Part shown: one piece after another, positions 1 to 64,000 of the stretch
How positions within the stretch are numbered: position 1 is the stretch's first letter
Layout of the letters: the number at the start of each line of letters is the position of its first letter
From: Candidatus Uhrbacteria bacterium
Lineage (GTDB): Bacteria > Patescibacteriota > Patescibacteriia > UBA9934 > GWF2-40-263
Reading direction: 5' to 3'
DNA: 64,000 bases
NCBI GenBank assembly: GCA_037131775.1
Contig: JBAXQK010000003.1
Span: 76,439-140,438, forward strand
Notes under the pieces: model-generated
Told to the model about the DNA's origin: nothing
The model's database searches: none
What the model saw: the letters and a program-made list of their open reading frames with translations, nothing else
Made by a program: the position numbers and the translations under genes

Positions 1-323
1 GGGTCGAGCGCGTCCTTCAGGTCGCGGTCGCCGCCCTGCGCGAAAATGTCCGGACGGATCTCGCGGAGCTCGCGGCACACGCTGCGGTCCTCGAAGCCCG
101 GCTCGTGCGACGTGAATACCACGCGCGTCACTCCCCGAATCGCCTCGATGATCTCGCGGCGCTGGTCCTGTGGCATGAACACGAACCCCTTCTTTTTCAT
201 CAGCCAGTTGTCGTTGTTGATGATCACCACAAGCTCGTCGCCGAGCGCGGCGGCTTCCAGGATCATGCGGACGTGGCCGACGTGGATCGGGTCGAACCCT
301 CCGGAGACGCAGACGGTTTTCAT
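1..323 (-). CDS. cytidylyltransferase-like nucleotidyltransferase (HxGH type); C-terminus runs off the window start
   Basis: Minus-strand translation MKTVCVSGGFDPIHVGHVRMILEAAALGDELVVIINNDNWL... with the GGFDPIHVGH HIGH-type motif of TagD / RfaE-domain-II / NMNAT-like enzymes. ATG at 321-323 overlaps the stop of the next gene (ATGA). Not in the ORF track because the 3' end leaves the window. Confidence 0.6.
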   Translation of the reverse strand, partial: MKTVCVSGGFDPIHVGHVRMILEAAALGDELVVIINNDNWLMKKKGFVFMPQDQRREIIEAIRGVTRVVFTSHEPGFEDRSVCRELREIRPDIFAQGGDRDLKDALD

Positions 324-871
324 AGGACGTAAAACTTGGAAAGAATCAGGATCGGGAGAATGAACGCGGCCCCGCCGACGAACCAGCCGATGAGCGCGCC
401 CGCGACGATGTCGGAGACGAAGTGGACGCCGACGGCGACGCGGGAGAGGACGACAAGCAGGCTGAGGGCGAGAAAGACGGGGAGCATCTCCGGGCGGATC
501 ATCGCGATGATCGCGCACATCGAGAAGGTCAGCGTCGCGTGGCCCGACGGGAACGAAGGGGTCACGATCGCCATGTCGATGAGCGCCTTTCGCCCCTCCC
601 GCTGGAACGGACGCAGGCGACTAAACAGGTACTCGATGAGCATCGTCAGTCCCCACGGGACCAGGATTCCTCCCGACAGCACGAAGGCCGCGGGAGTCCA
701 CGCGCGGAACCACTCCGGGCTTCCCGTATTCACCATCGCCACCACGAGCAGCATCCCTCCCATCAGCCAAATGATCTCGACCGCCCCGAGGACGGCAAGC
801 TTCGATAGGAACTTCGACCGCTTGGTGAAGTCCGCGATGGCATGGGAAATCTTATGATCGATGTTTTCCAT
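320..871 (-). CDS. PAP2-family membrane phosphatase (phosphatidic acid / undecaprenyl-PP phosphatase-like)
   Basis: ORF 320..883. PAP2 motifs PSGH and SRVAVGVHFVSDIVAG, multiple TM segments. The first ATG is at 869-871 (track start 883 is TTG). Confidence 0.7.
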   Translation of the reverse strand: MENIDHKISHAIADFTKRSKFLSKLAVLGAVEIIWLMGGMLLVVAMVNTGSPEWFRAWTPAAFVLSGGILVPWGLTMLIEYLFSRLRPFQREGRKALIDMAIVTPSFPSGHATLTFSMCAIIAMIRPEMLPVFLALSLLVVLSRVAVGVHFVSDIVAGALIGWFVGGAAFILPILILSKFYVL

Positions 872-1601
872 AGGCGACGGCAAGGCGTTGTTTTTCTAAA
901 TCGTGTTCTCGTCTCGCAATGTCCGCGACGATCGCGTCCGCGTCCTTCGGCGCAACGAGGTTCTTTTTTTTGAACGCGCAGTCCTTTTGAACCGGACACA
1001 TCCAGCAGCGAGGCTTTCCCGGAATGCAGACGTACCGGCCGATCTTGACAAACACCTGGTTTACGAGGCGCATGACCTTTGTCGGCACGATCCTCAGCAA
1101 AGCCACCTCGGTCTTCTGCGGCGTCTTTGTCTTCACCCATCCTAGCCGATTCGTCACCCGGTGAACATGGGTGTCGACGGCAATGGACGGCGTGCCGAAG
1201 CAGCTCGCGACGACGACGCTCGCGGTCTTGCGGCCGACGCCGGGAAGATCGACGAGCTCGTCCATCGTGGACGGGACGAGACCGCCGTGGACTTCGACGC
1301 AGCGCTTCGCCAAGCCCGACAGGTTCTTTGCCTTCTGGCGATACATCCCGATCGTATTGATCTTCGCGGCAATCTCCGCGACCGCCGCCTTCGACAATGC
1401 CCCCATCGTCGGGAACGCTTCGAACAATCCAGGAAGCAGCTTCAGTACCTGCTCGTCGCGCGTCCGCGCCGAAAGAACGACGCCGACGACCGTCCGGTAC
1501 GGGTCGCCAAGCTCCATCGCGCCCGGATTCGGGAAGCGTCGCTTGAGCGTTCTTAGGATGCGTTCGATATCAGTCACACTCTTCTCGTTTCCCCTCCTCA
1601 T
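852..1601 (-). CDS. nth: endonuclease III (HhH-GPD glycosylase, 4Fe-4S)
   Basis: 249 aa. HhH-GPD region LPGVGRKTASVV; Cys cluster CIPGKPRCWMCPVQKDC. The start ATG at 1599-1601 lies in the loop of repeat-element copy 1. Confidence 0.85.
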   Translation of the reverse strand: MRRGNEKSVTDIERILRTLKRRFPNPGAMELGDPYRTVVGVVLSARTRDEQVLKLLPGLFEAFPTMGALSKAAVAEIAAKINTIGMYRQKAKNLSGLAKRCVEVHGGLVPSTMDELVDLPGVGRKTASVVVASCFGTPSIAVDTHVHRVTNRLGWVKTKTPQKTEVALLRIVPTKVMRLVNQVFVKIGRYVCIPGKPRCWMCPVQKDCAFKKKNLVAPKDADAIVADIARREHDLEKQRLAVAYGKHRS

Positions 1602-1632
1602 AGGGAGGAGGGGTCAGGGGTGGTTGTCGCGC
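1589..1632 (-). repeat. palindromic repeat element P, copy 1
   Basis: ttCCCCTCCTCatagGAGGAGGGGtcaggggtggtTgtcgcgc. 9-bp stem 1591-1599 / 1605-1613. Lies between the gpmI stop and the nth start. Confidence 0.85.
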
Positions 1633-1645
1633 TGATGGAAGGATG

Positions 1646-3232
1646 TCAAACCAACGGCGCCCCCGTCATCTCCTCCGGCTGCGGGATTCCCAGTACCGCG
1701 AGGATCGTCGGGGCAACGTCCGCGAGCATTCCCACCGGGGACATCAGCGACAAATCGCCGTCCGGAACCTCGCCGGCGAGCGACGGAATTCCCTCGAACT
1801 GCTTGCCGACGATCACGAACGGAACCGGGTTCGTGGCATGCTCCTTGTCGATGTCGCCGGTGCGGAGGTTCTTGAGCTCCTCGGAGTTGCCATGGTCCGC
1901 GGTTATGAACACCGCCCCGCCCTTCCCAAGCGTCGCGTCCACGACCTTCCCAACGGCGGCGTCGAGCGCCTCGTGCGCCTTCACCGTCGCGTCGAAGCTT
2001 CCCGTGTGCGCGACCATGTCCGCGTTCGCGAAGTTCATGATGACCAGGTCGTATTTGTCCGACTGGATCTCCTTCACGACGCGGTCGGAAAGCTCCACGG
2101 CGCTCATCGCCGGGGCAAGGTCGTAGGAGGCGACGTGCGGCGACGGGATCAGGACGCGGTCCTCGCCCGGGAACGGCTTCTCGTACGTTCCGTTCATGAA
2201 GAAGGTGACGTGCGCGTACTTCTCGGTCTCGGCAATGTGCAGCTGCCTCAGCCCGGCGTCGGAAACCACCTGTGCGAGCGTCTTCTGGATCTTGACCGGA
2301 GGATACGCGACCTCGGCCGGAATTCCCTCCTCGTACTCGACCATCGTCACGAACAGCAGGTTCTTGACGGGCTGTCGCGGAAACCGAACGAAGTCTGGCA
2401 ACACGAACGCCTTGGTAAGCTCGCGGGCGCGGTCGGGACGGAAGTTGAAGAAGATCGCGGCATCGTTGTCCTGGATCGTCGCGACCGGCGCGCCCGATGC
2501 GTCGACGATCACCGTCGGCACGAACTGCTCGTCGTATACCTCCTTCGCATAGCTTGCCTTGATCGCCTCGATCGGGTCCGTCGCCTTCTCGCCCGTCCCC
2601 TTCACCATCGCGTTATATGCCATCTCCTCGCGGTCCCACCGGTTGTCGCGGTCCATCGCGTAGAACCGCCCGCTCATGGACGCGATCTTCCCGACGCCCG
2701 TCTCCTTCATTTTCGCGAGCAGCGTCGTCACGAAGTCGATCCCCGCGTTGTAGATCGTGTCGCGCCCGTCGAGGATCGCGTGCACGGCGACGTTCGCGAT
2801 TCCCTCGCGTTTGGCAAACTCCAAAAGCGCGTGACAGTGCTCGTCCATCGCATGCACCCTTCCGCCACTCACGAGGCCGATCAGGTGGAGCGTCGACCCG
2901 TTCTTCTTTACGTGCTCGGCCGCCTTCAGGAACGCCGCGTTCTTGAAAAAGTCGCCGGCGACGATGTCGCGGTTGATGCGCGGGAACGTCTGGTAATACA
3001 CCCGTCCGGCCCCGATCGCGAGGTGCCCGACCTCCGAGTTCCCCATCTCGCCCCAGCTCAACCCCACCTCCTCGCCCGAGGCGCGGATGGTCATGGTCGG
3101 ATACGTCCGAATCAGCTGCTTCCACCGCGGCATGTTCGCGCGGGTGATGGCGTTGCCGTCGGAATCGGGCGCGACGCCGAAACCGTCGAGAATCATGAGA
3201 ACGGCGGGCCTTGGGCGGTTGGGGATATCCAT
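1646..3232 (-). CDS. gpmI: 2,3-bisphosphoglycerate-independent phosphoglycerate mutase
   Basis: ORF 1646..3394; conserved N-terminus starts at MDIPNRPRPAVLMILDGFGVAPDSDGNAI (ATG 3230-3232). C-terminus ...EEMTGAPLV then TGA stop. Confidence 0.9.
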   Translation of the reverse strand: MDIPNRPRPAVLMILDGFGVAPDSDGNAITRANMPRWKQLIRTYPTMTIRASGEEVGLSWGEMGNSEVGHLAIGAGRVYYQTFPRINRDIVAGDFFKNAAFLKAAEHVKKNGSTLHLIGLVSGGRVHAMDEHCHALLEFAKREGIANVAVHAILDGRDTIYNAGIDFVTTLLAKMKETGVGKIASMSGRFYAMDRDNRWDREEMAYNAMVKGTGEKATDPIEAIKASYAKEVYDEQFVPTVIVDASGAPVATIQDNDAAIFFNFRPDRARELTKAFVLPDFVRFPRQPVKNLLFVTMVEYEEGIPAEVAYPPVKIQKTLAQVVSDAGLRQLHIAETEKYAHVTFFMNGTYEKPFPGEDRVLIPSPHVASYDLAPAMSAVELSDRVVKEIQSDKYDLVIMNFANADMVAHTGSFDATVKAHEALDAAVGKVVDATLGKGGAVFITADHGNSEELKNLRTGDIDKEHATNPVPFVIVGKQFEGIPSLAGEVPDGDLSLMSPVGMLADVAPTILAVLGIPQPEEMTGAPLV

Positions 3233-3287
3233 AGCGTGGCCATTGTATGCGATCCGGGCAAAAGAAAAAAGGCGGGAGTGACCGCCT

Positions 3288-3698
3288 TCAGGGAGGGAGT
3301 TCGGCGAGTGCCCTGAGCGCGCGCTCGTCGTGGGGGCTCTTGGAAAGAACCTGTTTGAACGAGGAACGCGCCCCGTCCGCGTTTCCGAGCGCAAGCTGGC
3401 ACAGACCGACGTTGTACAGGGCCGGCAAGCTCTCGTCCCACTCGAACATCCGCTGGAACACCGCGATCGCCCCGTCGTAATCTCCGCGGAACTGACGCAC
3501 CTTGCCGAGACACATCTGCGCGTCCGCGTTGTGGCGGAGTGTCATGTCCTTCTCATTCAGACACTCGACGACGGAGGAAACCAGGTTGGAATCCACCTTC
3601 AGGAGCGGCTTTGCCCGGCGCCAGCGAGGCTCCGCGACCAGCTGCTCCCAGCAAAGAAACTCCGTCTTGTACCGTTCGGGATGCAAGCGCTTCTCCAT
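3288..3698 (-). CDS. TPR-repeat protein (short)
   Basis: The C-terminal part of ORF 3288..4115 is TPR-like (LGKVRQFRGDYDGAIAVFQRMFEWDESLPALYNVGLCQLALGNADGARSSFKQVL). Plausible start MEKRLHPERY at ATG 3696-3698; the upstream extension is Arg-rich junk. Confidence 0.5.
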   Translation of the reverse strand: MEKRLHPERYKTEFLCWEQLVAEPRWRRAKPLLKVDSNLVSSVVECLNEKDMTLRHNADAQMCLGKVRQFRGDYDGAIAVFQRMFEWDESLPALYNVGLCQLALGNADGARSSFKQVLSKSPHDERALRALAELPP

Positions 3699-3770
3699 CA
3701 GGTATCCAACGACGCCGGGAAGGTCCGGGCGAACCGCATCAGAAGTTTTCAACGCGCGTCTCCTTCTGCC

Positions 3771-3808
3771 AATGGAAAAACAAAAGCGGCAGGGCGCAAT
3801 CCTACCGC
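3771..3808 (-). terminator. rho-independent terminator after P-loop ATPase gene
   Basis: Minus RNA GCGGUAGG auugcgc CCUGCCGC (8 bp, one G.U), then UUUUGUUUUUCC. Confidence 0.7.
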
Positions 3809-3822
3809 GTTTTATTTTGATG

Positions 3823-4824
3823 TCAAGAGTTTTTAACGCGAGTTCGCACGAAGCGTTCGAACAGTTCCCCGTTCGCGCGATACGACCCGTCGCCGTCGCG
3901 CCGAAGATACCCGATGTCGAGCAGCGGCTGGACGCGAACCGGGTCCGCGTCGCCCGCCGCGACCCCGCCGTTTTCCGCGATCGAGCGGAACAGCGCGCGG
4001 TCTTCGTCGTCGAACGCGAAGTCATAGACCTTGCGGTAATGAGACAGCCCCTCGTCGGCCAGTTGCCGCATGGCGGTCTCGTTCCCGGAAAGCCGGTCGA
4101 CGTCGGCCGCGTCAAACGTCGCGTCGTCGCGCCAGAACGGCTTGGACGGGTCGAGAAGCGCCGAGCAAAGGAGCTGGACCTCGAGCGGGCGGCCTCCGGA
4201 AAGGCTGGCGAGGCGGTCGATGGCGGCGTCCGTGAACGCGACCGGGGTGCCGGCGAACGGGCGAAGGGCGACGAGACGAACCTCGTCCTTGGTGAGCCCG
4301 CGAACGAAGTGAGAGTCGTACCCGTCGAACGCGCGTCGCATCGTCTGGTCCGTGTCGCGCGTCCAGTGCGCGACCACCGCGAGGCGGACGCCGGGAACGC
4401 GAAGGCCGTCGATTACGACGAGGAGGTCGGGACGATCCGCCAGGGCGATCGCCTCGTCGATGACGATCGTGCGCTCGTTGCCGGACTGCCCATCGACGGT
4501 TTCCGCAAGCGATGTCCGAAAACTCTCCGCGGACAGTTCCGTCCCGTACGGGCCGACGTCCTCGTGGACGAACGGGCCCGGAAAATTTCGCCTCAACGCG
4601 TGCCCGAGGCTCGTCTTGCCCGCGCGCCAGACGCCTCGGATCACCACCGGCCGCCCCGCGCGCAGCGAGTCTGCAACCGCGCGCTCCTGGTCGAGCCGCA
4701 CGACGCTTTCGCGGACGAGCAGTCCGCGCTCATACCGACCCACGCGCTCCGAAAAAAACGACCGGCGTTCCTCAATGGAACGTCCGATCGCTTCCCGGGA
4801 TCCCTCGGCGAGCCCTTCGCGCAT
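3823..4824 (-). CDS. P-loop NTPase (AAA/ORC-like ATPase), function unknown
   Basis: Walker A GVWRAGKTSLGHAL; Walker B TIVIDEAIAL; 333-341 aa. Start MREGLAE (4824) or track start 4848, which overlaps the eno stop. Confidence 0.65.
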   Translation of the reverse strand: MREGLAEGSREAIGRSIEERRSFFSERVGRYERGLLVRESVVRLDQERAVADSLRAGRPVVIRGVWRAGKTSLGHALRRNFPGPFVHEDVGPYGTELSAESFRTSLAETVDGQSGNERTIVIDEAIALADRPDLLVVIDGLRVPGVRLAVVAHWTRDTDQTMRRAFDGYDSHFVRGLTKDEVRLVALRPFAGTPVAFTDAAIDRLASLSGGRPLEVQLLCSALLDPSKPFWRDDATFDAADVDRLSGNETAMRQLADEGLSHYRKVYDFAFDDEDRALFRSIAENGGVAAGDADPVRVQPLLDIGYLRRDGDGSYRANGELFERFVRTRVKNS

Positions 4825-4828
4825 ACCG

Positions 4829-6082
4829 TTACGAGACTTCCTCCTCAATCTCCATCAGCCGGTTGTACTTTGCCAGGCGCTCCGATCGCGACAGCGATCC
4901 CGCCTTGATGTACTCGGCGTTCACGGCGACGGCGAGGTCGGCGATGGTGGTGTCGGTCGTTTCTCCCGAGCGATGGGATACGGACACGGCGTATCCGCTC
5001 TGCTGGGCGAGCAGGATCGCGTCCATCGTCTCCGAGAGCGAGCCGATCTGGTTCACCTTGATGAGGATTGCGTTCGCGCACCCTTCCTCGATTCCCTGCC
5101 GCAGGCGCTCGGCGTTCGTCACGAAGAAGTCGTCGCCGACGAGCGCCATCTTGTCTCCGAGACGGTCGGTGAGCTTCTTCCATCCCTCCCAGTCGTCCTC
5201 GGCAAGGCCGTCCTCGAGCGAGACGATCGGATACTTCTTGGAAAGCCTGTCCCACATCGCGATCATCTGGTCGGACGTGAACGACGTGCCGTCGACCTTC
5301 AGGACGTAGCGCTTCGTCTTGGCGTCATAAAACTCGGACGTCGCCGGGTCCATCGCCAGCGTCACGTCCTTGCCCGGCACGTATCCCGCGTCCTTGATCG
5401 CCTGGACGATCGTTTTGAGCGCCTCCTCGTTCTTGGCCAGCTTGACCGCGAATCCGCCCTCGTCGCCGACGAGCGTCGAGAATCCCCTCTTCTTCAGGAG
5501 ACGGCCGAGCGCGTGGAACACCTCGGAGCCACAGCGGACGCGCTCTCGGAATTTCTTCTGCTGCGGAACGATCATGAACTCCTGGAAATCGAGAATCCAG
5601 CCCGCGTGCGCGCCGCCGTTCAGGATGTTCATCGTCGGGATCGGGAGACGGTAGGTCTTGTACTTCAGGTCGAATGCGCGGCGAAGGTACGCATACAGCG
5701 GCAGGCCGCTGGCATTGGCCGCGGCTCGGGCGCAGGCGAGCGAGACGCCGAGGATGGCGTTCGCGCCGAGTTTCGACTTGTTCGCCGTGCCGTCGAGAAA
5801 GATCATCCGCGAATCGAGCTCGCGCTGGGCAGACACGTCCATGCCGATGAGGACGGGCGCGATCTTCGCGTGCACGTTCTTCGCGGCCTTGAGCACGCCC
5901 TTCCCGCCGTATCGCTTCGCGTCGCCGTCGCGCAGCTCGAGTGCCTCGTGCGACCCCGTCGACGCGCCGCTCGGAACGGACGCGGATCCGGAAACGCCGT
6001 TGTCGAGAAGAACGGTCACCTCGAGCGTCGGGTTGCCGCGGGAATCAAGAATCTCGTGCGCGTGGATGGATTCGATTTTCAT
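4829..6082 (-). CDS. eno: enolase
   Basis: [54 protein letters not shown]... The long upstream extension in track ORF 4829..6505 is Arg/Ser-rich and rejected. ATG at 6080-6082. Confidence 0.93.
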
Positions 6083-6092
6083 AGTCGTGAGT

Positions 6093-7274
6093 TTACGATT
6101 CGAGCGCTTCGACTCCCGGCATCTTCTCCCCGGCGAGAAACTCCAGCATCGCTCCCCCGCCGGTCGAAAGGAGCGTGAACTGGTCCGCGACTCCGGCGGC
6201 TTCGACGGCGGGAATCGTGTCGCCTCCGCCGACGATCGTGACCGCCTTCTTGTTCGCGGCGATGGCGCGGGCGACGGCGGTCGTCCCCTTCGAAAACGCG
6301 TCCACCTCGCAGTAGCCGAGCGGGCCGTTCCACACGACCATCTTGGTTCCCTTGATTTCCTCGCAAAATCGTCGAATCGTGTCGGGCCCAAGGTCGACGA
6401 TCCGGTCGGTCTTGCGAACCGCGCCAATCGCGACCGTCCGGCAGGTCGCGTCCTTGCGAAGGCTCTGCGCGACCAGCATATCCGTCGGCAACCAGATCTT
6501 CTCACGGAATTTCTTCATCAGCTGCTCCGCGTCCTTCATGCCGTCCTTGTCCACCGCGGACTTGCCGATCTCGATCCCGTCCGCCACGAAGAACGCGTGG
6601 GCAAGCGCCCCGCCGACGAGCACACGGTCGGCCTCGGGGAGCAGGCGGCGCATCACCGGAATCTTGTCCGCCATCTTCAGCCCGCCCATGACCACCACGA
6701 ACGGGTGCCTCGGATGTGCCAAAACCTTCGCGAGCACCTCCACCTCGGACACAAGCTGCGGCCCCGCGTAGCCTGGAAGCTCGGAAGTGATGGCATCGAC
6801 GGAGGCGTGCGCGCGATGCGACACCGCGAACGCGTCGTTCATGTACAGGTCGCCGAGCTGGGCAAGCGCATGCGCGAGCGTCGTGGAGTTGCGCTCCTCG
6901 CCCGCGTCGAAGCGCACGTTCTCGAGCAGGACGACGTCTCCGTCCCTCATCGAGCGCACGAGCTTCTGCGCGAACGGACCGGCGATGTCGCGCGCGACCG
7001 GGACGTTGATCGACAGAAGCTCGGACAACCGTCGCGCGACCGGACGAACCGTATACGCGCTGATCTTCCGCCCGTTCGGCCGGCCAAGGTGCGTCATGAC
7101 CACGACCTTCGCCCCGCGCTGCCGCAGCCACTCGATATCCACAGCCGCCCTGGCAACCTTCCCATGCGGCCCGTCGACGACTTTCCCCTTTGCGACCGGC
7201 ACGTTGGCGTCAATTCTAAGCAACACCCGCTTCCCGGATAGATCCACACCACTGCGCAAAGTCCTCAAACGCAT
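6093..7274 (-). CDS. pgk: phosphoglycerate kinase
   Basis: 393 aa; [27 protein letters not shown]... Leaderless-type promoter immediately upstream. Confidence 0.93.
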
Positions 7275-7283
7275 ATCGGGGGG

Positions 7284-7292
7284 ATTGTATCA
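7284..7292 (-). promoter_or_regulatory. extended -10 (TGaTACAAT) leaderless-type promoter of pgk
   Basis: Minus strand TGATACAAT, then 9 nt (CCCCCCGAT) to the ATG. Confidence 0.5.
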
Positions 7293-7293
7293 C

Positions 7294-7325
7294 AAAAAAA
7301 AGACGCGAACCACGGTGGGTTCGCG
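7294..7325 (-). terminator. rho-independent terminator after the 289-aa hypothetical gene, upstream of pgk
   Basis: Minus RNA CGCGAACC caccgu GGUUCGCG, then UCUUUUUUUUG. Confidence 0.8.
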
Positions 7326-7337
7326 AGGGGCTAGCGG

Positions 7338-8207
7338 TTAGAATACTGGACGGCGTGGCCGGAAGACCGTCCCGTAGCATTCGATGACCGATGCGTTGGG
7401 GTGGTGTTCGACGTCCGTCTCGACGCACCGCGCCCAGAGCCTCCAGCCGGCGGAGGTCGCTGGAGTCGCCCAATGGACGGTGCGGCCATCGTAACGCCGG
7501 ATGGTGCCGGCTTCGTGTGCGATCTCGGGGACTCCCGAGGCGCGAACGGCGGCGTCGAACGCCCGGAAGTTCGGAATCAGTTCCGGCATCCGCAGCCGAA
7601 GCGGCCCGTCCAGGAACCCCGTCGCGCAGTGGCCTGACGACTGGTACGCCTGGAGAATCGGCGAGTACCGCTGCCGCTCTTGCCGGGCACGTATGTCGTG
7701 CAGAACCTTCACGCCGAAGGGCAGCACCCGGGTATCTCTCACGGCGATGCTTTCATCGACGTGCCGAAGGCAGCTGTCGACAGGCAGGTCACCGGGCAGG
7801 AAGTACTGGATCTTCGAGTCGAAGTAGGCGTAGCGCCTCGTGCCGGTAAGGCCGTTGCGCATGCCCATGAGCACGCTGAGCGTCAGCGGCCCGGCGAGCT
7901 CAATGGCTTCCTCGAATGGACACCAGCAGAACGTCACGCCGTCGTCACGAACCTGTTCCTGCGAAGGAGCGGGGAGCCGTTCCACAAGCTCGAGACGGTT
8001 CGGGAAGTTGGCTTCGAACGACTCGATCTCCGTGACGCCGCGCGCCAGGTATCGTTCGAGCGTCGTGGCCCGCTTCTCCTCTGCGACGTCCGTCTCCGGC
8101 GGGCCCGGAGGCTTCTGCTCGGTAGAGCCATGGTAGGCCCCTTCGTTGGTGAAGGGTTCCACCGATTGGGTTTCGGCGTTACGAACCTTGCTAAGCGAGG
8201 TGCTCAC
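7338..8207 (-). CDS. hypothetical protein (289 aa)
   Basis: GC3-rich ORF with no recognisable motif. 4-nt overlap with the upstream gene 8204..9313. Strong terminator downstream. Confidence 0.55.
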   Translation of the reverse strand: MSTSLSKVRNAETQSVEPFTNEGAYHGSTEQKPPGPPETDVAEEKRATTLERYLARGVTEIESFEANFPNRLELVERLPAPSQEQVRDDGVTFCWCPFEEAIELAGPLTLSVLMGMRNGLTGTRRYAYFDSKIQYFLPGDLPVDSCLRHVDESIAVRDTRVLPFGVKVLHDIRARQERQRYSPILQAYQSSGHCATGFLDGPLRLRMPELIPNFRAFDAAVRASGVPEIAHEAGTIRRYDGRTVHWATPATSAGWRLWARCVETDVEHHPNASVIECYGTVFRPRRPVF

Positions 8208-9313
8208 GACCGTTCTCCTCCCACGTTCGGCACGAAGTCGAACATGGCTTGGTAGTACTGCAGTTTTGCCCTTGGATCTTGCGCGAGTCGCACGACCTCG
8301 GGGACACGTTCGTACAGGTGCTCGTCGGAGGGGTAACGGTGACGCTCCTGATCGGCGCCGTAGCAGTCGGGCATTCCGTACAGGCGATTGTACGTCAGGT
8401 TGTCGATGACCTGCCCTCCCATGACCGTGGGCGGGAGCGGAGCCCAGTCATGCTCGATGAAGAAGCTTTCCGCGCCCCAGCGGCGGTAGAAGCCGAGCTT
8501 CGCCATACGCGCCATCCAGGGAGGATCGCCGATCTGCCAGAACCCAACGCCGCACAGCAGGTGCTGCGAGTGGATGATCGGAAGTCGGCTACCGTCCAGG
8601 ACGTCGCGGCTGTAATGGCGGGCGATGTTTTCAAGGAACGCCCGCGCGATGTGCGCGCCACGATGGTCCGGGCCCACGACGAAGTTTGCGATTTGGTGGT
8701 ACCGGTTCGGCTTGAAGCTCTGGGGCGGCGGAAACGCGAAGCGGTCAAACCACTTGTGCGCGGGATCATCCTGATCCGGCCGGTCCCAGTCCACGTCTTC
8801 GACGATCGTCGACCAACGCAGGTTGTTGTACAGCCCGGTGAAGAAGAAGATCGTGTCCTTGCTTCTTCCCACGAGGATGGTCGCGATGATTTCGTGCGTG
8901 CGCTCATCGTGCCGGCGAGACAGGACGAAGCGGTGTCCGGCGACGCCCCAAAGCGTCGACACTCCCTCGGGGGAGATGATGTCCCGCTGCACGCGACGAA
9001 CCACGACGGTGGGCAGATGCCCACCGAGCTCACAGCGCGCCTGTTCGAGCGATCGCGTCAGCAGCGACGAGATCGCGCGCGCGATCATGGGATTCTCAGT
9101 CGACACGATGCCGAGCTCCATGCCGTCCGGAAGTGTCACGAAGTTCTGCGCGCCGGGGCTTCGGGTCTCCTCGTAGGTCAGGTACGCCGCATGCAGGCAA
9201 ACCGTTTCCACGAACCGATGAATCGGATCGAATACGTCTTCCGAGTGTGACATCTGACGGTCTCCCTTGGTTTCCCATTCCCCCCGAAACAAAATCGGGG
9301 AGGCCGTGAACAT
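8204..9313 (-). CDS. hypothetical protein, possible GNAT-like acyltransferase fold
   Basis: 369 aa, GC3-rich. The segment NFVVGPDHRGAHIARAFLENIARHY resembles GNAT motif A (R-G-x-G/A-I-A). Weak. Confidence 0.5.
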   Translation of the reverse strand: MFTASPILFRGEWETKGDRQMSHSEDVFDPIHRFVETVCLHAAYLTYEETRSPGAQNFVTLPDGMELGIVSTENPMIARAISSLLTRSLEQARCELGGHLPTVVVRRVQRDIISPEGVSTLWGVAGHRFVLSRRHDERTHEIIATILVGRSKDTIFFFTGLYNNLRWSTIVEDVDWDRPDQDDPAHKWFDRFAFPPPQSFKPNRYHQIANFVVGPDHRGAHIARAFLENIARHYSRDVLDGSRLPIIHSQHLLCGVGFWQIGDPPWMARMAKLGFYRRWGAESFFIEHDWAPLPPTVMGGQVIDNLTYNRLYGMPDCYGADQERHRYPSDEHLYERVPEVVRLAQDPRAKLQYYQAMFDFVPNVGGERS

Positions 9314-9368
9314 AGCACGGACTCCTCGAATCGTCCAGATCGCGACGGGACTAAAGTCCCTGGGAAAT

Positions 9369-10643
9369 CTAATCGTTCCTCCGGTACACCTTCGCCCCAG
9401 ACGACCACAGCTTCCACGCCTCGCCGACGGGAAGGATCGAGACGAAGTACTGCAGGTCCGCGGCCTTGCGGATGAGATAGCCGAGGAGGCCCGTCAGATG
9501 GAACCAGCCGAAGTCGGCGATGGCGTACGTTCCCCCCATGGGGACGACGGTGACCCAGCGGTCGGGCGGGGTCCAGGACATCGGGAGCTTTCGCTCGAGG
9601 GTGCGCGCGATGTTTTCCGCGACGATGGCGGCCTCCTTCACCGCGGCCTGCGCGAGCGCCGGGACGCGCTTCTTCGTCTTCGGATGCGTGAAGGCGGCGC
9701 AGTCGCCGAGGGCATAAACGTTCTTCGTTCCCTCGACGAGGAAGTTCGGCGTCACCTTGACGTATCCGCGATCGTCCACCGGAAGGCCCCACGTCTTCAC
9801 GACGTCGAGCGACTTTACTCCCGCGGTCCACACGATCACGTCGGCCTCATGCCGGACCGTCGTCCCGTCCGCCCGTTCGAGCGTAACCGCGTTCGCCTCC
9901 AAGGACTTGAGCTTCGTGGCGGCAAGGACGCTGATGCCGAGCGCGTGGAGGCGTTCCTTGGCGCAGCGACGAACGGGCGCCGGGAACATCGAGAGGATGT
10001 CCGGGCCGGCCTCGACGAGCGAGATGTCGTAGTCCCGGCGCAGCAGCGTCTCCTCATCGATCATCCGGTGAAAGAAGTTCGCTGTCTCCGAGGCGAACTC
10101 GGTTCCCGACGCGCCGCCGCCCACGACCAGAATCGAAAGACGCTTTTCCTTCCCGTCCTTGTAAGATCGAATGAACTCGAACATTCGCTCGCGGATGGCG
10201 AACGCGTCCTTGAGCGTCTTCATGGGCAACGCGAACTTGTCCGCGCCGGCGATTCCGTACGTGGCGCTCTCGACTCCGACCGCGACCACGAGGTCGTCGT
10301 ACGGGATCGTTTCCCCGCTCGATAGCGCGACGTTCTGCTCGGCAGCGTCGACGGTCGCGACGGTCCCCTGGACGAACCGGATATTCTTTTTCTTGATGAT
10401 GTTCCGAACCGCGTCAATCTGGACGCACGCCCCGCTCTGCAGTTCGCCGACGCACGCGTCCGACGACAATTCCAGATCCCCGCTCGACACCTCGTAGAGC
10501 AGCGGCGTGTACAGGTGCTCGGGACGCGGGTCGACGAGCGTGATCTCGAACGCCTTAAGCCGCACCTTGCGCTTGGCAAGCTCGAGCGCCGTGCGCAGGC
10601 CGCCGAATCCGGCGCCGATTATTACGATTTTGTGAGAATCCAT
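9369..10643 (-). CDS. ndh: type II NADH dehydrogenase (NDH-2) / FAD-dependent pyridine nucleotide-disulfide oxidoreductase
   Basis: Two dinucleotide-binding motifs IVIIGAGFGG and ILVVGGGASGTEF. ATG at 10641-10643 (track start 10658 is TTG). Confidence 0.8.
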   Translation of the reverse strand: MDSHKIVIIGAGFGGLRTALELAKRKVRLKAFEITLVDPRPEHLYTPLLYEVSSGDLELSSDACVGELQSGACVQIDAVRNIIKKKNIRFVQGTVATVDAAEQNVALSSGETIPYDDLVVAVGVESATYGIAGADKFALPMKTLKDAFAIRERMFEFIRSYKDGKEKRLSILVVGGGASGTEFASETANFFHRMIDEETLLRRDYDISLVEAGPDILSMFPAPVRRCAKERLHALGISVLAATKLKSLEANAVTLERADGTTVRHEADVIVWTAGVKSLDVVKTWGLPVDDRGYVKVTPNFLVEGTKNVYALGDCAAFTHPKTKKRVPALAQAAVKEAAIVAENIARTLERKLPMSWTPPDRWVTVVPMGGTYAIADFGWFHLTGLLGYLIRKAADLQYFVSILPVGEAWKLWSSGAKVYRRND

Positions 10644-10773
10644 AGGGGAAAGAAACAAAATTCAAGAAGGGCAAGATGCAAAGAAGATTCAACGGCCAAG
10701 GGACAAAATTGAAATTTTACGTTTCAACTTTGATTCTTCCTTGTCTCTTGCCCTTCTTGCATTTGCCTCTTTC

Positions 10774-11781
10774 TCACAGTCCTCCGACGTGCTCCGCCAT
10801 CTCAACCAGCCGCACGGAGTACCCCCACTCGTTGTCGTACCACGCAAGGACCTTCACGAGGTCGCCGTCCACGACGCGCGTCATCTCGAGGTCGACGACC
10901 GACGAGAAGGTCGATCCGATGAAGTCGGACGAGACGAGCGGGACGTCGGACACGCCGAGGATTCCCTTGTAGCGCGGCGAGGCGGCAGCCTTCTTGAAGG
11001 CGTCGTTGATCTCCTCGACGGTCACCTTGCGCTTGAGCACGAAGGTAAAGTCGGACAGCGAGACGTCGAGCGTCGGAACGCGGATGGCGAGCCCGTCGAA
11101 CTTGCCCTTGAGCTCGGGGACGACCTCGGTCACGGCCTTCGCGGCCCCGGTCGACGTCGGCACGATGTTCACGAGCGCGGCGCGGGCGCGGCGCATGTCG
11201 GGGTGCATCTTCGGCGGCAGGCCGTCAACGATGTTCTGCTCGGCGGTCACGGAATGCACGGTCGTCATCATCGCCTTCTTCACGCCGAACAGCTCGTGCA
11301 TGATCTGCGCGACCGGAGCGATCGAGTTCGTGGTGCACGACGCGTTGTTCACGATCGCGTCCGAGCCCTTCGCGCTCTTGTGGTTCACGCCCATAAGAAA
11401 CGTCGGCACGTCCTTCGCCGGCGCCGAGATCACAACCTTCTTCGCGCCCGCGACAAGATGCGCGGACGCCTTCTCCTTGTCTGCGAACCGACCGGTCGAC
11501 TCGATGACGACGTCGACTTTGAATTGCTTCCACGGCAGCTTCGTCGGCTCCGTCTCCGCCACGATGGGGATGATCTGCCCGTCGACGATGAGGTTGTGCT
11601 CGTCAAACGAAACCTCGTGCGGCCAGGTGCGCATCACGGAATCATATTTCAAAAGGTGCGCGAGGATCTTCGGCTCGGTCAAGTCGTTGATCGCGACGAA
11701 CTTCGTCCCCTTCCGTCCGAATCCGATTTTGAACGCGTTGCGGCCGATTCGGCCAAAGCCGTTGATTGCGATGCGAAGCAT
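10774..11781 (-). CDS. gap: glyceraldehyde-3-phosphate dehydrogenase
   Basis: MLRIAINGFGRIGRNAFK...; SCTTNS active-site region; 335 aa. Confidence 0.93.
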   Translation of the reverse strand: MLRIAINGFGRIGRNAFKIGFGRKGTKFVAINDLTEPKILAHLLKYDSVMRTWPHEVSFDEHNLIVDGQIIPIVAETEPTKLPWKQFKVDVVIESTGRFADKEKASAHLVAGAKKVVISAPAKDVPTFLMGVNHKSAKGSDAIVNNASCTTNSIAPVAQIMHELFGVKKAMMTTVHSVTAEQNIVDGLPPKMHPDMRRARAALVNIVPTSTGAAKAVTEVVPELKGKFDGLAIRVPTLDVSLSDFTFVLKRKVTVEEINDAFKKAAASPRYKGILGVSDVPLVSSDFIGSTFSSVVDLEMTRVVDGDLVKVLAWYDNEWGYSVRLVEMAEHVGGL

Positions 11782-11787
11782 AGGAAT

Positions 11788-11821
11788 AGTCGTTGAGTCT
11801 TTGAGTCGTTAAGTCGCTGAG
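11788..11821. repeat. tandem 8-nt direct repeats (GAGTCGTT-like x4) in the gap 5' leader
   Basis: AGTCGTTG AGTCTTTG AGTCGTTA AGTCGCTG. No inverted partner seen. Confidence 0.7.
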
Positions 11822-11909
11822 ACGAGGATAATATACCATAATCCAACAAAAAGAACCGCCCACAGGGTGAGCGGCCCGAGCCGGGAGCGACGAGCGCTCG
11901 ACCGGCAGG

Positions 11910-12170
11910 CTACTTGGCGCAGTGTTCCTTGATGGTCACCGTACCGTTGAGGACGCCGTACGAACTCTCCTCCTTGAAGGAGTACGTCTCGGCAACGTCC
12001 CCCTCGTGGAACGGCCGGGTGAGGTACCAAAGGTTCGCGTCCTTCCAGGTGACGTTGACCACCTTCTGGCAGTCGGGGATTTCCATGGTCGTGGACCCAC
12101 CCCAGCTTTTGGCTGCGATGTTGTCCGTGCAGCCGGACCCGAAAAGACAGAGAAGCAGAACGAAACGCAT
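11910..12170 (-). CDS. small secreted/lipoprotein (about 86 aa)
   Basis: MRFVLLLCLFGSGCTDNIAAKS... signal peptide with lipobox-like LFGSGC. Own promoter TTGACA(12233-12238)-16-TAGATT(12211-12216) on the minus strand. Confidence 0.55.
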   Translation of the reverse strand: MRFVLLLCLFGSGCTDNIAAKSWGGSTTMEIPDCQKVVNVTWKDANLWYLTRPFHEGDVAETYSFKEESSYGVLNGTVTIKEHCAK

Positions 12171-12245
12171 CGAATTCTCCAGACCACCAGCGGGATGCCA
12201 GCGGACGAACAATCTACCACAGCAATGAAGTCTGTCAACGCATGA

Positions 12246-12277
12246 ATGCAAAAACAGGGCTCGATTGAGCCCTGTTT
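12246..12277 (-). terminator. rho-independent terminator after tsf
   Basis: AAACAGGGCUC gauu GAGCCCUGUUU, then UUUUGCAUU. Perfect 11-bp stem. Confidence 0.8.
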
Positions 12278-12286
12278 AATCTCTTC

Positions 12287-12874
12287 CTAGGAAATCATGA
12301 ACCGTGCGAACCGGGCCACCTGGATGTTTTCCCCAATCGTGGAGATCTTTCCCTTGATGTACTCGCTGACCGTCAGGTCCTCGTCCTTGATGAAGGTCTG
12401 CTCCATCAGGCAGATTTCGCCGAACCACTTGTTCAGCTTGCCCTCGACGATCTTCTCGACGATTTCGGCCGGCTTGGCCTGCTCGGCCACCTCGGCGCGG
12501 AACAGTTCCTTCTGCTTCTCGACCAGGTCCTGCGGGACGTCCTCGCGGCGGACGTAGAGCGGGTCGGCGGCTCCCACGTGCATGGCGACGTCGTGGCAGA
12601 GCGCCCCGAACGCCTCGTTGCGGGCCACGAAGTCGGTCTCGCAGAGGATCTCGACCATCGCGCCAAGCTTGCCGTTGCCGTGCAGGTACGCGTGAACCTT
12701 CCCTTCCTTGGTCTCGCGCTCGGCCTTCTTGTCGGCCTTGGCAAGCCCCTTCTCCTGGAGCTTCTCCGCGGCAACCGTCAGGTCGCCGTTGGCTTCCTCA
12801 AGGGCCTTCTTCGCGTCCATCATTCCGGCACCGGTCATTTCGCGCAGCTGCGCGACGAGCTTTGCATCGATCAT
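12287..12874 (-). CDS. tsf: elongation factor Ts (short form)
   Basis: 195 aa; MIDAKLVAQLREMTGAGMMDAKKALEE... Downstream of rpsB. Confidence 0.9.
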   Translation of the reverse strand: MIDAKLVAQLREMTGAGMMDAKKALEEANGDLTVAAEKLQEKGLAKADKKAERETKEGKVHAYLHGNGKLGAMVEILCETDFVARNEAFGALCHDVAMHVGAADPLYVRREDVPQDLVEKQKELFRAEVAEQAKPAEIVEKIVEGKLNKWFGEICLMEQTFIKDEDLTVSEYIKGKISTIGENIQVARFARFMIS

Positions 12875-12904
12875 AATGAAAGATCTAAATGGTTGGTTTG
12901 AGAA

Positions 12905-13654
12905 CTACGCCGCCTTCGCCGGGGTCGCGGCCACCTTCGCGGCCTCCACGGCCTTCAGGTTGCGCATCGCCTCCGCCTTTCCTTCCGTAACGGCCTCGGC
13001 CACGAGGCGGGTGATCATCTCAATCGCCTTCACCGCGTCGTCGTTGGTCGGGATGACCATGTGTACGCCGCTCGGGTTCACGTTGGTGTCGCACATGGCG
13101 ACGACCTTCGTACCGGTGGTGTTGGCCTCCATGACCGCGGTCTTCTCGGTGCGGATGTCCACCACGAAGATCGCCTCCGGCGGCTTCTCAAGCATCTGGA
13201 TTCCACCAACCTTGTGCTCCATCTCCTCGATCTCGCGGCCGAGGACGATCTGCTCCTTCTTCGTGTACTTCTTCAGCTCGCCCTTCTCGCGCTGGTCCTT
13301 CAGCGAGCGGAGGCGCTTCAGCGTGACCTTGATCTGCGGGAAGTTGGTCAGCGTTCCGCCAAGCCAGCGCTCGGTCACGAACGGCATACCGCACTGTTCC
13401 GCGTACTTGCGCACGATCGGCTGCGCCTGGCGCTTGGTTCCGACGAACAGCACGTTGCCGCCGCGGGCCACCACGGAGCGAACGTACTCCAGGGCCTCCG
13501 GAAGCATCTTCTGCGTCTTCTCAAGGTCGACAATGTGAATGGATCCGCGCGATCCGAAAATATACGGCTTCATCTTCGGGTGCCAGCGCGACGTCTGGTG
13601 ACCAAAGTGAACGCCGGCCTGGAGCATCTCCACGAGCGAAGGCAATTTGCCCAT
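12905..13654 (-). CDS. rpsB: 30S ribosomal protein S2
   Basis: MGKLPSLVEMLQAGVHFGHQTSRWHPKMKPYIF... RBS AAGGAAAA 9 nt upstream. Confidence 0.93.
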   Translation of the reverse strand: MGKLPSLVEMLQAGVHFGHQTSRWHPKMKPYIFGSRGSIHIVDLEKTQKMLPEALEYVRSVVARGGNVLFVGTKRQAQPIVRKYAEQCGMPFVTERWLGGTLTNFPQIKVTLKRLRSLKDQREKGELKKYTKKEQIVLGREIEEMEHKVGGIQMLEKPPEAIFVVDIRTEKTAVMEANTTGTKVVAMCDTNVNPSGVHMVIPTNDDAVKAIEMITRLVAEAVTEGKAEAMRNLKAVEAAKVAATPAKAA

Positions 13655-13822
13655 AGTGTTATTTTCCTTTTATTGACCGTCGAAATGACAGGTCCACCGA
13701 AGGCACACGATCGAGCCCCGAGAAACGGGGAGGAAATCGACCGGAGTTTGTCCCTCTGTTTGATTAAACAGCCCTAAGGCTGACGACCGGGAGTGTACTA
13801 GAAGTACGGGAAATGGTCAATC
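13655..13822 (-). promoter_or_regulatory. structured about 168-nt 5' leader of rpsB-tsf (candidate S2 autoregulatory leader)
   Basis: Several hairpins: GUACU-ucu-AGUAC, CUGUUU-aauc-AAACAG, CCCCG-uuucu-CGGGG. The RBS is at the 3' end. Confidence 0.4.
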
Positions 13823-14944
13823 TTAGCGAATAAACATCGCGTCCCCGAACGAGAAGAACCGGTATCCGAGACGGACGGCTTCCTCGTAGGCCGCGACGAC
13901 GTTCTCCCTCCCCGCGAACGCGGAGACGAGGACGAGGAGGGTGGACTTTGGAAGGTGGAAGTTGGTGATGAGGGCGTCGATGACCTTGAACTCGAAGCCG
14001 GGGGTGATGAACAGGTTCACGTCGGCGGAGAAACCGTCGGCTGGCAAAACGTCCCTGTCATTGCGAGGTCCGCAGACCGAAGCAATCTCATCGAGGGATT
14101 GCTTCGTCGTTGAGACTCCTCGCAATGACGACGCGACGCCCTCGAGGACGCGGACGGTCGTCGTTCCAACCGCGACGATGCGACGACCTTCCCGCTTCGC
14201 CGCGTTGATGCGACCAGCCGTCTCCGCGTCGATCGACACGAACTCGGCGTGCATCACGTGTTCCTCGAGCGTCTCGGTCTTTACCGGGCGGAACGTGCCG
14301 ATCCCCACATGGAGCGTGACGAACTCGAACTGGACGCCCTTCGCCTTGAGCGTCGCGATCAGCGCGTCGGTGAAGTGGAACCCCGCGGTGGGCGCCGCGA
14401 CCGAGCCGACGGTCTTCGCGTACACGGTCTGATACTCGTCGAGCTTCGCTGGCGCCTTGTCCACGTACGGCGGAACCGGGATCTCGCCGTGCGCGTCCGC
14501 GAACGCGATGACCTCGTCGACCGTCGCGTTCATCTCGAGCGTCACGACCCCATCGTCCCTCTTCTCGACGACGACCGCGACCATCCCACGCAGATCGATC
14601 CAGTCCCCAAGGGCGACCTTCTTCCCAGGCCGCACCATCGCCGACCACCGCGTCCCTTCCCCGCGCAGCAGGAATACTTCGAGGCCGATCTTCTTTCCAG
14701 GGACGCTGACCGTCCCGCTCAATCGTGCCTTGAAAACTTTTGTGTTGTTCATCACCAGCACATCGCCCGCGACCAACTCGTCGACGATCTCCCAGAACAC
14801 CTTGTGCATACGCTCCCCCGACGCACGATCCAGCACCAACATTCGCGACGAATCGCGCGGGGAAACCGAAAACTGGGCGATTTGCTCGGGCGGGAGGTGG
14901 TAGTCGAACAGGGAGATGGGTGTGGGCACAAGGCGTAACGACAA
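13823..14944 (-). CDS. queA: S-adenosylmethionine:tRNA ribosyltransferase-isomerase
   Basis: Aligns with QueA from ...PISLFDYHLPPEQIAQ to ...RFFSFGDAMFIR. Track ORF 13823..15412 has a spurious N-terminal extension overlapping the divergent gene. Start uncertain: TTG 14944, GTG 14929 or ATG 14989. Confidence 0.8.
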   Translation of the reverse strand: MSLRLVPTPISLFDYHLPPEQIAQFSVSPRDSSRMLVLDRASGERMHKVFWEIVDELVAGDVLVMNNTKVFKARLSGTVSVPGKKIGLEVFLLRGEGTRWSAMVRPGKKVALGDWIDLRGMVAVVVEKRDDGVVTLEMNATVDEVIAFADAHGEIPVPPYVDKAPAKLDEYQTVYAKTVGSVAAPTAGFHFTDALIATLKAKGVQFEFVTLHVGIGTFRPVKTETLEEHVMHAEFVSIDAETAGRINAAKREGRRIVAVGTTTVRVLEGVASSLRGVSTTKQSLDEIASVCGPRNDRDVLPADGFSADVNLFITPGFEFKVIDALITNFHLPKSTLLVLVSAFAGRENVVAAYEEAVRLGYRFFSFGDAMFIR

Positions 14945-14990
14945 ATGAGTGAGTCCGTTGTAGACTGCGATTAATCTAACAGCCAATCGT

Positions 14991-15755
14991 ATGAACATCA
15001 AGCAATCCGCCTCGACCCTCGTCATCCTGGCCGCCGTCGCGCTCGTGGGCGCCGGGTGCCTTTCCTCGTCGAAGCCGGGAGAGACGAGGCCGATCGTCTC
15101 GGCGAAACCGACGCTCAACGTTCCTCCCGAGGTTCTCGGACAGGACACGCCGAGCGTCGCGCGACAGGAAACCACGACCACCTTCGCCACTGGACCGGAC
15201 GGATCGATGGTGACCACCGTCTCCGAAGATACGACGACGGTTCGCGACGCCACGTCGGGACTGACGTTCTCCGTTCCGACGTCGCTTGGGGAGATAAGAA
15301 CGCAGGATGAGAACGGATTCGGGACGGAGGGGACGAAGAGCGGGGATGGCAGTTCCGCGGACTGTCTCGTCCAGCGGTCGTTCCTGGCCGGCGACGTCAT
15401 CTTCCTCACCAACTACGACACCTTCCAGTGCGACCAGCCGGGACGCGGAGGATACTGGGGCGACCAGGCGCAAGCGTTCAAAACCGAAGCGGACATTGAG
15501 AAGTGGTGCAAAGCAAAGGACGCGTGCGACACGTTCGCGAACAAGAGCGGGATCACGATCTATCACGCCTTCACGAGGTCCGTGGAAGAGTATGGGACAA
15601 CCTATGCCGAAATCGACGAATACGGGGCCTGGAACGCAGAACGGTCCGTCCACGGCGTGCTCTTCTCGAACGAGGGCTTCGTCCAGGCGGGCGCCGGCAG
15701 ACAGCTGGAGACGCTGAAATCGATCGTCGATTCCCTGTCGTTCTACGTGGAATAA
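14991..15755 (+). CDS. secreted lipoprotein, unknown function
   Basis: MNIKQSASTLVILAAVALVGAGCLSS... signal peptide + Cys; GC3-rich; Cys pairs WCKAKDACD. Preferred over the antisense ORF 14976..15785. Confidence 0.6.
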   Translation: MNIKQSASTLVILAAVALVGAGCLSSSKPGETRPIVSAKPTLNVPPEVLGQDTPSVARQETTTTFATGPDGSMVTTVSEDTTTVRDATSGLTFSVPTSLGEIRTQDENGFGTEGTKSGDGSSADCLVQRSFLAGDVIFLTNYDTFQCDQPGRGGYWGDQAQAFKTEADIEKWCKAKDACDTFANKSGITIYHAFTRSVEEYGTTYAEIDEYGAWNAERSVHGVLFSNEGFVQAGAGRQLETLKSIVDSLSFYVE

Positions 15756-15765
15756 TGTCATTCGA

Positions 15766-15794
15766 TTGACATATTCCCGCGTCATTGCTACACT
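15766..15794 (+). promoter_or_regulatory. sigma70-type promoter of rpmE-prfA (TTGACA-17-TACACT), with overlapping palindrome ATGTCA-N6-TGACAT (15755-15772)
   Basis: TTGACA 15766-15771, 17-nt spacer, TACACT 15789-15794. Confidence 0.6.
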
Positions 15795-15819
15795 TCCGCT
15801 CGTTATTCCCCCACCTCAT

Positions 15820-16104
15820 ATGAAGAAAACAATTCACCCACAATACTTCCCGAAAGCGAAGATTTCCTGCGCCTGCGGGGCCAAGTACGAGATCGGCTCG
15901 ACGGTTCCGGAAATCGCGGTGGAATTGTGCGCCGCCTGCCACCCGTTCTACACGGGCAAGCAGAAGATCATCGACACGGCACGCCGCGTCGAGAAGTTCG
16001 GCGATAAGCTGACCAAGGTCGTTGCCGGGGCAAAGGTTGCCAAGAAGGCCAAGACCGAGGCGCGCACCGCCAAAAAGAAGGAAAAGGCCGTCAAAGCATC
16101 CTAG
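15820..16104 (+). CDS. rpmE: 50S ribosomal protein L31 (Zn-ribbon form) with Lys/Ala-rich C-terminal tail
   Basis: [11 protein letters not shown]...CACGAKYE...[10 protein letters not shown]. Consensus promoter upstream. Confidence 0.88.
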
Positions 16105-16108
16105 GAAC

Positions 16109-17191
16109 ATGAACCTCATCGACGAGCTCACAAAGGTGAAGTCGCGTCAGAAAGAGCTCGAGACACTATTGAGTGACTCGAGCGTTCTTTCTAATACGGC
16201 GAGATTGCGCGAGGTAAACACGGAGTTCGGCGACGTGTGCGAGACTGTCGCGATTGGCGACCAATACGCCAGGGCCGTCTCGGACCTGAAGAGCGCGGAA
16301 TCGGCGCTTGCGAACGAGGCCGACCCGGACATGCGACAGATGGCGCTCGACGAGATCGCGCTCGTGAAGGGCCGCCTCCCCAAGCTGGAGGAGGACTTCA
16401 CGCTGGCACTCGTTCCGCCCGACCCGCTCGACAAGAAGAACACCATCGTGGAAATTCGCGCGGGCGCCGGCGGGGACGAGTCCGCGCACTTCGCGGGCGA
16501 GCTGTTCCGGATGTACACGCGGTATTCCGACGCGCAGGGATGGAAGATCCATCTTATCTCTTCGAGCCGCAACGACCTGGGCGGATTCAAGGAAGTTATC
16601 TTCTCGATGGAGGGAAAGAACGTGTACAGCCGCATGAAGTACGAGAGCGGCGTGCACCGCGTCCAGCGCGTCCCGGAAACCGAGAAGGCCGGGCGCGTGC
16701 ACACGTCGACGGTCACGGTCGCGATCATGCCGGAGGCCGAGGACGTGGACGTGAAGATCGACATGAAGGATTTGCGCATCGACACGATGACGTCGAGCGG
16801 CGCGGGCGGGCAGAGCGTGAACACCACGTACTCCGCCATCCGCATCATCCACATTCCCACGGGAATCATGGTGCAGTGCCAGGACGAGCGCAGCCAGACG
16901 CAGAACAAGGAGCGCGCCATGACGGTTTTGCGCGCCCGCCTGTTCGCGTTCGAGCAGGAGCGCGTGCGCAAGGAGCGCGAGGACAAGGTGCGCGGCCAGA
17001 TCGGGCATGGAAACCGGTCCGAGAAGATTCGCACGTACAACTTCCCGCAGGACCGCCTCACCGACCACCGCATCGGCCAGAACTTCCACAACCTGCCAAA
17101 AATCATGGAAGGCGACATCGACGAGATCGTGAATGCGCTCAAGACCGCCGAGCTGAATAATGCGTTCTTGGAAAACGACACGGACGACTGA
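16109..17191 (+). CDS. prfA: peptide chain release factor 1
   Basis: [18 protein letters not shown]...; GGQ motif [12 protein letters not shown]; RF1-type [17 protein letters not shown] 16109 is 4 nt after the rpmE stop. Confidence 0.92.
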
Positions 17192-17192
17192 T

Positions 17193-17867
17193 ATGCAGGC
17201 GGTCATCCTCGCGGCTGGAAAAGGGTTGCGCCTGCGTCCCATCACGGAATCGGTTCCCAAGGCGCTGGTGGACGTGTGCGGCACGCCGCTTCTTTTTCAC
17301 ATTCTGAATTCCCTGCCGTCGACGGTGACCGAGATCTTCGTCGTCGTTGGCTATCTCAGCGAGCAGATCCGCGCGGCGATCGGGGACGCGTTCGATGGGA
17401 AGACGGTCCGCTACGTCACGCAGGAACCGCTCGACGGGACCGGGAGCGCGCTGCGACTTTTGAAGGATGAGCTGCGTGAGAAATTTCTCGTCGTGAACGG
17501 AGATGACATGTACGGAAAAGACGATCTCGAACGTCTCGCACGACACGACCTCGCGGTCCTCGTCGCGCCGACGGAAGACGAGACGGGATCGACTGCGATG
17601 ATCGACGCGGCCGGACGGTTCGTCGGAATCCGAAACGACGCGATCGCGACCGCGCGCTCCCGCGTCTGCGGCGCATACGTCCTCGACAAAACGTTCTTCG
17701 ACGAGCCGCTCGCGACCGTGAACGTTCACGACAAAGTCGAGTACAGCCTCCCGCACACGATCGTCGCCATGGCGCGCGCCCATGCGATCGCGACGGAAGT
17801 TGCGACGCACTGGCAGCCGGTCGGCACGCACGAGGAACTGGCGAGAGTCCGAGCGACCTGTGCATAA
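17193..17867 (+). CDS. sugar-phosphate nucleotidyltransferase (NTP-transferase fold, 224 aa)
   Basis: MQAVILAAGKGLRLRPITESVPKALV... G-x-G-x-R-L motif. Starts 1 nt after the prfA stop. Confidence 0.75.
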   Translation: MQAVILAAGKGLRLRPITESVPKALVDVCGTPLLFHILNSLPSTVTEIFVVVGYLSEQIRAAIGDAFDGKTVRYVTQEPLDGTGSALRLLKDELREKFLVVNGDDMYGKDDLERLARHDLAVLVAPTEDETGSTAMIDAAGRFVGIRNDAIATARSRVCGAYVLDKTFFDEPLATVNVHDKVEYSLPHTIVAMARAHAIATEVATHWQPVGTHEELARVRATCA

Positions 17868-17875
17868 CTTCTTTG

Positions 17876-17899
17876 AAAAGTCCTTGACCGGACTTTTTT
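17876..17899 (+). terminator. terminator after NTP-transferase gene; loop doubles as a -35 box
   Basis: AAAAGUCC uugacc GGACUUUU + UU. Confidence 0.55.
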
Positions 17900-17912
17900 A
17901 AGTCGCTATATT
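17884..17912 (+). promoter_or_regulatory. near-consensus promoter TTGACC-17-TATATT driving the ORF-free region
   Basis: -35 at 17884-17889 is the terminator loop; -10 at 17907-17912. Confidence 0.55.
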
Positions 17913-17918
17913 GAATGA

Positions 17919-18450
17919 ACCGCTAGGCACGAGCGTAAGTTGAGATGGACGCAAGTCCGACCCAGCCCCAGCGACGCCATGCGATAGACGGAGAAGCAGG
18001 CCACGGTGCAAACCGTCGTGCGACTCCCTCGGGCCGTTCATCCCATTTGCATCGTACGCATTCCTGGCATAGCCACGCATCCAATCGACGCAAGTCGAGA
18101 CGGAACGCGGTTGTCCCCTCGGAACTTTGAGACGCTTGCGCCTCGAATACGGTCGGTGAGGATCATCGGTAACCAGTCCTCCAGCAGGAATCAACGAGAA
18201 GAACTGTCGCGCCTCCGGAGCAATCTGGAACAAGCCGTCCCAATGGACAAAGCCGAAAGCACGCTGTCGACCTCACCGTCGAGAGAAGCCTGAAAAATTC
18301 GCCGCCGGCGAATGCCACGTCTAAAAGACAAGCAGCTTGCAGCCGCAGCACTCACTCGTCGAAGACCAACGCGCCCACAGCGCCGCGATCACCATCTGGA
18401 CGGACTCCCCCTTCCCCCTACGTTGTGAGCTTGCTCCAACGTCTTTTTTT
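17919..18450 (+). ncRNA. candidate non-coding RNA locus (identity unknown)
   Basis: About 530 nt with no protein-like ORF on either strand. Preceded by TTGACC-17-TATATT and a terminator, and followed by a hairpin plus T7. Internal palindromes, e.g. attcgccgccggcgaat. Confidence 0.4.
18421..18450 (+). terminator. terminator closing the ORF-free region just upstream of prmC
   Basis: cgttgtgagcttgctccaacg (stems cgttg/caacg and gagc/gctc), then tcttttttt. Confidence 0.6.
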
Positions 18451-18468
18451 GTGTAAGAATGCATCCGT

Positions 18469-19383
18469 ATGATGGTGATGGAAGCATTGAAGTGGGCGAA
18501 CGAGACCCTGAAGCGGGGCGTGGACGGATCTGGGCTGGATTCGCCGATGCTGGACGCGGAGGTTCTTTTGGCCGCGTCGCTCGACGTGAACAAGGCGTGG
18601 CTGTTCACGCACCTCGACCGCGAGCTCAAGTCGCACGAGAACGACAAGTTCCGCGCGTTCGTAAAGCGACGGTCCACGGGCGAGCCGGTCGCGTACGTCA
18701 TCGGATACCGCGAGTTCTACAAGCGCCGCTTCGCCGTCAACCGCCACGTCCTCATCCCGCGTCCCGCGACCGAGATTCTCGTCGAGGCCGCCCTCCGTGT
18801 TGCCACCCAGCTCCCAAATACAAACGACCAAGAACAAACTACCTTGTTCTCCGATATTGGTACTGGCTCCGGCGCAATCGCGGTTACCCTCGCCGCGGAG
18901 TCCAGGGCACACGTCCTCGCGACCGACATGAGCAAAGAGGCGCTCGCCGTTGCCAAGTCGAACGCGGTCGCGCACAAGGTCGACGAGCTCGTCGATTTCC
19001 GCCATGGCAACCTCGTCGAGCCGGTCGTGAAGATCTTCGCCTCGCTCGGCAAGCAGTCGCCGTACCATCACCTGATCGTCTGCGCCAATCTCCCGTACCT
19101 CACCCAGCACCAGGTAGATGCCGCCCAGCGCGAGGTCCGCGACTTCGAGCCGCACGAGGCGCTCATCGCTGGCCAGGACGGGCTCGACGACTACTGGAAC
19201 CTCATCCGACTTCTGAAAAAGAACCGCTCCGTCCTCCCCGAGCGCGTCACGATCCTTCTCGAGATCGACCCGTCGCAGAACGCGCGGATCGTCGAGCTGA
19301 TCCGGCACGACTTCCCGCACGCGGAGCCGGCGATTACGAAGGATTTGGAAGGGTTTGATAGGGTCGTGACGGCGGAGATCTAA
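18469..19383 (+). CDS. prmC: release factor glutamine N5-methyltransferase
   Basis: 304 aa; SAM motif DIGTGSGAI; NPPY-variant CANLPYL. Confidence 0.85.
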   Translation: MMVMEALKWANETLKRGVDGSGLDSPMLDAEVLLAASLDVNKAWLFTHLDRELKSHENDKFRAFVKRRSTGEPVAYVIGYREFYKRRFAVNRHVLIPRPATEILVEAALRVATQLPNTNDQEQTTLFSDIGTGSGAIAVTLAAESRAHVLATDMSKEALAVAKSNAVAHKVDELVDFRHGNLVEPVVKIFASLGKQSPYHHLIVCANLPYLTQHQVDAAQREVRDFEPHEALIAGQDGLDDYWNLIRLLKKNRSVLPERVTILLEIDPSQNARIVELIRHDFPHAEPAITKDLEGFDRVVTAEI

Positions 19384-19425
19384 CGGAGAATAACCCGTTA
19401 CTTTGCCAGTCTCAGCAAAGATTTT

Positions 19426-19477
19426 AAAAAACCGCTCAACATACCTCGCAGCTGCGAGGTATGTTGAGCGGTTTTTT
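19426..19477. terminator. bidirectional terminator, perfect 20-bp palindrome flanked by A6/T6
   Basis: aaaaaa CCGCTCAACATACCTCGCAG|CTGCGAGGTATGTTGAGCGG tttttt. Confidence 0.85.
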
Positions 19478-19484
19478 ATTTCCA

Positions 19485-19513
19485 TTGACGATATCGGCCG
19501 TCATGAGTACTCT
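19485..19513 (+). promoter_or_regulatory. promoter TTGACG-17-TACTCT for the small charged-protein gene
   Basis: Spacing and hexamers as stated. The SD follows. Confidence 0.45.
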
Positions 19514-19537
19514 GTCGCGACACCCCAAGGAGTGCTC

Positions 19538-19816
19538 ATGGGAAAGTCCAAGCGTCGCGACGACGATGACGTCGAAGCGAGATCCGAGCGCCAACCTCTT
19601 CCGCCGCTTGATCCGAAAAAGTCAGAAGCGCGGGAACAGCGCTGGAGAGACGAAATCGCCCGCGTCGGCCGCGGAGACCGTCACGGAGGCGTCTACTACG
19701 TCGGCAACTACGACCATGACGGCAACGAACTCTTTGGAGACGAGCTCGCCGCCCGCGACGCACGCCATACGCGCGACGATGACGACAACCTTCTCTTTCG
19801 CGACACAAACGACTGA
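19538..19816 (+). CDS. small highly charged protein (93 aa), unknown function
   Basis: MGKSKRRDDDDVEARSERQ... Perfect SD AAGGAG 6 nt upstream. Own promoter and terminator. Confidence 0.6.
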   Translation: MGKSKRRDDDDVEARSERQPLPPLDPKKSEAREQRWRDEIARVGRGDRHGGVYYVGNYDHDGNELFGDELAARDARHTRDDDDNLLFRDTND

Positions 19817-19821
19817 CATCT

Positions 19822-19849
19822 CCGCCAGAACTTGGCGGTTTTTTATTTT
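19822..19849 (+). terminator. terminator after the small charged-protein gene (cassette copy A)
   Basis: CCGCCA gaact TGGCGG + TTTTTTATTTTCCA. Confidence 0.8.
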
Positions 19850-19850
19850 C

Positions 19851-19881
19851 CAACGAAAAAGCCGGACGAACTTCGCCCGGC
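19851..19881 (-). terminator. terminator for the DUF3048-like gene
   Basis: Minus RNA GCCGGGCGAAGUUCGUCCGGC, then UUUUUCGUUGG. Confidence 0.6.
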
Positions 19882-19884
19882 CTC

Positions 19885-19932
19885 GTCGCGACGACCACCC
19901 CTGTCCCCTCCTGCCTATCAGGAGGGGGAACG
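19885..19932 (+). repeat. palindromic repeat element P, copy 3 (inverse orientation, compensatory C/G swap)
   Basis: gtcgcgacgaccacccctgtCCCCTCCTGcctatCAGGAGGGGgaacg. This is the reverse complement of copy 1 except for a compensated stem position. Confidence 0.85.
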
Positions 19933-19934
19933 TT

Positions 19935-21050
19935 TTAGGGGGAGGACTCGGCCACCGTTACGTCGCTCTCGTCCGCCGCGACCTCGATCCAGGAGTTTCC
20001 CGCGTTCATCGCGATCTCCCTCCCGTCCTTGTCGTAGAACGCAAGTCGCTCGCTCGCGGACTGTTTCTTCCAGGTCGCGTCGATCGTCGCGCCGTCCTGG
20101 AGAACCCACGCCTTCCCTTCTCCCGTCGTGCGGATCTTGCGCCGTCCGACCGCGTCGAGGACCGACACGTCAGTGACGATCACCGCGACGTTATTCGCCG
20201 AGACGCGCGTGCCGTCCTGCGTGACAGTCTTGCGGCCGCCTTGGGCGCGGAGATAGGTATTCGTCGCGGTATCGTATGTCCACATTGCGACGTAGAGGTC
20301 GGAATTGAATCGGACGGAGATCGAGTTCTGCCAGACGGCGTCGGGCGCGGCGTCGGTCGACCCCGGCGTGACGAACGTCTTGGCGCCGTCCTTGAACTTC
20401 CACACCCCGTACAGCACGTCCGACGCCGTTCCCTTCTCCTCGGCCTTCGCAACCGCGGCCGCGAGCAGGTCCGTCGACGTGTAGGCATTGTGCGGCGCCG
20501 ATCTGTCGGCGGACCTCCAGAAGCTGTTGCCGTGGGAGAATTCGTTCAGGTCAAACGTTCCCGTCGAGCCGATGAGCGCGAGGGCGTCGTTGGAACCGCC
20601 GACGTGGGCGTAGAGCGCGTCGAACTCGCTGGCCCAGTCGACGAAGTACGGCCGGGCCGATCGGACGGGACCGATCTTGTCGACCTTGGCGTCGGCCGAG
20701 AAGAACGCCTCGAACCTCGGGATCGCGGCCTCGACCGGCGCCTCGATGACGAGGAAGGCTTTGTCGATGCCGCTCTGGGGCCAGGCATCGACGGAATTAT
20801 CGATCATGACGGCGTAAACGCGAGGGAGAATGTCGACGGGCTCGACGATCGGGAGACCGGTGAGGACGTCCCGGAATGTCGGTTCGGACGGGGCGATGAC
20901 CTCACCCTGTCCCTCTCCTTTTGAAGGAGAGGGGAGCTCGGCGAGCGGGGTGACGTGCCAACGCCATGCGATGAAAACAAACGCAAGCGCCAGAATGATG
21001 GCGCCTGCGATTGCGTGCTTGCGGGTGAATTTACTTTTTGGCCGGGGCAT
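19935..21050 (-). CDS. secreted/membrane-anchored protein, DUF3048(YerB)-like
   Basis: N-terminal signal anchor KHAIAGAIILALAFVFIAWRW. The track start 21131 overlaps rplY; a later Met (about 21050) is more likely. Confidence 0.55.
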   Translation of the reverse strand: MPRPKSKFTRKHAIAGAIILALAFVFIAWRWHVTPLAELPSPSKGEGQGEVIAPSEPTFRDVLTGLPIVEPVDILPRVYAVMIDNSVDAWPQSGIDKAFLVIEAPVEAAIPRFEAFFSADAKVDKIGPVRSARPYFVDWASEFDALYAHVGGSNDALALIGSTGTFDLNEFSHGNSFWRSADRSAPHNAYTSTDLLAAAVAKAEEKGTASDVLYGVWKFKDGAKTFVTPGSTDAAPDAVWQNSISVRFNSDLYVAMWTYDTATNTYLRAQGGRKTVTQDGTRVSANNVAVIVTDVSVLDAVGRRKIRTTGEGKAWVLQDGATIDATWKKQSASERLAFYDKDGREIAMNAGNSWIEVAADESDVTVAESSP

Positions 21051-21723
21051 CTTTCTTGGCATCCTTTCCTTCCGCGTCATCGCCGGCCTTCTTGGCCTTC
21101 TCAACCTTCTCGATGGCCGTGACGTCGACAACGACCTTCTTCGTCAGCTCGTCCATCTCGGCGTCGGAACGCGGGGCGGCCACGAGGGCGACCACGGCGT
21201 TCTCGTCCTCGAGAACCTCGACGGCCTTGGAGATGTTCAGGTCCTTCACCTTGATGACGTCGTCGAACGTGGCGAGCGCGGAGATGTCCACCTCGATGAA
21301 CGAGAGGAGATCGCCCGGGAGCGCCTTGATGCGCACCTCGTCCATCGGCTTCACGAGCGTACCGCCCAGGCCCTTGACGGCCGGCGACTCGCCCAGGAAG
21401 TGAAGCTTTACCTCGGCCTCGATCTTCTTCGTCATGTCGACGGCGCGGAAGTCCACGTGCGTGAACTCGTCGCGGAGCGGATCGGTCTGCGTGGCCTGGA
21501 TCAGCACGTGCAGGTCCTTGGCGCCATCGACGGAAAGCTCGACGATCGTCGATTCTCCGGCGCTCTTGAGCACCTTGGCGAACTCATTGTGCACCACCTG
21601 GATGTTGAGCGGCTCCATGCCGGCGCCGTAAACGACGGCCGGAATGACGCCCTCGTTGCGGATGTGGTAGTTCTTGCGACCCATGTGGACGCGCTTCTGT
21701 GCCGAAAGGATTGTTTTATCCAT
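21031..21723 (-). CDS. rplY: 50S ribosomal protein L25 / general stress protein Ctc, with K-rich tail
   Basis: MDKTILSAQKRVHMGRKNYHIRNEGVIPAVVYGAGMEPLNIQV... matches the Ctc/TL5 family. ATG 21721-21723. Confidence 0.85.
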   Translation of the reverse strand: MDKTILSAQKRVHMGRKNYHIRNEGVIPAVVYGAGMEPLNIQVVHNEFAKVLKSAGESTIVELSVDGAKDLHVLIQATQTDPLRDEFTHVDFRAVDMTKKIEAEVKLHFLGESPAVKGLGGTLVKPMDEVRIKALPGDLLSFIEVDISALATFDDVIKVKDLNISKAVEVLEDENAVVALVAAPRSDAEMDELTKKVVVDVTAIEKVEKAKKAGDDAEGKDAKKDAPAKK

Positions 21724-21774
21724 ACAAAATACAGGCGAATAACGCCCGTATTGTGCTTGAAAGGCCAATTATTG

Positions 21775-22164
21775 TCAAGGACGAACGGATCGGCGGGCTT
21801 TGACGGAGACCTTTGCGTGCGTTCGGCGCTTCCGAAGAGGGACCGAGAAAAGGTCTGTCAGGGCCGTTCCGAGCGCTTTGTGGACGTCGATCACGTCGTC
21901 GGTACTCACGCGACGGCTCCGGTGCAGCCGCATCACGTCATCGTGCGTGAGATCCGTCACCATCCCCACGGAACTGGCTCCTGAAGGATTCTCCAAAATC
22001 AACGAGAGCGTGGCTCCGCCGCACTTCTTGCAGGTGACGTGAATGAGCCGGGTCTCCCCTTCCTCGGCCAGCAGCCGCGCGTTGCCGTTGGCATACCGGG
22101 TCTCGCACAGCGGGCAGTAGGACACGAGGCGGAGGGAATCATGGTTGAGAGGCGAGGGTTTCAT
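21775..22164 (-). CDS. small zinc-ribbon protein (CPLC...CKKC), unknown function
   Basis: MKPSPLNHDSLRLVSYCPLCETRYANG...HVTCKKCGG. ATG 22162-22164. Confidence 0.55.
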   Translation of the reverse strand: MKPSPLNHDSLRLVSYCPLCETRYANGNARLLAEEGETRLIHVTCKKCGGATLSLILENPSGASSVGMVTDLTHDDVMRLHRSRRVSTDDVIDVHKALGTALTDLFSVPLRKRRTHAKVSVKARRSVRP

Positions 22165-22213
22165 ATGGGTAACATTAGCACGAGATGAGGCAAAAGGTAA
22201 AATAACCATTTGC

Positions 22214-23320
22214 CTATCCATTCCCACGCTCCCGCATCGCCACGCTTTCGACGATTCCGAGCATGAGAAGCGTGAAGACGAGCGACGATCCGCCATAGCT
22301 GACAAGCGGCAGGGCCACGCCCGTAACCGGCAGAACCCCCAGGTTCATGCCCGCGTTGATAAAGAACTGCACGAACAGGACGGCGCCGATGCCAATGAGG
22401 AGAAATCCGGTGAAATCATCGTTCGTCTTCTTCGCGATGCGCCAGACGCGGAAGAATAGGACGAGGAACGCCCCAAGAAGAAGCGCGACGCCAAAAAAGC
22501 CGAGCTCCTCCGCGATCACGGAGAAGATGAAGTCCGTCTGGCTTTCTGGGAGGAACTTCAGCTGGCTCTGCGATCCGAACCCGAGTCCGCTTCCGAACCA
22601 ACCCCCGGCTCCGACCGCGATCATGGCCTGGGCCACGTTGTACCCCTGTCCGAGCGGATCGGCAGTCGGGTCGGCGAACGTAAGAATGCGGTCCTTCTGA
22701 TATGGCGCAAGCAGGAACTGCCAGGCGACCGCGCCGACGATCGCCGCGACGACCGCGAGCGCGACGAGCTGACGTCTCTTGATTCCCGCGAACAGAACGA
22801 GGATTCCCCACATGCCCATGAGCAGCACTGCCGAGCCAAGGTCCGGCTGAAGGAGGACGAGGCCTACAGGAACCGCGGTAAGCGCTCCGCTCTCGATGAG
22901 TTCCCGCCATCCGAACTCGAGGCGCGCGCGGCGGCTGAAGTACGCCGCCAGCGCGACGGCGAGGGCTAGCTTCATGAACTCGACCGGCTGGAAGCTGAAA
23001 CCCGCGACCGCGTACCAGCCCTTGGTTCCGTTGACGGTCGCGCCGAAAACGAGCACGCCGCCGAGCAGGGACAGGCCCGCGGCGTACAGCACGGTCGCGT
23101 AGTTACGCAGGAGATGATAGTTGGAACAGGCGATCAGCAAAAAGAGCGTCGCGCCGATAACGGCCGATGCTCCCTGCTTCTGGATGTTCAGGAAGTCCGT
23201 CGTCCCGTGCGAAAGCTCCACCGAATAGATGGCGGCCAGCCCGAACGAGACGAGCGTAAACGCCGCGAGGATGAGAATCCAGTCGGCGGAACGAAGTTGT
23301 CGAAAAAAATCGAGGCGCAT
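22214..23320 (-). CDS. ftsW: SEDS-family peptidoglycan glycosyltransferase (FtsW/RodA)
   Basis: 368 aa, about 10 TM; ...PLVSYGGSSL... family signature. Confidence 0.85.
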   Translation of the reverse strand: MRLDFFRQLRSADWILILAAFTLVSFGLAAIYSVELSHGTTDFLNIQKQGASAVIGATLFLLIACSNYHLLRNYATVLYAAGLSLLGGVLVFGATVNGTKGWYAVAGFSFQPVEFMKLALAVALAAYFSRRARLEFGWRELIESGALTAVPVGLVLLQPDLGSAVLLMGMWGILVLFAGIKRRQLVALAVVAAIVGAVAWQFLLAPYQKDRILTFADPTADPLGQGYNVAQAMIAVGAGGWFGSGLGFGSQSQLKFLPESQTDFIFSVIAEELGFFGVALLLGAFLVLFFRVWRIAKKTNDDFTGFLLIGIGAVLFVQFFINAGMNLGVLPVTGVALPLVSYGGSSLVFTLLMLGIVESVAMRERGNG

Positions 23321-23328
23321 GTGGAGGA

Positions 23329-23402
23329 TTGTAGGATAGTAGGAATGTAGCGCAGTAGGGGAAAAAACGCTACTTACCTACCGCCCTACCATCCTACCTC
23401 CT
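23329..23402. repeat. inverted array of tandem 8-nt repeats (GTAGGnnn x4 / nnnCCTAC x4)
   Basis: GTAGGATA GTAGGAAT GTAGCGCA GTAGGGGA aaaaacgctactta CCTACCGC CCTACCAT CCTACCTC. Lies between the stop of 23394..24317 and the ftsW start. Confidence 0.8.
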
Positions 23403-24317
23403 CAGCTGAACCCGCGTTCGCGTGTCCTCGGTCGTTTCCCCGGCCAGCGCCTTGTACGACGCCATGTCAAACGGATTGACCTCCGTGATCACCTGCACCT
23501 TGTTCGCACTCGGGATCGGCCCGAACCAGTTGACGGTCACGTCCTGCGACTCCCCGGCGTCGATCGAGGAGAGCGTCGTCCCGGTCACCCCGACGATGGT
23601 CGGCCCGCGCATGAGCAGGATGGTGAGCGTCGGGTCGTAGTAACCGTAGGCAGTCGCGTTCCGAACCGTAAACGAGATCCGACCCACCGGCTTCTTGTCG
23701 ATCTCAATCGACGCGAACGCGGCGTTCGTTACCTCGAACCCCACGCGGTTCGCGATCCAGTCCGAAGGCTCGCCGGTCTCATGATGGTCGATGTGATGCC
23801 ACGCGACGTTTGAGAGCGCCAACGACAAGCTGCGCGGCGGCGTCGCGGACGCAACCGCGTACGCGGCCAGCGACTTGTCCGAGTTCGGCAGTACGTACCC
23901 CTTCGCCTCCGCGGTCGCCCCGGCGGTCGACTCAAAGACATACGTGTACTCCGCCCACCAGTCCCGGTTCGGATTCGTAATCGTCGCATACAGATCGTAC
24001 TTCCCTTCCGAGGAGATCGTCGCGATCGGCGTGACGGCCTTCAGATTCTTCGCCGCCCGTGCCGTCGCGTACCCATGCAGGTCGCTCTGGCCGTAAGAAG
24101 CCATCTCAAGCACGGATCGCGTCTCGTCTGCGTATCGCACAAGGTACGCGTCTACGAACGCCCATCCCGCAAACGCAACGAACAGCGCGTCCACCAAGAC
24201 GAACGCGACAATCCCCGCCCGCCGCAACCCGTCGCGGTGCTCGATCCACCATTTCGACTTCTTATACTGCTTCTGATAATCCTTCTCCGCCTCCAGAAGA
24301 ACGTTCTCTGTCTCCAT
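23394..24317 (-). CDS. membrane-anchored hypothetical protein
   Basis: METENVLLEAEKDYQKQYKKSKWWIEHRDGLRRAGIVAFVLVDALFVAFAGWAF... ATG 24315-24317. Confidence 0.55.
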   Translation of the reverse strand: METENVLLEAEKDYQKQYKKSKWWIEHRDGLRRAGIVAFVLVDALFVAFAGWAFVDAYLVRYADETRSVLEMASYGQSDLHGYATARAAKNLKAVTPIATISSEGKYDLYATITNPNRDWWAEYTYVFESTAGATAEAKGYVLPNSDKSLAAYAVASATPPRSLSLALSNVAWHHIDHHETGEPSDWIANRVGFEVTNAAFASIEIDKKPVGRISFTVRNATAYGYYDPTLTILLMRGPTIVGVTGTTLSSIDAGESQDVTVNWFGPIPSANKVQVITEVNPFDMASYKALAGETTEDTRTRVQLRR

Positions 24318-24460
24318 ACGAGGGACAGTATACCAGATCCCATTGACGAACGCCCGATTTTCTGCTTGAATGCCAGCTCCGAGCCATCCCGGCACGGAGA
24401 TCAGGCAACTGCCGCCAGCGGGGTAGAACCCAAGGCGGCTCCCGTAGAACGGAGTACGAG

Positions 24461-25423
24461 ATGGAAAGACGGCTCTTCGACAAGCCCATGAGCGAGCTAC
24501 GCGAGGCATTCGTCCGCGCGCGGTTCGCGGAACCCAAGATGTTCGGCAGCCCTGACGTCGAGTCGACGTCTATCTGGGTCAACGCCCCGGCCTTCCACGC
24601 ATGGCTCAAGGCGAACTGGAACGGCAACGATGTTGTTGATGGATACGCGGCGGTTCTCGAACGCGTGGCGACGCGTGCATCCCGAGACGAAGTTCTCCGC
24701 TCGCTTCCAGATATGAAGTGCCTCGAAACGGCTCGCACCCTTCTCGGCAGCCTGGACGCCGACACGTCGCTCTATCACAGTCCTTTCTCGAAAACGGTCG
24801 TTCTCGTTCGCGACCATACCGTCCTCACGCTGTCACCAAATACACCGGAAGAGATCGACATCAGCGTCCGTCCTGCCAGCGTCTTCGACGTTTGTTGGGT
24901 CGTATCCACTGAGAGGTTACACGGCAGACCGAAAGCTGAAGCCGCGCTCGCCTGGCTCAGGCAGCAGTATGCTGCCGCGATCCTGTCCGTCCGCGAGTCC
25001 GCCGAGCGCGACTTCGACGAGGCGGTCGCGGTCAGCGCCTACGGGACGAAGATCGTGAAGGCGAAGTGGGTGATCGCCGTACACGTCGAGCGCAACGGCG
25101 TGGCGTGGCTCTTCCCCGCTTCCGCGTTCCGCGAGAACAAGGTTCGGCTCCGCCAAGACGTCGAATTCGATCGACAGAACGTTCGGCAGCTCAACCACTT
25201 CGACCCCAAGCAGTTCCAGGCGTACATGACGAAAGACCCAACCAAGTCGTTCCTCGAGGACGCTCGACACACGCTCCTTCGCGCCATGTTCGAAAGGAAA
25301 TCGTACGCGCAGCGCCTGATCACGATCGATGACCGCGTCATCAAGGACTTTGGAAGCGTCCTCGTCGCGAACGTCACTGACTGCCCCTCCCCGCTCCCCT
25401 CCGGCAGCCGTATTCCCAGCTGA
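24461..25423 (+). CDS. hypothetical protein (320 aa)
   Basis: GC3-rich. Followed by a clean terminator. Confidence 0.55.
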   Translation: MERRLFDKPMSELREAFVRARFAEPKMFGSPDVESTSIWVNAPAFHAWLKANWNGNDVVDGYAAVLERVATRASRDEVLRSLPDMKCLETARTLLGSLDADTSLYHSPFSKTVVLVRDHTVLTLSPNTPEEIDISVRPASVFDVCWVVSTERLHGRPKAEAALAWLRQQYAAAILSVRESAERDFDEAVAVSAYGTKIVKAKWVIAVHVERNGVAWLFPASAFRENKVRLRQDVEFDRQNVRQLNHFDPKQFQAYMTKDPTKSFLEDARHTLLRAMFERKSYAQRLITIDDRVIKDFGSVLVANVTDCPSPLPSGSRIPS

Positions 25424-25433
25424 CCGTAGACAA

Positions 25434-25462
25434 CCGCCACCCTGGCGGTTTTTTCATTTTCC
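25434..25462 (+). terminator. terminator after 24461..25423 (cassette copy B)
   Basis: CCGCCA ccc TGGCGG + TTTTTTCATTTTCCA. Same stem and tail as 19822-19849. Confidence 0.8.
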
Positions 25463-25538
25463 ATCCCTTCCCTTGACCCGATTCCGTTGAACGGGAACGC
25501 CAACCATGATACTATTTCTTCGAAATTTCCTCCCCATT

Positions 25539-27590
25539 ATGGCTGACAAAAAACCGCAGAAGACCGGAGAATACTCCGCGAATCAGATCCAGGTCCTCGA
25601 AGGACTCGATCCTGTCCGCAAGCGCCCTGGCATGTACATCGGCTCGACTGGTCCCGCCGGTCTTCACCACCTCGTGTGGGAAGTCGTCGACAACTCGGTC
25701 GACGAGGCGATGGCCGGGCATGGGAACGAGATCGTCACGACGTTGAACGACGACGGGACCGTCTCGGTCACGGACTTTGGGCGTGGCATTCCGGTGGACA
25801 TGCATCCGCAGTTCAAAGTGTCCGCGCTCGAGCTCGTGCTCACGAAGCTGCATGCCGGCGGAAAGTTCGGCGGCGGCGGATACAAGGTCTCCGGAGGTCT
25901 GCACGGCGTCGGCGTCTCGGTCGTGAACGCGCTTTCGAGCTACGTCCGCGCCGAGGTGAAGCGCGACGGAAAGCTGTGGATGCAGGAGTACGCGTTTGGA
26001 AAGCCGCAGGCGAAGGTGAAGGAAATCGGCAATGCGCGCGGAACCGGGACGACGATCACGTTCAAGCCGGACCCGACCATCTTCGAGACGGTCGAGTTCG
26101 ACCTCCAGACGATCCTCGACCACCTGCGCCAGCACGCGTACCTCACGAAGGGCGTGAAGTTCGTGATCATCGACAACCGCGTGAAGTCCGCCACGTCGGG
26201 ATACGGCTTCTACTTCGAGGGCGGCGTCGCCTCGTTCGTGCGCCACATCAACCACGGCAAGTCCGTGAAGAACACCAACGTCTTCTACGTCTCGAAGCAC
26301 GACGACGCGGCCGACATGGACGTCGAGGTCGCGCTCCAGTACACCGACGAGTACCACGAGTCCGTGTTCTGCTTCGCCAACAACATCACCAACCCGGAGG
26401 GAGGCTCCCACCTGGTGGGCTTCCGCGCCGCGCTCACCCGCGAGCTGAACAACTACGCCCGCGCCAAGGGTTTCCTACGCGAGAAGGACGCGAACCTCAC
26501 GGGCGAGGACGTGCGCGAGGGATGCACCACGGTCATCAGCGTGAAGATCAAGGATCCGCAGTTCGAGGGACAGACCAAGGCCAAGCTCGGCAACCCCGAG
26601 GCGCGCACGGCCGTCGAGGCGATCTTCGGCGAGGCGTTCAAGGTGTTCCTCGAGGAGCACCCGCGCGACGGCGAGGCGATCATCGGCAAGTGCGTCCTCG
26701 CCTCGCAGGCCCGCGCCGCGGCACGCGCGGCACGCGACACCGTGTTGCGAAAGGGCGCGTTCGAGGGGCTGACGCTCCCGGGCAAGCTCAGCGACTGCTC
26801 AAGCAAGGATCCGTCCATCTCGGAGCTGTACCTCGTGGAGGGAGACTCCGCAGGAGGCAGCGCCAAGCAGGGACGCAACCGCGAGAACCAGGCGATCCTT
26901 CCGCTGCGCGGAAAGATCCTCAACGTGGAGCGCGCGCGGCTCGACAAGATGCTCGCGAACAACGAGATCAAGTCGCTCGTGATCGCGCTCGGCACCAACA
27001 TCGGCGAGATGTTCAACATCGCCGACCTGCGCTACGACCGCGTCATCATCATGACCGACGCCGACGTCGATGGCGCCCACATCCGCACGCTGCTGTTGAC
27101 GCTCTTCTACCGCTACTTCCCCGAGCTCATCAAGCAGAACCACATCTACATCGCCCAGCCGCCGCTGTTCCGCATCGCGGTTGGAAAGGAATTCAAGTAC
27201 GTCTTTACCGAGGAAGAAAAGCAGGCGGCGATCGACGAGCTGACGAAGGGACGAGGGATGGCGGGAGCCGTCGAGTCCAAGTCCTCCGCGAAGGCAGCCA
27301 AGGTGGAACCGACGCCGGAGGAGGCCGAGGAAAGCCCAGACGGCGCGCAGGCGCTCATCGTGGGTGGCATGAAGGTGAATGTCCAGCGCTATAAGGGTCT
27401 CGGTGAGATGAACCCGGAACAGCTCTGGGAGACGACGATGGACCCGGTCACCCGCGTCATGAAGCTCGTCACCATCGAGGACGCCGAAAAGGCCGACAAC
27501 GTCTTCGACGTATTGATGGGCGAGGACGTGGCCGCGAGAAAGCACTTCATCCAGACGCACGCGAAGAGCGTGCAGAACCTCGATATCTAG
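25539..27590 (+). CDS. gyrB: DNA gyrase subunit B
   Basis: MADKKPQKTGEYSANQIQVLEGLDPVRKRPGMYIGST...; 683 aa. Confidence 0.95.
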   Translation: MADKKPQKTGEYSANQIQVLEGLDPVRKRPGMYIGSTGPAGLHHLVWEVVDNSVDEAMAGHGNEIVTTLNDDGTVSVTDFGRGIPVDMHPQFKVSALELVLTKLHAGGKFGGGGYKVSGGLHGVGVSVVNALSSYVRAEVKRDGKLWMQEYAFGKPQAKVKEIGNARGTGTTITFKPDPTIFETVEFDLQTILDHLRQHAYLTKGVKFVIIDNRVKSATSGYGFYFEGGVASFVRHINHGKSVKNTNVFYVSKHDDAADMDVEVALQYTDEYHESVFCFANNITNPEGGSHLVGFRAALTRELNNYARAKGFLREKDANLTGEDVREGCTTVISVKIKDPQFEGQTKAKLGNPEARTAVEAIFGEAFKVFLEEHPRDGEAIIGKCVLASQARAAARAARDTVLRKGAFEGLTLPGKLSDCSSKDPSISELYLVEGDSAGGSAKQGRNRENQAILPLRGKILNVERARLDKMLANNEIKSLVIALGTNIGEMFNIADLRYDRVIIMTDADVDGAHIRTLLLTLFYRYFPELIKQNHIYIAQPPLFRIAVGKEFKYVFTEEEKQAAIDELTKGRGMAGAVESKSSAKAAKVEPTPEEAEESPDGAQALIVGGMKVNVQRYKGLGEMNPEQLWETTMDPVTRVMKLVTIEDAEKADNVFDVLMGEDVAARKHFIQTHAKSVQNLDI

Positions 27591-27602
27591 AGAAAAATGT
27601 GA

Positions 27603-27630
27603 GACGAGCCTTGACGAAGGCTCGTTTTTC
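27603..27630 (+). terminator. terminator after gyrB; loop doubles as a -35 box
   Basis: ACGAGCCUU gacg AAGGCUCGU + UUUUUC. Confidence 0.8.
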
Positions 27631-27639
27631 ATGTAGAAA
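27611..27639 (+). promoter_or_regulatory. promoter TTGACG-17-TAGAAA for 27660..28253
   Basis: -35 lies in the loop of the gyrB terminator. SD AGGAGAG and ATG follow. Confidence 0.4.
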
Positions 27640-27659
27640 CGTTCGCAGGAGAGTATCAC

Positions 27660-28253
27660 ATGGATGAAACGTCGAAATCACCAGTGGACACCCGCATCAA
27701 GCGAAAGCGGAATGCGAGCGAACGCAGGGCGTTCGTCGCCGGCGTCGGACGCAAGTTGCGATTCGTCGTCCTCGTGCACCTGCCACTGGACATGGACGAG
27801 GACCATGCGAGCAGGATGACCGGCGACGTCATCGAAAAGGAGAACGTTCGGGCCGGCAACTGCAAGAAGCAACCGTTGTCCGGAACGTTCATCGTAGGCC
27901 CACGGAGCGAGGTGACCTTCGACGGCCCCACGAGGGACTCGTCGCGGGACCTGGTCGTGGAGTTCACCGGCGACGTCCTCGTCAGGAAGACGGACCGCCA
28001 TATCCGCAACCCCCTCGAGGTAGAGCTCGACCGAGACGTGTTCGTTCAGCTGCGGGACCTGTTGATGCTGCTTACCCGTAAGTTTGGCATCGTGAACGGC
28101 GGCGGAGAAATTTCGCTCGGCGACTTCAAGACGAACATCACGCTGACGAACGGCAGGCTGACGAGCGAGAACGACCCGATCGTCGAGGTCAACCCGAAGG
28201 ACGTCGTCACCGTCGCCGTCACGGGCGATCCACCGTTCAGGGAGTTCAACTAG
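27660..28253 (+). CDS. hypothetical protein (197 aa)
   Basis: GC3-rich. SD AGGAGAG upstream. Strong terminator downstream. Confidence 0.55.
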   Translation: MDETSKSPVDTRIKRKRNASERRAFVAGVGRKLRFVVLVHLPLDMDEDHASRMTGDVIEKENVRAGNCKKQPLSGTFIVGPRSEVTFDGPTRDSSRDLVVEFTGDVLVRKTDRHIRNPLEVELDRDVFVQLRDLLMLLTRKFGIVNGGGEISLGDFKTNITLTNGRLTSENDPIVEVNPKDVVTVAVTGDPPFREFN

Positions 28254-28278
28254 GCCGCGCTCCGGCCTCTTTTTTTAT
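28253..28278 (+). terminator. terminator after 27660..28253
   Basis: GGCCG cgctc CGGCC + TCTTTTTTTTAT. Confidence 0.85.
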
Positions 28279-28304
28279 CCCATTTTCCCCCGTCCCCACT
28301 GCCT

Positions 28305-28333
28305 TTGACACGAATCCCCTCTTCCTGTATAGT
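28305..28333 (+). promoter_or_regulatory. consensus promoter TTGACA-17-TATAGT for secE-nusG
   Basis: TTGACA 28305-28310, TATAGT 28328-28333. A small GNRA hairpin (28343-28358) lies in the leader. Confidence 0.7.
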
Positions 28334-28376
28334 ATCCTCGAAAGGCCCGCAAGGGCTTCTTAAAATAGCGCACCGT

Positions 28377-28583
28377 ATGACGAAGCCCCTCAAACTTGCC
28401 GTGCAGTACATTCGCGAATCCAAGGAAGAGCTGGAGAAGGTCACCTGGCCGACGCGCCAGCAGACGCTTCGCTATTCCATCCTGGTGGTCGTGGTCGCCG
28501 TCGGCATGGGTCTCTTCTTCGCCGGACTCGACGCCGCTCTCAACCTGGGCCTCGAGAAACTGATCGGACTTACGACCAAGTAA
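28377..28583 (+). CDS. secE: preprotein translocase subunit SecE
   Basis: MTKPLKLAVQYIRESKEELEKVTWPTRQQTLRYSILVVVVAVGMGLFF...; upstream of nusG. Confidence 0.85.
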   Translation: MTKPLKLAVQYIRESKEELEKVTWPTRQQTLRYSILVVVVAVGMGLFFAGLDAALNLGLEKLIGLTTK

Positions 28584-28596
28584 CGTTCTTTCCACT

Positions 28597-29142
28597 ATGC
28601 CAAAGCAAACAGCCAACTACGGCCGCCGCTGGTACGCGATCCACACGTACTCCGGATACGAGGACAACGTCTCCGAGGCGCTTCACCAGCGCATCGAGAC
28701 GATGGACATGCACGAGAAGATCTTCGACGTGCTCGTGCCGAAGGAGAAGAAGATCAAGATCAAGAACGGCAAGCGCAAGACCACGGAGGAAAAGATCTTC
28801 CCGGGCTACGTGCTGGTGGAGATGATCGTGACGGACGACTCGTGGTACGTGGTGCGCAACACGCCGAACGTCACCGGGTTCATCGGAACGGGAACGGTCC
28901 CGACGCCGATCGCGCCCGAGGAGATCGAGGCGCTTCTGAAGCGGACCCGCGTCGGCGAGCCGGAAACCACGCTCGACGTGGAGAAGGGATCGATCGTGAA
29001 GATCAACGACGGCCCGTTCAAGAACTTCGAGGGAAAGGTGTCGGCCATCGACGAGCAGCGCGGCAAGATCAAGGTTCTCGTGAACATGTTCGGCCGCGAG
29101 ACTCCTGTCGAGCTGGACTTCTTGCAGGTGCAGAAGGTGTAG
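28597..29142 (+). CDS. nusG: transcription termination/antitermination factor NusG
   Basis: ...RWYAIHTYSGYEDNV...; KOW motif region. Confidence 0.92.
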   Translation: MPKQTANYGRRWYAIHTYSGYEDNVSEALHQRIETMDMHEKIFDVLVPKEKKIKIKNGKRKTTEEKIFPGYVLVEMIVTDDSWYVVRNTPNVTGFIGTGTVPTPIAPEEIEALLKRTRVGEPETTLDVEKGSIVKINDGPFKNFEGKVSAIDEQRGKIKVLVNMFGRETPVELDFLQVQKV

Positions 29143-29145
29143 GCC

Positions 29146-29234
29146 GTCACAGATTACGGATTATACGGATGTACGGATTAGATACTTGGCCGAGTGTCTG
29201 ATCCGTACATCCTTACCCATCCGTAATCCGTGAC
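29146..29234. repeat. long imperfect hairpin from tandem heptads (TACGGAT x3 / ATCCGTA x3)
   Basis: gtcacagatTACGGATtaTACGGATgTACGGATtagatacttggccgagtgtctgATCCGTAcATCCtTAcccATCCGTAATCCGTgac. Immediately after the nusG stop. Confidence 0.8.
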
Positions 29235-29310
29235 ACAATTTCACTAACTAACATAGCAATGGTAGCCACCGGGCCACAAACCCCTTGGAATCCATTCAAA
29301 CAAAACTGCT

Positions 29311-29733
29311 ATGGCAAAGAAACTCATTACGCAGGTTAAGCTTCAGATCCCGGGTGCGGCTGCGACCCCGGCCCCGCCGGTCGGTCCGGCGCTCGGTCAG
29401 CACGGGCTGAACATCGCCAGCTTCGTGAAGCAGTTCAACGACGCGACGCAGAACCGCCGCGGAGAGACGGTTCCGGTCATCATCAACGTGTACGAGGACC
29501 GCAGCTTCGACTTCATCATGAAGGTGGCCCCGGCCTCCGGACTCATCGCGAAGGCCGCCGGCATCGCGAAGGGATCGGGCAAGCCGCTCACCGAGAAGGT
29601 CGGCAAGATCACGCAGGCCCAGCTCCGCGAAATCGCCGAGAAGAAGCTCCCGGACCTCAACACCTCGGACATCGACGCCGCCATGAAGATTATCGCCGGA
29701 ACGGCGCGCCAGATGGGAGTGGACATTGTCTAA
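29311..29733 (+). CDS. rplK: 50S ribosomal protein L11
   Basis: [35 protein letters not shown]... Confidence 0.95.
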
Positions 29734-29750
29734 ATTTAGGCAGAAGGCTG

Positions 29751-29819
29751 AAAGGCATTAGGCTTAAGGGTTTACAGCCCGGCGGACTTACGCCTTAAGC
29801 CTTAAGCCTTAAGCCTGAA
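29751..29819. repeat. hairpin from tandem heptads (GCCTTAA x3.5 with inverse AGGCTTAAGG arm)
   Basis: aAGGCTgaaAGGCattAGGCTTAAGGgtttacagcccggcggacttacGCCTTAAGCCTTAAGCCTTAAGCCTgaa. Between the rplK stop and the small membrane ORF. Confidence 0.8.
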
Positions 29820-29822
29820 CAT

Positions 29823-30188
29823 ATGACCAAAGGAGGATCGATCATTCTCAGAATCTACTTCTCGCTCGTGGCGTTCGTGACCCTGATGATTCTTATCTTC
29901 TCGGTTTCGGACCTCATCAACATCGTGCTGAAGACCTACGTGTTCACCGCCGCGGACCGCCCGGCGTACACGAGCTACTGCGACCTCACCACGCAGACCC
30001 AGGCGCAGTGCGACACGCAGAAGAAGAATGACGAGGAATCGTCCATGGCCGTCAAGCAGCAGGACGCCGTCCGCGACATCGCTCTCCTCCTCGTCGCTTC
30101 CCCGCTGTTCTGGCTCCACTTCCGTGTCGTGTACCGAGATCTGATGGGAGACAAGGAAGAGGAGAAGAACGACAAGAAAAAAGCTTAA
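29823..30188 (+). CDS. small membrane protein (121 aa, 2 TM), unknown; inserted between rplK and rplA
   Basis: MTKGGSIILRIYFSLVAFVTLMILIF...VRDIALLLVASPLFWLHF... plus a K/E-rich tail. Confidence 0.5.
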   Translation: MTKGGSIILRIYFSLVAFVTLMILIFSVSDLINIVLKTYVFTAADRPAYTSYCDLTTQTQAQCDTQKKNDEESSMAVKQQDAVRDIALLLVASPLFWLHFRVVYRDLMGDKEEEKNDKKKA

Positions 30189-30236
30189 TACTAACCTGAT
30201 CGTGGAAGGCGAGAGCCGTTACACCACGCAAATCAT

Positions 30237-30920
30237 ATGGCAGGAAAGCGCTTTACGGAGGCCAAGAAGCTCGTCACGGACAAGAAGGTTTACTCGATCG
30301 TCGATGGAATCGCGCTCCTCAAGAGCTTCCCGAAGGCCGGCTTCGACGAGGGCGTCGAGCTGCACGTGAACCTCGGCATCGACCCGAGCAAGGGCGACCA
30401 GCAGGTGCGCGGAACGATCGCGTTCCCGCACGGAGTCGGAAAGTCCAAGCGCGTCGCCGTGTTCGTGGAGGCCGCCAAGGAAGCCGAGGCCAAGGCCGCG
30501 GGCGCCGACATCGTCGGAGGAGAGGACCTCATCACCGAGATCGCGGCCAAGGGCATCATCAACTTCGACGTGGCCATCGCCACGCCGGCCATGATGCCGA
30601 AGATCGCCAAGCTCGCGAAGCTCCTCGGACCGAAGGGCCTCATGCCAAACCCGAAGAACGACACCGTCGGCCCGAACGTCACCAAGATGATCGCCGAGCA
30701 GAAGGCCGGAAAGCAGAGCTTCAAGAACGACAACACCGCCAACGTCCACCAGATCGTCGGCCGCGTGTCCATGACGGACGCCCAGCTCAAGGAGAACCTC
30801 GCCCCGTTCGTCGACCAGCTCCGCAAGATGAAGCCGGCGTCCTCCAAGGGCATCTACTTCAAGAGCGCGACGCTGACGACCACGATGGGCCCGGGGATCA
30901 AGGTTGACCTCAACTCGTAG
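30237..30920 (+). CDS. rplA: 50S ribosomal protein L1
   Basis: MAGKRFTEAKKLVTDKKVYSIVDGIALLK... Confidence 0.95.
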   Translation: MAGKRFTEAKKLVTDKKVYSIVDGIALLKSFPKAGFDEGVELHVNLGIDPSKGDQQVRGTIAFPHGVGKSKRVAVFVEAAKEAEAKAAGADIVGGEDLITEIAAKGIINFDVAIATPAMMPKIAKLAKLLGPKGLMPNPKNDTVGPNVTKMIAEQKAGKQSFKNDNTANVHQIVGRVSMTDAQLKENLAPFVDQLRKMKPASSKGIYFKSATLTTTMGPGIKVDLNS

Positions 30921-30929
30921 TAGACAGAA

Positions 30930-30958
30930 ACACCCGCCGGCGATAAGCTGGCGGGTGT
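30930..30958 (+). terminator. hairpin after rplA (weak U-tract)
   Basis: ACACCCGCCGGC gauaa GCUGGCGGGUGU, then UAUGAUAUUG. Overlaps the dcd start region. Confidence 0.45.
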
Positions 30959-30959
30959 T

Positions 30960-31610
30960 ATGATATTGTCACGCCAAGACATCCTCGCGCAGATCGCCTC
31001 GGGCGGAATCCGGTTCACGCCGGAGATCGACCAGTTTCAGCTGCAGCCGCACGCGATCGACTTGCGACTGGGATACAAGTTTTTGATCCCGCGCAACTGG
31101 ACGTTCGACGAGAAGGGCCGCCGCGCGATCAAGGTCTCGATCGACGACGCCGATGCCCATCCCGAGCAGTTCGACGAGGTCATCCTCAAGCCCGGTCAGT
31201 TCTTCGACCTTCTCCCGAACGAGTTCGTCATCGGCACCAGCCTCGAGCGCATCGAGCTCAACGCGCCGAACCTGATGGCGATCCTCTTTCCCAGGACGTC
31301 GACGAATCGCCGCGGCATCGACCTGTCGCTCTCGGGAATCATCGACGTGGGCTACAAGGGCAACCTCATCTTCCCCATGAAGAACGAGGCGGGCAACCAG
31401 GTCATCCGCGTGTATCCGGGCGAACGAGTGTGCCAGGTGGTATTCGAGGAACTCAAGACCCCGTTAACGTCCGAGGAGGCGAATCTCCACGGGATGTCGG
31501 CGGCGAAGTACTCGGAAAGCGACGGCGCGTACCGGCTCGACAAGGATGACGAGCGGACGCTGCTGGTGGAAGGGAAATTGGACGAAATGAAAAAGCGGTT
31601 CGGGGTCTAG
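30960..31610 (+). CDS. dcd: dCTP deaminase
   Basis: ...IQPHAIDLRLG...; dUTPase-fold Dcd family. Confidence 0.8.
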   Translation: MILSRQDILAQIASGGIRFTPEIDQFQLQPHAIDLRLGYKFLIPRNWTFDEKGRRAIKVSIDDADAHPEQFDEVILKPGQFFDLLPNEFVIGTSLERIELNAPNLMAILFPRTSTNRRGIDLSLSGIIDVGYKGNLIFPMKNEAGNQVIRVYPGERVCQVVFEELKTPLTSEEANLHGMSAAKYSESDGAYRLDKDDERTLLVEGKLDEMKKRFGV

Positions 31611-31628
31611 CCCGAACCGCTTTTTTTG
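31594..31628. terminator. bidirectional terminator between dcd and subtilase
   Basis: aaaa AGCGGTTCGGG gtctag CCCGAACCGCT ttttttt. The dcd stop is in the loop. Confidence 0.85.
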
Positions 31629-31632
31629 ATGG

Positions 31633-34600
31633 CTACTGTGCGATCGACGCGATCTGCGTGCGCGTCTTGACCGCGGACAGGTCTACCGACTCCGGGACCG
31701 TCACGTCCTCGCCGCGCTCGTAGTGGGCGAAGAGGGTGGGCTCGAGGTCGATGACGTCGTCGGCCCAGGATGCGCCGAACATTTCCGTCGCGACGGATTC
31801 CGAGACGATGTGGCGGAGGAGGAAGGTTCCGTTCGCGTCCGCGTCCACGAGATAGACGTTCGGGTCGCTGACGATCTTGACGAGCACGACGCCTGGCTTC
31901 GGGAGCATCGGGGAGCCCAGCGCGAGGGTCGGCATGGTGGCGTCGGTGACCCAGACCACGTTGGACCACGAGTCCGTCCAGGTAAAGAAGGTCTGCGCGT
32001 TCCAGAAGACATGGCGTTTCCCGTCCGCGCCGACGTAGTACACGCTGCCGCTGCCGGACGATCGGATCAGCCAGCCGGGCTCCACCGCCGAGACGGACTG
32101 GGACGCCTGGCTGAACGGAGAGACACCCGTGTCCGACGTCACGGGGGCGACATGGCGGCCTTCCGCGTCAACTGCAATGCCGTTCTCGCGGATGGTCTCG
32201 GGGGAAAGCGACACGACGGACGGGACGGTCCCCATGCCCGACGAGGAAATTCCCGTTGCTGACGCAGCCGACGGCGTCGCGGCCGGAGCGCCGCCTCCCC
32301 CGCCCCCGCCCCCGCTGCTGCGGCGCGCGGCAACCGTGACGGTCACGACGTAATCGACCGTCGACTCGTCCTCCGCGAACACCGTGTACGTCACGGGGTC
32401 TGTAAAGTCCTGGGCGTCGCCCGTCGACGGAACGGTGAACCATCCCGTCGTCACGATGGTCGGAACGAGATCCGTCACGTCCGTGCCGAACGGGACGCGG
32501 AGCGAGATCGTCTTGGAGCCCTCGTGCACGCTGCCCGTGACGTCGAGGTCGCCGAAGTCGAAGGACTCGATCGCCTTGTCCGAGGTCGGAATCGTCGTCA
32601 CCGTGTAATTTACCAGCGTTTCGCCGTCCTCCGCGAAGACAGCCAGCCAGTCTCCGGTCACGACGGGGTCGGAGAGGAAATCCTCGAGCCAGTTCTGATG
32701 AGGCTCGTCCTTCGTCAGCGCGGCAAGGAAGTCGGCCTTCGACGTTCCGGGCGGAACGTCCGTAATCGTCTCGCCGTCCGTCCCTCCCGCGCTGACCGTG
32801 TACGTCTCCGACGAGATCGTCGCGACGGTGCTGGCCGGGAGCGCGAGGACGGCGAGGACGAAGTCCTTCGTGTCGGACGCGAGGCCGTTCGTGATCGTCG
32901 CGGTCATCGTGACCGTCGCGTCGCCATCCGCAAACGCCGGGCGGACGACCGTCTGCCCGTTGTCGGAAACGATGTCCGCGTCGCTCGAGGACCAGGTGAT
33001 CGTCGACGCGTTCACGGAACCGACCGATGGGAGCGGGTTCTCAAGCGCAACCGTCACGTCCGCCAGGTCGGCATTCTCCCCGAGGATCGCCTCGTCCGTC
33101 AGCCCGTCCTTGTCCGCCGCGACGAGAACCGTGTCCCCGACGGACAGGAGCGCGTTGTTCGCGTTGATCCTCTTTCCCGTCGTCGTCACCCCGTCGAGCG
33201 ACGCGATCGGATCGCCGGACGTCAGAATGATGTTCTTGACCTGCGCCGCCGTCAGGCTCGGATCATACCCTTCGATGAGCGCCGCGAGGCCGACCACGTG
33301 CGGGGTGGCCATCGACGTCCCGTTGAACCAATCGTACAGCGCGGCGGTGCCGTCCTGGTCCGGATAGGTGAGGAGCGTCACGTCATCGACCGCGCAGCCG
33401 TTCCCGCCGCCGACGTCCGCGTTCCCATTCGCGACCCAGCGGAATCGAAATTTGAAATTGTCCGTGAGATACTCCGCGGGAACATCGACGCTGGCGTATC
33501 CGATCGCCGATCCGGTCGGATCGCCCTCGAAGTCGTCCAGAACCACCTCGTCCCAGCGCGTGTATTCCTCATACGTGTCTCCCCCGTCGGCGCTAAACTC
33601 CAAGGCCATGTAGTCGGCCCAGTCGGTCAGGTCATACTCCGTATCGCACGCGGTCCAGAATTCCATCGTGGTCGCGCCGCCGCTCAGGTCGTACTCCGGC
33701 GACTCGACGGTCGTGTCCGCCGTCTGCGCGTACGGGGACGCAACGTCGCCCTTCAGGACGTTTCCCCAGCCGTCGCCAAGCCATTCCGTCGCCTCGGACA
33801 CGCCCCAGGCGTTGCCATCGCCCGCCGCCGCCCAGTCGCCCGGAATCGCGGCGGTGTCCACGCCCTCGAACGACTGCGAAAGCAGGCTCGTCCCGCTGTC
33901 ATCGACGACCGTACTGTAGATATCCGTGCCCGGCGCGCCGACGTCGACGTACCCGGAACCGTAGTCAGAGAAATACGCCAGTCCGTCCGACGAGTCGGTC
34001 GCCGCGACGGAAATGACGTTCGCGAGGCCGTCCCAGCAGTCCGTCGCGTGGCCGTAGTCGGAGGGAAGGTCGACGTACGAGGAGCCGTCATGCTCGCTCG
34101 CGTCGTTCCCGGCGGCCGCGACGAACAACCCCGGAAACCCGTCGATCGCCGCGTACAGCGCCTCGTCATACGCGCCGTCGCACGACCCGGCGGCCCCGCC
34201 CCAGCTCGCGTTGATCACCGTCGCGCCGTTATACGCCGCGAAGCTGATCGCGCGGACGATCTCGGCCGTGGTGAGCGATGACTTCAATGCCATGATCTTC
34301 GCGCGCGGCGCCACGCCGGCGATTCCCGTCGCGTTTCCTTTCACGGCCGCGATCGTCCCGGCGACGTGCGTCCCGTGCGTGCTCGTCGTCGGCAGAGGCG
34401 TCTTGTCGAGGTCCTCGAAGTCATAGCCATGGTCGCATCAGCCGAGCGCCGCGTTCGCGTCGTCCACGCAGCCCGTCCCGTCCCACATGTTCGCGGCAAG
34501 GTCCGGATGGTCGTACGCCACGCCGGTGTCGATGATCGCGACGATCACGTCCCCGTTCGTCCCCTCGTCGACCGCCCACGCCTCGGGCGCGTCGATGTCC

Positions 34601-35160
34601 GCACCCGTCGTCCCGGTGGTCCCGTTCACCGTCTGCCCGGTGTTGTCCAATCCCCAAAGCTCACCGCGAGACGGATCGTTCGACGAGATTTCCTGCGTCT
34701 CGTATTGAAAGTTCGGCTGGACGTACTCGACGCTCGGGTCGACGCTCAGTCGGGCAACTGCGCTTTCGACAGACTCGCTCCGACCCTTCGCGTCCTTTCT
34801 CGTCGAAAACACGGAGATGTTCCCCTTGGCGATGTCCTCTTTCTTTTCCAATCTCTTCGATTCCGCAAACTGGCGCGACTTGAGAGCGCCCGTCCTCGTT
34901 CTCAGGTTAACGGATCGATCTTTGAACTTCACGACGACCTCGCCCTCGACATAGTTCTTCTGCGCTTCCGGCCGTACTTTTTCCGTCGACTCCCCACGGT
35001 TCCCCTCCTCATAGGGAGGAGGGGTCAGGGGTGGTCGTCGCGCGTCATCGACGGAAGCGAGAACAAGCGTCGATGACGAGCCAACGACGAACGAGACGAT
35101 TCCCAGGACCAGCAATCCCCGGCACAGCGCTTTCACGGACGTTGTCATATGGATTCTCAC
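31633..35160 (-). pseudogene. S8 subtilisin-like serine peptidase, interrupted by one in-frame TGA at 34438-34440
   Basis: N-terminal ORF 34441..35160: signal peptide, I9-like propeptide, Asp motif VAIIDTGVAYDHPDL, ending ...NAALG then TGA. The same frame continues CDHGYDFEDLDKTPLPTTSTHGTHVAGTIAAV... into ORF 31633..34344, with the His motif HGTHVAG and the Ser motif GTSMATPHVVG. About 1175 aa if read through. Also carries repeat-element copy 2 in frame near the N-terminus. Confidence 0.8.
34999..35044 (-). repeat. palindromic repeat element P, copy 2 (inside subtilase coding region, in frame)
   Basis: ttCCCCTCCTCatagGAGGAGGGGtcaggggtggtCgtcgcgcg. Encodes ...RRPPLTPPPYEEGN... on the minus strand. 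Confidence 0.85.
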
Positions 35161-35166
35161 CAGGAA

Positions 35167-35499
35167 TTAGTAAACGGTCTTCTTATCGACGGAGCAGTTC
35201 GCTCCGACCCACGCCATGTCCATCTGCGACAACTCCATGCGTTTCCCGTCGATGACCACGTACTCGCTTGGCATGGTCGGTCTTCCGTCGTCTGCGACCG
35301 TCGGCATCCTGTTTGTGTACCACGCGTCCGGACACCGCTGGATCAGCGTCGTCGACGGCTCGGCGGACGGCGGTTCGTCCGTCTTCGGCATTCCGTTCGT
35401 CCGGACGAAGATCGCGAACAAGCCACCCGCTAACAAAAGAATCGCAAACCCAATTGCGATTCCCTTCGTCGAACGAATGCGATCAACAAAACGGCTCAT
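35167..35499 (-). CDS. small membrane-anchored hypothetical protein
   Basis: 110 aa, N-terminal TM IAIGFAILLLAGGLFAIFV. Confidence 0.5.
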   Translation of the reverse strand: MSRFVDRIRSTKGIAIGFAILLLAGGLFAIFVRTNGMPKTDEPPSAEPSTTLIQRCPDAWYTNRMPTVADDGRPTMPSEYVVIDGKRMELSQMDMAWVGANCSVDKKTVY

Positions 35500-36212
35500 A
35501 GCTGTCTCAGCACGTTCTTAAACTGACGACACACCAGATCATGCTCCTCACAGTCGATATGGTACACCGGATCCTCGTGGGTCGGAAGGTGGATCGTGAC
35601 GCGGCTCCCCGAGCATACGGCGCGGACGTGCGCGGCGGCATTTTCGGTCACCTCGCAGCCAAGGTCCTCGATCACCTTCTGCAGCCCGTCGGCGAGGTGC
35701 TCGTCGGCACCCTCGATCTTCACGGTCGAGACGGACGGCTTCAGCGTCTCGGCGTACACCTTGTCGCGGCTGAACCGGTCGTGCGCGTCCGCCGTGACGT
35801 ACACGTCGTTGATTCCCGCGGCAATGAGCGCGTTCCAGCACGGCTCGCAGGCCCACCAGTGGCCGTACATGTACACGTCCGCCCCGACGATGTCGATTCC
35901 CTTCTCCGCCGCCACCTTCACCGCCATCGCCTCCGCGTGGCCCGGCGAGTCGTGCAGCGCGCACAGGTCATACCCCGTCCCGGTCGGGCACTCGAGGACG
36001 ATGCGCGGACAGACGTGGACCTGCTTGCCGAGGTTGTACCCATTCCCGACGGTCAGCAACACCTCGCCGTCGCGAACCACCGCCACGCCGACCGGATACG
36101 TCGGATCCCCGGACCGCTCGCCGCGCGCCTCGGCCGCCGCGAGCATGAACGGATCATCGTGCGGCGCGTACTTCAGGTGCCGGTCGGGTGGCATGTAGGG
36201 GTAGTCGGGCAT
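35496..36212 (-). CDS. CMP/dCMP-deaminase family zinc enzyme (dCMP deaminase-like) with Cys/His-rich C-terminal extension
   Basis: HAEAMAV and CEPCWNAL zinc-binding motifs. ATG 36210-36212 (MPDYPYMPP). Confidence 0.7.
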   Translation of the reverse strand: MPDYPYMPPDRHLKYAPHDDPFMLAAAEARGERSGDPTYPVGVAVVRDGEVLLTVGNGYNLGKQVHVCPRIVLECPTGTGYDLCALHDSPGHAEAMAVKVAAEKGIDIVGADVYMYGHWWACEPCWNALIAAGINDVYVTADAHDRFSRDKVYAETLKPSVSTVKIEGADEHLADGLQKVIEDLGCEVTENAAAHVRAVCSGSRVTIHLPTHEDPVYHIDCEEHDLVCRQFKNVLRQL

Positions 36213-36222
36213 AGGGGGGTGA

Positions 36223-36687
36223 TTATTTTTCTGTGATTTCCGCCTCATGCTCGGCGTTCCATTGGTCGATGGACCGCTGAAGCACGTCGACGGCATGGGT
36301 ATCGAGAACGTCGTCCGCATGGGAGCCTGGCAGGGTGGCGGCCCGCCGCGAACCCGGATACACCTCGGTAATGCGGAAGAAGCCGTCTTCCCGCTGGATA
36401 TCCATTGCCACGCGGAAGATGATCGGCGCCTCGAGTCCCTTCTTCGCGGGAGGAAGCATGTTGCCGAATCCGACGATCTTTCCAGAAAGGCGATTCACCA
36501 TCGCGTTCGCCCCGGCCGCCGGATATCTCTTCCCGTCGACGACGACCGATCCCGCGTTCCCGCCGATCGATTCCCCGTTCAACAGCTCCACCATTGCCGT
36601 GTCCATCAGCCGTACGTTGTCGCGGATTACCTCGCCCTTCAGTGCCTCCGCCTCCCTGCCGGACATCGCGTCGAATGATTCGGACAT
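36223..36687 (-). CDS. hypothetical protein (about 154 aa)
   Basis: GC3-rich. Sits between the deaminase and the DHFR-like gene. Confidence 0.5.
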   Translation of the reverse strand: MSESFDAMSGREAEALKGEVIRDNVRLMDTAMVELLNGESIGGNAGSVVVDGKRYPAAGANAMVNRLSGKIVGFGNMLPPAKKGLEAPIIFRVAMDIQREDGFFRITEVYPGSRRAATLPGSHADDVLDTHAVDVLQRSIDQWNAEHEAEITEK

Positions 36688-36691
36688 ATCC

Positions 36692-37203
36692 TTACGCCTT
36701 AAAGCGCAGCAAAATCCCGCCGCCAAGAGGCTTCGCCTCGACGAGCGTCAGGTTCATCCTCCCGAACCCGGACGCGAGCGGAACGCCGTCGCCGAACAGG
36801 ACCGGCTCGACGGTAAGAAACAGCTCGTCGACGAGGCCGGCCGCGAGGAATTGCGAGTAGATCATCGATCCGCCGCAGACCGCGAGGCCCGTGAGCCCCT
36901 TCTTCGAGAGACGCGCGACCAGCTCGGCCGGCGTCTCCCGCGTCCACTCGACCCCGTCGCGCCCATCGAATTTCTCCGTATCCGATCCTCCCGTCGACGA
37001 CATCACGATTGTCCGGCGATCCTTGAGCGGTCTGCCAATGGTCTCGAACGTCTTGCGCCCCATCACGACGGCGCCGATGTCCTTCGTCTTGTCGGCAAAG
37101 AACCGCGTGTCTTCCTTCGACGTCCAGTCAAGCGACGACTGCTTCGCGTTCTGCGCGATCTTTCCGTCCGCGGAGATGGCGGCGATGATGGTTATTTTCA
37201 TAC
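36692..37203 (-). CDS. dihydrofolate reductase family protein (FolA / RibD-C-terminal-domain like)
   Basis: MKITIIAAISADGKIAQN...VVMGRKTFETIGRPLKDRRTIVMSS... ATG 37201-37203. 6-nt overlap with thyA. Confidence 0.75.
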
Positions 37204-38031
37204 GGCGATTTGCACTTTCATCATCGGCGCTCCCGGCTGGTACTGCGACGAGAACATTTCGACGAGCTCGCCGACAAGCGACGCGTCGGCCCCGAGGGCG
37301 CGGCGGAACGAGTTTTCCGGAAGTCGGCAGACGATCTCTGGGTGCGCGACGACTTCCCTTCCGAGAATGTCCTTGACCGCGTCGAACTGGTTCTCGTAGA
37401 TGTGGGCGTGCGAGATCGAGATCGTCAGCTTGCCGACCGCCACGTTCAGCTCCTGGGCGAGCATGGCCTGGAGGAGCGCGAAGTCGGCGGTGTCGTTCGG
37501 GTTGCCGAGGACCATGTCGTTCGAGCGCATGATCATGTGAAGGTTGAGCTTTCCGCCGATGATGTTCACCGTCCAGGTGAACGGGCACGGGACATTCTTT
37601 TTCTTGGGCGCGCGCAGGCCGTCGCTTGCCGGGTCCCACATCATGACCACTCCCTGCCGGCTCGAAGGCTCCTCGCGGAGGTGCTCGACCAGGTCGAGGA
37701 GCTGGTCGCGGCCGAAGTGGTGGCGCCAGCGGTAGCCGTAGGCGGTCTCGACCGTGCCGTCGTCCTCGAGGAAACTGTCCCAGCCCTTGGTGAACTGCTG
37801 GAGGAATCCGGCGTGCTTGTGGCCGGCAATGAACCAGACCGTCTCCGCACAGAAGAACTTTGGGAACATCTTGCGGACCGTCAGGAGCGGGAACCCCTTC
37901 GACGGTTCCAGCTCATAGGTGATCCCCGGGATCGCCCGCGTCGATATCCCCGTGCGCTCGCTTTGGACGGTTTCCCCCTCGCGGTAAATTCGGCCGACGG
38001 TATCGAGATAGAGGCGGTCGAAGGTGGTCAT
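37198..38031 (-). CDS. thyA: thymidylate synthase (ThyA family; active-site PCP instead of PCH)
   Basis: Aligns with ThyA along its length: RTGISTRAIPG, GFPLLTVRK, VPCPFTW (catalytic Cys), MRSND, NPND (Asn at the dUMP-specificity position). Confidence 0.8.
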   Translation of the reverse strand: MTTFDRLYLDTVGRIYREGETVQSERTGISTRAIPGITYELEPSKGFPLLTVRKMFPKFFCAETVWFIAGHKHAGFLQQFTKGWDSFLEDDGTVETAYGYRWRHHFGRDQLLDLVEHLREEPSSRQGVVMMWDPASDGLRAPKKKNVPCPFTWTVNIIGGKLNLHMIMRSNDMVLGNPNDTADFALLQAMLAQELNVAVGKLTISISHAHIYENQFDAVKDILGREVVAHPEIVCRLPENSFRRALGADASLVGELVEMFSSQYQPGAPMMKVQIAV

Positions 38032-38100
38032 ATCGCCCCCATCCTACCAGACAAACCCCCTGTTTCCAACCGGGCCGATCTGGGCTAAGATATCCCCGTT

Positions 38101-38532
38101 ATGGACATCTCTGTGGATATCAAAAGACTGGGCCCGGACGTGCCGGTTCCCGAGTACAAGACGACCGGCGCGATTGCGTTCGATATCGCCGTTTCCGAGC
38201 AAAAGACGATCCAGCCGGGCGAAACGGCATTTATTTCCACAGGGTTGGTCGTCTGCACCCCGCCCGGATACGGACTGATCCTTGCCGGCCGTTCTTCGAA
38301 CGCGAAAAAGCAGATCACGCTCGCGAACGGAATCGCGATTATCGACCAGGACTATTGCGGTCCGAGCGACCAGCTCCTCCTGTCCATTCGCAACGAGGGG
38401 CCAATCGCCTATACCGTCGAACGGGGCGAACGAATCGCGCAAGGGCTGTTCGTTCCCATCGTCCGCGCGATATTTCGCGACGTCGAGACACTGTCCGCCC
38501 CGGACCGCGGGGGGTACGGGACTACCGGATAG
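38101..38532 (+). CDS. dut: dUTP diphosphatase
   Basis: 143 aa; dUTPase motifs ...AGRSS... and ...RGERIAQ... Confidence 0.8.
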   Translation: MDISVDIKRLGPDVPVPEYKTTGAIAFDIAVSEQKTIQPGETAFISTGLVVCTPPGYGLILAGRSSNAKKQITLANGIAIIDQDYCGPSDQLLLSIRNEGPIAYTVERGERIAQGLFVPIVRAIFRDVETLSAPDRGGYGTTG

Positions 38533-38559
38533 GTCCTATTGGACCCATCGGACCTATGC

Positions 38560-38565
38560 TATAAT
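38560..38565 (+). promoter_or_regulatory. TATAAT -10 box 6 nt upstream of the tmk-like ATG (leaderless), within tandem GGACCYAT repeats (38531-38571)
   Basis: aGGTCCTATtGGACCCATcGGACCTATgcTATAATcGACCTATG. Confidence 0.5.
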
Positions 38566-38571
38566 CGACCT

Positions 38572-39291
38572 ATGCCAACAGGCCGGTTCATCATGATCGA
38601 CGGCATCGCGGGGAGCGGGAAATCGACCCTGCTTCGGGCCGCCGAGATCTGGGCGAAGGAATGCGGCCACAAGGTGTTCGACATGCGGGAGTGGACAAAG
38701 ACCCACGCGGATCCGCCCACGTTCGACCAGGCGAAGGACTACGACGTGTTCTTCACTTACGAGCCGACGCGGCAGTGGGTGGGCGCGGCCATCCGGTTCG
38801 AGCTTTCGCGGACCGACCTTCCCTACAACGGCGAGTCGCTTGCACACGCGTTCGCCCTCGACAGGGAGATCATGTACAAGCGCCTGATCATCCCGGCGCT
38901 CGGGGCCGGCAAGACGGTATTCCAGGACCGCGGCGTGTGCACGTCGATCGTCTACCAGCCCATCATGCCCGGAGGGATCTCGTTGCGACGGTTACTGAAG
39001 CTCCCGGGAAACGCCCTCGCGCTGAAGCACCCGCCCACCGCGCTCATCGTGACCGACCTCGACCCGGCCGTCGCGGTCGAGCGCCTGAAGAAGCGCGACG
39101 AGGAATCCCGGGGAGTGTTCGCGGACGTCGCCTTTCTCCGTCGCGTCACCAAGCGCTTCCGATCCCATTGGTTCTCGTATCTCTTCCACCGCCTCGGAAC
39201 CTCGGTCCATGCCTTCGATACCGACGTCCCCATGGACGCGATGGTCGCGCGGGCCAGACAGCTCATCGAATCCATCCTAAAAACCTGCTAG
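38572..39291 (+). CDS. thymidylate kinase-like dNMP kinase
   Basis: P-loop FIMIDGIAGSGKSTL and LDR-like ALDREI. Leaderless-type promoter TATAAT 38560-38565. Confidence 0.7.
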   Translation: MPTGRFIMIDGIAGSGKSTLLRAAEIWAKECGHKVFDMREWTKTHADPPTFDQAKDYDVFFTYEPTRQWVGAAIRFELSRTDLPYNGESLAHAFALDREIMYKRLIIPALGAGKTVFQDRGVCTSIVYQPIMPGGISLRRLLKLPGNALALKHPPTALIVTDLDPAVAVERLKKRDEESRGVFADVAFLRRVTKRFRSHWFSYLFHRLGTSVHAFDTDVPMDAMVARARQLIESILKTC

Positions 39292-39308
39292 ACCTTTTAC
39301 TTCATTCT

Positions 39309-40178
39309 ATGGCCCTTATCACCATCGGAGAGCTCATCGACCGCTCCTGGGAGCACTATCACAAGGAATTCTCCAGCCTCATGAGCGTTTCCGGATGGAT
39401 CCTGCTCGTGGCAATCTTCAACGTGGCGACGCTAGCGCTCTACCCGTCCGCGTCCCGGCTGCTCACCGTCGACACGACGCTTACGAAACCGGAGGCGGTC
39501 GGCGTGGCCATGTACGCCTTTTCCAACTGGGTTCTCGGGCCGCTGCTCGGTCTCTGGATCTTCATCACGCTCATCCGTCTCATCCGCTCGCAGCTGTCCG
39601 GAAAGCGCGCGGGGATCCGGGAGGCGCTCGCCGACGGAAAGAAGTACTTCCTTCCCACGCTGGCCGTCACCGCCATGATCTTCCTGATCCTCGTGGCCGT
39701 CGTCCTGATCGGGTTCGGACCGTCGCTCATCCTGTCCCTTTTGGCGACCGTCACGAAGCTCGGCTTCCTCACCGTTCTCGCGACGATTTCCCTGGTCGTC
39801 GGCGTGATGGCTTCCCTCGTCCTTGGAATCCGCTGGTCCGTCCACTACTACTTCGCGCCGTTTACCCTTCTCGTGGACGACGTGCGCGGCAAGGCCGCGC
39901 TGACCGCGGCGCGCAAGCTGGTCGACGGACGGTTCTGGCAGGTCCTCATCCGCCTCGCCCTCCCGAAGATCTTGTTCATCCTCGTTGGCGTTCTCCTCAT
40001 GGCGCTGGTCCAGTTCGTCTTCTCCGTCGTGAGCAGCGCGTTCGTCGGACTCAGCGTCGACGTCCAGCTCCGCATCTCCACGATCGTCCTGTCCGTACTC
40101 TCCACGCTCGTCGCCGCCCTTATCAACCCGCTCATCGTCGCCTCCGACCTGATGCTTTATCAATCTTTGAAAAGGTAG
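39309..40178 (+). CDS. polytopic membrane protein, unknown (paralogue 1)
   Basis: MALITIGELIDRSWEHYHKEF... about 6 TM. Paralogous to the next gene. Confidence 0.6.
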   Translation: MALITIGELIDRSWEHYHKEFSSLMSVSGWILLVAIFNVATLALYPSASRLLTVDTTLTKPEAVGVAMYAFSNWVLGPLLGLWIFITLIRLIRSQLSGKRAGIREALADGKKYFLPTLAVTAMIFLILVAVVLIGFGPSLILSLLATVTKLGFLTVLATISLVVGVMASLVLGIRWSVHYYFAPFTLLVDDVRGKAALTAARKLVDGRFWQVLIRLALPKILFILVGVLLMALVQFVFSVVSSAFVGLSVDVQLRISTIVLSVLSTLVAALINPLIVASDLMLYQSLKR

Positions 40179-40242
40179 GTAGTTTGTGGTGAGTCGTGAG
40201 TAGTTTGAATACCACTCACTACAAACCACTCACTACAAACTA
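40179..40242. repeat. inverted array of tandem 7-nt repeats (CCACTCA/CTACAAA x2 vs complement)
   Basis: GTAGTTTGTGGTGAGTCGTGAGTAGTTTG aata CCACTCACTACAAACCACTCACTACAAACTA. Between the two paralogous membrane-protein genes. Confidence 0.75.
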
Positions 40243-40249
40243 ACTCGAT

Positions 40250-40987
40250 ATGACCTCCGTCCCAAACCTTCTGCGCGCGTCCTTTCAGCTGTACCGAACC
40301 CACGCGAAGCTCTTTGTCGGATACGTCTCCTGGCTCCTGCTCTCGTACGCCGCGATCGTGCTTGTGACGCTCATTCCAAACGAGGGGGTCCGCATGGGCC
40401 TCGGCCTTGCCGTCGAGCTCGCCGACGGGATGCTCTGGCTCTTCATCGGGGTGATCATGATCGTCCTGACACACCAGCTCGGGAATGGCAAGGAAATCGA
40501 CACGAACGTCGTTCCCCTGTATGCCCTTTCCGCCCTCGGGTCCTTCGCCTGGGTCGGACTCCTTCAGGCGCTCACGGTGGCAGGCGGTTTTCTCCTGCTT
40601 GTCATCCCGGGGTTGATTTTCCTCGTCTGGTTCGGCTTTGCCCAACAGGCGCTGCTCCTGGACGGAAAGAGGGGCCTCGACGCGCTGTCGGCCAGCCGCG
40701 ACCTCGCGAAAGGGCGTTTCTTCGTGGCCGCGCTCTACCAGCTCGGCGGCCCGGTTCTCGTCGGGATCGCCTACCTCGTCGTCCTCTCCCTCGCCTATGT
40801 CGCCCTGTCCGCCCTCACGCACACGCCGATCGAGGACATCTTCGGCGACACTCCCCCGCTCTGGGCCGACATGCTCGGCACGATCGGAAACATCTTCCTC
40901 CTTCCGATGTTGTCGATCTATGGGGTGATGGCATACAAGGAGATGAAGACGAGCGTCCCCGCAAAAACAGAACCGGCAAATTCGTAA
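40250..40987 (+). CDS. polytopic membrane protein, unknown (paralogue 2)
   Basis: MTSVPNLLRASFQLYRTHAKLF... Same architecture as 39309..40178. Confidence 0.6.
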   Translation: MTSVPNLLRASFQLYRTHAKLFVGYVSWLLLSYAAIVLVTLIPNEGVRMGLGLAVELADGMLWLFIGVIMIVLTHQLGNGKEIDTNVVPLYALSALGSFAWVGLLQALTVAGGFLLLVIPGLIFLVWFGFAQQALLLDGKRGLDALSASRDLAKGRFFVAALYQLGGPVLVGIAYLVVLSLAYVALSALTHTPIEDIFGDTPPLWADMLGTIGNIFLLPMLSIYGVMAYKEMKTSVPAKTEPANS

Positions 40988-41056
40988 CGTTCGTTGCAAT
41001 TCGTGTCATACGCAATTTAGTAACCGTATTCGTTATTCGCAACCCCGCTTTTTCCT

Positions 41057-42529
41057 ATGCTCGTCCCCGTCATCGGCCTTGAGATCCACCTCCAGCTGAA
41101 AACCAAGACCAAGATGTTCTGCGCCTGCTCGGCCCACGAGGCGGCGGCGCCGAATGCGAACGTTTGCGCCATCTGCACCGGCCAGCCCGGCACCCTGCCC
41201 GTCCCGAACGAGCAGGCGGTTCGCTTTGGCATCCGCATGGGTCTCGCGCTCAACTGCGCCATCGCGCCGCACTCCAAGTTCGACCGCAAGCACTACTTCT
41301 ATCCCGACCTTCCGAAGGCCTACCAGATCTCGCAGTACGACCTGCCGATCGCCGAGAAGGGGTTCGTCATGGTCGGATCGCACCGCGTCGGGATCACGCG
41401 CGCGCACCTCGAGGAGGACGCGGCGAAGAACCTGCATGGCGCGGACGGAAAGACGTACGTCGACTTCAACCGCGCGGGAACGCCGCTCATCGAGATGGTC
41501 ACCGATCCGGATTTCGCGTCGCCGGAGGAGGCGAAGGCATTTTTACAGGACCTGCGGCTGATGGCGCGCTACCTTGGCGTCTCCGACGCGGACATGGAGA
41601 AGGGGCAGATGCGCTGCGACGCGAACGTGTCGCTTCGCGAGGTCGACGACGCCGGAAATATCGTCGGGCCGAAGTTTCACCCGAAGACCGAGATCAAGAA
41701 CATCAACTCGTTCCGCAACGTCGAGCGCGCGCTCCAGTTCGAGCTCAAGCGCCAGGCCGACCTCTGGGCCGCCGGCTCTCCCCCGTCCGTCACCACGACG
41801 CGCGGATGGGACGACGCGACGCAGGGGACGAAGGAGCAGCGCGTGAAGGAGGCCGAGGGCGACTATCGGTATTTCCCGGAACCGGATATCCCGGTGCTCG
41901 AGCTGTCGAAGATCGCCGACGAGGAGCGCGCCCGGATGCCGGAGTTACCGGCGGCTCGACGAGCGCGGTTCGTCGACGAGTACGGCTTGAAGGCCGACGA
42001 CGCGAAGCAGATCTGCGAAGACCCGGCGCTGTCGGAATTTACCGAGCACGTCTTCTCGGAGCTTGGCGAGTGGACGAAGGCGAATGGCGGCGCGACGGAA
42101 AAACAAAAGACGGCGAACCTGGTCGCCGGATGGCTGCTGTCCAAGCTTGGCGGACTTCTGCTCGAACGAAACGTCGACGTCGGCTCCATGAAGATCGACG
42201 CGGAAAACTTCGCGGAGTTCATTTCCCTGCTGGCCTCGAATAAGCTCTCCTCATCCGCGGGCATGACGGTGCTGACCGAGATGCTCGAGTCCGGCGCGGA
42301 CCCGTCCGGCGTGATGGAGGCAAAGCGGTTGGGGAACATCGAGGACGCGTCCGTGATCGCCGAGATCGTCGACCGCGTGCTCGGCAACAATCCGGAGATC
42401 GTCGAACGTTACAAGGCCGGAAAGAAGGAGCTTATCCAGGTGCTCGTCGGCCAGGTCATGAAGGAAACGGAGGGCGCGGTGGACGCGAAGATCGCGAGAA
42501 ACATGCTGCTCGTGAAGCTTGAATCGTAA
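41057..42529 (+). CDS. gatB: Asp/Glu-tRNA amidotransferase subunit B
   Basis: MLVPVIGLEIHLQLKTKTKMFCACS...; 490 aa. Confidence 0.93.
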   Translation: MLVPVIGLEIHLQLKTKTKMFCACSAHEAAAPNANVCAICTGQPGTLPVPNEQAVRFGIRMGLALNCAIAPHSKFDRKHYFYPDLPKAYQISQYDLPIAEKGFVMVGSHRVGITRAHLEEDAAKNLHGADGKTYVDFNRAGTPLIEMVTDPDFASPEEAKAFLQDLRLMARYLGVSDADMEKGQMRCDANVSLREVDDAGNIVGPKFHPKTEIKNINSFRNVERALQFELKRQADLWAAGSPPSVTTTRGWDDATQGTKEQRVKEAEGDYRYFPEPDIPVLELSKIADEERARMPELPAARRARFVDEYGLKADDAKQICEDPALSEFTEHVFSELGEWTKANGGATEKQKTANLVAGWLLSKLGGLLLERNVDVGSMKIDAENFAEFISLLASNKLSSSAGMTVLTEMLESGADPSGVMEAKRLGNIEDASVIAEIVDRVLGNNPEIVERYKAGKKELIQVLVGQVMKETEGAVDAKIARNMLLVKLES

Positions 42530-42539
42530 CGCAAACGCT

Positions 42540-42893
42540 ATGGAACGTCTTTTTCGAAACCCAGCGGAAGGCGAGCCGATCCTGGACCCGGTCCTCGTCG
42601 AGACGCTGAACGCGATCGAGGGCGCGAAGCTGGTCCTGAACGACCGTGCGGAGACCCTCGCGAATCGACACGAACGCCTCGAGGCAAACCTGGACGCGCT
42701 CCGCTCCATGCTCGAGGCCGCGTCAAGGAGCCGCGACACCGAACGGTTCACGACCCTGGAAACGGCAGCGGTCGCCATCCTCACGCGCATGGGATCCCTG
42801 CGCGGTTCGATGCAGGCCGTCTCCGACGAGATCGACGCGATCGACGCGCATCTTGCGATGCTCGTCGAGCTCCCCGTCCCGATCAATGAGTAA
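42540..42893 (+). CDS. hypothetical coiled-coil protein (117 aa)
   Basis: Strongly GC3-biased. Converges with miaA, overlapping by about 10 nt. Confidence 0.45.
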   Translation: MERLFRNPAEGEPILDPVLVETLNAIEGAKLVLNDRAETLANRHERLEANLDALRSMLEAASRSRDTERFTTLETAAVAILTRMGSLRGSMQAVSDEIDAIDAHLAMLVELPVPINE

Positions 42894-43836
42894 CCCACTC
42901 TGCGACGATCTCAAGCGCGTCGACGGGATTCTCTATCCACCGCACGCGATCGTCGCGCCGAAACCAGGTCATCTGCCGCTTCGCATAGGCACGGGTGACC
43001 TTTTTGGTTTCCTCGACGGCGTCGGCAAGTGGACGCGAACCGTCGAGAAACGCGCAGATCTGACGATACCCGATCCCCGTCATCGCCTCGTTGTCGCATC
43101 CAAATTTGTCGCGCAGCCGGCGCACCTCGTTGACGAGCCCCGTCGCGACCATGGCTTCGACGCGGTCGTTGATCCTTGCGTTCAGGACGTCGCGGTCGAC
43201 CAGGATTCCGATCTCAAGAAGGTCGTACTTCGACGTCCCGCGCTTCAGCTGCGCGGAGAACGGCTTCCCCGTCGCGATCGTCACCTCGAGCGCGCGAACC
43301 ACGCGGCGCTTGTTCTGGCGGTCAATGAGTTCCGCGCCGTCCGGGTCCAGACGCTTGTACTCTGCGAACAGGTCGTCGAGGTGCCGCGCCTCGAGCGTGT
43401 CGCGCAATTCGTCGTTCCGAGCCGTCTCGGTCAGGTTCAAATCGTCCACCACCGCGCGGACCCACAGCCCGGTTCCCCCGACGAGGATCGGGAGCTTCCC
43501 GCGCTTCGAGATCTCGACGATCTTCTCCTCCGCATATTTCTTAAAGTCCGCCACGGAATACTCCGCGTCCGGATCGACCAGGTCGATTCCCCAGTGCGGA
43601 ATCCCCTCGACGACAAGATGGTGCTCGCTCGCGAACAGCGTGCCGATCCCCTCCTTCGACCCGCCGATCCTCAGTGCCTTCTCTCCCTCGACCTTCCCCG
43701 TCCCCACGTCCATTCCCCGATACACCTGCCTCGAGTCAACAGAAATGACCTCGCCGTCAAACCGTTTGGCAAGGTCGATCCCGAGCTGGGTTTTTCCGGA
43801 CGCGGTCGGTCCGACGATGACGAGAAGCTTGCGCAT
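42883..43836 (-). CDS. miaA: tRNA dimethylallyltransferase
   Basis: MRKLLVIVGPTASGKTQLGIDLAK... Confidence 0.92.
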   Translation of the reverse strand: MRKLLVIVGPTASGKTQLGIDLAKRFDGEVISVDSRQVYRGMDVGTGKVEGEKALRIGGSKEGIGTLFASEHHLVVEGIPHWGIDLVDPDAEYSVADFKKYAEEKIVEISKRGKLPILVGGTGLWVRAVVDDLNLTETARNDELRDTLEARHLDDLFAEYKRLDPDGAELIDRQNKRRVVRALEVTIATGKPFSAQLKRGTSKYDLLEIGILVDRDVLNARINDRVEAMVATGLVNEVRRLRDKFGCDNEAMTGIGYRQICAFLDGSRPLADAVEETKKVTRAYAKRQMTWFRRDDRVRWIENPVDALEIVAEWVTH

Positions 43837-43854
43837 ATGATCGTTGGCGAAACA

Positions 43855-45243
43855 TTAGACAATCTCCCCGTCGAGAATCCACTTCTCCGCCTTCGCGACC
43901 CTCACGTTCACGATCTGCCCCAGCAGCTCCTTCCCTCCCGGGAACCGCACCAGCTTCATCTCGCGCGAGTTTCCGAGACACGTTCCCGGCATCTTCGCCA
44001 AACGGTCGAGGATATTCCCGGGCAGTTCGAGCATCTCGTCGGTGGCGACCGGAACCTCGTGGCGCTCGACGAGGACGGAGACGACCTTGCCGACGTACGC
44101 CTGGTTTTTCTCGAAGACGATCCGTTCCTGAATGTCCTGGAGGTGCTTCCAGCGCCATTTCTTCTCGTCGCCGTCCACATCGTCCTTGAACGCACGCCAC
44201 GCGGCGGTTCCGGAACGCGTCGAATAGCGGGCCGTGTACGAGATGTCGAAGCGGACCTGCTCGTACAGCTCGGCCGTCTTCAGATACTGCTCGCGCGATT
44301 CGCCGCAGAATCCGACGATAATGTCGGTTCCGATCGCAAGGCCCGGGATTTTCTCACGGAGACGGCGGACCACGTCAAGGAACTGCGCCGAGGTGTAGCG
44401 CCGGTTCATGCGCTTGAGCACCGCGTCGTCGCCGGCCTGTACCGGGAGATGGATGTAATTGAGATGCGCGGGGAGCGTCATCGCGTCGATGGCCTCGTCG
44501 CTCATGTGCAGCGGGTGCGGCGCGGTGTAGTGGAGGCGCGAGATTCCCGCAACCTGGTTCACCTCCCACAGCAGCGCCGCGAAATGGTCCTTGTACGGGT
44601 TCGCCGTCGAGAACGACTCGGGGTCCGGCGCGCGGAACGAGTTGACGGTCTGCCCGAGCAGCGTGATCTCGACGCAGCCGTGGTCGGCCAGGTCGCGGAC
44701 TTCCGTCAGGATGTCGACGACCGTGCGATTCTTCTCGAGTCCGCGGGCGAACGGCACGACGCAGTACGTGCAGAACTTGTTGCAGCCGGTCTGGATCGTG
44801 ACGAACCCCTGGCGGAACGTGCGGCGCTCGGGAATCACCTTCAGGTAGTCCTCGCCGATGTCCGCCCCGTTCACGAGCTCCGGACGCAGTTCAGAAATCC
44901 AGCGCGGGAGCTGAACGACGTCAGTGATGGGAAAATAAAGGTCGGCAGTGGGCATCTTCTTGCGGATCGCGCCGTCGCGGTCGCGTCCCGGAAGGCAGCC
45001 GGTGATTCCGACGATGAGGTTCGGACGCGCCAGCTTCAGCTTGTCGAACTCGCGCAAAAATCCGAACACGCGATCCTCGGCGCTCTGCCGGACCGAGCAG
45101 GTGTTCACGAGGATCAGGTCGGCCTCCTCCTTGCGTTCGGTTGAAACAAAACCGACTCCGGAGAGGATGGCATCCATCCGCTCGGAGTCGTTCTTATTCA
45201 TCTGGCAGCCGAGAGTAATGAGATGGTATTTTGGTGCGTCCAT
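43855..45243 (-). CDS. miaB: tRNA-i6A37 methylthiotransferase (radical SAM)
   Basis: CNKFCTYC radical-SAM motif; N-terminal MTTase domain with LGCQMN; TRAM C-terminus. Confidence 0.9.
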   Translation of the reverse strand: MDAPKYHLITLGCQMNKNDSERMDAILSGVGFVSTERKEEADLILVNTCSVRQSAEDRVFGFLREFDKLKLARPNLIVGITGCLPGRDRDGAIRKKMPTADLYFPITDVVQLPRWISELRPELVNGADIGEDYLKVIPERRTFRQGFVTIQTGCNKFCTYCVVPFARGLEKNRTVVDILTEVRDLADHGCVEITLLGQTVNSFRAPDPESFSTANPYKDHFAALLWEVNQVAGISRLHYTAPHPLHMSDEAIDAMTLPAHLNYIHLPVQAGDDAVLKRMNRRYTSAQFLDVVRRLREKIPGLAIGTDIIVGFCGESREQYLKTAELYEQVRFDISYTARYSTRSGTAAWRAFKDDVDGDEKKWRWKHLQDIQERIVFEKNQAYVGKVVSVLVERHEVPVATDEMLELPGNILDRLAKMPGTCLGNSREMKLVRFPGGKELLGQIVNVRVAKAEKWILDGEIV

Positions 45244-45277
45244 GTACGCGAAAAACTAACAGTTCGGCGCCCAAAAG

Positions 45278-46189
45278 TCAACGAGTGGCGTCTGGCTTTC
45301 GATTCGCCTTGCGAATCAGGAACGCCTCCCTCAGACGCATGGACGAAAGTTCCTTGTCTATGTCGGCCTTCGCGAAGATGTTCCAGATGTTGAGCTTCGC
45401 GCGCTCCGCCTGTTTGCGTTTCATTTTTGTCTGAAGCTCGGCCAGCTCGACGCGATCGGGATTCGTGTCAATATCCTTGTCGCCCAGCGTTTCCAGGACC
45501 GAACCCTTTGCGGCGATCCTCTCCGCCTGCTCCCGTGCCCCTTCCGTGCGCAATCGGCTCCACTCGTTTCCAGGCATCGCCGATATCTTCCGGACGATTT
45601 GGATCTGATCCTTGATAACACGCGCCTCGTCGATCGCCGTTCGGGTTGCCGCTTCGTTCCCTCCCGAAAACGCGGCCGCGCGCTCGGCTTGCTCAAGCCG
45701 GCGTTCCAGGATGTGGACGTACATGTTCGGATCCGTGAACCGAAGCGATTTCGCGTCCGTCCTCACGCGCGCATCGGCCAGCCTTGGAATCAACGCGTTC
45801 ATTTCCCCGCGAATATTCTTGATGACCGCGCGGTCCGTCGGCGTCTCGACGCCAAGTTCGTCAAATTCGCGCGCCTGGGCGGTGCGCTCGTCGAATGCCT
45901 GGGACAGATTCGCCCAGTAGTCCTCGACCTTGCCGTCCTTCGCGATCTTTTCCGCCACGATCGCCGCGTACCGGCTTCTGGCCAGATCCGCCGCAAAGTC
46001 GACGGCCGGCGGACGTCCGGCCTCCGGACGCGAAGCGGGCACCGGCGGCATTTCGATCCGCGGCATCGGCTGGAAAAGAAATGGCGGGCCGACGATATCC
46101 GTCTCGTCGTCGGCCACGGGAAGATTGACCGGCTTCCAGTCCCGCATCCGTGTCTTCAGTTGTTCGCCGATCGGTGATTGTCCCTCCAT
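45278..46189 (-). CDS. hypothetical protein (303 aa), helical
   Basis: GC3-rich. Leaderless-type promoter TGGTATAAT 9 nt upstream. Confidence 0.5.
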   Translation of the reverse strand: MEGQSPIGEQLKTRMRDWKPVNLPVADDETDIVGPPFLFQPMPRIEMPPVPASRPEAGRPPAVDFAADLARSRYAAIVAEKIAKDGKVEDYWANLSQAFDERTAQAREFDELGVETPTDRAVIKNIRGEMNALIPRLADARVRTDAKSLRFTDPNMYVHILERRLEQAERAAAFSGGNEAATRTAIDEARVIKDQIQIVRKISAMPGNEWSRLRTEGAREQAERIAAKGSVLETLGDKDIDTNPDRVELAELQTKMKRKQAERAKLNIWNIFAKADIDKELSSMRLREAFLIRKANRKPDATR

Positions 46190-46198
46190 AATAAAAAG

Positions 46199-46207
46199 AT
46201 TATACCA
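46199..46207 (-). promoter_or_regulatory. extended -10 TGGTATAAT 9 nt upstream of the ATG of 45278..46189 (leaderless-type)
   Basis: Minus strand TGGTATAAT cttttatt ATG. Confidence 0.5.
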
Positions 46208-46220
46208 CAGGGTTGAGAAG

Positions 46221-46263
46221 GATAAAAAAAACGACAGCCCCTATCCAATCGGACCGGGCTGTC
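46221..46263 (-). terminator. terminator overlapping the stop of 46241..46768
   Basis: Minus RNA CGACAGCCC (15-nt loop) GGGCUGUCG, then UUUUUUUU. Confidence 0.65.
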
Positions 46264-46768
46264 GAGAAGATCGTGTCTGGCTGAGCACGCCGTGGACCGG
46301 GCCGACGTTCGCGTGCATGACGCACGAGACGTACAGGGATCGGAGAAACGCGCGGTGCGTGGAGGAAAGCGTGTTCCCGAGGCGGAGATAGAGGGCTTCC
46401 ATGTCGGCGGTGAAACGCTCGAGGCGGTCTGCGATCCACAGGCCGCGGACGCGCGTTCCGACGAGGCCGTTTCCGCCGACGCGAGCGATCTGGTCCGCGA
46501 CGAACCTCTCGTTGAACGCCGGGTGCACCACCCAGCGCGACGCCACTTCCAGCCCAATTCTCCGGCAGTCGCTCTCGTCCCAACGGCCGAGATTTCCGAG
46601 ATGGTCGAGGAGCAGCGGGATGTCCTGTCGGTAGAGCGACGAGCCAAGTCCGTCCCGGAGCATGCGCTCGACGGGATGTGGCTCGTGGCGTCGACGGGAA
46701 GAAAAACGGCCGGGGGCGGACGCGACCTGTTCGCGCTCGTCCTCGACCAGTGTCAGTGCGGGGATCAC
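46241..46768 (-). CDS. hypothetical protein (175 aa)
   Basis: GC3-rich. Terminator hairpin overlaps its stop. Confidence 0.45.
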   Translation of the reverse strand: MIPALTLVEDEREQVASAPGRFSSRRRHEPHPVERMLRDGLGSSLYRQDIPLLLDHLGNLGRWDESDCRRIGLEVASRWVVHPAFNERFVADQIARVGGNGLVGTRVRGLWIADRLERFTADMEALYLRLGNTLSSTHRAFLRSLYVSCVMHANVGPVHGVLSQTRSSRQPGPIG

Positions 46769-47265
46769 GAGGCGTTCCTACGCCAGGCGGCAGGAAGCGA
46801 CTCGGGGTTCGGTGGAGTCCGTACGGACGAGCAACCCGCAAGGTCGTAGAGCAGCAGCACCGCGGACTGGAGCACGATAACGCGTGACGTATCCGGCATC
46901 GCGTCACTCATCCTCCGAAACCAGGACGGCAACGCATTCGCGAACGCCTCCACGTGCTCGCGCACGCGCTCGGCGAATGGCGTTGACAGGCGCTCGTCGA
47001 CGAACGCACGCGCCGCCTCGGGATCGGCTGCGCATTCCTCGATCTCCGAACGGACCGCTGCCAGTGCGTCGGCGTTCCATACTTGCCTCGGCGGAAGCCA
47101 GGCAAACACGATCGCCGTCTCGTTCTGCGTGAACGGCGCGCCGGGAGCGCCGTTCCCGTCCAGGATTTTCCGAAGGTCCCGGAGCGGCCCGGGAACGTTC
47201 ACGTCGTGCGCGAAGTCGTCTGATGATGGCGCGCGAGTCTTTCGTCGGCTGGTCTGTTGAGACAT
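46765..47265 (-). CDS. hypothetical protein (166 aa)
   Basis: 4-nt overlap with the previous gene. SD GGAGAGGAG upstream. Confidence 0.45.
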   Translation of the reverse strand: MSQQTSRRKTRAPSSDDFAHDVNVPGPLRDLRKILDGNGAPGAPFTQNETAIVFAWLPPRQVWNADALAAVRSEIEECAADPEAARAFVDERLSTPFAERVREHVEAFANALPSWFRRMSDAMPDTSRVIVLQSAVLLLYDLAGCSSVRTPPNPESLPAAWRRNAS

Positions 47266-47330
47266 GATTGCTCCTCTCCCCCGTCAATAGTACACGAAGG
47301 GAGAAACCATCCTATGCGATCCGTCTGAAA

Positions 47331-47368
47331 TTGTCAACCCCCGACCAAAGTGTTATACTCTGTATAAT
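47331..47368 (+). promoter_or_regulatory. promoter TTGTCA-17-TATACT (+ second TATAAT) for the 631-aa gene
   Basis: TTGTCA 47331-47336, TATACT 47354-47359, TATAAT 47363-47368. Confidence 0.6.
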
Positions 47369-47404
47369 TATCGCGCGACTGCGCAAAGCTAACGAAAAAA
47401 ATCT

Positions 47405-49300
47405 ATGATCGGAGAATCAAGAGGCAGCGCACGCAACGCGGAATGGAAGCCAAGGCCAACGCGCGCAAAGGTAACGAAATCACCGGACCGTGATTTTACC
47501 AAGGGACGCGAGGCGGGCGCCTTAAAGACGCGCATTGGTGACTCGAAGCTACAGCCGGAACAGGCGGGGATCGCCCGCAAGTATCTCGCTCTGATGGATA
47601 GCCTCGATGCCGCGCAAAAGACCGCCAACAACTTCAAGAAACCGAAGGATGAGCGCGACGCCGCGACGGCGGAGATCAAGCGAATTGCCGCGCTTGCCAT
47701 TAACCCCCGCCAGGATTTGATTGACGGAGGAATTGACGTAGTCGGCCTCAACCTCCAGAACAAACACAACCGAAAGGTCTTTGAAAAAAAACACGAGGGA
47801 ATTCTCAAGGCCGAGGAACCGAAGCTCGTTTCGAAGGCATCTGAGATCAAGCGGAGAGATCTCGTCCCCGGTTCCGCGGAGCAACGCGGCAACGCGGCAA
47901 TCATCGCGGAGTACAAGAAGCAAAGACTGGACGAACAAAAGCGGACCGAACAGCAGGCGACCGAGACCAAGAACTATCTTGCCGCGGTCGAGCGAACGAA
48001 CGATCTCCACGCCGGACTTTTGAAGATCCGACGCGAGCTTGCGCAAGCGAAGAATTCCGGATCGGAAGACGTCGTCGAGAAACTGACGCGCGATGAAGCC
48101 GACACGACGAAAGCATACGCGGCAGGACGCGAAAAGATTAAAATTGCCGAGCGGTCGCTCAAGGATGCCGGCATCGAGCCGAGCGACAAGCGGTTCGCGA
48201 CGCAGACGGCACGCGATCGTTTATACGCGGAAAAGCCAACGCTGAAGCCCACGATGGAAAGCCGACGTGAAGATCGCGCCAATGGGGCCGAAGCGCTCGA
48301 GATGGGCGAGGATCCAAGCGACGCGGCCGAGGACGTGATCGGCTTTCTCCCGGGACCCGATGACGCAAAGGACGGATCCGTAAGGCCTCTTATGCGCGTA
48401 AACCGAGGAGCGGACGGCCGAGTGATTCGCGGAGGAACTCCCGAGATGGGAAATAAGGATGCCCGACCGTTCGACGCATCCGAGGAAGCTCCGGACATGA
48501 TCGACCTGAACAGCCCGAAGCGAGCGGAGGAACAGAGGATGCGCGAGATTTCCGCGGAAACGAAAAAGGCGGCCGCGGAACAGGCGCGAGTGGAGGCGCT
48601 GAGCGAGGCGCAACGACTCGAGGAATCCATGCTTGGCAAGGACTTCGCGATGGCAAAAGCCGCTCCGGCGCAAAAGCCAGCCGAGAAGACCGGGTTCTTT
48701 TCCCGCATCGCCGGCTTCGACGTCGGAAGTGCCGCAAGAAGGCTTCTCCTGGGCCTTGGAATCGGTCTCGCGGCAGGAAAGGGCGTGGATACGGTCCGCA
48801 ACCACGATCAGTCCCCCGAAAGCGCCCCGACCCACCAGGCATACGACGCGGGAACGCGGGCTGACTACTCGATCCGCGCGGAAACGCCGGCAGCACCTCC
48901 CGCGGCTCAGGCCGTCGAGTCTGGTTCGGCGGACACCGCGCCCGCCGCAAACGTGGAAATCAGCCAGCCGTCGATCGAGGTTCCATCCATGGAAACGAAT
49001 AAGGCCGTCCGTGAATTCAGAAAGAGCGGAGACCCGCGAAATCTCGAGGACGCGTTAAAAAGACTTGAGATCTTCGAAGGAAGGGACGAATACTTGCGAG
49101 GACGGGCCGCGGAACAAAAGGCCGAGCTTCAGGCCCGCCTGGCCGATCTCGCAGCCATTCGTTCCGTCATGAGCTCCAAGAGTCCCGCCGTTGAGGCGTC
49201 AAAACGAATCGACATGGAAAAAAGGATTGCCAAGGCAAAGGCACGCAGCGAAGACATGATATCTTACCTGGAACTCATGCGAACCATTCGCAGCCAGTAA
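47405..49300 (+). CDS. large coiled-coil / low-complexity protein with one central TM segment (631 aa)
   Basis: K/E/A-rich. TM FFSRIAGFDVGSAARRLLLGLGIGLAAG. Lower GC than neighbours. Consensus promoter upstream. Confidence 0.55.
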   Translation: MIGESRGSARNAEWKPRPTRAKVTKSPDRDFTKGREAGALKTRIGDSKLQPEQAGIARKYLALMDSLDAAQKTANNFKKPKDERDAATAEIKRIAALAINPRQDLIDGGIDVVGLNLQNKHNRKVFEKKHEGILKAEEPKLVSKASEIKRRDLVPGSAEQRGNAAIIAEYKKQRLDEQKRTEQQATETKNYLAAVERTNDLHAGLLKIRRELAQAKNSGSEDVVEKLTRDEADTTKAYAAGREKIKIAERSLKDAGIEPSDKRFATQTARDRLYAEKPTLKPTMESRREDRANGAEALEMGEDPSDAAEDVIGFLPGPDDAKDGSVRPLMRVNRGADGRVIRGGTPEMGNKDARPFDASEEAPDMIDLNSPKRAEEQRMREISAETKKAAAEQARVEALSEAQRLEESMLGKDFAMAKAAPAQKPAEKTGFFSRIAGFDVGSAARRLLLGLGIGLAAGKGVDTVRNHDQSPESAPTHQAYDAGTRADYSIRAETPAAPPAAQAVESGSADTAPAANVEISQPSIEVPSMETNKAVREFRKSGDPRNLEDALKRLEIFEGRDEYLRGRAAEQKAELQARLADLAAIRSVMSSKSPAVEASKRIDMEKRIAKAKARSEDMISYLELMRTIRSQ

Positions 49301-49306
49301 GCCACC

Positions 49307-49337
49307 GAAAACGCCTCGCACTAGCGAGGCGTTTTTG
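49307..49337. terminator. bidirectional terminator between the 631-aa gene and thrS
   Basis: gaaaACGCCTCGC acta GCGAGGCGTtttt. Perfect palindrome; the thrS stop is inside. Confidence 0.85.
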
Positions 49338-51063
49338 CTGCGTTCAATGCCGTGGCAACGAGGTCGGCCTGCGGGACCATCAGGTCTTCCGTCGCTCCGA
49401 ACACGTTGATCTTGAAATCCCCTCCCTCGGCTTCCTTGGCACCGAAGACGATCGTCCACGGAACCTTCATCATGGCCGACGCGCGGATTTTCTTTCCGAC
49501 CTTCTCGTCGGACGCGTCGAGCTCCACGCGGAGTCCGGCGGCGGATAGCTTCTCCTTGAGCTCGGTCGCGGCCGGGACGAAGGCGTCCGAAACAGTCGCG
49601 ATGCGAATCTGGTACGGGGCGAGCCACATCGGGAACGCGCCGCCGAGGTGCTCGATGAGGACGGCCATGAAGCGCTCGATGGATCCCATGATCGCGCAGT
49701 GGACCATGACGATCTGTTCCTTCTCGCCCTGCTCGTTAACGCAGGTGAGACCGAAGTTGCGCGGCTGGTTGAAATCGAGCTGGATCGTGGCGACCTGGTG
49801 CGTTCGGCCGATGGAGTCCTTTGCCATGAAGTCGATCTTCGGGCCGTAGAACGCGGCCTCGCCCGGACCGTCGGCGTAGGCGCTTCCGACGTGCGACTCG
49901 ATGATGTCCCGAAGCTCGGCCTCCGATCGGTCCCAGTCTGCCGAATCTCCAAGGTACTTCTCCGGCATGGCGGGATCACGGCGCGACAGGCGAAGCGACA
50001 GCTCGTAGCCGAACGCGCCGTAGAACGTCGTGATGATGCCCCAGATCTTCTCCGCCTCCTCGCGGACCTGCGACAGACGGCAGAACACATGCGCGTCGTC
50101 CTGGGTAATCGAGAGCACGCGGGTGAGCCCTCCGAGCTCGCCCGACTGCTCGTCGCGGTACACCATAGTCGTCTCGGCGTAGCGGACGGGAAGGTCGCGG
50201 TACGAGCGCATCTCCGAGGCGTAGATCTGCGCGTGGTGCGGGCAGTTCATCGGCTTCATGGCGTAGGTGTGCTTCTCGCGCGTGACGATCTTGAATAGGT
50301 CGTCGGCATACTTGGCCCAGTGGCCGGACGTCTCATACAGGTCCTTCTTGGTGATGTGCGGGATGGTCACGCGCTCGTAGCCGTGCGCGCGACGAAGCGA
50401 CCAGACGAACCCGTCGAGCAGCATGCGGACGGTCGTGCCGCGCGGAGTCCAGAGCGGGAGTCCGGGACCGACCAGGTCGGAGAAGGTGAACAGCTTGAGC
50501 TCGGCGCCAAGCTTCCGGTGGTCGCGCTTCTTGGCCTCCTCGAGCATTGCGGAATGGGCGGCGAGCTCCGCGGCCGTGGCGAACGCAAGCCCGTAGATGC
50601 GCGTGAGCTGGTCCTTTTCCGAATCGCCGCGCCAGTACGCGCCCGCGATCTTTGACAGCTTAAACGACTCGGGGTCGACATTCGCGAGCGACTCCGCATG
50701 GCCGCCGCGGCACAGGTCGACGTACGATCCCGACCGGTACAGCGTCAGCGTCTGCCCTTCCGTCGAGAACTCGTTAATGAGCTCCGTCTTGTACTTGTTG
50801 TCCGCGAACGCCGCGCGTGCCTCGTCGGCCGAGACTTCCGAGCGGTCGAACGACGTGAAGGTCGGCAGCAGCTCGCGCATCTTTGCCTCGATCTTCGGCA
50901 GGTCCTCTTCCGAGACGGGCGTCGAGAACTTGAAATCGTAATAGAACCCGTCGTCGACGGCCGGGCCGATGGTGCGCTTGGAGTCCGGGTACAGCTCGAG
51001 GACTGCCGCGGCGAGCAGGTGGGCAAGCGAATGGCGGAGGTGGGAGAGCTCTTCGGAAGACAT
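49321..51063 (-). CDS. thrS: threonyl-tRNA synthetase (short form)
   Basis: HxxxH SAD motif HLRHSLAHLL; class II core; 580 aa from ATG 51061-51063. Confidence 0.9.
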   Translation of the reverse strand: MSSEELSHLRHSLAHLLAAAVLELYPDSKRTIGPAVDDGFYYDFKFSTPVSEEDLPKIEAKMRELLPTFTSFDRSEVSADEARAAFADNKYKTELINEFSTEGQTLTLYRSGSYVDLCRGGHAESLANVDPESFKLSKIAGAYWRGDSEKDQLTRIYGLAFATAAELAAHSAMLEEAKKRDHRKLGAELKLFTFSDLVGPGLPLWTPRGTTVRMLLDGFVWSLRRAHGYERVTIPHITKKDLYETSGHWAKYADDLFKIVTREKHTYAMKPMNCPHHAQIYASEMRSYRDLPVRYAETTMVYRDEQSGELGGLTRVLSITQDDAHVFCRLSQVREEAEKIWGIITTFYGAFGYELSLRLSRRDPAMPEKYLGDSADWDRSEAELRDIIESHVGSAYADGPGEAAFYGPKIDFMAKDSIGRTHQVATIQLDFNQPRNFGLTCVNEQGEKEQIVMVHCAIMGSIERFMAVLIEHLGGAFPMWLAPYQIRIATVSDAFVPAATELKEKLSAAGLRVELDASDEKVGKKIRASAMMKVPWTIVFGAKEAEGGDFKINVFGATEDLMVPQADLVATALNAAKTPR

Positions 51064-51102
51064 AGGGTTTGAGGACAAGGGTGACCGATAACCCTCGAAC
51101 TG

Positions 51103-51138
51103 TAACACAAATGAAAGAACGGCCACAAGCGGCCGTTC
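51103..51138 (-). terminator. terminator after 51139..52308, upstream of thrS
   Basis: Minus RNA GAACGGCC gcuugu GGCCGUUC, then UUUCAUUUGUGU. Confidence 0.7.
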
Positions 51139-52308
51139 CTACTGCGCAATCTCCACGTAAATGTGGTCTTTCAGCCTCGGAACACGCTTCATCCAGAACG
51201 GGGTAAACTCGACCGTCACGTCGGACGCGATCGTTTCCTTTACGAGCAAATCCTTGATTTCCTCCTGGCTCATTCCCGCGAACCGTCCCGGCTCAAGCGA
51301 CCGGCTGGTGGCCGAAGGGGCGACGATTCCGTCCATGTACACGTGGACGCTCGCGGTTCCGAGCTTCGCGTCCGCGACCTTGTCGACGGATGCCTGGAGC
51401 GCGTTGTCATTCGATCCGACGAAGTCCATTCCCGGAAGCAGCTGCTCGAACAATTTTTTCTTCGCGATGACTGCCAGCGCGGCGCGATCGTAGAACACCC
51501 CGGTTGCCTCTATCGACATCGTGAGGCTGAACCCGGACGCCTCGGCCCCGGCCTGCGTATCGCTCTTCTGTTCCGTGACCTCGAAGGAATAGGCCTCGCC
51601 GGAAAGGCCATCCTCGGCCTTCGCCTTCAGCGCCGCCTTCGCCTGTTCCTCCAGCGTGCCACGCAGCTCGAGCGCCGATCGGTCGATATCCTCCTGGGTC
51701 ACGATGGAAACCGTGCGCGTCCCGCCGACGAATGCGACGGCGTTGTCGGCGTAGATGGACTTTTGAAGCGACTCGGAAAGGCCCGGTATCGAAAACTTCG
51801 TCGGAGCGACGTTCCCCGTCGCGCCCGCGACGTCGGCGTGGATCGCTGCCTCGACCGTCCCGTTCGCCGGAACCGTCACGCCCTTGTCGAGCCGGAAGAG
51901 GATGCCGTCCGCGCTCAGGAACCGGGTCGTGGCAACGAGCGGCTGGGTGTGCGACGACGCGTTGTGGACGATGACCGTCCCGCCGGCCTTCTCGTCGATG
52001 ATCTTTCCCGGGTTGGCCGACGCGAACGGCGCGGTCTTCTGCACGGTCGCGGTCACGATGGATCCGCGCACCTCCGAGTCCTTGGTCGGCGTCTTCACCA
52101 CGTCCGCGATGAACTCGGTCTTCACCGTCGTCTTGATCGGCACCACATGAATCGTCGCCGAGACCGTCGAGACGTAGAGAACGGCTGCCAGCATCATGGC
52201 CACCGCAACGACAAAGCCGACCGCGATACGGCGGTATAGCTTCAGCGAAGGGGCGGCCGGAGCCGGAGCCTTCGCAGTGACCTTCGATTTTTTGACGGCT
52301 GGTGCCAT
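51139..52308 (-). CDS. membrane-anchored hypothetical protein (389 aa)
   Basis: N-terminal TM IAVGFVVAVAMMLAAVLYV, then a long soluble region. Confidence 0.5.
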   Translation of the reverse strand: MAPAVKKSKVTAKAPAPAAPSLKLYRRIAVGFVVAVAMMLAAVLYVSTVSATIHVVPIKTTVKTEFIADVVKTPTKDSEVRGSIVTATVQKTAPFASANPGKIIDEKAGGTVIVHNASSHTQPLVATTRFLSADGILFRLDKGVTVPANGTVEAAIHADVAGATGNVAPTKFSIPGLSESLQKSIYADNAVAFVGGTRTVSIVTQEDIDRSALELRGTLEEQAKAALKAKAEDGLSGEAYSFEVTEQKSDTQAGAEASGFSLTMSIEATGVFYDRAALAVIAKKKLFEQLLPGMDFVGSNDNALQASVDKVADAKLGTASVHVYMDGIVAPSATSRSLEPGRFAGMSQEEIKDLLVKETIASDVTVEFTPFWMKRVPRLKDHIYVEIAQ

Positions 52309-52358
52309 GGGTTCCTCCTACCACGGACGGGACTAGCGCCCCTATGGATATGATTCTA

Positions 52359-52607
52359 TCACGTTTCCTCAATAATGTCTGTAGCGAAGAGATACGGGGT
52401 ACGATAGACGGACGAAAGCACCGCCATGAACGCAAGGCCGTCCGCGACGGTCAACGCGGTTCCGAGGAGCGGATCGACGATCCCCGCGCTGAGATCCGCG
52501 ACCATGTCCGGGTCGCCCGACGGGACCGCGACGCCGTCGACGAGGTCGACGCGGGCGAGGCGGACGGACTGGCCGTTTTCGAGGGCAAATATGTTCACGT
52601 GTGGCAT
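52359..52607 (-). CDS. small hypothetical protein (82 aa)
   Basis: Strong GC3 bias. Confidence 0.4.
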   Translation of the reverse strand: MPHVNIFALENGQSVRLARVDLVDGVAVPSGDPDMVADLSAGIVDPLLGTALTVADGLAFMAVLSSVYRTPYLFATDIIEET

Positions 52608-52616
52608 AGGCTCTGG

Positions 52617-54284
52617 TTATAGCGGCCTTGTCACGTCCGGCCCGCTCGGTCTTGACCTCGGCGTCTGCGCCGACTTTGACGCAAGGTACGCGGCGAATTT
52701 CTCCCCGAAGTCCCTTCGAAATCTGGGCAGGTATTTGGGGTACTTCGCCCCCGGACCGTCCGCGACGAATCTCGCGACCATCGCGTCGATGCGCTTCCCG
52801 TACGCTTCCAGGTACGGACCCATGTTCTCCGGCAACAGGCCGACCATTCGCTCGAACGTCTTTCGCTCCGCCGAATCCCTCCACGCGACAACCCGCTCCT
52901 GCAACGACTCTGGAACCGTATCGCCCGACTCCGACATGAGCAGAAGCGGCACGGAGCTGAAGGGCGATTCGACGTCGGAGGAAAGGTCGGAGCCGTAGTC
53001 GATGGGGACGAGGCCGCGTGACGTCCTCATGATGTTGCGCGGCGCCAGGTCCGAGTTATTCAAGAGAACGCTCGCCACCGCCATCGGACCGATCTCTGGC
53101 CTGAGGCGGCCGCTCGGAAGTTGAAACCATTCGTCAATCCGACTGCAGTCTTTTCCGTCCAGCAGCTCCAACACCGTCACGTCGCCGTACGGCTCCAGCC
53201 GGCGCGACACGACGGCGGGCGCCTCCACGCCGAATCCGACCGCGTGCATGGACGCCGCCACCTCGCGGTACTTCCCGTTTCCCGGCGTGACGCCCTCGCG
53301 CGCAAACCGCTCGCTGAATGAGAACTTCACCACGGCCTGCCGCGTGTCGTCCCCGTCCTGAAACGTCACGATGACCGGCGAGGCGGCATGGTCTTCCGTG
53401 GAAATGACCGGCCTCGGGACCCCGACGATTTTGCCACGTCGAAAAATCTCCTCGGTGCGTCGACGGCGCTCGATGGATTCGCGGCGCTCCGCATGGGACG
53501 CGACGATCGCGTCGTACATGTCGACCTGGCACGCATAAAGCCTCTGGTCGCGCGCGTCGTCCTGCAGCGCTTCCCTCTCAAGCTCGCTTGGCAGGCGAAT
53601 CAGGTGCTCCGGCATCCCGACCCACGCGAGCATTACCGCGCGCCAGGTTTCCTTCGCCTCGCGGAACGAACGGTTCGCAATCTGGTTCACGAGCCGTCGC
53701 GCGTCTCCCCGCGCGCGGGGGGGAACGAGATCGGAGGAAAGGACGCGGGAGGATGTCCGGAGGGATTCGGGAACGTACGCCAGGAACGTCTCGAGGATTG
53801 GCGTCGGTTCCAAGTCCGCCGCGATATCGGCCCTCTGACGCAGCAATGCCTCCGTGACAAACCGCGGGTGACCTGCGCCCGCACGAAGGGTTTCCGCGGC
53901 CTCCTCGGGAGAAAAGTCACGGAGAAAGCTTGAAACGAGCCGCGTTTCGGTCAGCGTCAGATCAAGCTGCACTTCCGCGATGCGGATCGACCGCCACTCC
54001 GGGTTCGACAAATCGTTCGCTTCCAGAAGCTCCCTGGCCCGCGCCAGTCTCTCCTGCGTGTTCCCGCGCCTGCTCTTCGGGATCGAGTCGCTCCATTTCG
54101 CGAACCTCGCCTCAAATGCGTCCGTGAGCTCAAGAAGCGACCGCGGGGTCGTCCGTGCCTCGGCCGCGGCACGGACGTCAACGAGGCCACGCATGACGCG
54201 GTCCGAGAGCGGCAGGATGCGCGGCTGCCCGCGGTCGGTCATCTCGCGCGAAATCTCAGGGCTGATGGGATTTGGCTCTGCCAT
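52617..54284 (-). CDS. hypothetical protein with C-terminal atypical protein-kinase-like domain
   Basis: C-terminal region has AVVKF (beta3 Lys-like), NSDLAPRNIM (D-L-x-P-x-N catalytic loop) and LVPIDYGSD (DFG-like). N-terminal about 350 aa helical. ATG 54282-54284. Confidence 0.55.
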   Translation of the reverse strand: MAEPNPISPEISREMTDRGQPRILPLSDRVMRGLVDVRAAAEARTTPRSLLELTDAFEARFAKWSDSIPKSRRGNTQERLARARELLEANDLSNPEWRSIRIAEVQLDLTLTETRLVSSFLRDFSPEEAAETLRAGAGHPRFVTEALLRQRADIAADLEPTPILETFLAYVPESLRTSSRVLSSDLVPPRARGDARRLVNQIANRSFREAKETWRAVMLAWVGMPEHLIRLPSELEREALQDDARDQRLYACQVDMYDAIVASHAERRESIERRRRTEEIFRRGKIVGVPRPVISTEDHAASPVIVTFQDGDDTRQAVVKFSFSERFAREGVTPGNGKYREVAASMHAVGFGVEAPAVVSRRLEPYGDVTVLELLDGKDCSRIDEWFQLPSGRLRPEIGPMAVASVLLNNSDLAPRNIMRTSRGLVPIDYGSDLSSDVESPFSSVPLLLMSESGDTVPESLQERVVAWRDSAERKTFERMVGLLPENMGPYLEAYGKRIDAMVARFVADGPGAKYPKYLPRFRRDFGEKFAAYLASKSAQTPRSRPSGPDVTRPL

Positions 54285-54346
54285 ATTCCGGTCCAGTATA
54301 CGATGCCCGGGATCGCAGATCAAACAAAAAAGACCCTGAGCGAAGC

Positions 54347-54631
54347 TCAAGGCCGAGTCGAACGTGTCTTCGGAACCGTCGCGCACCAGGCGCCATAGGC
54401 CACCGCCACGGTTGGCTGGTACGTGTCGAGCACGCCGTCCAGGAACGCCGTTCCGTCGTGCTGGCTCAGGCCGCACCGTTCGCAGACGTCGAACCGGATC
54501 GTCTCGATCGCCTCGTCGGACCCCGTGATCAGAACGTTCTCGCCGGCAAGGAACGCCGACGCGACGGTAATCTCCTTTCCATCGTCGTCGACGCAGACGA
54601 CGTTCACGCGTCTCGGATCTCCTTCGCTCAT
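54347..54631 (-). CDS. small Cys-containing hypothetical protein (94 aa)
   Basis: SD AGGAGG 5 nt upstream of ATG 54629-54631. GC3-rich. Confidence 0.5.
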   Translation of the reverse strand: MSEGDPRRVNVVCVDDDGKEITVASAFLAGENVLITGSDEAIETIRFDVCERCGLSQHDGTAFLDGVLDTYQPTVAVAYGAWCATVPKTRSTRP

Positions 54632-54706
54632 GGCACCCTCCTGTTGTGGGTGGAGAACGAGTGTGGCAGAAAAGGAGTCCCGCGTCAAGACGGCCACGGG
54701 CAAATC

Positions 54707-54739
54707 AAACGATGTCAACACTCGGTGTTGACATCGTTT
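54707..54739. promoter_or_regulatory. perfect 15-bp inverted repeat AAACGATGTCAACAC-tcg-GTGTTGACATCGTTT
   Basis: Overlaps the stop of 54738..55412 and lies about 75 nt upstream of the 94-aa gene. Contains TTGACA on both strands. Confidence 0.6.
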
Positions 54740-55412
54740 ATCCCAGCGATACGAAGAATCCATCCCGGGCGCCTAGCGCGGGATAGCGGTCCGTCTCCGG
54801 GTCGGCGCCAATGCGCAGGCGCTCCGGGTTCGCGTTCCAGGCGGCGTAAAGGACGTTTCCTTCCTTGTCGCGGCTGCCGAGCAGCCACGAGGAACCGCCC
54901 GTCGATCGGTCGACGAGGTGCGCGCCGGTCGTCTCAAAATGGACGCGTTCCTCGACGAGAAACTCGGCGATCGTGAGCCCGACGCGGTTGGTCGTCTCGA
55001 ACGTCGCGGCGAGACCGGCGGCGCTCCGGCCGAGCGTGTTCCTTGCCATCGCGCGGTCCGGGTTCGTCAGCAAAAGGTACGACCGCCCGACGCGACGCGG
55101 ATCCGTCGTGACGATCCCGTCCGGCCAGCTTGCCGTGACGCGGGCCGAGCGGTCGACGGGAAACGCAGCGAGAAGCTCGGGGAGATGTCGCTCGATCCCG
55201 GCCGGGATCAGAAGGACGCGCGAATACCCTTCCCTGGCCTTGGCGCGGAGAACGTCCAATTGATCGCGCGACAGGTCGATGGTCGGCGGCAGTGTCGCGG
55301 CAAGGTCGGCGAGGCCGAGGCGATCGTAAAAATCGACGGCATCTCGACGCAGCGCCGAAAGGTCGACGGCGATTTCGACGGGTAGCAGACCTTCGGGATG
55401 GGAGCGCTTCAT
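54738..55412 (-). CDS. hypothetical protein (224 aa)
   Basis: GC3-rich. A 15-bp perfect palindrome lies immediately downstream. Confidence 0.5.
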   Translation of the reverse strand: MKRSHPEGLLPVEIAVDLSALRRDAVDFYDRLGLADLAATLPPTIDLSRDQLDVLRAKAREGYSRVLLIPAGIERHLPELLAAFPVDRSARVTASWPDGIVTTDPRRVGRSYLLLTNPDRAMARNTLGRSAAGLAATFETTNRVGLTIAEFLVEERVHFETTGAHLVDRSTGGSSWLLGSRDKEGNVLYAAWNANPERLRIGADPETDRYPALGARDGFFVSLG

Positions 55413-55422
55413 ACGATGACAA

Positions 55423-58400
55423 TTAGTCCGCGACGACGTTCTGCCTCCCCACGATCCCCGCGATCTCGTCGATCACCTGGCTCGTGGCGAGGATCGAGTA
55501 CTCGGTTTCGATCTTCCTGGTCTGTCCGCCCGACTCCACGAGCAGGCACACGCGGCGCGGGCCGGGGTTGGCACGGAGAATTCCGCGGAGGCGCTCGACC
55601 ATGTCGTGGTCGGGCCGTCCGCGGAGCGCGATGGAGACGGACGGTTGTTCCGCGGCCTTCGCCTTCGGATCCTCGGTCTTCTGAAACTTCGACCGCTGCT
55701 CCTCGTCGATCCACCCGCCCGACTTCAAAAGCTCGCCAAGCCCCGCGGCCTCGCTGTCCGAGACGAGCACGAGGCTGTTCGCGATGAGCGCGACCTCTTC
55801 CCCGCCCGGGCCGTCGACGTCGTCGTCGCGGCTCGACTCGCTCTTGCGCCGCGACACCTTCGCGGACACGACCATGATCGTGTCGGGCAGCAGCGATTCC
55901 TTGAACTGGGCGAACGTACGCGGGAACACCAGCAGTTCCGTCTTCCCCGTGAGGTCCTCGAATCCGACGAACGCCATCGCATCGCCCTTCTTCGTGACGA
56001 TCTCCTTCACCGTCGTGATGATCCCTCCCACGCGCACGAACTCGGCGTCCGGCTTCGTGATCGCGACCGCGACCGACAGGACGGTATCGCCGAGCTGCTT
56101 CGCCACGTCCTCGTACGGGTGCGCCGACACGAATAGGCCGAGCAGCTCCTTCTCCCACTGCAGCACGTCGCGCTTGGCCGCCGGCGGAACGACCCGAAGG
56201 GTAATCCCCGCGGTGGCGACGGACGGTGCCGCGTCGAACAGGCTCCCCTGGTTCGTCGTCAGCTGCCTCTGCGCGTCCTTGTTGAACAGCAAGATCCGGT
56301 CCATGTTCTCGAGCAGCTGGTTGCGGTCGCCGAACCGGTCGAGCGCGCCGGTTTTCACAAGCGCCTCGATGGACTTCTTATTGAACGCGCGATGGTGCAC
56401 GCGCCGCGCGAAGTCGGCGAGGTCGAGGAACGGCCCCTTCGCCTCGCGCTCGGCGATGATCGACTCGATTACCTCTTCCCCGAGGTTCTTGATGGCGATC
56501 AGCCCGAAGCGGATCGTCTTGTCATTGATGTACGTAAACGTCAGCCGCGACTCGTTGATGTCCGGCGACAGCACGTCGATTCCCATGCGCCGGCACTCCG
56601 TGACGGCCTCGGCGACCTTCTCGATGTCCGACGACTCCGCGGTCATGATCGACGTCATGTACTCCGCCGGATAGTTCGCCTTCATGTAGGCGGTGTCGTA
56701 CGCGATCATCCCATAGCTCGCGGCATGCGCCTTGTTGAACCCATAAGCCGCGAACGGCTCGATGAGCTTCCAGATGTCCTGCGCCTTCGTCATGGTCAGC
56801 CCGTGCTCGACGAAGCCGCTCAGGAGCTTTTCCTTCTGCTTCTGCATCTCCTCCGGGATCTTCTTTCCCATCGCCTTGCGCAGCTTGTCCGCGTCGAGCC
56901 AGGAGTAGCCGGCCAGGTGGATGGCGATGAGCATCACGTCGTCCTGGTACACGATGACGCCGTACGACTGGTCGAGGATATCCTTCATCCGTGGGTCCAT
57001 GAACTTCACGAGGCTCGGGTTGTGCTTGCGGCGGATGTACTCCGGGATCGACTCGATCGGGCCCGGGCGGTAGAGCGCGACCATGGCCATGATGTCCTCG
57101 ACGCGCTCGGGGCGCAGGTCCATCAGGTACTTGGTCATCCCGTCGCCGTTCAGCTGGAACGTTCCCATCGTCTTTCCGGCCGCGAGCAGCTCGAAGGTCT
57201 TCTTGTCGTCTACCGGGATCTTCTCGAGGATGATGTCCGCGTTCTTCGTCTGCTTCACGAGCTTGATCGCGTCTCCCAGGATCGACAGGTTGCGGATCCC
57301 GAGGAAATCCATCTTCACGAGACCGGCCGACTCGACGGCGTGCATCTCGTACTGCGTGATGGTCTTTCCCTCCCGGGTATCGATCTGCAGCGGGGTGAAG
57401 TCGGTGAGCGCGGTGGGCGAGATGACCACGCCGGCGGCATGGATCGAAACGTGGCGCGCGCACCCCTCGACCTGGCGGGCGAGGTCGATAAGACGGTGAA
57501 CCTCGGCGTTCACGTCATACAGCTTCTTCAGCTCCGGCGCCTCCTGGAGCGCGATCTCGAGCGTCATCGGGAACCCCTGGCTCCCCATCGGAACCGACTT
57601 CGAGATCTTGTCCACGAACTGGTAGTCGTACCCGAGCACGCGGCCCACGTCGCGCACGGACCCGCGCGCGGCCATCGTCCCGAACGTGCAGATCTGCGCC
57701 ACCTTGTCCGCGCCGTACTTCTCCGTGACGTACGCCATCATCTCGTCGCGGCGGTTGTCCGCGAAGTCGGCGTCCACGTCCGGCGCGCTCGGTCGCTCCG
57801 GGTTGAGAAAGCGCTCGAACGGCAATTTGTAAACGAGCGGGTTCACCGTCGAAATTCCAATCGAAAAACCAACGAGCGACCCTGCGGCCGATCCACGGGT
57901 CGTCGTGACGATTCCATTGCGCCGCGCCCACTCGATATAGTCCGAGACAATCAGAAAGTACGGGCAGAATCCTTTCTGCTCGATAATCGCCAGCTCGTAG
58001 TCGAGGCGCTTCGTCATCACCTCGGTGAGCGTCCCGCCGACCTTCTCGGGAAGCTCGGCGTAGGCGCGGGCCGTGAGCACGTCGAGGAACGTCTTTCCTT
58101 CCGGAATCTTGAAGTCCGGGAAGTTCCACTTGCCCAGCTCGAGCTCGACCGTGCAGCGGTCCGCGATCTTCCGCGTGTTCTCAATCGCCTCGGGAACGTC
58201 CTTGAACCGCTCGATCATGTACTCGCCCGACACGAGCGACGCGTCGAAGTCGTACTGCTGCTGGCGCTCGTACGCCTCGAGCGTGCGCTGGCCCTTGATA
58301 CAGTTGAGGACCTTCCACGCCTCGACGTCGCCCGGCTTGAGATAGAACGCGTTCTTCGTCGCGACGACCGGGACGCCCATCTCCTTCCCGAGCTCGATCA

Positions 58401-58974
58401 GCGTCGCGTTGATCGCCTCCTGCTCGGCGATCTCCGGGCGGTCGACGAGCTCGAGGAAGAAGTTCCCGTCGCCGAAGATCTCGACGTACTCGCGAATCAG
58501 CGTCTTGGCGCGTTCGCGGTCGTGCGAGTTGATCGCGCTCTCTATCTCCCCGGCGTGCCCTCCCGACAGCGCGATGATCCCCTTCCCGAGCGAGCGCAAA
58601 ACCTCCTTGTCGACGCGCGGCTTGTAGTAGAACCCCTCAAGAAACCCGATCGACGCGATCTTTATGAGATTTTGGTACCCCTCCCGCGTCTCCGCGAGCA
58701 GCACGATCCGATAATTCTTCGTGTCGATCTTCGCCCGCTTCTCGTTGCGCCCCTCGATCCCGAGGTACGCGTCCATCCCGAAGATCGGCTTCACCCCGGC
58801 ATCCTTCGCCTTCTGGTAAAACTCAATCATCCCGTACATCGACCCGTTGTCCGTGATCGCCACCGCGTCCATCCCGTGCTTCAGCACGTGCTTCAAAATC
58901 TCCTTGGGCTTTGGCAAAGCCTCAAGAAGCGAATAGTGGCTGTGGACATGCAGGTGGACGAAGGGACTGGGCAT
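55423..58974 (-). CDS. dnaE: DNA polymerase III alpha subunit
   Basis: PHP domain HLHVHSHYSLLEA...; 1183 aa. Confidence 0.95.
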   Translation of the reverse strand: MPSPFVHLHVHSHYSLLEALPKPKEILKHVLKHGMDAVAITDNGSMYGMIEFYQKAKDAGVKPIFGMDAYLGIEGRNEKRAKIDTKNYRIVLLAETREGYQNLIKIASIGFLEGFYYKPRVDKEVLRSLGKGIIALSGGHAGEIESAINSHDRERAKTLIREYVEIFGDGNFFLELVDRPEIAEQEAINATLIELGKEMGVPVVATKNAFYLKPGDVEAWKVLNCIKGQRTLEAYERQQQYDFDASLVSGEYMIERFKDVPEAIENTRKIADRCTVELELGKWNFPDFKIPEGKTFLDVLTARAYAELPEKVGGTLTEVMTKRLDYELAIIEQKGFCPYFLIVSDYIEWARRNGIVTTTRGSAAGSLVGFSIGISTVNPLVYKLPFERFLNPERPSAPDVDADFADNRRDEMMAYVTEKYGADKVAQICTFGTMAARGSVRDVGRVLGYDYQFVDKISKSVPMGSQGFPMTLEIALQEAPELKKLYDVNAEVHRLIDLARQVEGCARHVSIHAAGVVISPTALTDFTPLQIDTREGKTITQYEMHAVESAGLVKMDFLGIRNLSILGDAIKLVKQTKNADIILEKIPVDDKKTFELLAAGKTMGTFQLNGDGMTKYLMDLRPERVEDIMAMVALYRPGPIESIPEYIRRKHNPSLVKFMDPRMKDILDQSYGVIVYQDDVMLIAIHLAGYSWLDADKLRKAMGKKIPEEMQKQKEKLLSGFVEHGLTMTKAQDIWKLIEPFAAYGFNKAHAASYGMIAYDTAYMKANYPAEYMTSIMTAESSDIEKVAEAVTECRRMGIDVLSPDINESRLTFTYINDKTIRFGLIAIKNLGEEVIESIIAEREAKGPFLDLADFARRVHHRAFNKKSIEALVKTGALDRFGDRNQLLENMDRILLFNKDAQRQLTTNQGSLFDAAPSVATAGITLRVVPPAAKRDVLQWEKELLGLFVSAHPYEDVAKQLGDTVLSVAVAITKPDAEFVRVGGIITTVKEIVTKKGDAMAFVGFEDLTGKTELLVFPRTFAQFKESLLPDTIMVVSAKVSRRKSESSRDDDVDGPGGEEVALIANSLVLVSDSEAAGLGELLKSGGWIDEEQRSKFQKTEDPKAKAAEQPSVSIALRGRPDHDMVERLRGILRANPGPRRVCLLVESGGQTRKIETEYSILATSQVIDEIAGIVGRQNVVAD

Positions 58975-58990
58975 ACTTCCGACAACTTAC

Positions 58991-59009
58991 CATAGTACGC
59001 TATACTATG
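58991..59009. promoter_or_regulatory. palindromic divergent -10 region between dnaE and 59015 ORF (CATAGTA-N5-TACTATG)
   Basis: Presents TACTAT on both strands. Only 40 nt separate the divergent ATGs. Confidence 0.45.
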
Positions 59010-59014
59010 CCCAT

Positions 59015-59206
59015 ATGGTCAAAACCCCACAGGAAATTGTCGCGGAAACCGTTGGAATCACGAAGGAATTCGAGCGAAAGCTGGCCGAGCTTGAGGCGCG
59101 GAGGAAGGAAATCGTCGCGTCGGCCATTCGGAGCGCGGAACAAGCGAAGATGTCGGCAGTTCGGCAATTCATTCACAGGCTGTTCGGCAATACAAAAACC
59201 GTATGA
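59015..59206 (+). CDS. small hypothetical protein (63 aa)
   Basis: Leaderless-type: TATACT 59001-59006 then ATG. ATGA overlap with the next ORF. Confidence 0.4.
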   Translation: MVKTPQEIVAETVGITKEFERKLAELEARRKEIVASAIRSAEQAKMSAVRQFIHRLFGNTKTV

Positions 59207-59694
59207 GCGCACAAAGCAACAACATAACGAACGCCCTTGAAAAACCGCCGTCGGAACCGGTGCCGGAAGGCGCGGCTCCGGAGAATCCCAAGGATCTCAA
59301 GGAGGGCGAGTCGGCCGGTAAGGCCGAGCAGGCGACCATTGACGATCCGAAGTCCCCTGACGATCTGGAGACGTACTTCAACCGCGTCGCCACCGAAAAA
59401 GGGGAGGCCGTCGCGGCGCAAAAGGTGCTCGAGCAAGCCATAAAGATGGCCGAGGTGAAGGGCGATCGCGCCATGCATCTTCTCCAAAACTCCGGGGAAA
59501 CGATCAACGGAGCGCTCAGCCGCATCGGATACGAGCTTTCTGCCGGCGCCGATGCCCGAGCATCCTTCAAGCAAATTCAAGAACAGATGGATCTTTTGCG
59601 CGCCGAGGCTCGCGAACGACTTAACGCGCTTGCCGTCGAAGCCGCCAACAATAACGACGCGTTTGCCAAGGAGGACCAGGCCAAAGCCGCATAA
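59203..59694 (+). CDS. hypothetical protein (163 aa)
   Basis: Co-oriented, overlaps the previous ORF by 4 nt. Confidence 0.45.
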   Translation: MSAQSNNITNALEKPPSEPVPEGAAPENPKDLKEGESAGKAEQATIDDPKSPDDLETYFNRVATEKGEAVAAQKVLEQAIKMAEVKGDRAMHLLQNSGETINGALSRIGYELSAGADARASFKQIQEQMDLLRAEARERLNALAVEAANNNDAFAKEDQAKAA

Positions 59695-59705
59695 TTCCCC
59701 TCCTT

Positions 59706-60644
59706 ATGCCCACAGATCCCCGCATCGCAGAACTCCCCGGATTCGTCCTCCTTCGGGACAAGCTTCCCCGCCTCCACGACGAGATCGACCGCCTTGTGGC
59801 GTCGAGCGTGTTCGGCGTGCGCCCAAGCGGCCCGGCGCTCGACCAGATGGCCGGGTTCATCGAGTTGGCCGAGCTTGGCGCGTTCGTCCAGGCGGTCGAC
59901 CTATTCTATGAGAAGCACCCGTGGCCGAGGACGACGGTCATTTCCCTGCTGCAGAATCCCCGGCTGTCGCGCAAGGAGCTGCTTGATGGCGACCGATATT
60001 CGATGGTCTACCGCAACGCCGTGCAGCAGCTCGACGAGATCCTGCAGTACAAGCACCTGTGGGCGGCGCACGGGTCCGCCTCCGACCTGATGGCGACCAT
60101 CGTAAGCCAGCCCGCGTTTTCGCGGCTCGACGGGTCAACCGTCCACGGCCTCGTCTTCGCCCTCAAGAACCAGGCCGACCAGGAGTCGCTCGCCGAGGCC
60201 GAGTTCGCCCTCCTGCTTGCCATCGACTGGACCCGCAACGCCTCCCCGGCCATCACGCTCGCCGACCTGGTCGCCCAACGCATGGTCGAGCCGGCCGTCG
60301 CGGTCGCGCTTCTCCAAAAGATCGTCGAGACGACCCGCTACCCGTTTTTTCAAATAGACCTTCTTGCCCACGTCCTCGAGTCCGTCCCGGAAAACACGTT
60401 CCGCGGCTACCTCCTCGGCCCGAAGACGTCGAACGTCCCGTCGCCGTCGCTCGACAAGCTGCTCCTCCATCTCGCCCAAACCAACCCGCACGCCTTCGCG
60501 AACCTGTTCCTGCGACACCGCTCGACGTTCAAAAAGAAATTCCAGCCGACCGGCATGTTCTCGAGCGAGAAGGAGATCTATCGAATCTGCTGGGGAAAGA
60601 TCGGGCTCTGGGACAAGATCATGGCGACGTTTTTTCCCGGGTAA
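59706..60644 (+). CDS. hypothetical protein (312 aa)
   Basis: GC3-rich. Confidence 0.5.
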   Translation: MPTDPRIAELPGFVLLRDKLPRLHDEIDRLVASSVFGVRPSGPALDQMAGFIELAELGAFVQAVDLFYEKHPWPRTTVISLLQNPRLSRKELLDGDRYSMVYRNAVQQLDEILQYKHLWAAHGSASDLMATIVSQPAFSRLDGSTVHGLVFALKNQADQESLAEAEFALLLAIDWTRNASPAITLADLVAQRMVEPAVAVALLQKIVETTRYPFFQIDLLAHVLESVPENTFRGYLLGPKTSNVPSPSLDKLLLHLAQTNPHAFANLFLRHRSTFKKKFQPTGMFSSEKEIYRICWGKIGLWDKIMATFFPG

Positions 60645-60668
60645 AAAAATACCGCGTGCGTTACGCGG
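60641..60668 (-). terminator. terminator overlapping the stop of the alpha/beta hydrolase gene
   Basis: Minus RNA CCGCGU aacgc ACGCGG, then UAUUUUUUUACCC. Confidence 0.65.
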
Positions 60669-61392
60669 CGAGGAAGCCGGCGATTCGGGAGAGGGTCTCC
60701 TCGAATCGCCTGGGGTCGTGATGGCGGATAAACGCGTGGCCGCCGGTGACGAAGACGAACTTGGGGTGCTCGCCCTTGTACGTGGCGCCGAGGACGATGG
60801 CGTCGCTCGCGGGGACGACGGCCATGAGCGGAATGGTCAGGGCCGGATAAGTCTTGCGGAACACCGGGAGGAACACCTGGGCGATCTTCATCCACATCGG
60901 TTCGATCCGCATGTGAGAAAGCATCGTCTCGGCTTCCCTCTCGGTTTTTTGTTCGCTCGAGAACATCAGCCGGTGGCAGTCGCCGACGGATCGGAGAAAC
61001 ACCTTGCCGGTAAGAAGCGACAGCGCGAACGAGTAGAACGCAATGAGCGCGATGTTCGCGAACGGCTTGAGACCGATGCCGTGGCGCTCGAGGCCGCTTA
61101 CGAAGACGGCCCTCGCGAAACGATCTTTGTCGCGCGCCACGACCGCCCGCAGAACCTGGCTGCCCATGGAGTAGCACAGGGCAAGGCTTCCGGGCGGGAC
61201 GTTGGCGCGCTTGAGCTGGAGACAGGCGTTGCGGGCAATCTCGTCGATCGAGTTCCCTTCGTAGACGAGCGGCACCACGTGGTAGCCAGAGAACAGCGGC
61301 TGGAACTTTTCGAACCACCAGCGGACATCCTCCGCGGAATGGTTGCCCCACGCGCCGGGAAACAGGACGAGAAACTTGATGGCTGGCTTCAT
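60661..61392 (-). CDS. alpha/beta hydrolase fold protein
   Basis: Nucleophile elbow ALCYSMGSQ. ATG 61390-61392 (MKPAIKFLVLFPGAWGN). Confidence 0.6.
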   Translation of the reverse strand: MKPAIKFLVLFPGAWGNHSAEDVRWWFEKFQPLFSGYHVVPLVYEGNSIDEIARNACLQLKRANVPPGSLALCYSMGSQVLRAVVARDKDRFARAVFVSGLERHGIGLKPFANIALIAFYSFALSLLTGKVFLRSVGDCHRLMFSSEQKTEREAETMLSHMRIEPMWMKIAQVFLPVFRKTYPALTIPLMAVVPASDAIVLGATYKGEHPKFVFVTGGHAFIRHHDPRRFEETLSRIAGFLAA

Positions 61393-61479
61393 GAGATCTC
61401 CGTGAGATGATTTGGTTCGCCGAGCAAAAACCGACTCGGTCGAGTCGGCTATGCTGCCATATTTTGGCCCGTCTGTCAA

Positions 61480-61758
61480 TTAGTCCTTCCGGTCGCGACG
61501 CTTGTCCATCGCGTACTCGATCACCTTCTTCGCGCCCTCCATGAGGATGGTCGCCGGGGCGGTCATGGAGTCGAGGCGGTTGCGCATGCCGGTGATGGCG
61601 TGTTCGATCATGCCGATCTTTTCGCGCGCCTCGTCCACGGCCGTGTTCACGTTGCGCAGAATCTGCGCCGCCTGCCAGATGAACCAGAACAGCGCGGCAG
61701 TGAGCCAAAGGACGCAGAACGAGAGAACGAGGGATAGGATTTCGCTTGGTGAGAACAT
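61480..61758 (-). CDS. small membrane protein with coiled-coil (DUF948-like)
   Basis: N-terminal TM ILSLVLSFCVLWLTAALFWFIW. High GC3. Confidence 0.5.
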   Translation of the reverse strand: MFSPSEILSLVLSFCVLWLTAALFWFIWQAAQILRNVNTAVDEAREKIGMIEHAITGMRNRLDSMTAPATILMEGAKKVIEYAMDKRRDRKD

Positions 61759-61771
61759 AGGGGTTGGGTGG

Positions 61772-63187
61772 TTATCGATTCGGGACGGATCCGCCGCCCG
61801 TGGTCGTGGAGGTCGTGCCGCCGCCGGTCGTGACGGATCCGCCGCCCGTGGTCGTCGTGACCGACGATCCGGAGCATGGGTTCGTCAGTATCGTGTCGGC
61901 GGTCGACAAATTATTGTCCTCGTTCGTCTCGACGATCTTGTTCAGCGGGTCGACGGTGGCAACGTCCGTGACGACCTTCGTGGTGTCGCAGACCAGCCCG
62001 GTCGTGCCCGTGGTCAGTTTGACGGTGATGGTCGCCGTCTTCCCCGCGCCGATCATCCCGCCCTTGCAGACGACCGTCTTCGTCGCCGACGCGCAAACGA
62101 ACCCCTTGTCGCCCGTCGCGGAGGCATAGGCGAACGGATCCGTGTAGACGTCGGTCAGTCCGACGCTGGCCGCGTCGACCGTTCCGACGTTGCTCACCAG
62201 GATCGTGTAGGAAGCCAGGTCGCCCTGCTTGACGGAAGAGACGCTGCCGGACTTCGTGACGGTCAGGTCGGTCCCGGCCGTCGTTCCCGCCGCGCCGGAC
62301 GAGGAGAGGGACGTTTCCACGCAGTTGTCCGTCTCATCCGACTCCGTGACCGCCTCAAGCGCGTCCACGCACAGCTTCACGGTCTTCGCGGTCTTCGTGT
62401 CGACCGTCTTGGTCGAGATGGGCGACGTCCCTCCGGCCTTCAGGAAATTCTGGTCCGCGAGGGTCGGGGAGGAGTACGTCATGCTCTTCACGCCGTCGAC
62501 GTAGAGGTAGACGCCCACGGGAACGGTCACGTCCGCGGTTCCCGTATTGTTCAGCGTCGCGGTCACGAGGCCGTTCGAGGAGGCAACGGCGAGATTGGTG
62601 ACCGTCAGGTTCGGAAGCGCGGTGACGACGGGACAAATGCCCGGGACCGCGATCGAAAGCTTCGCGGCATTGTCCGTCTCGTCCTGCTCCGCGATGACGT
62701 TCTTCGGGTCGATCGTCAGCAGGGACATGGCGGATCCGCTCGTTCCGCACGCGTTCGCGTTCTGGAGGAGCTTCATCGTGATCGAGATGGACGCGGTCTC
62801 GCCCGCCTTGAGGGCGCCCCCCGAGCAGGAAATGTCCGACGCGCCCGTCGCGACGGAACAGGAAAAGCCTCCGGGGGTTCCGGTCGTCTTCGCGGACACG
62901 AACGACAGGGTGTCCGCCGCGAAGTGCTGGAGGGCCGTGATCTCGCTCGTCTTCACCGTCCCCGTGTTCGCGATCGTCATGACGTACGTCAGAAAGTCGC
63001 CGTTGGCCTGTATGGACTGCTTGTCCGCCTTGATCGAGGCGCGCAGGTTCGGGGTCCCGACCTGCGCGATGCCCGGAAGCAGACCCGCGGCCATGCCGAG
63101 CAGCCCGAGGCCGGCCGCGGCCACCACGACCGCAACGACGACCGAGGAGGTTGCCACCTTCGTTCCCGTCTGAGATGCCGTATTCAT
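61772..63187 (-). CDS. secreted repeat protein with three CARDB/DUF11-like domains and Gly/Thr-rich C-terminus
   Basis: Signal/TM at the N-terminus. Recurring E-x-DE-TDN motifs (EQDETDN, ESDETDN, ETNEDNN). Tail TTTGGGSVTTGGGTTSTTTGGGS. Confidence 0.6.
   Translation of the reverse strand: MNTASQTGTKVATSSVVVAVVVAAAGLGLLGMAAGLLPGIAQVGTPNLRASIKADKQSIQANGDFLTYVMTIANTGTVKTSEITALQHFAADTLSFVSAKTTGTPGGFSCSVATGASDISCSGGALKAGETASISITMKLLQNANACGTSGSAMSLLTIDPKNVIAEQDETDNAAKLSIAVPGICPVVTALPNLTVTNLAVASSNGLVTATLNNTGTADVTVPVGVYLYVDGVKSMTYSSPTLADQNFLKAGGTSPISTKTVDTKTAKTVKLCVDALEAVTESDETDNCVETSLSSSGAAGTTAGTDLTVTKSGSVSSVKQGDLASYTILVSNVGTVDAASVGLTDVYTDPFAYASATGDKGFVCASATKTVVCKGGMIGAGKTATITVKLTTGTTGLVCDTTKVVTDVATVDPLNKIVETNEDNNLSTADTILTNPCSGSSVTTTTGGGSVTTGGGTTSTTTGGGSVPNR
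61787..61861. repeat. about 52-nt tandem duplication in coding DNA (Gly/Thr-rich tail of CARDB protein)
   Basis: acggatccgccgcccgtggtcgt occurs at about 61787 and about 61839. Confidence 0.6.
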
Positions 63188-63199
63188 AGGATCTTGAAA

Positions 63200-64000
63200 T
63201 TATTCCTCCGTTCCCGCGGGAGCTCCCGCCCGACCCGATTTCCATTCCTCGACGACGGCCGCGATTTCCCGCTCCGTAACCTGCGGCGCGCCGTCCTTCA
63301 TGCTGATTCCGCTTCCCTCCATCAGGTCCTTCACGTGCGACTCAAGCGCCCGCTCGGCCTTCTCGATGCCGATGTCCGAAGGAAATTCCTTCTTCAACGT
63401 CGCCAGGTGGACGAGCTCCTCCTTGAGCGCCACCGCCTCCGTCTCGGATCTCCGCCTCGACGCCTCGTTCAGCACTCCGAGCGCAACCTTGTGCCCGAGC
63501 GCCGCCTCGATGGAGACGGTCGCGGCGGCCTCGTCGATGAGGTCGATCGCCTTGTCGGGAAGGAAGCGACCGACGATGTGCTTGATGGAAAGGTCCACGG
63601 CCGCCGCGAGCGACGCGTCCGTGATCTGCACGTGGTGGTGCTTCTCGTAGACGGGACGCACCGCGCGGAGAATCTCGAGCACCGCCTCGCGCGATGGCTC
63701 CCCCACCACGACCGGCTGGAACCGGCGGTTCAGCGCGTCGTCGGGCTCGATCAGTGATTTGTACTCGCGGAAGGTCGTCGCCCCGATGGCGGCCAGCTCC
63801 CCGCGAGAGAGCGCCGGCTTCAGAATGTCGGAAACGTTCATGGCCCCCTCGGCCCCGCCCGCCTGCTCGAGCATGTGTACCTCGTCGATGAACAGGATCA
63901 CCGTGCGGTTCGCCGCCTGCAGCTCATCGGTGAGGTGCTTCATGCGCTGCTCGAACTCGCCGCGATACTTCGTGCCGGAGATCATGCCCGGAAGGTCGAG
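63200..64000 (-). CDS. Clp/Hsp100-family AAA+ ATPase (D1-type), N-terminus beyond window end
   Basis: ...SGTKYRGEFEQRMKHL...ILFIDEVHML...AIDLIDEAAA...QVTEREIAAVVEEW, then stop. No D2 domain follows. Confidence 0.7.
   Translation of the reverse strand, partial: LDLPGMISGTKYRGEFEQRMKHLTDELQAANRTVILFIDEVHMLEQAGGAEGAMNVSDILKPALSRGELAAIGATTFREYKSLIEPDDALNRRFQPVVVGEPSREAVLEILRAVRPVYEKHHHVQITDASLAAAVDLSIKHIVGRFLPDKAIDLIDEAAATVSIEAALGHKVALGVLNEASRRRSETEAVALKEELVHLATLKKEFPSDIGIEKAERALESHVKDLMEGSGISMKDGAPQVTEREIAAVVEEWKSGRAGAPAGTEE

Follow-up and report, generated by a model that had tools for sequence, protein, structure and literature searches.

The repeated element found in the window, by which is meant the whole 64-kb stretch of Candidatus Uhrbacteria DNA analysed here, is probably (at roughly 80%) a class II purine-motif intrastrand triplex motif, that is, a repeat of the kind known in E. 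coli as BoxC, PIT (potential intrastrand triplex; Hoyne/Maher 2000) or TMECO (Holder et al. 2015, PMC4666352), and would be maintained as selfish or near-neutral DNA. Since class II intrastrand triplex repeats have already been described under these names (PMC4666352), the element can no longer be regarded as "not explained by any annotated feature", as a previous sequence-only reading of this DNA had put it. The class, first seen in E. coli, is encountered here at gene junctions and in frame in genes of uncultured Uhrbacteria.

Three matches to the hairpin pattern CCCCTCCTS-N5-SAGGAGGGG are present in the window, a count that stays the same when three mismatches are allowed, against 0.12 expected by chance (100 shuffles, none of which reached three). 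The tail CAGGGGTGGTYGTCGCG is found as an exact match at the same three sites, and alignment delimits a common core of about 46 nt surrounded by unrelated flanks. The three copies that the sequence-only reading had placed at 1589, 19885 and 34999 do exist, but their description has to be amended: the 1589 copy is oriented like the 34999 copy and it is the one at 19885 that is reverse-complemented, while the contexts of the last two had been exchanged, the 19885 copy following the DUF3048 stop and the 34999 copy lying in frame in the subtilase. Likewise, the reported C/G to G/C swap in the stem is real and preserves the hairpin, but it is carried by the 19885 copy, concerns only the ninth, loop-closing pair, and is the sole compensatory change among copies 1-3. 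A fourth motif of the same architecture, missing from the earlier inventory, differs from them in sequence, is close to E. coli BoxC/TMECO, and encodes PSPSKGEGQGEV in DUF3048 (Table 1). The lineage-specific ends of the element, CGTT on the 5' side and CGTCGCG on the 3' side, are conserved, yet are left unexplained by the triplex model.

Table 1. Triplex-type motifs of the window and neighbouring features (parts of minus-strand motifs are listed in the 5' to 3' direction of that strand)
Feature	Position	Strand	Parts and context
gpmI/nth junction	1575-1648	-	gpmI stop TGA 1648-1646; nth start GTG 1577-1575; copy 1 between
Copy 1	1586-1631	+	G-rich form on + strand; intergenic; CGTTT 1586-1590; pyrimidine arm CCCCTCCT(C) 1591-1599; loop ATAGG 1600-1604; purine arm (G)AGGAGGGG 1605-1613; linker TCA 1614-1616; putative third (reverse-Hoogsteen) strand GGGGTGGT 1617-1624; lineage-specific tail TGTCGCG 1625-1631
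DUF3048 intrinsic terminator	19855-19882	-	GCCGGGCGAAGTTCGTCCGGC then T run; just downstream of copy 2
Copy 2	19887-19932	-	G-rich form on - strand; G..C closing pair; between DUF3048 stop (TAA 19937-19935) and DUF3048 terminator; CGTTC 19932-19928; pyrimidine arm CCCCTCCT(G) 19927-19919; loop ATAGG 19918-19914; purine arm (C)AGGAGGGG 19913-19905; linker ACA 19904-19902; putative third strand GGGGTGGT 19901-19894; tail CGTCGCG 19893-19887
Fourth motif	20899-20933	-	nine triplets; sense, in frame, N-terminal linker of DUF3048; pyrimidine arm CCCTCTCCT 20933-20925; loop TCAAA 20924-20920; purine arm AGGAGAGGG 20919-20911; linker ACA 20910-20908; putative third strand GGGTGAGGT 20907-20899
Copy 3	34998-35042	+	G-rich form on + strand; inside subtilase ORF 34438-35160 (- strand); GGTT 34998-35001; pyrimidine arm 35002-35010; loop ATAGG 35011-35015; purine arm 35016-35024; linker TCA 35025-35027; putative third strand GGGGTGGT 35028-35035; tail CGTCGCG 35036-35042

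The assignment to the class arises from the 3' tail, which the sequence-only reading had left uninterpreted. Read as a mirror image, the purine arm AGGAGGGG becomes the block GGGGTGGT once T is substituted for A, a relation that fits the pairing code of the antiparallel purine-motif triple helix (G*G-C, T*A-T); the class definition also allows A*A-T. Tested against the ITxF definition of the class II purine-motif intrastrand triplex repeat (PIT/BoxC/TMECO), all four window motifs display the class II block order of pyrimidine arm, loop, purine arm, 3-nt linker and third strand, and they satisfy the mirror rule in 8/8, 8/8, 8/8 and 9/9 triplets, the third block being antiparallel to the purine block; motifs with 8 or 7 triplets were absent from 30 Markov simulations of the window. 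The stems are perfect 9-bp Watson-Crick hairpins, the class minimum being 7-8 nt of complementarity, and the loops measure 5 nt (with the stem counted as 9 bp) and 3 nt (TCA or ACA), for class ranges of 3-6 and 3 nt. DNA folding of the motifs yields about -10 to -11 kcal/mol with z-scores of -2.6 to -4.7, and RNA folding of the hairpin -18 to -25 kcal/mol. In both cases only the hairpin is paired and the conserved 18-nt tail finds no Watson-Crick partner, so that its conservation needs a non-Watson-Crick explanation. Because this tail mirrors the purine arm, the whole unit is therefore read as a class II motif.

Covariation among copies from other loci points in the same direction. While the sequence-only reading had raised the question of whether stem changes covary in other copies, the changes seen in the fetched DNA involve both arms and the tail: the position of the A in the purine arm varies, and the T or A in the tail shifts along with it. 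The third strand thereby tracks the purine arm (GGGGAGGG with GGGTGGGG, AGGGAGGG with GGGTGGGT, AGGGGAGG with GGTGGGGT, AGGGGGAG with GAGGGGGT, AAGAGGGG with GGGGTGAT, and GGAGAGGG with GGGTGAGG). Among hairpins with non-canonical arms, 37/102 match their own mirror at 7/8 or better, compared to about 10% when the arms are permuted. This three-way covariation across variant families is stronger evidence than the single compensatory change.

In the 1.31 Mb of fetched DNA that served for the census, 237 class II motifs with all 8 triplets perfect, covering more than 20 types of arm and third strand, were detected, as against 3 motifs of class I order; the linker is 3 nt long in 190 of the 237, and the base facing the purine-arm A is T in 406 instances and A in 76. 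A genome scan with a pattern that omitted the left arm returned 134 matches; in 100 of these a perfect CCCCTCCT arm lies 3-9 nt upstream, and a further 13 show the arm with one mismatch. The motif of copies 1-3 is abundant in Bacteroidota and many other phyla and rare in viral contigs, and inverted pairs occur. Of the four window motifs, two have the G-rich form antisense to the local genes and two have it sense, the counts being about equal over all fetched loci, which show neither an orientation bias relative to genes nor a bias to local GC skew (75 vs 93, p=0.19).

Comparison of orthologous sites shows that the element is gained and lost. The gpmI/nth junction is filled in the window and in L161, L159 and L162 have the empty site, and an inverted pair from another subfamily occupies it in L160; in element-free relatives, the two genes overlap as GTGA or ATGA. 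At the 3' end of DUF3048, the site is filled in the window and in L157, empty in L156 and L158, where the stop abuts the terminator, and occupied by a decayed element in L155, while the terminator is conserved whether or not a relative has the element. In L157, the loop of the element contains the DUF3048 stop codon. The motif in the DUF3048 linker is found in one orthologue only (P0127/L157), the others having an unrelated linker of equal length. Since this linker, as well as ValRS in L120, shows a different sequence of similar length in motif-free orthologues instead of a clean gap, simple insertion may account for only part of what is seen.

Two of the four window motifs are intragenic and in frame, and at least a dozen such cases were verified in relatives; in terms of proportion, genes are estimated to contain about half of the Uhrbacteria copies, a figure obtained by crude ORF calling with about a dozen cases verified. 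The in-frame copy that had been claimed for the subtilase linker does exist, as copy 3: read antisense, it contributes the residues RPPLTPPPYEEG to the linker that separates the signal/TM helix from the pro-domain and is hypervariable among homologues, and this peptide is contained in the 100% identical NCBI protein P0001. Coding copies with homology on both sides were identified in KsgA, MurF, ValRS, a GT4 glycosyltransferase, TruB, Wzy_C, PMT_2, a class II aaRS and Cu-oxidase_4. Verified coding copies add 11-17 residues (translation of the complete 46-nt core would give about 15), and the element is read in at least four different frames and orientations, some copies being intergenic, with no conservation of the peptide.

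The way in which such an element could work is deduced from these features. In the single-stranded state, the two arms would form the 9-bp Watson-Crick hairpin, along whose purine arm AGGAGGGG the block GGGGTGGT would fold back antiparallel, giving G*G-C and T*A-T reverse-Hoogsteen triples over 8/9 pairs; for the Uhrbacteria sequence, this folding and its formation in vivo are what we infer. The element would act as DNA and not as RNA, because the published view is that RNA does not form purine-motif triplexes and because the copies are unbiased with respect to transcription. Rather than a regulator, it would be selfish or near-neutral repetitive DNA that comes and goes at orthologous sites and persists only at positions where about 46-70 additional bases can be accommodated in the compact Uhrbacteria genome, namely from a stop codon to the next start codon, from a stop codon to a terminator, or in frame in disordered protein linkers and loops.

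A structured RNA had been proposed by the sequence-only reading, with the SD-like arm paired with the anti-SD-like arm and the nth start sequestered at an ATG (1599-1601). In its general form, in which this pairing would control translation (of nth, for example), mRNA stability or 3'-end processing, such a role could draw on the strong RNA hairpin, on the GGAGG in the purine arm, on copy 1 lying just upstream of nth, between gpmI and nth as had been claimed, and on copy 2 standing in a 3' UTR before a terminator. We nevertheless consider it very improbable. The NCBI nth protein of the MAG (100% identical, 241 aa) and its orthologues start at GTG 1577-1575, which lies downstream, outside the hairpin, so that the proposed sequestration fails, and element-free relatives manage with overlapping gpmI and nth. 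The occurrence of copies in both orientations, at junctions and deep inside ORFs, is at odds with an RNA function, as are the unpaired tail and the Rfam search, which gave 0 matches in the window and tRNAs only in six related loci. The motif is moreover abundant in Bacteroidota, which make little use of SD pairing. Finally, PIT elements showed no terminator or promoter activity (PMC4666352). A fold of the G-rich half alone, with the runs GG, GGGG, GGGG and GG of purine arm and tail building a G-quadruplex and the C-rich arm being incidental, is still less credible. Four G tracts are indeed available in the 3' half, a two-tetrad quadruplex is in principle an alternative fold, and G-rich triplex sequences can compete with quadruplex folds (PMC4666352), but the pyrimidine arm is conserved equally with the G-rich half, a quadruplex does not require the mirror covariation of the arm A with the tail T/A, and the 18 imino signals recorded by NMR for TMECO correspond to a triplex, not a quadruplex (PMC4666352). 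The least probable origin, to which we give hardly any weight, is chance, an assembly artefact, or selection on the encoded peptide motif (PPLTPPPYEEG). The sequence does come from a metagenome assembly, in which short repeats can cause chimeric joins, and one copy is translated. However, three hairpins are seen against 0.12 expected, an independent JGI contig (L143) is identical to the window across copy 1, the filled sites of L161 and L157 come from other samples, and homology runs on at both sides of the coding copies, while the diversity of frames, the intergenic copies and the absence of peptide conservation speak against selection on a peptide.

The last alternative, which is improbable as well, concerns spread more than structure and is therefore partly compatible with the triplex explanation: the element would be a REP-like or IS200/IS605-like non-autonomous element, moved as ssDNA by a tyrosine (HUH/RAYT-type) transposase encoded elsewhere, and hairpin and asymmetric flank would be a protein recognition site, which the mirror relation would serve in place of a free-standing triplex. 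A short hairpin with sharp ends and an asymmetric conserved flank, the presence/absence polymorphism, the BIME-like inverted pairs and the triplex-independent ends CGTT and CGTCGCG are consistent with it, and so is the lack of target-site duplications, since in 27 copies the longest left/right flank repeat is distributed as in shuffled pairings. On the other hand, no transposase, integrase or HUH domain and no RAYT (Y1 transposase) gene was detected among the 58 ORFs of the 64-kb window, nor any IS near the element among the scanned window ORFs; there is no GTAG-type head, the copies are not extragenic only, and a mobile-element link of TMECO was not found by Holder et al. (PMC4666352). In many phyla, arm and tail covary according to the chemical triplex code, which is hard to credit to a single protein family. 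The suggestion of a small dispersed REP-like repeat under structural constraint is upheld, including its presence or absence at orthologous sites; the element is not a classical MITE or part of an IS, as target-site duplications were not observed and no IS was seen nearby among the scanned window ORFs. Under the intrastrand triplex reading, we suspect that spread follows an ssDNA-based route without target-site duplication. A bolder version, doubtful at present, holds that the CCCCTCCT-type repeat is active mobile DNA in CPR and many other phyla, its triplex being recognised by an ssDNA insertion mechanism that leaves no target-site duplication. If so, new protein linkers and gene boundaries would keep arising as the repeat spreads in frame into essential genes, as exemplified by the overlapping gene pairs that are split and by the DUF3048 stop of L157.

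With BoxC/PIT/TMECO, the element shares the succession of pyrimidine arm, 3-7-nt loop, purine arm, 3-nt linker and mirrored G/T(A) strand, the G/C-rich composition, a size of about 35 nt, the many dispersed copies with very conserved triplet arms and variable loops, the absence of strand bias, some inverted pairs, no associated transposase, and gain and loss between close relatives. For TMECO itself, the same block order with a 3-nt second loop, the lack of strand bias, the inverted pairs and a link to local genome variability were reported, and its ssDNA was shown by CD and NMR to be a stable triplex with a Tm of 70-82 C, although in vivo DMS footprinting revealed no stable triplex, the duplex winning once the complementary strand is present (PMC4666352). 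The fourth window motif (CCCTCTCCT / AGGAGAGGG / GGGTGAGGT) comes very close to TMECO in sequence, but the strict consensus CCCTCNCCC N3-6 GGGNGAGGG N3 GGGNGAGGG matches neither it nor copies 1-3, whose arms CCCCTCCT / AGGAGGGG / GGGGTGGT differ and which carry the extra conserved ends. Furthermore, the host is here a CPR bacterium, the sequence type of copies 1-3 is spread over many phyla, the triplex fold is predicted from sequence where that of TMECO was measured in vitro, and TMECO was reported as always intergenic in E. coli (PMC4666352), unlike the two window motifs located in ORFs. REP/BIME elements and their RAYT resemble the present case as short dispersed imperfect palindromes with an asymmetric flank, single or in inverted pairs, devoid of target-site duplications and thought to act as ssDNA hairpins; they differ by their GTAG-type head (the 5' end being CGTT or AGTT here) and by the triplex code, which is not a REP feature, while here the asymmetric flank mirrors one arm and copies also lie inside genes. 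Rickettsia palindromic elements are likewise palindromic selfish repeats inserted in frame in unrelated housekeeping genes of a small genome, with an added peptide segment tolerated by the host protein (PMC10969869), but they are Rickettsia-specific, about 100-150 bp long, unrelated in sequence and not triplex motifs, compared to about 46 nt and 11-17 residues here. Finally, H-DNA relies on the same reverse-Hoogsteen G*G-C and T/A*A-T chemistry, with a purine tract and a third strand in mirror symmetry, but consists of two blocks and forms from duplex DNA under supercoiling, whereas the element described here comprises three blocks on one strand and, since these include its own Watson-Crick partner, would fold from a single strand.

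Within the window, the pattern CCCCTCCTS-N5-SAGGAGGGG, searched with three mismatches allowed, is matched exactly three times (0.12 expected from dinucleotide-preserving shuffles), and a 17-nt tail, CAGGGGTGGTYGTCGCG, occurs as an exact match at the same three sites as the hairpin. The three copies previously read from the sequence are thus present, and their alignment delimits a core of about 46 nt with sharp edges and unrelated flanks. The earlier copy labels were nevertheless inconsistent with the coordinates, since the reversed, G..C-closed copy is the one at 19887 and not the one at 34998, and the contexts of these two copies had been exchanged. In addition, scanning the window for a three-block motif of any sequence recovered these copies and a fourth motif, while none was obtained in 30 Markov simulations of the window. 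The element is a real, non-random feature.

Positions of the triplex motifs and of neighbouring features (L-numbers are fetched loci from related or other genomes)
Feature	Locus	Position	Strand	Description
Copy 1	window	1586-1631	+	gpmI/nth junction; same orientation as copy 3
Copy 2	window	19887-19932	-	reverse-complemented, G..C closing pair; after DUF3048 stop
Copy 3	window	34998-35042	+	in frame in subtilase, encodes RPPLTPPPYEEG; same orientation as copy 1
Fourth motif	window	20899-20933	-	CCCTCTCCT-tcaaa-AGGAGAGGG-aca-GGGTGAGGT, nine perfect triplets; previously unreported
Last DUF3048 codons	window	19933-19955	-	GAGTCCTCCCCCTAAAAC, beside copy 2
Subtilase TGA	window	34438-34440	-	in frame, ALG*CDHGYDF
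Longest ORFs of queA and enolase	window	13826-15412 and 4832-6505 (-)		upstream overshoot of about 140-165 codons
gpmI-nth junction	L160	2304-2500		two inverted motifs of another triplex subfamily
ValRS site	L044	6290-6440		triplex element
ValRS site	L120	6190-6260		other palindrome of similar length, TTCCCAGGGACTTTAGT...ACTAAAGTGGCTGGGAA
Second GT4 glycosyltransferase	L152	7460-9562		element in gene
Motif present three times	L051	3687-4047		spacing 171 nt; flanks identical or nearly so
Motif present three times	L114	1896-2346		spacing 258 and 174 nt; flanks similar
Repeat unit of about 450-480 nt	L127	2380-2960		contains triplex element
Repeat unit of about 450-480 nt	L142	590-1140 and 4440-5020		contains triplex element

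In the Uhrbacteria lineage, the consensus of the element reads CGTTTCCCCTCCTC-ATAGG-GAGGAGGGG-TCA-GGGGTGGT-CGTCGCG, with a closing pair that varies between C..G and G..C, each being found in several copies. RNA and DNA secondary-structure predictions pair the 9-bp hairpin alone and leave the conserved 18-nt 3' tail unpaired, and a check of both strands by hand found no Watson-Crick partner for it. The tail GGGGTGGT is the mirror of the purine arm AGGAGGGG with every A replaced by T, a relation that would explain this segment. It matches the antiparallel purine-motif triple-helix code, G*G-C plus T*A-T, and the order of the blocks (pyrimidine arm, loop, purine arm, 3-nt linker, third strand) fits as well. 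The ends CGTT and CGTCGCG are conserved yet lie outside what a triplex accounts for.

Further support for this code comes from other genomes. A scan of one genome per species with the pattern AGGAGGGGNCAGGGGTGGT, of which the left arm forms no part, gave at least 119 matching loci, the matches listed belonging to Bacteroidota, Acidobacteriota, Planctomycetota, Armatimonadota, Nitrospirota, Proteobacteria, Firmicutes and several CPR lineages. A perfect CCCCTCCT arm stands 3-9 nt upstream in 100 of the 134 matches listed, and one with a single mismatch in 13 more. Besides, the same loci contain sister families whose purine-arm A is shifted, with the T or A of the tail shifting in step, as in the arm/tail pairs GGGGAGGG with GGGTGGGG, AGGGAGGG with GGGTGGGT, AGGGGAGG with GGTGGGGT, AGGGGGAG with GAGGGGGT, AAGAGGGG with GGGGTGAT, and GGAGAGGG with GGGTGAGG. 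Of 102 hairpins whose arms are non-canonical, 37 agree with their own mirror at 7 or more of 8 positions, compared to about 10% with permuted arms. The 1.31 Mb of fetched DNA contains 237 perfect 8-triplet motifs in class II order, 190 of them with a 3-nt linker, against 3 in class I order. Opposite an A of the purine arm, T was counted 406 times and A 76 times in this DNA, a preference that speaks for selection on the G-rich strand and on the purine motif. For a triplex of the pyrimidine motif, the C-rich strand would have to carry T at this place; such a triplex was rejected, as it would require A*A-T mismatches and protonated C. Taken together, this three-way covariation, seen over many phyla, argues for the triplex code on sequence grounds alone.

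At L051 and L114 (Flavobacteriales MAG), where it occurs three times per locus, the motif belongs to a longer repeat unit, tandem or clustered. Another unit, found in three copies at L127 and L142 with 84% identity and long perfectly conserved blocks, matches neither Rfam nor Pfam, is absent from the window, and may represent a larger repeat or a non-coding RNA of unknown kind.

The gpmI/nth junction illustrates how such elements come and go. The ATG in the loop of copy 1 had been taken as an nth start sequestered by the hairpin; the real start is the GTG at 1577, and the protein is 100% identical to an NCBI protein of a Candidatus Uhrbacteria MAG (142.6-kb contig). Two related genomes lack the element, and their gpmI and nth genes overlap (GTGA or ATGA), while L161, another relative, carries this same element at the junction. 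In L160, which is closest by nth identity (90%), the junction instead holds a BIME-like inverted pair, which resembles the type A plus type B pairs of the E. coli TMECO repeats. A metagenome scan with the lineage-specific tail gave 35 loci, about 25 of them from one JGI sample, of which one contig is identical to window positions 1-4162. At the DUF3048 3' end, two relatives have a terminator directly after the stop and no element, a third (L157) has the element with the DUF3048 TGA stop within its loop, and in a fourth (L155) the copy is decayed and interrupted. The filled, empty and decayed sites of copies 1 and 2 show gain and loss at orthologous positions, one junction having been colonised repeatedly. 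The last DUF3048 codons beside copy 2, which are missing from the L157 orthologue, look like a partial duplicate of the 5' part of the element (AGTTCCCCCTCCTGATA), suggesting slippage or partial duplication.

Residence in genes is also observed. The in-frame position in the subtilase, claimed earlier for another copy, is that of copy 3. Like the fourth motif, this copy occupies the variable linker of a secreted protein, after its signal or TM helix. The nearest subtilase homologues are about 57% identical and vary in linker length, so that copy 3 has no clean empty-site comparison. The subtilase is divided by an in-frame TGA into ORFs of 240 and 903 aa in the same frame; NCBI annotates a 236-aa N-terminal fragment only, and the fragment is 100% identical to an NCBI protein of a Candidatus Uhrbacteria MAG. 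Since homologues have a conserved Gly at this position (LGGC.HGYD), the TGA looks like an altered GGA; it could mark a nonsense mutation or pseudogene, but a sequencing error and recoding are candidates too.

In related Uhrbacteria contigs, coding copies were judged by homology continuing on both sides of the element. They were found in KsgA (11 extra residues between domains), MurF, ValRS (between the catalytic and anticodon-binding domains), a GT4 glycosyltransferase with two copies, a second GT4 glycosyltransferase, TruB, a Wzy_C ligase, PMT_2, a class II aaRS and Cu-oxidase_4. Three of the six consensus frames are open, and coding copies use them as RPPLTPPPYEEG, SPPHREEGSGVV and PLLMGRRGQGWS; a fourth is seen only where the linker TCA is changed to GCA or ATA, which abolishes a TGA stop. 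We put the intragenic share of the Uhrbacteria copies at about half, an estimate based on crude ORF calls with about a dozen cases verified. In two comparisons, the motif-free orthologue has a different sequence of similar length and not a gap. At the ValRS site, the L120 orthologue, 89% identical, has another palindrome where L044 has the triplex element, so the same loop hosts two unrelated palindromic inserts.

Several other readings of the element were considered. Shine-Dalgarno sequestration or a structured RNA, as proposed in the sequence-only reading, is not supported, as copies show no orientation bias relative to genes, either between them (same/same 26 versus opposite/opposite 28) or within them (sense versus antisense 30 versus 25 and 10 versus 13), and as Rfam at gathering thresholds gave no match for the window and tRNAs only for six related loci. 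Strand bias relative to local GC skew is likewise lacking (75 versus 93, p=0.19). As to a transposon, no target-site duplication was detected: over 27 copies, the longest substring common to the 20-nt flanks on either side agrees with a shuffled control, and an apparent GTNTGAC repeat around copy 1 could thus not be generalised. The 58 window ORFs, housekeeping or unknown, contain no transposase, integrase or HUH domain (Pfam E<=1e-5), and 2.9 million viral contigs gave just 3 matches. Selection on a peptide motif was rejected given the translation of the copies in several frames, and an assembly artefact given the agreement of independent assemblies.

For annotation, these 46-nt units matter in that they create false N-terminal extensions, as with the loop ATG upstream of nth, can provide stop codons, and add short Pro/Gly/Glu-rich segments to proteins (about 12 residues across the triplex motif). 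The longest ORFs of queA and enolase also overshoot the Pfam domain and the orthologue lengths upstream; in this genome of 62% GC, starts taken from the longest ORF are unreliable, that of nth likewise. Besides, closely related uncultured genomes, in which the same gene junctions are filled, empty, decayed or independently occupied anew, make the locus and its relatives valuable as a natural data set, as do the three-way covariation and the tolerance of the element in frame within essential genes.

Under the name BoxC, intrastrand triplex repeats have been on record since the 1990s, and we know of no function or mechanism of spread found for them to date. Literature searches with the raw element strings returned irrelevant eukaryotic matches only, and those on BoxC/PIT/TMECO the paper of Holder et al. 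alone. These authors described bacterial intrastrand triplex repeats, chiefly the E. coli BoxC/PIT/TMECO, CCCTCNCCC N3-6 GGGNGAGGG N3 GGGNGAGGG, a class II purine motif (Holder et al. 2015, PMC4666352). As single-stranded DNA, TMECO forms a very stable triplex by CD, with 18 NMR imino signals and a Tm of 70-82 C, but returns to duplex in the presence of the complementary strand; in vivo DMS protection was not observed, and RNA, according to the same authors, does not form purine-motif triplexes (PMC4666352). TMECO has no strand bias, no promoter or terminator activity in work preceding theirs and no transposon link, frequently occurs as inverted pairs, and marks loci differing between strains (PMC4666352). 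Given the code, the covariation and this E. coli precedent, we infer that the window sequence may fold likewise. Its element shares the architecture of TMECO with a different sequence, whereas the fourth motif is almost identical to BoxC. While TMECO was reported as always intergenic in E. coli (PMC4666352), the window lineage has in-frame coding copies, resembling in this the behaviour of Rickettsia palindromic elements, and a very compact CPR genome tolerates them in essential genes, which E. coli does not show. The element represents, in a CPR host, a new sequence family within the known intrastrand-triplex (BoxC/PIT/TMECO) class, distinguished by its in-frame residence in genes and its clear empty and filled orthologous sites.

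Follow-up and report, generated by a model that had tools for sequence, protein, structure and literature searches.

The window analyzed here, a 64,000-nt stretch of DNA from Candidatus Uhrbacteria (CPR/Patescibacteria), includes a translation-termination operon, rpmE-prfA-...-prmC, in which an NTP-transferase gene ends at position 17867 and prmC starts at 18469/18472. The intervening region (17868-18468) had been described, in a sequence-only reading of this DNA, as some 600 nt without a credible ORF, and closer analysis bears out this description: the ORFs in the gap are all Arg/Ser/Pro-rich, their frame and position vary among relatives, and a Pfam search with their translations returned no matches. 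The same reading noted a base composition more balanced than that of the flanks; a difference is indeed present but it is small (GC 0.56-0.60 in the gap vs 0.60-0.66 in the flanks). In the conserved element that occupies most of the gap, variable columns are distributed over the three codon phases as 73/69/64, compared with 40/27/130 in the adjacent prmC; indels among the aligned relatives are mainly of 1 nt, and stop-free stretches are shared between relatives neither in frame nor in position. A 187-aa "gene" called in one relative (L087) is low-complexity junk overlying the element, and some public assemblies wrongly annotate a protein-coding gene here. The sequence-only reading had allowed for a conserved protein gene in the interval or, alternatively, for unconserved, decaying DNA; we observed neither a coding signal nor a Pfam match, and the element is conserved with compensatory changes.

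The gap opens with a hairpin and T-run that, judging by their sequence, are likely to be the terminator of the NTP-transferase gene (Table 1). The loop of this hairpin is also the -35 box of the predicted RNA promoter, an arrangement pointed out in the sequence-only reading and confirmed here, and hairpins of similar design (GGCCTTGACGGGCCTTTTTT and the like) are found in L081-L084, L087, L088 and L096. The promoter site is one of only two with such a score (10/12) in 4.5 kb, where shuffles give 0.9, and its geometry is retained in 9/9 homologs, the window included: TTGAC[CG], exactly 17 nt, TAnnnT, ACC 6-7 nt downstream, and a terminator. The 5' end of the RNA would be the A of ACCGC (17919), about 7 nt past the -10 box, and the 3' end would be the T-run of the closing hairpin. 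The conserved ATGAACC at the 5' end could in principle pair with GUUCAU segments inside the element, but this idea was dropped, the complement not being conserved; given the position of the -10 box, ATGA is more likely to be the promoter discriminator, with the transcript beginning at the A of ACC.

The closing hairpin with its T7, also anticipated in the earlier reading, ends 18 nt 5' of the prmC start and is common to 9/9 homologs. All pairs of its outer stem (6/6; helix 14 of the hand-stitched alignment discussed below) change on both sides, and the inner stem GAGC/GCUC is replaced by GACC/GGUC in L086 and L096. A simple terminator scan did not list this hairpin because the stem is interrupted by a bulge. 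An extended -10-like motif lies further downstream, 8 nt before the prmC ATG, and a TGTGnTAnnAT motif is also located directly 3' of the terminator in L086, L087, L088 and L096; prmC is thus probably transcribed from a separate, extended -10 promoter into an mRNA with almost no leader.

Table 1. Predicted features of the prmC upstream region, in window coordinates
Feature	Positions	Strand	Basis
Hairpin AAAAGUCC-UUGACC-GGACUUUU (17876-17897) and T-run; likely terminator of the NTP-transferase gene	17876-17899	+	Sequence
Putative sigma-70-like promoter: -35 TTGACC (17884-17889), 17-nt spacer, -10 TATATT (17907-17912)	17884-17912	+	10/12 consensus match
Probable RNA gene, ~532 nt	17919-18450	+	Promoter-to-terminator conservation at nine loci, no codon periodicity, covariation
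H1 arm: GCUAGGC / GCCAUGC closing a branched arm with GNRA hairpins (GGAC-GCAA-GUCC)	17922-17982	+	RNAalifold
H2: GACGGAG / CUCCCUC capped by a GCAA hairpin; preceded by conserved junction GAUA	17987-18030	+	Covariation
GGG, the 5' strand of H3; putative long-range partner CCC (18407-18409)	18031-18033	+	RNAalifold; invariant (helix 2)
Domain II, closed by H4 (CCGUUCAUC, 18034-18042, with GAUCAUCGG, 18161-18169)	18034-18169	+	Covariation
Junction UAACCA, then 5' strands of H5 (GUCC, 18176-18179), H6 (CCAG, 18181-18184) and H6b (GGA, 18187-18189)	18170-18189	+	Covariation, RNAalifold
3' core domain: H7 ACGAG/CUCGU, H8, H9 CCGGA-GCAA-UCUGG, H10, H12, H13 AUUCGCC-GCC-GGCGAAU	18192-18361	+	A7 alignment
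H11 hairpin GCGC-CCACA-GCGC, then 3' strands of H6b, H6 (CUGG, 18396-18399), H5 (GGAC, 18402-18405) and H3 (CCC, 18407-18409)	18371-18409	+	
C/U-rich single-stranded tail CCUUCCCCCU	18410-18419	+	Alignments
Intrinsic terminator ACGUUG-U-GAGC-UU-GCUC-CAACGU (18420-18442) and T7 (18444-18450)	18420-18450	+	Sequence and covariation
Extended -10-like motif TGTGTAAGAAT (18450-18460), outside the RNA	18450-18474	+	Sequence only

Conservation and distribution of the element

A homologous element occupies the same place in eight relatives (L081-L084, L086, L087, L088 and L096) with 62-92% prmC identity to the window, and its length over all nine loci ranges from 532 to 701 nt. Presence between the NTP-transferase gene and prmC in relatives had been suggested as a check of the original observation; 8/11 related loci display this arrangement. 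The comparative set accordingly consists of nine sequences from one clade and one locus. The most recently added member, L096, was fetched after the structural model had been fixed and was found by a profile of eight sequences (nhmmer, E = 6e-30). At the locus in three relatives nested within the clade, the element is absent: in L089 and L097, the NTP-transferase gene directly overlaps prmC, and in L085, prfA adjoins prmC. Because L089 and L097 keep the enzyme gene without the RNA, the two are separable, and the absence in the three nested relatives suggests that the element can be lost or moved elsewhere; an essential housekeeping function is therefore less likely. In L081-L084, 130-170 nt of unrelated palindromic DNA is inserted between the terminator and prmC.

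The element appears to be a single-copy feature of its locus: neither the remainder of the window nor a set of 96 loci (1.07 Mb altogether) contained a second copy, and no flanking or terminal repeats were seen around it, so that a mobile element or MITE was rejected as an explanation. BLAST against phages with the element produced no match, and a search of metagenome contigs for the pattern of promoter plus 5' end retrieved six unrelated AT-rich promoters and no homologs. A covariance model of the 3' core (R1) had no match in the more distant Uhrbacteria and Patescibacteria loci L001-L004, L009, L036, L040 and L049. These belong to a larger set (L001-L080), gathered from genome contigs with a prmC alignment in which universal methyltransferase motifs dominated; the matches listed came mainly from unrelated phyla, and the set was used solely as negative background.

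When the four closest relatives are compared, some 40% of the element columns vary, as do about 43% of prmC third codon positions. This variability near the third-codon level implies that the constraint is not general but blockwise and structural; the 3' core contains invariant blocks of 35 nt.

Comparative evidence for the fold

The predicted fold (Table 1), for which RNAalifold was applied to the close relatives, starts with the H1 arm; in L084 and L088, by reading of the sequences, a single GNRA hairpin takes the place of this arm. In H2 (helix 1), 4/7 pairs change on both sides, the homologs having GUCAGA/UCUGAC, GACAGC/GCUGUC, GAUCGC/GCGAUC or GAUGGAG/CUCCAUC. Domain II is a variable multi-hairpin region of about 120 nt that includes CGAC-GCAA-GUCG and GCG-CUUG-CGC; both sides change in four of the nine pairs of its closing helix H4 (helix 3), and L096 has CUGACAG/CUGUCAG. 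The 3' domain is closed by H5, H6 and H6b, of which H6 covaries (CCGG/UCGG, CUGA/UCAG) and H5 reads GUUC/GAAC in L086; H12 carries a conserved G.G mismatch. H3 and H5 are almost invariant, and the key junction, in which GGG and AGUCC would pair with GGACUCCC, is therefore a proposed one. Just 5' of the terminator, the tail motif CCCCUU(C/A)C is kept in all nine homologs. The sequence-only reading had mentioned internal palindromes, one of them near 18322; the palindrome ATTCGCC-GCC-GGCGAAT does exist, but its true position is 18297-18313. The model omits two other candidates whose conservation in L081 and L083 is doubtful: a hairpin at 18239-18250 (GUCC-CAAU-GGAC) and a stem at 18319-18329 (GUCU-AAA-AGAC).

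The divergent sequences were aligned manually, helix by helix. In the resulting hand-stitched alignment (15 helices, seven sequences), 90.2% of the cells are paired vs 79.1% after shuffling and 28-39% in slid controls, and 41/84 pairs are changed on both sides vs 15.1 in shuffles, a count reached in 0/500 shuffles; this alignment, on which the large pair count rests, was fitted by hand and leans towards structure. The statistics exclude L086, for which only H4, H5, H6 and the terminator could be aligned. For the 3' core, we also used a sequence-only MAFFT alignment (A7) with an RNAalifold structure: 96.6% of the cells are paired (29-44% in slid controls), and 11/41 pairs show changes on both sides, again reached in 0/500 shuffles. 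When L096 was placed on the fixed model, 66/75 cells paired, and 20 of these differ from the window on both sides. Covariation in relatives, another check proposed at the outset, is therefore seen above the shuffled level in both the hand-stitched and the sequence-only alignments, and sequence comparison shows the fifteen predicted helices to be kept through compensatory changes. The folding of the single sequence is not significantly more stable than that of shuffles (z = -1.3 for the plus strand and 0.0 for the minus strand), and the structural evidence is therefore comparative rather than thermodynamic. The covariance model R1, although specific, is too narrowly fitted to the group around the window: it recovers L081-L084, recovers L088 weakly (15 bits), and misses L086 and L087.

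Possible mode of action

The forward-strand interval 17919-18450 is very probably a real structured RNA gene. The proposal of the sequence-only reading, a novel ncRNA of about 530 nt bracketed by a promoter and a terminator, is supported by the negative Rfam scan (see below), the presence in 8/11 relatives and the covariation. The element is a previously undescribed large structured ncRNA conserved in one Uhrbacteria group. Provided that the RNA gene is real, it appears fairly probable that the product is a folded, trans-acting RNA or RNP, a reading that we favor because of the size, the many GNRA tetraloops, the conserved junctions and the non-canonical G.G pair. Over all the possibilities considered, an independent ncRNA gene of about 530 nt with a compact trans-acting fold is the best explanation, and a moderately probable one; most likely, the element neither encodes a protein nor works as a prmC leader or by antisense pairing alone.

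According to this model, transcription would begin at a dedicated sigma-70-type promoter whose -35 box is inside the terminator loop of the upstream gene, and would stop at the intrinsic terminator just before prmC, which would then be transcribed from its own extended -10 promoter. In the transcript, the 5' arm H1 and the GNRA-capped H2 would lead into a junction where GGACUCCC, on the 3' side, pairs both with GGG and with AGUCC, which lie apart from each other on the 5' side. Enclosed by these pairings would be the variable domain II (H4) and the conserved 3' domain (H5-H13, some 230 nt), with the C/U-rich tail sitting before the terminator. The product would most likely act in trans as a compact RNA with tertiary structure, be it a scaffold for proteins, a self-assembling particle or an RNA resembling a ribozyme, comparable to the large ornate RNAs OLE, ROOL, GOLLD and raiA.

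An unlikely alternative is a trans-acting, base-pairing sRNA resembling RNAIII, the body of which would present C/U segments (the tail and CCUCC, 18178-18182) to purine-rich ribosome-binding sites. The length of Staphylococcus RNAIII is 514 nt, and the element shares with the S. aureus molecule the size of about 500 nt, a dedicated promoter and terminator, as predicted here, and stretches rich in C/U that could pair with ribosome-binding sites; the conservation of the tail motif in all nine homologs fits this picture as well. However, the conserved C-rich segment GGACUCCC is mostly predicted to be paired internally (H5/H3), CCUCC falls inside H5/H6, and the conserved helices, GNRA loops and junctions far exceed the needs of a seed-presenting sRNA. 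Furthermore, in contrast to RNAIII, the element contains no embedded ORF like hld, and the two show no homology.

It is very unlikely that the element is a long cis-regulatory leader of prmC in which the terminator would be a conditional attenuator and the fold would respond to a ligand, a tRNA or a protein such as RF1 or PrmC. As in T-boxes, ribosomal-protein leaders and riboswitches, the gene directly downstream of the element has a role in translation, and a terminator hairpin closes the element only 18 nt away from the prmC start, within a translation-termination operon. Nevertheless, at 530-700 nt, it is several times (three to five) longer than known leaders, and the extended -10-like motif directly follows the T-run in the window, L086, L087, L088 and L096. 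Unrelated DNA separates the terminator from prmC in L081-L084, so that downstream inserts are tolerated, prmC belongs to an overlapping operon arrangement in relatives that lack the element, and the consensus fold shows no antiterminator pairing with the 5' strand of the terminator.

Non-functional DNA is highly improbable, whether as a pseudogene in decay or as what is left of a selfish or inserted element, with hairpins retained by chance. The patchy presence in the clade, the substitution level close to that of synonymous sites among close relatives and the non-significant fold z-score are compatible with decay, but the promoter geometry, start and terminator are kept in 9/9 lineages down to 62% prmC identity, along with dozens of compensatory double changes and the 35-nt invariant blocks of the 3' core. 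Moreover, there is no similarity to any protein family, and the remnant of an inserted element is at odds with the lack of a second copy in the window and the 1.07 Mb of loci and with the lack of terminal repeats.

Still more improbable is a highly divergent housekeeping RNA (RNase P RNA, tmRNA, SRP or 6S) that was missed by covariance models. CPR RNAs are often divergent, and the element resembles class A RNase P RNA (RF00010) in its size, multi-domain fold, long-range helices, GNRA loops and the presence of AGUCC in a long-range helix. Against this, a search with the 4227 covariance models of Rfam 15 produced no match in the whole window at the gathering thresholds; in 17750-18550 (801 nt), at E<=10, there was only a glutamine riboswitch (14.7 bits vs a cut-off of 35, E = 4.1), which is noise, and at E<=5, there was nothing inside the homologous elements of L084, L086, L087 and L088. 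Neither RF00010 nor RF00011 matched the element even at E<=10, and ARAGORN found no tRNA or tmRNA genes in the window; the failure of the sequence-only reading to match the element to RNase P, tmRNA, SRP or 6S thus persists in the database searches. In class A RNase P RNA, P1 is formed from the 5' and 3' termini, and P4 has a bulged U and conserved flanking blocks. In the element, in contrast, the local H1 arm follows immediately on the 5' end and the predicted intrinsic terminator forms the 3' end, leaving the termini without a P1 or acceptor-like stem; the conserved blocks CR-I to CR-V are absent, as are the RNase P consensus sequences sought in the sequence-only reading, and the AGUCC...GGACU helix, which had suggested RNase P RNA, lacks a bulged U. 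The absence of the element at the locus in three close, nested relatives also sets it apart.

Missed small protein-coding genes are the least probable explanation: both strands do contain runs of 60-187 codons without a stop, which a GC content of 57% would lead one to expect, and one ORF each is called as a gene in L087 and L084, but substitutions lack 3-nt periodicity, 1-nt indels break the frame between close relatives, open frames shift in position and phase, and the Arg/Ser/Pro-rich translations have no Pfam match.

Comparison with known large RNAs

Few bacterial RNAs exceed about 400 nt and have many covarying helices; they include rRNAs, RNase P, tmRNA, group I and II introns, OLE, GOLLD, ROOL and HEARO. 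Historically, such large RNAs have proved to work as ribozymes, as the cores of RNPs or as particles that assemble themselves. With 532-701 nt, 15 predicted helices and no coding potential, the element fits this kind of large (>400 nt), stand-alone RNA. CPR organisms have tiny genomes and are thought to be symbionts, and the retention of a 530-700-nt RNA gene with a strong predicted promoter in a reduced genome suggests a real function. Our literature searches yielded no report of such a large structured RNA in the candidate phyla radiation and, to our knowledge, there is almost no experimentally characterized RNA biology in these organisms. The element is a defined target for metatranscriptomics, Infernal searches of CPR genomes and structural work; its general importance is limited by the confinement to one Uhrbacteria subclade and the loss in some members. 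More speculatively, and with a rather low probability, it could be the founding member of a new CPR-specific class of large RNAs with tertiary structure (ribozyme, RNP core or self-assembling particle), with a function that might be linked to translation termination because the element has long been retained inside the rpmE-prfA-prmC cluster.

The closest parallels are OLE (RF01071), ROOL, GOLLD, raiA and HEARO, large ornate bacterial RNAs whose functions are poorly known at best. Like them, the element would be a stand-alone RNA gene in the range of about 500-800 nt; it shares with them numerous conserved helices, several GNRA tetraloops, conserved junctions, a narrow phylogenetic range, and no evident coding potential or regulatory target. 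The covariance models of these five families, all included in Rfam 15, do not match the element in sequence or structure, and it is found in CPR (Uhrbacteria) rather than in Firmicutes or phages, and is located neither beside tRNAs nor in prophages; OLE has associated protein genes, oapA and others, whereas the element has none. Finally, the predicted 3' strand that bridges two 5' segments around an inserted domain would give the element an architecture of its own among the large ornate RNAs.

Locus architecture and phyletic distribution

The 600 nt separating the NTP-transferase gene from prmC contain open frames on both strands, all of which are Arg/Ser/Pro-rich and have zero matches in Pfam, in agreement with the sequence-only reading, which had described this gap as ORF-free. 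The compositional contrast with the flanks that it noted does exist, if merely as a slight shift, and the palindrome that it placed near 18322 lies at 18297-18313. The NTP-transferase is a predicted sugar-nucleotide enzyme, without any obvious connection to RNA; its best NCBIfam matches (GlmU-N-terminal, AglF and MurU-type) are all under the cut-off.

The gap begins with a sigma-70-like site (score 10/12, 17-nt spacer), one of two such sites in 4.5 kb, where shuffles average 0.9. The hairpin AAAAGUCC/GGACUUUU ends the upstream gene and carries in its loop the -35 hexamer of the putative RNA promoter, as had been noticed from the sequence. The closing hairpin with its T7, 18 nt upstream of the prmC ATG, was likewise confirmed (ACGUUG-U-GAGC-UU-GCUC-CAACGU); a simple terminator scan overlooked it because the stem is interrupted.

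Features of the locus and of the proposed RNA fold (window positions unless a relative's locus, L081 to L097, is named; H, helix)
Feature	Position	Remark
rpmE	15766-16104	
prfA	ends 17191	
Sugar-1-phosphate nucleotidylyltransferase (NTP-transferase)	17193-17867	Pfam NTP_transferase match
-35 TTGACC	17884-17889	
-10 TATATT	17907-17912	
H1 arm	17922-17982	branched; single GNRA hairpin in L088, L084
Junction GAUA		between H1 arm and H2
H2	17987-17993 with 18024-18030	GCAA-hairpin cap
H3	GGG 18031-18033 with CCC 18407-18409	
H4	18034-18042 with 18161-18169	closes variable domain II
Junction UAACC		between H4 and H5
H5 GUCC/GGAC, H6 CCAG/CUGG, H6b		close 3' domain
H7, H8, H9, H10, H12, H13		3' domain interior; GCAA tetraloop in H9, conserved G.G in H12
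H11, C/U-rich tail, terminator		3' end of fold, in this order
Terminator hairpin	18420-18442	
T7	18444-18450	
TGTGnTAnnAT	18450-18474; L086 ~4962-4985; L087 ~4968-4990; L088 ~4975-5000; L096 ~1655-1686	
prmC	18469/18472-19383	
AT-rich insert	L081:4840-5000; L082:4869-5000; L083:4832-5000; L084:4863-5000	absent from this site in window
Right-half copy of AT-rich palindrome	40975-41045	ends ~10 nt before ORF ATG 41057
Perfect 20-bp hairpin	19428-19475	just 3' of prmC
CyaR_RyeE matches	L088:7550-7632 (-); L087:7806-7894 (-)	33.9 and 26.2 bits; cut-off 47

The window was assigned to Candidatus Uhrbacteria (CPR/Patescibacteria) via prmC homologs, and the contigs encoding eleven prmC relatives were compared. 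This one clade presents the locus in three states. In eight of the eleven relatives, the order is rpmE-prfA-NTP-transferase, a 650-840-nt gene-free gap and prmC, and the same element, which the earlier reading had proposed to look for, lies ahead of prmC (prmC identity 92% in L081, 87% in L082, 89% in L083, 67% in L084, 63% in L086, 66% in L087, 62% in L088 and 67% in L096). In L089 (63%) and L097 (59%), the NTP-transferase gene overlaps prmC with zero gap, and in L085 (64%), prfA adjoins prmC directly. Given that L089 and L097 possess the NTP-transferase without the gap element, the latter is a separable unit. In a neighbour-joining tree of prmC (a single gene, without support values), the three loci lacking the RNA fall among those that carry it, which suggests that the element was present ancestrally and has since been lost or relocated at least once.

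All nine elements, including that of the window, share a -35 TTGAC[CG] and, after a spacer that is 17 nt long in every case, a -10 TAnnnT, followed 6-7 nt further downstream by an ACC at which transcription should start; all nine end with a hairpin and a T-run. These patterns predict one conserved transcription unit in each, with RNA lengths of 532-701 nt. An nhmmer search with a profile of the eight elements obtained first matched the later-fetched L096 (E = 6e-30) and gave no match in the L085, L089 and L097 loci; neither the window nor a set of 96 loci (1.07 Mb in all) yielded a further copy. The blocks common to the deepest divergences are GCGAUAGA, UCGGGCCGA, UCGGUAA, GUCCUCC and ACGGACUCCCC(UU).

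Secondary structure and covariation

The initial fold model, obtained with RNAalifold from four close sequences, was refined by comparison with diverged members; the stability of the single-sequence fold is not greater than that of shuffles (z = -1.3 for the + strand, 0.0 for the - strand). In the model, the 5' segments GGG and AGUCC, on either side of domain II, would be bridged by the 3' strand GGACUCCC.

The comparative evidence comes from nine sequences of a single locus in a single clade, with the diverged members aligned by hand. In a sequence-only test (MAFFT alignment of the 3' core of five sequences, scored with its own RNAalifold structure), 96.6% of cells are paired and 11 of 41 pairs show changes on both sides; 0/500 shuffles equal this, and slid controls have 29-44% of cells paired and 0-3 both-side-changed pairs. 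A second alignment was stitched by hand from the two strands of 15 helices in seven sequences, with the order verified and constant spacers as joints. Across its 84 pairs, 90.2% of cells are paired (shuffles, 79.1 +/- 0.8), 41 pairs change on both sides (15.1 +/- 2.6) and the covariation score is 0.287 (0.111), with 0/500 shuffles equalling any measure and slid controls at 28-39% and 3-5 pairs; these statistics are inflated because the helices were matched by eye to the structure. H3 and H5, as well as the inner stem of the terminator, are invariant in the seven sequences and therefore give no covariation evidence.

In L096, fetched once the model was fixed, 66 of 75 cells pair, 20 of them unlike the window on both sides (for example, H4 CUGACAG/CUGUCAG, H8 GCGUCG/CGACGC, H11 UCAC/GUGA and, in the terminator helix T2, GACC/GGUC). 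L086, alignable in part only, has by reading GUUC/GAAC for the GUCC/GGAC of the others and a GACC/GGUC terminator. With a covariance model built on the 3' core, L081-L084 (strong matches) and L088 (a weak one) were recovered at the expected position, with no further matches elsewhere. Covariation, named as a check in the sequence-only reading, is supportive in all three tests and indicates a structured, multi-helix RNA.

Functional interpretation and relation to prmC

Comparison of the loci reveals an element that is conserved and non-coding, contains multiple helices and retains its promoter-like and terminator signals. It would be transcribed as a free RNA of ~530 nt; much less certainly, this RNA might act in trans, compactly folded as a scaffold, particle or ribozyme-like molecule. 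The latter possibility is suggested by the size, the GNRA tetraloops (at least six in the window copy: GCAA x4, GUAA, GAAA), the conserved junctions and the conserved non-canonical pair, which are typical of RNAs folding via tertiary contacts. A long base-pairing regulator acting through the C/U-rich tail is unlikely, though the most probable of the rival readings.

An attenuator of prmC is quite improbable. In five loci, the extended -10-like motif TGTGnTAnnAT comes straight after the RNA T-run, 8-12 nt before the prmC ATG, so that prmC is probably transcribed from a promoter of its own into an almost leaderless mRNA. In its place, L081-L084 contain a 130-170-nt AT-rich insert between the RNA terminator and prmC; this long imperfect palindrome, with ends TTGCGAAT...ATTCGCAACC, looks like a MITE/REP-like element and may supply a promoter. 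The motif and the inserts argue against the RNA as the prmC leader. A right-half copy of the palindrome is present elsewhere in the window.

Downstream of prmC, A- and T-runs border the hairpin AAAACCGCUCAACAUACCUCGC-AGCU-GCGAGGUAUGUUGAGCGGUUUU, which resembles a strong bidirectional terminator. The interval between prmC and the DUF3048 gene is variable between relatives, L082 and L088 having additional small ORFs there; the sub-threshold CyaR_RyeE matches at the DUF3048/L25 gene junction are probably due to chance, on a hairpin within or beside coding sequence.

That the element is a non-functional remnant is very improbable. Its loss in some relatives is one of the main weaknesses of the case for an RNA gene, beside the small single-locus sample and the manual alignment of the diverged members. 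A divergent housekeeping RNA has hardly any likelihood: Rfam at gathering level yielded zero matches in the whole 64-kb window, in line with the failure to match known RNAs from the sequence, and at E<=10 the gap matched the glutamine riboswitch alone (14.7 bits, cut-off 35). RNase P RNA was rejected (no CM match, no P1, no bulged-U P4), as was tmRNA, ARAGORN having found no tRNA or tmRNA genes in the whole window. The element belongs to no Rfam family.

A missed small protein is extremely improbable: substitutions show no phase bias (variable columns 73/69/64 in the four closest elements against 40/27/130 in adjacent prmC), internal indels in these four are nearly all 1 nt, stop-free stretches shift in frame and place between genomes, and Pfam matches are lacking. 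The element is non-coding. The L087 'gene' (4387-4950, 187 aa) begins at the conserved 5' end of the element, and its translation is low-complexity Arg/Ser/Pro-rich junk with no match in Pfam; a spurious 33-aa ORF in public gene calls overlies the RNA gene in L084 (4613-4714). Given such calls, the RNA is probably mis-annotated as a 'hypothetical protein' in some databases.

The proposal of a novel ncRNA is supported, the element being conserved in nine loci, non-coding, covarying and outside Rfam families. No phage-genome similarity was found, and searches for literature on ncRNA, RNase P or structured RNA in CPR, Uhrbacteria, Patescibacteria or Parcubacteria yielded nothing relevant. The element very probably represents a hitherto undescribed RNA family, large and structured, in one Uhrbacteria subclade, an addition to the large structured bacterial ncRNAs whose function is not established; it is akin to OLE, ROOL, GOLLD, raiA and HEARO in kind, as a large ornate RNA, not by homology.

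Follow-up and report, generated by a model that had tools for sequence, protein, structure and literature searches.

Analysis of the whole 64-kb stretch of DNA studied here (the window), together with the orthologous loci of its relatives, suggested that the periodic hairpin directly upstream of rodA is, on the balance of probability, a lineage-specific and non-essential insertion of about 73 nt that arose in situ and folds on itself, and that any function it has would be exerted at the mRNA level.

Gene context and architecture of the hairpin

The two genes flanking the hairpin are both located on the minus strand. The downstream gene was called ftsW in the earlier note; its product is indeed a member of the RodA/FtsW family (SEDS family, PF01098 in Pfam), and the annotation of its relatives is RodA, the name used here. 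The upstream ORF had no match in a Pfam scan that covered six neighbouring ORFs, and it ends with AGG AGG TAG. Together with gyrB and L25, rodA and this membrane ORF are the neighbours of the hairpin. By its best protein matches the organism belongs to Candidatus Uhrbacteria, within the Patescibacteria (candidate phyla radiation, CPR). The GC content of the window was about 62%, AGG accounted for only 8.8% of its Arg codons, and neither a tRNA nor a tmRNA was found in it. The features of the junction, in the order of the transcript, are:

23394 to 24317, minus strand: upstream ORF with one predicted membrane segment (307 aa according to the gene callers in relatives)
23324 to 23403, minus strand: the complete imperfect hairpin, with about 29 base pairs when the RNA is folded by minimum free energy
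23397 to 23402, minus strand: two AGG Arg codons (GGAGG pseudo-unit) at the end of the upstream ORF, pairing with CCUCC at 23323-23327
23394 to 23396, minus strand: UAG stop of the upstream ORF, within the first unit of the 5' arm
23369 to 23397, minus strand: 5' arm of the transcript, units GGUAGG-AU, GGUAGG-GC, GGUAGG-UA and AGUAGC-G
23360 to 23368, minus strand: apical loop, GUUUUUUCC in the transcript and GGAAAAAAC on the plus strand
23331 to 23359, minus strand: 3' arm of the transcript, four CCUAC/GCUAC units
23323 to 23327, minus strand: CCUCC pseudo-unit at the 3' base of the stem, with the AUG of rodA 2 nt downstream
23318 to 23320, minus strand: start codon of rodA (gene 22214-23320)

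The array had been described as four GTAGGnnn octads followed by four nnnCCTAC octads, and direct reading, TRF and shuffled sequences confirmed this description. On the plus strand, positions 23331-23397 read GTAGGATA GTAGGAAT GTAGCGCA GTAGGGGA, aaaaaac, GCTACTTA CCTACCGC CCTACCAT CCTAC. The cores of the first arm are located at 23331-23335 (GTAGG), 23339-23343 (GTAGG), 23347-23351 (GTAGC) and 23355-23359 (GTAGG), and those of the second arm at 23369-23373 (GCTAC) and at 23377-23381, 23385-23389 and 23393-23397 (all CCTAC), so that all four GTAG(G/C) and all four (G/C)CTAC cores are spaced exactly 8 nt. Degenerate fifth units flank the array on both sides, GGAGG at 23323-23327 and CCTCC at 23397-23401 (plus strand). 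TRF reported a period of 8 in each arm with 83-85% matches; the units have only the 5-nt core in common and are thus imperfect repeats. The cores are near-invariant (38 of 40 positions) while the 3-nt spacers vary, and only GTAGC and GCTAC deviate, two units that complement one another. With at most one mismatch, GTAGGNNNGTAGG had seven matches in the window, all of them in the rodA-junction array, against 0.94 expected, and the complete 4+4 pattern matched once in the 64-kb window and never in 100 dinucleotide shuffles. An assembly artefact was rejected, because the array is carried by three independent assemblies of the strain and by one diverged lineage.

Since both genes lie on the minus strand, the CCTAC side comes first in the transcript, as GGUAGG units; from 5' to 3' the elements are GGAGG, UAG, (GGUAGGNN)x4, U6 loop, (NNNCCUAC)x4, CCUCC, AC, AUG. 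The stop codon of the upstream gene lies in the outermost CCTAC unit, as the earlier note had it, which is the first and not the last unit of the transcript. With its tandem units and their inverted copies, the transcript as well as the single-stranded DNA folds into a long imperfect stem-loop. The predicted folding energy was -47.4 kcal/mol for RNA of the minus (sense) strand (z -4.5 against shuffles) and -42.1 kcal/mol for RNA of the plus strand (z -4.4), and the DNA fold gave -15.8 (z -3.5). The hairpin at 23324-23403 occupies the entire 73-nt spacer and extends into the last three codons of the upstream ORF, so that the upstream stop lies within its 5' base and the AUG of rodA is 3 nt beyond its 3' base.

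Several known kinds of element were compared with the locus. An intrinsic terminator was rejected: neither strand has, between 22900 and 23900, a stem of 5-20 bp that is rich in GC and has a T-tract no more than 2 nt behind it; the nearest run of seven T is 16 nt past the stem, within rodA, and also occurs in hairpin-free relatives. Canonical terminators with a GC stem and a T-tract are present elsewhere in the window, which makes the rodA-junction hairpin a structure of a different kind. No promoter consensus was found on either strand in the interval 22900-23900. The whole window had no Rfam match at the gathering threshold, and the locus itself gave generic microRNA-precursor matches of 15-26 bits against gathering scores of 59-97. 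A hairpin-bridged Shine-Dalgarno arrangement, in which the GGAGG of the 5' base would be delivered to the AUG, was also rejected: the GGAGG is itself paired with CCUCC, the geometry of the allele in L002 (described below) would put about 23 nt between the two, and a Shine-Dalgarno-like core precedes only 15 of the 53 predicted starts in the window.

Pairing registers

Constrained folds, in which each GUAG core was forced onto each CUAC core, bore out the proposal that the arms can pair in several registers. For the window, the in-register fold had -40.7 kcal/mol, a one-unit shift had -38.0 or -36.8 to -38.6, and three registers fell within about 4 kcal/mol. The diverged allele of L005 uses such a shift. 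Its 12 differences from the window break five pairs of the window fold and destroy two cores of the 3' arm, while all four GUAG cores of the 5' arm are kept and the changes in that arm are confined to the spacers. In its fold (-38.7, z -4.8) the 5' arm has moved by one 8-nt unit, U2 pairing with the last CCUAC and U1 with the AUCCU of the CCUCC flank. The multi-register pairing is real, since L005 folds about equally well one unit shifted. According to the folding model, the periodic arms let the predicted stem survive mutation through slippage of the register.

Alleles of the junction in relatives

Orthologous rodA junctions were recovered from 20 other assemblies. In twelve relatives (L004, L316, L317, L006, L319, L323, L324, L325, L314, L315, L007 and L008) the junction is hairpin-free and tight, of the form ...CGTCGGTAA(N1-3)ATG, with 1-3 nt between the stop (TAA or TAG) and the start; the native tight junction sequence was TAAGCATG. 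The RodA of these loci is 98-99% (L004), 94% (L316), 92% (L317) or less identical to that of the window. Junctions of 72-93 nt were found only in the window strain, L005, L002/L318 and L003. L312 and L313, which belong to one strain with the window (99.96-99.98% nucleotide identity), have the identical hairpin and 100% identical RodA. L005, with a RodA 92% identical, has the hairpin of the window with the 12 differences. L002 and L318 (RodA 91-93% identical) have a different hairpin of 93 nt at the rodA junction, and L003 (RodA 88% identical) has a third, AT-rich one with ATGTAG-like units of about 8 nt. At the level of sequence, comparison with the empty sites shows the GTAGG hairpin as an insertion into a formerly tight stop-start junction. 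Most close relatives, one near-identical strain among them, do without the hairpin, which is therefore dispensable and non-essential. No target-site duplication was visible at the insertion boundaries when they were aligned with the empty sites, and no allele with fewer units was present among the recovered rodA junctions.

The flank of the insertion differs between the alleles as well. (A/C)GGAGG precedes the stop in every hairpin-bearing allele and CGTCGG in every empty one. Window and L004 are 96-100% identical in the flanks and 75% identical in the final 40 nt of the upstream ORF; over these 40 nt, L002 and L005 share 95% and 88% identity, respectively, with the window. This pattern indicates that the hairpin allele lies in a short patch with an ancestry of its own, and its spread between strains would be most simply explained by a short patch of homologous recombination.

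The hairpin that L002 and L318 have at the rodA junction belongs to a palindromic repeat family with dispersed copies, GTCATTGCGAG...GAAGCAATC...CTCGCAATGAC. The GTCATTGCGAG...CTCGCAATGAC repeat also occurs at 14050-14135 of the window and at no fewer than nine, that is at least 9, other loci.

Other hairpins built from tandem units

The earlier note counted the array as the third member of a family of tandem-unit hairpins. What was found is an architectural class, with four more members in the window and about 10 in relatives; the members share no sequence, each having private units. The other hairpins of the window are:

29146 to 29234, plus strand: ACGGAT/ATCCGT-unit hairpin, beginning 3 nt past the nusG stop
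29745 to 29816, plus strand: AGGC-type units opposite (GCCTTAA)x4, in the spacer from rplK to a 122-aa ORF
40177 to 40245, plus strand: period-14 units, ACCACTCACTACAA x2, ending 4 nt ahead of the next ATG
10648 to 10773, minus strand: weaker hairpin of CAAGA-type units with a period of about 7, filling the spacer after the GAPDH gene (gap)

The scanner detected hairpins first and then assessed periodicity (self-complement score at least 24, arms at least 18 nt, joint arm-periodicity z at least 5). It found three periodic hairpins in the window (64 kb) against 0.2 expected from arm shuffling, four in close relatives (125 kb) against 0, four or five in other Uhrbacteria (874 kb) against 1.75, and one, in L070, in other CPR and related loci (108 kb). 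E. coli K-12 had none in 100 kb, a sample that covered ribosomal-protein operons. The Frankia loci gave many matches, and this control was uninformative because the matches lay in GC-rich coding repeats and the null expectation was likewise high. In Uhrbacteria loci the class numbers about 15 hairpins.

Mapping by tblastn placed one hairpin at the secE-nusG junction (L038), three at nusG-rplK (L009, L024 and window 29146) and five at rplK-(X)-rplA (L021, L035, L070, L004 and window 29745); hairpins were also present at rpsB-tsf (L006 and L324). The secE-nusG-rplK-rplA cluster, with three or four of its junctions, accounts for about 9 of the 16 members. L004, L006 and L007 lack the hairpins at 29146 and 29745, and one junction can carry unrelated hairpins in different lineages, of three types at rodA, three at nusG-rplK and five at rplK-rplA. 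These comparisons show a class of private-unit hairpins with fast turnover in Uhrbacteria. No seed or intermediate of the L004 hairpin was found in the orthologous spacers; a small conserved stem-loop upstream of rplA was present in them.

The class hairpins begin 0-20 nt past a stop codon and usually end 0-18 nt ahead of the next start. The purine-rich arm came first in 12 of 12 periodic hairpins, compared with 58% of the non-periodic ones, and by symmetry this polarity holds on both strands. Watson-Crick pairing predominates, and the RNA fold of the sense strand was the better one in 9 of 16, which is no consistent bias and speaks for a symmetry templated at the DNA level; selection on one RNA strand, by G-U pairs favouring the sense, was rejected on this count. 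The perfect (GCCTTAA)x4 and the perfect 14-mer x2 are each restricted to a single arm and are missing from the partner arm, which indicates that slippage acts on single arms after the hairpin exists. As the family is one of architecture only, searches based on sequence or covariance will miss members of the class, a point of caution for annotators.

Metagenomes and viral contigs were also searched with the 4-unit GTAGG pattern. Among the matches listed, most were simple tandem arrays, only L164, L127 and L187 had inverted partners, and no further allele of the rodA junction was present. One match, L164, resembles the rodA array closely: in this high-GC contig (ACGGTAGG)x5, a loop and CCTAC x3 fill the spacer between co-directional ORFs, which resemble topA and trmFO as judged by translation alone. 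The viral contigs L245 and L272 (GC 68-69%) contain inverted (GGCAGTA)n / (TACTGCC)n arrays with loops of 60-90 nt, which recur between genes of the head-morphogenesis module with one unit used several times per contig. The viral array matches were purine-first in 45 cases and pyrimidine-first in 8. A literature search on the phage unit sequences returned primer matches only.

Origin and possible function

The preferred reading of the rodA hairpin, a local self-folding insertion, starts from an ancestral two-gene operon in which the stop would have been followed, after 1-3 nt, by the ATG. Replication slippage may then have duplicated in tandem an 8-mer overlapping the stop context, turning GGAGGTAG into a GGTAGGNN unit, and intrastrand template switching could subsequently have copied the units in inverted orientation. 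The origin would thus be local, by slippage and template switching, and not by transposition. With regard to template switching, the arms are complementary at the cores, empty sites exist, and the spacers of paired units are mostly non-complementary; neither a donor sequence nor an intermediate allele was found. Because there is no intermediate allele among the sequences, slippage and template switching are steps that we infer. Two facts are hard to accommodate in neutral mutation in situ: the recurrence of unrelated hairpins at identical junctions and the purine-first polarity in 12 of 12.

Whatever is said here of the function of the rodA hairpin we infer from the sequence. The 5' base of the stem contains the stop, and the AUG follows the 3' base at a distance of 3 nt, so that folding would keep the two codons as close together as they were in the ancestor. 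This may be why coupled junctions tolerate insertions that fold on themselves, and the hairpin may even be of use at the junction. If a terminating ribosome melted the lower stem, the start region of rodA would be exposed as well. At the RNA level, the hairpin may serve as a barrier to 3' exonucleases, a processing site of the RNase III type, a modulator of translational coupling or an attenuator; the roles of exonuclease barrier, RNase III site or attenuator are as possible as this bridging of stop and start, and the enrichment of the class after highly expressed genes favours them.

It is possible, though we think it rather unlikely, that the hairpin is instead a selected regulatory RNA, whose stem-loop would fix how strongly the two cistrons are expressed relative to each other, by partial termination or attenuation, by RNase III cleavage or by ribosome-dependent unmasking of the rodA start, and for which tandem units would be the easiest mutational route to a long, mutation-tolerant stem. 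This would fit the stability kept across 12 substitutions by a register shift, the polarity in 12 of 12, the placement from 0-20 nt past stops to, usually, 0-18 nt before starts, and the recurrence of unrelated hairpins per junction, with 9 of about 16 at secE-nusG-rplK-rplA and others after rpsB and gap. The genes rpsB and gap are classically highly expressed, and in model bacteria the cistron ratios of some of these operons are differentially regulated. Selection for such a role is, however, difficult to reconcile with the absence of the element from most close relatives, the near-identical strain included, and the sense strand has no folding advantage and no adjacent T-tract. The earlier note had also suggested looking for variation in unit number between strains, as slipped-strand mispairing would make expression of the gene phase-variable. 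Tandem units, several registers and a location directly upstream of the rodA start are what a contingency locus of this kind would have, yet the unit number was 4+4 in the window, L312, L313 and L005. No copy-number variation was thus seen among the three assemblies of the strain (window, ERZ27300037 and SRR7053541) and the diverged L005, and with an invariant unit number phase variation is unsupported. The repeats are moreover imperfect (83-85%, TRF), which strongly reduces slippage, the array is located at an operon junction and in neither a promoter nor a reading frame, and rodA is a core cell-wall gene and no typical surface contingency gene. We regard phase variation as extremely improbable.

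The proteins TRAP and HutP read (G/U)AG or UAG repeats. By analogy, an oligomeric RNA- or DNA-binding protein might read (G)UAGG every 8 nt and, by binding the 5' arm, open the hairpin. The cores are far better conserved than the spacers, which could instead signal a sequence-specific binder: 38 of 40 core positions are invariant, the deviants GTAGC and GCTAC are complementary, the spacers are variable, and L005 keeps all four GUAG cores of its 5' arm with the changes in the spacers. This conservation is weak evidence, however, coming from two diverged copies only; each of the sister hairpins, with their unrelated units, would need a protein of its own, most orthologous junctions of close relatives lack the array, and on DNA a period of 8 nt turns successive sites by about 275 degrees. 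A binding array is accordingly very unlikely. A somewhat better, still poor, prospect is a miniature mobile element, REP/REPIN- or MITE-like, that has degenerated. The repeated GTAG recalls the tag of RAYT-mobilised REPs, the element is polymorphic for presence and absence, the junction copy in L002/L318 belongs to the dispersed GTCATTGCGAG...CTCGCAATGAC family, and viral contigs have inverted (GGCAGTA)n arrays with the identical unit several times per contig. Against mobility, the 64-kb window and Uhrbacteria loci totalling 1.34 Mb contain no second period-8 GTAG array, the GTAG is paired and reiterated, unlike the single unpaired tag of REPs (PMC3733652), no target-site duplication is visible, and the sister hairpins all differ in their unit. 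The same single-copy state and the lack of a visible target-site duplication speak against a MITE. The earlier preference for a structural or mobile origin over an operator therefore holds in that the hairpin is an insertion, lacking in 12 close relatives, and fails with respect to transposon-type mobility, there being no second copy.

Beyond the local insertion at rodA, a wider proposal may be put forward tentatively, and we would sooner doubt it than hold it: that the hairpins are an undescribed intercistronic class, in Uhrbacteria and apparently in high-GC phage or GTA-like clusters, with purine-first arms of tandem private units of 7-14 nt, acting as evolvable mRNA modules. Such hairpins would turn over faster than genes diverge by 5-10%, would be met repeatedly where cistrons of highly expressed operons adjoin (secE-nusG-rplK-rplA, rpsB-tsf and gap), and would be generated by slippage and fold-back copying, possibly favoured by reduced DNA repair; the modules would insulate or process the mRNA or bridge a stop to the next start. 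Taken alone, the rodA locus is of modest consequence, as a natural experiment on translational coupling in which a strain can be compared with its near-twin. The pattern of the class suggests that the ultra-compact CPR genomes, with near-zero intergenic DNA, repeatedly build long stems from short tandem units, and register slippage that absorbs mutations offers a testable answer to the question of the origin and persistence of long stems in RNA or DNA.

Comparison with known systems

Integron attC sites are sequence-variable hairpins located after stop codons. An attC site was rejected at the rodA junction, since no RYYYAAC/GTTRRRY cores were seen by eye and the flanking genes are housekeeping genes. 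Simple-sequence-repeat contingency loci resemble the rodA array in having short tandem units near a start codon; contingency loci consist of perfect repeats, vary in copy number and lie in a promoter or a reading frame, and the rodA array shows none of these features. The GTCATTGCGAG...GAAGCAATC...CTCGCAATGAC repeat, for which we know of no published name, is like the rodA hairpin in occupying the same stop-start junction (L002 and L318), in its length of about 90 nt and in forming a hairpin, and is unlike it in being a true multi-copy sequence family with non-periodic arms.

Long imperfect stem-loops between the cistrons of one operon are also known as processing or stabiliser hairpins, such as the RNase III sites of phage T7, the malE-malF REP and the attenuators of E. 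coli rpsB-tsf and rplL-rpoB. The rodA hairpin shares this form, and members of the tandem-unit class occupy operons orthologous to the E. coli cases (rpsB-tsf and the L11 cluster). It differs from them in having periodic arms and no adjacent U-tract and in being unconserved even in close relatives.

REPs are high-copy, sequence-conserved elements of 20-40 bp with one unpaired GTAG tag, mobilised by RAYT (PMC3733652, PMC3116915). REP/REPIN elements and the rodA hairpin have in common that they are small extragenic palindromes, located just past a stop and flanked by genes of one direction, that GTAG occurs in them and that they are probably transcribed; their presumed action is that of an RNA hairpin, in mRNA stabilisation or translation of the upstream gene. 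Unlike a REP, the rodA hairpin is about 80 nt long and single-copy in the window and the 1.34 Mb, and GTAG occurs four times per arm within the stem; its sister hairpins, unlike the members of REP families, share no sequence. A REP/REPIN assignment is disfavoured because the period-8 GTAG array occurs at the rodA junction only, as far as the window and the 1.34 Mb show, and because there is no single unpaired GTAG tag, the four GTAG of each arm being base-paired in the stem.

The unit of a TIGR array is 36 nt long and comprises two spacers, edge and loop repeats and box C/D-like motifs, and a Tas (Nop-domain) gene is adjacent (PMC12045711). The TIGR arrays of CPR bacteria and phages resemble the rodA array in being weakly conserved, short-period repeats reported in Patescibacteria, and palindromic stems are part of some of them (PMC12045711). 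A TIGR array was nevertheless rejected here, as the period is 8 and not 36 nt and the 4+4 units lie inside a housekeeping operon, with rodA, the membrane ORF, gyrB and L25 as neighbours.

Template switching can create whole stems in one event (PMC8794818). The quasipalindromes that arise in this way are imperfect inverted repeats whose arms are copies at the DNA level and can be homogenised (PMC8794818, PMC7202029), a form that the rodA hairpin would share. Known quasipalindromes have short stems without internal periodicity, whereas the arms of the rodA hairpin are tandem arrays, which would since have slipped independently.

Dispersed and strain-variable sequences in the window and related loci

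A palindromic repeat family, TGTCATTGCGAG...GAAGCAATC...GATTGCTTC...CTCGCAATGACA, with a length of about 75-130 nt, was found to be dispersed over many Uhrbacteria loci.

Copies and single arms of the dispersed palindromic repeat
Window 14050-14135, copy
L002 352-422, copy
L024 14452-14582, copy
L029 4298-4373, copy
L046 12952-13054, copy
L052 415-487, copy
L010, L011, L016, L021, L039 and L043, single arms

Compared with L006, a relative of the window strain, the copy in the window is inserted sequence, and the rodA junction of two other relatives, L002 and L318, holds a copy of the same palindrome, within which the L318 contig ends. The family has the appearance of a lineage-specific mobile element, MITE/REP-like in kind.

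Comparison with the near-twin strain locus L004 showed that the segment adjoining the rodA operon, from the upstream-ORF region to gyrB, is variable between strains, with about 1.4 kb of sequence content differing between window 24335-25379 and L004 6640-9057. In the window, a 320-aa ORF is present here (24461-25423), for which no Pfam match was found.

Two hairpins of a single genome (L038 6376-6474 and 11659-11746) are both built from an AAGGC-type 9-nt unit, and the hairpin downstream of rplK in the window (29745-29816) uses a similar AGGC unit. Some hairpin units may thus be common to several elements within or between genomes, which, if true, would be relevant to whether the hairpins are of mobile or in-situ origin.

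Other signals in the window

A perfect palindrome of 54 nt (19425-19478) separates two convergent genes; one 27-nt half contains an A6 run, the other the matching T6 run, and the whole has the shape of a bidirectional intrinsic terminator. A small stem-loop, CGTGG(G/A)AGGCGA(A/G)AGCCG..CCAC, lies directly 5' of the rplA start (30201-30228) and is kept at orthologous positions in all relatives examined (L004, L006, L007 and L009). It resembles an autoregulatory, L1-binding mimic of the L1 stalk of 23S rRNA, and had no Rfam match at the gathering threshold. Among the predicted starts of the window, which are rough since the longest ORF was taken, only 15 of 53 were preceded, between -22 and -4, by a Shine-Dalgarno core of 4 nt, and the core was missing at many of the tight junctions (stop, 1-3 nt, ATG), which suggests weak Shine-Dalgarno reliance and heavy dependence on translational coupling in this genome.

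Inverted arrays in other contigs

In viral or GTA-like head-module contigs of high GC content (68-69%), inverted arrays of the form (GGCAGTA)n or (GGGCAGTA)n ... 60-90 nt ... (TACTGCC)n were repeatedly found between structural genes, for instance directly 3' of the major capsid gene, and each contig reuses its array unit several times.

Inverted arrays
L245 1984-2141, 3393-3495, 5796-5936 and 9164-9305, (GGCAGTA)n type
L272 2469-2591 and 6569-6760, (GGCAGTA)n type
L127, L187, L225, L230, L235, L238, L260, L270 and L282, further contigs with inverted arrays

The arms of the viral array matches were purine-first in 45 cases versus pyrimidine-first in 8. A search for an annotated phage match to these arrays and a literature search on their units returned none.

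In L164, a high-GC metagenomic contig, a hairpin of (ACGGTAGG)x5, a loop and CCTAC x3 (4490-4575) makes up exactly the whole spacer that separates two ORFs running in the same direction; these were assigned as topA-like and trmFO-like solely by inspection of their translations. This hairpin has the same architecture and core as the GTAGG/CCTAC element upstream of rodA in the window (23324-23403).
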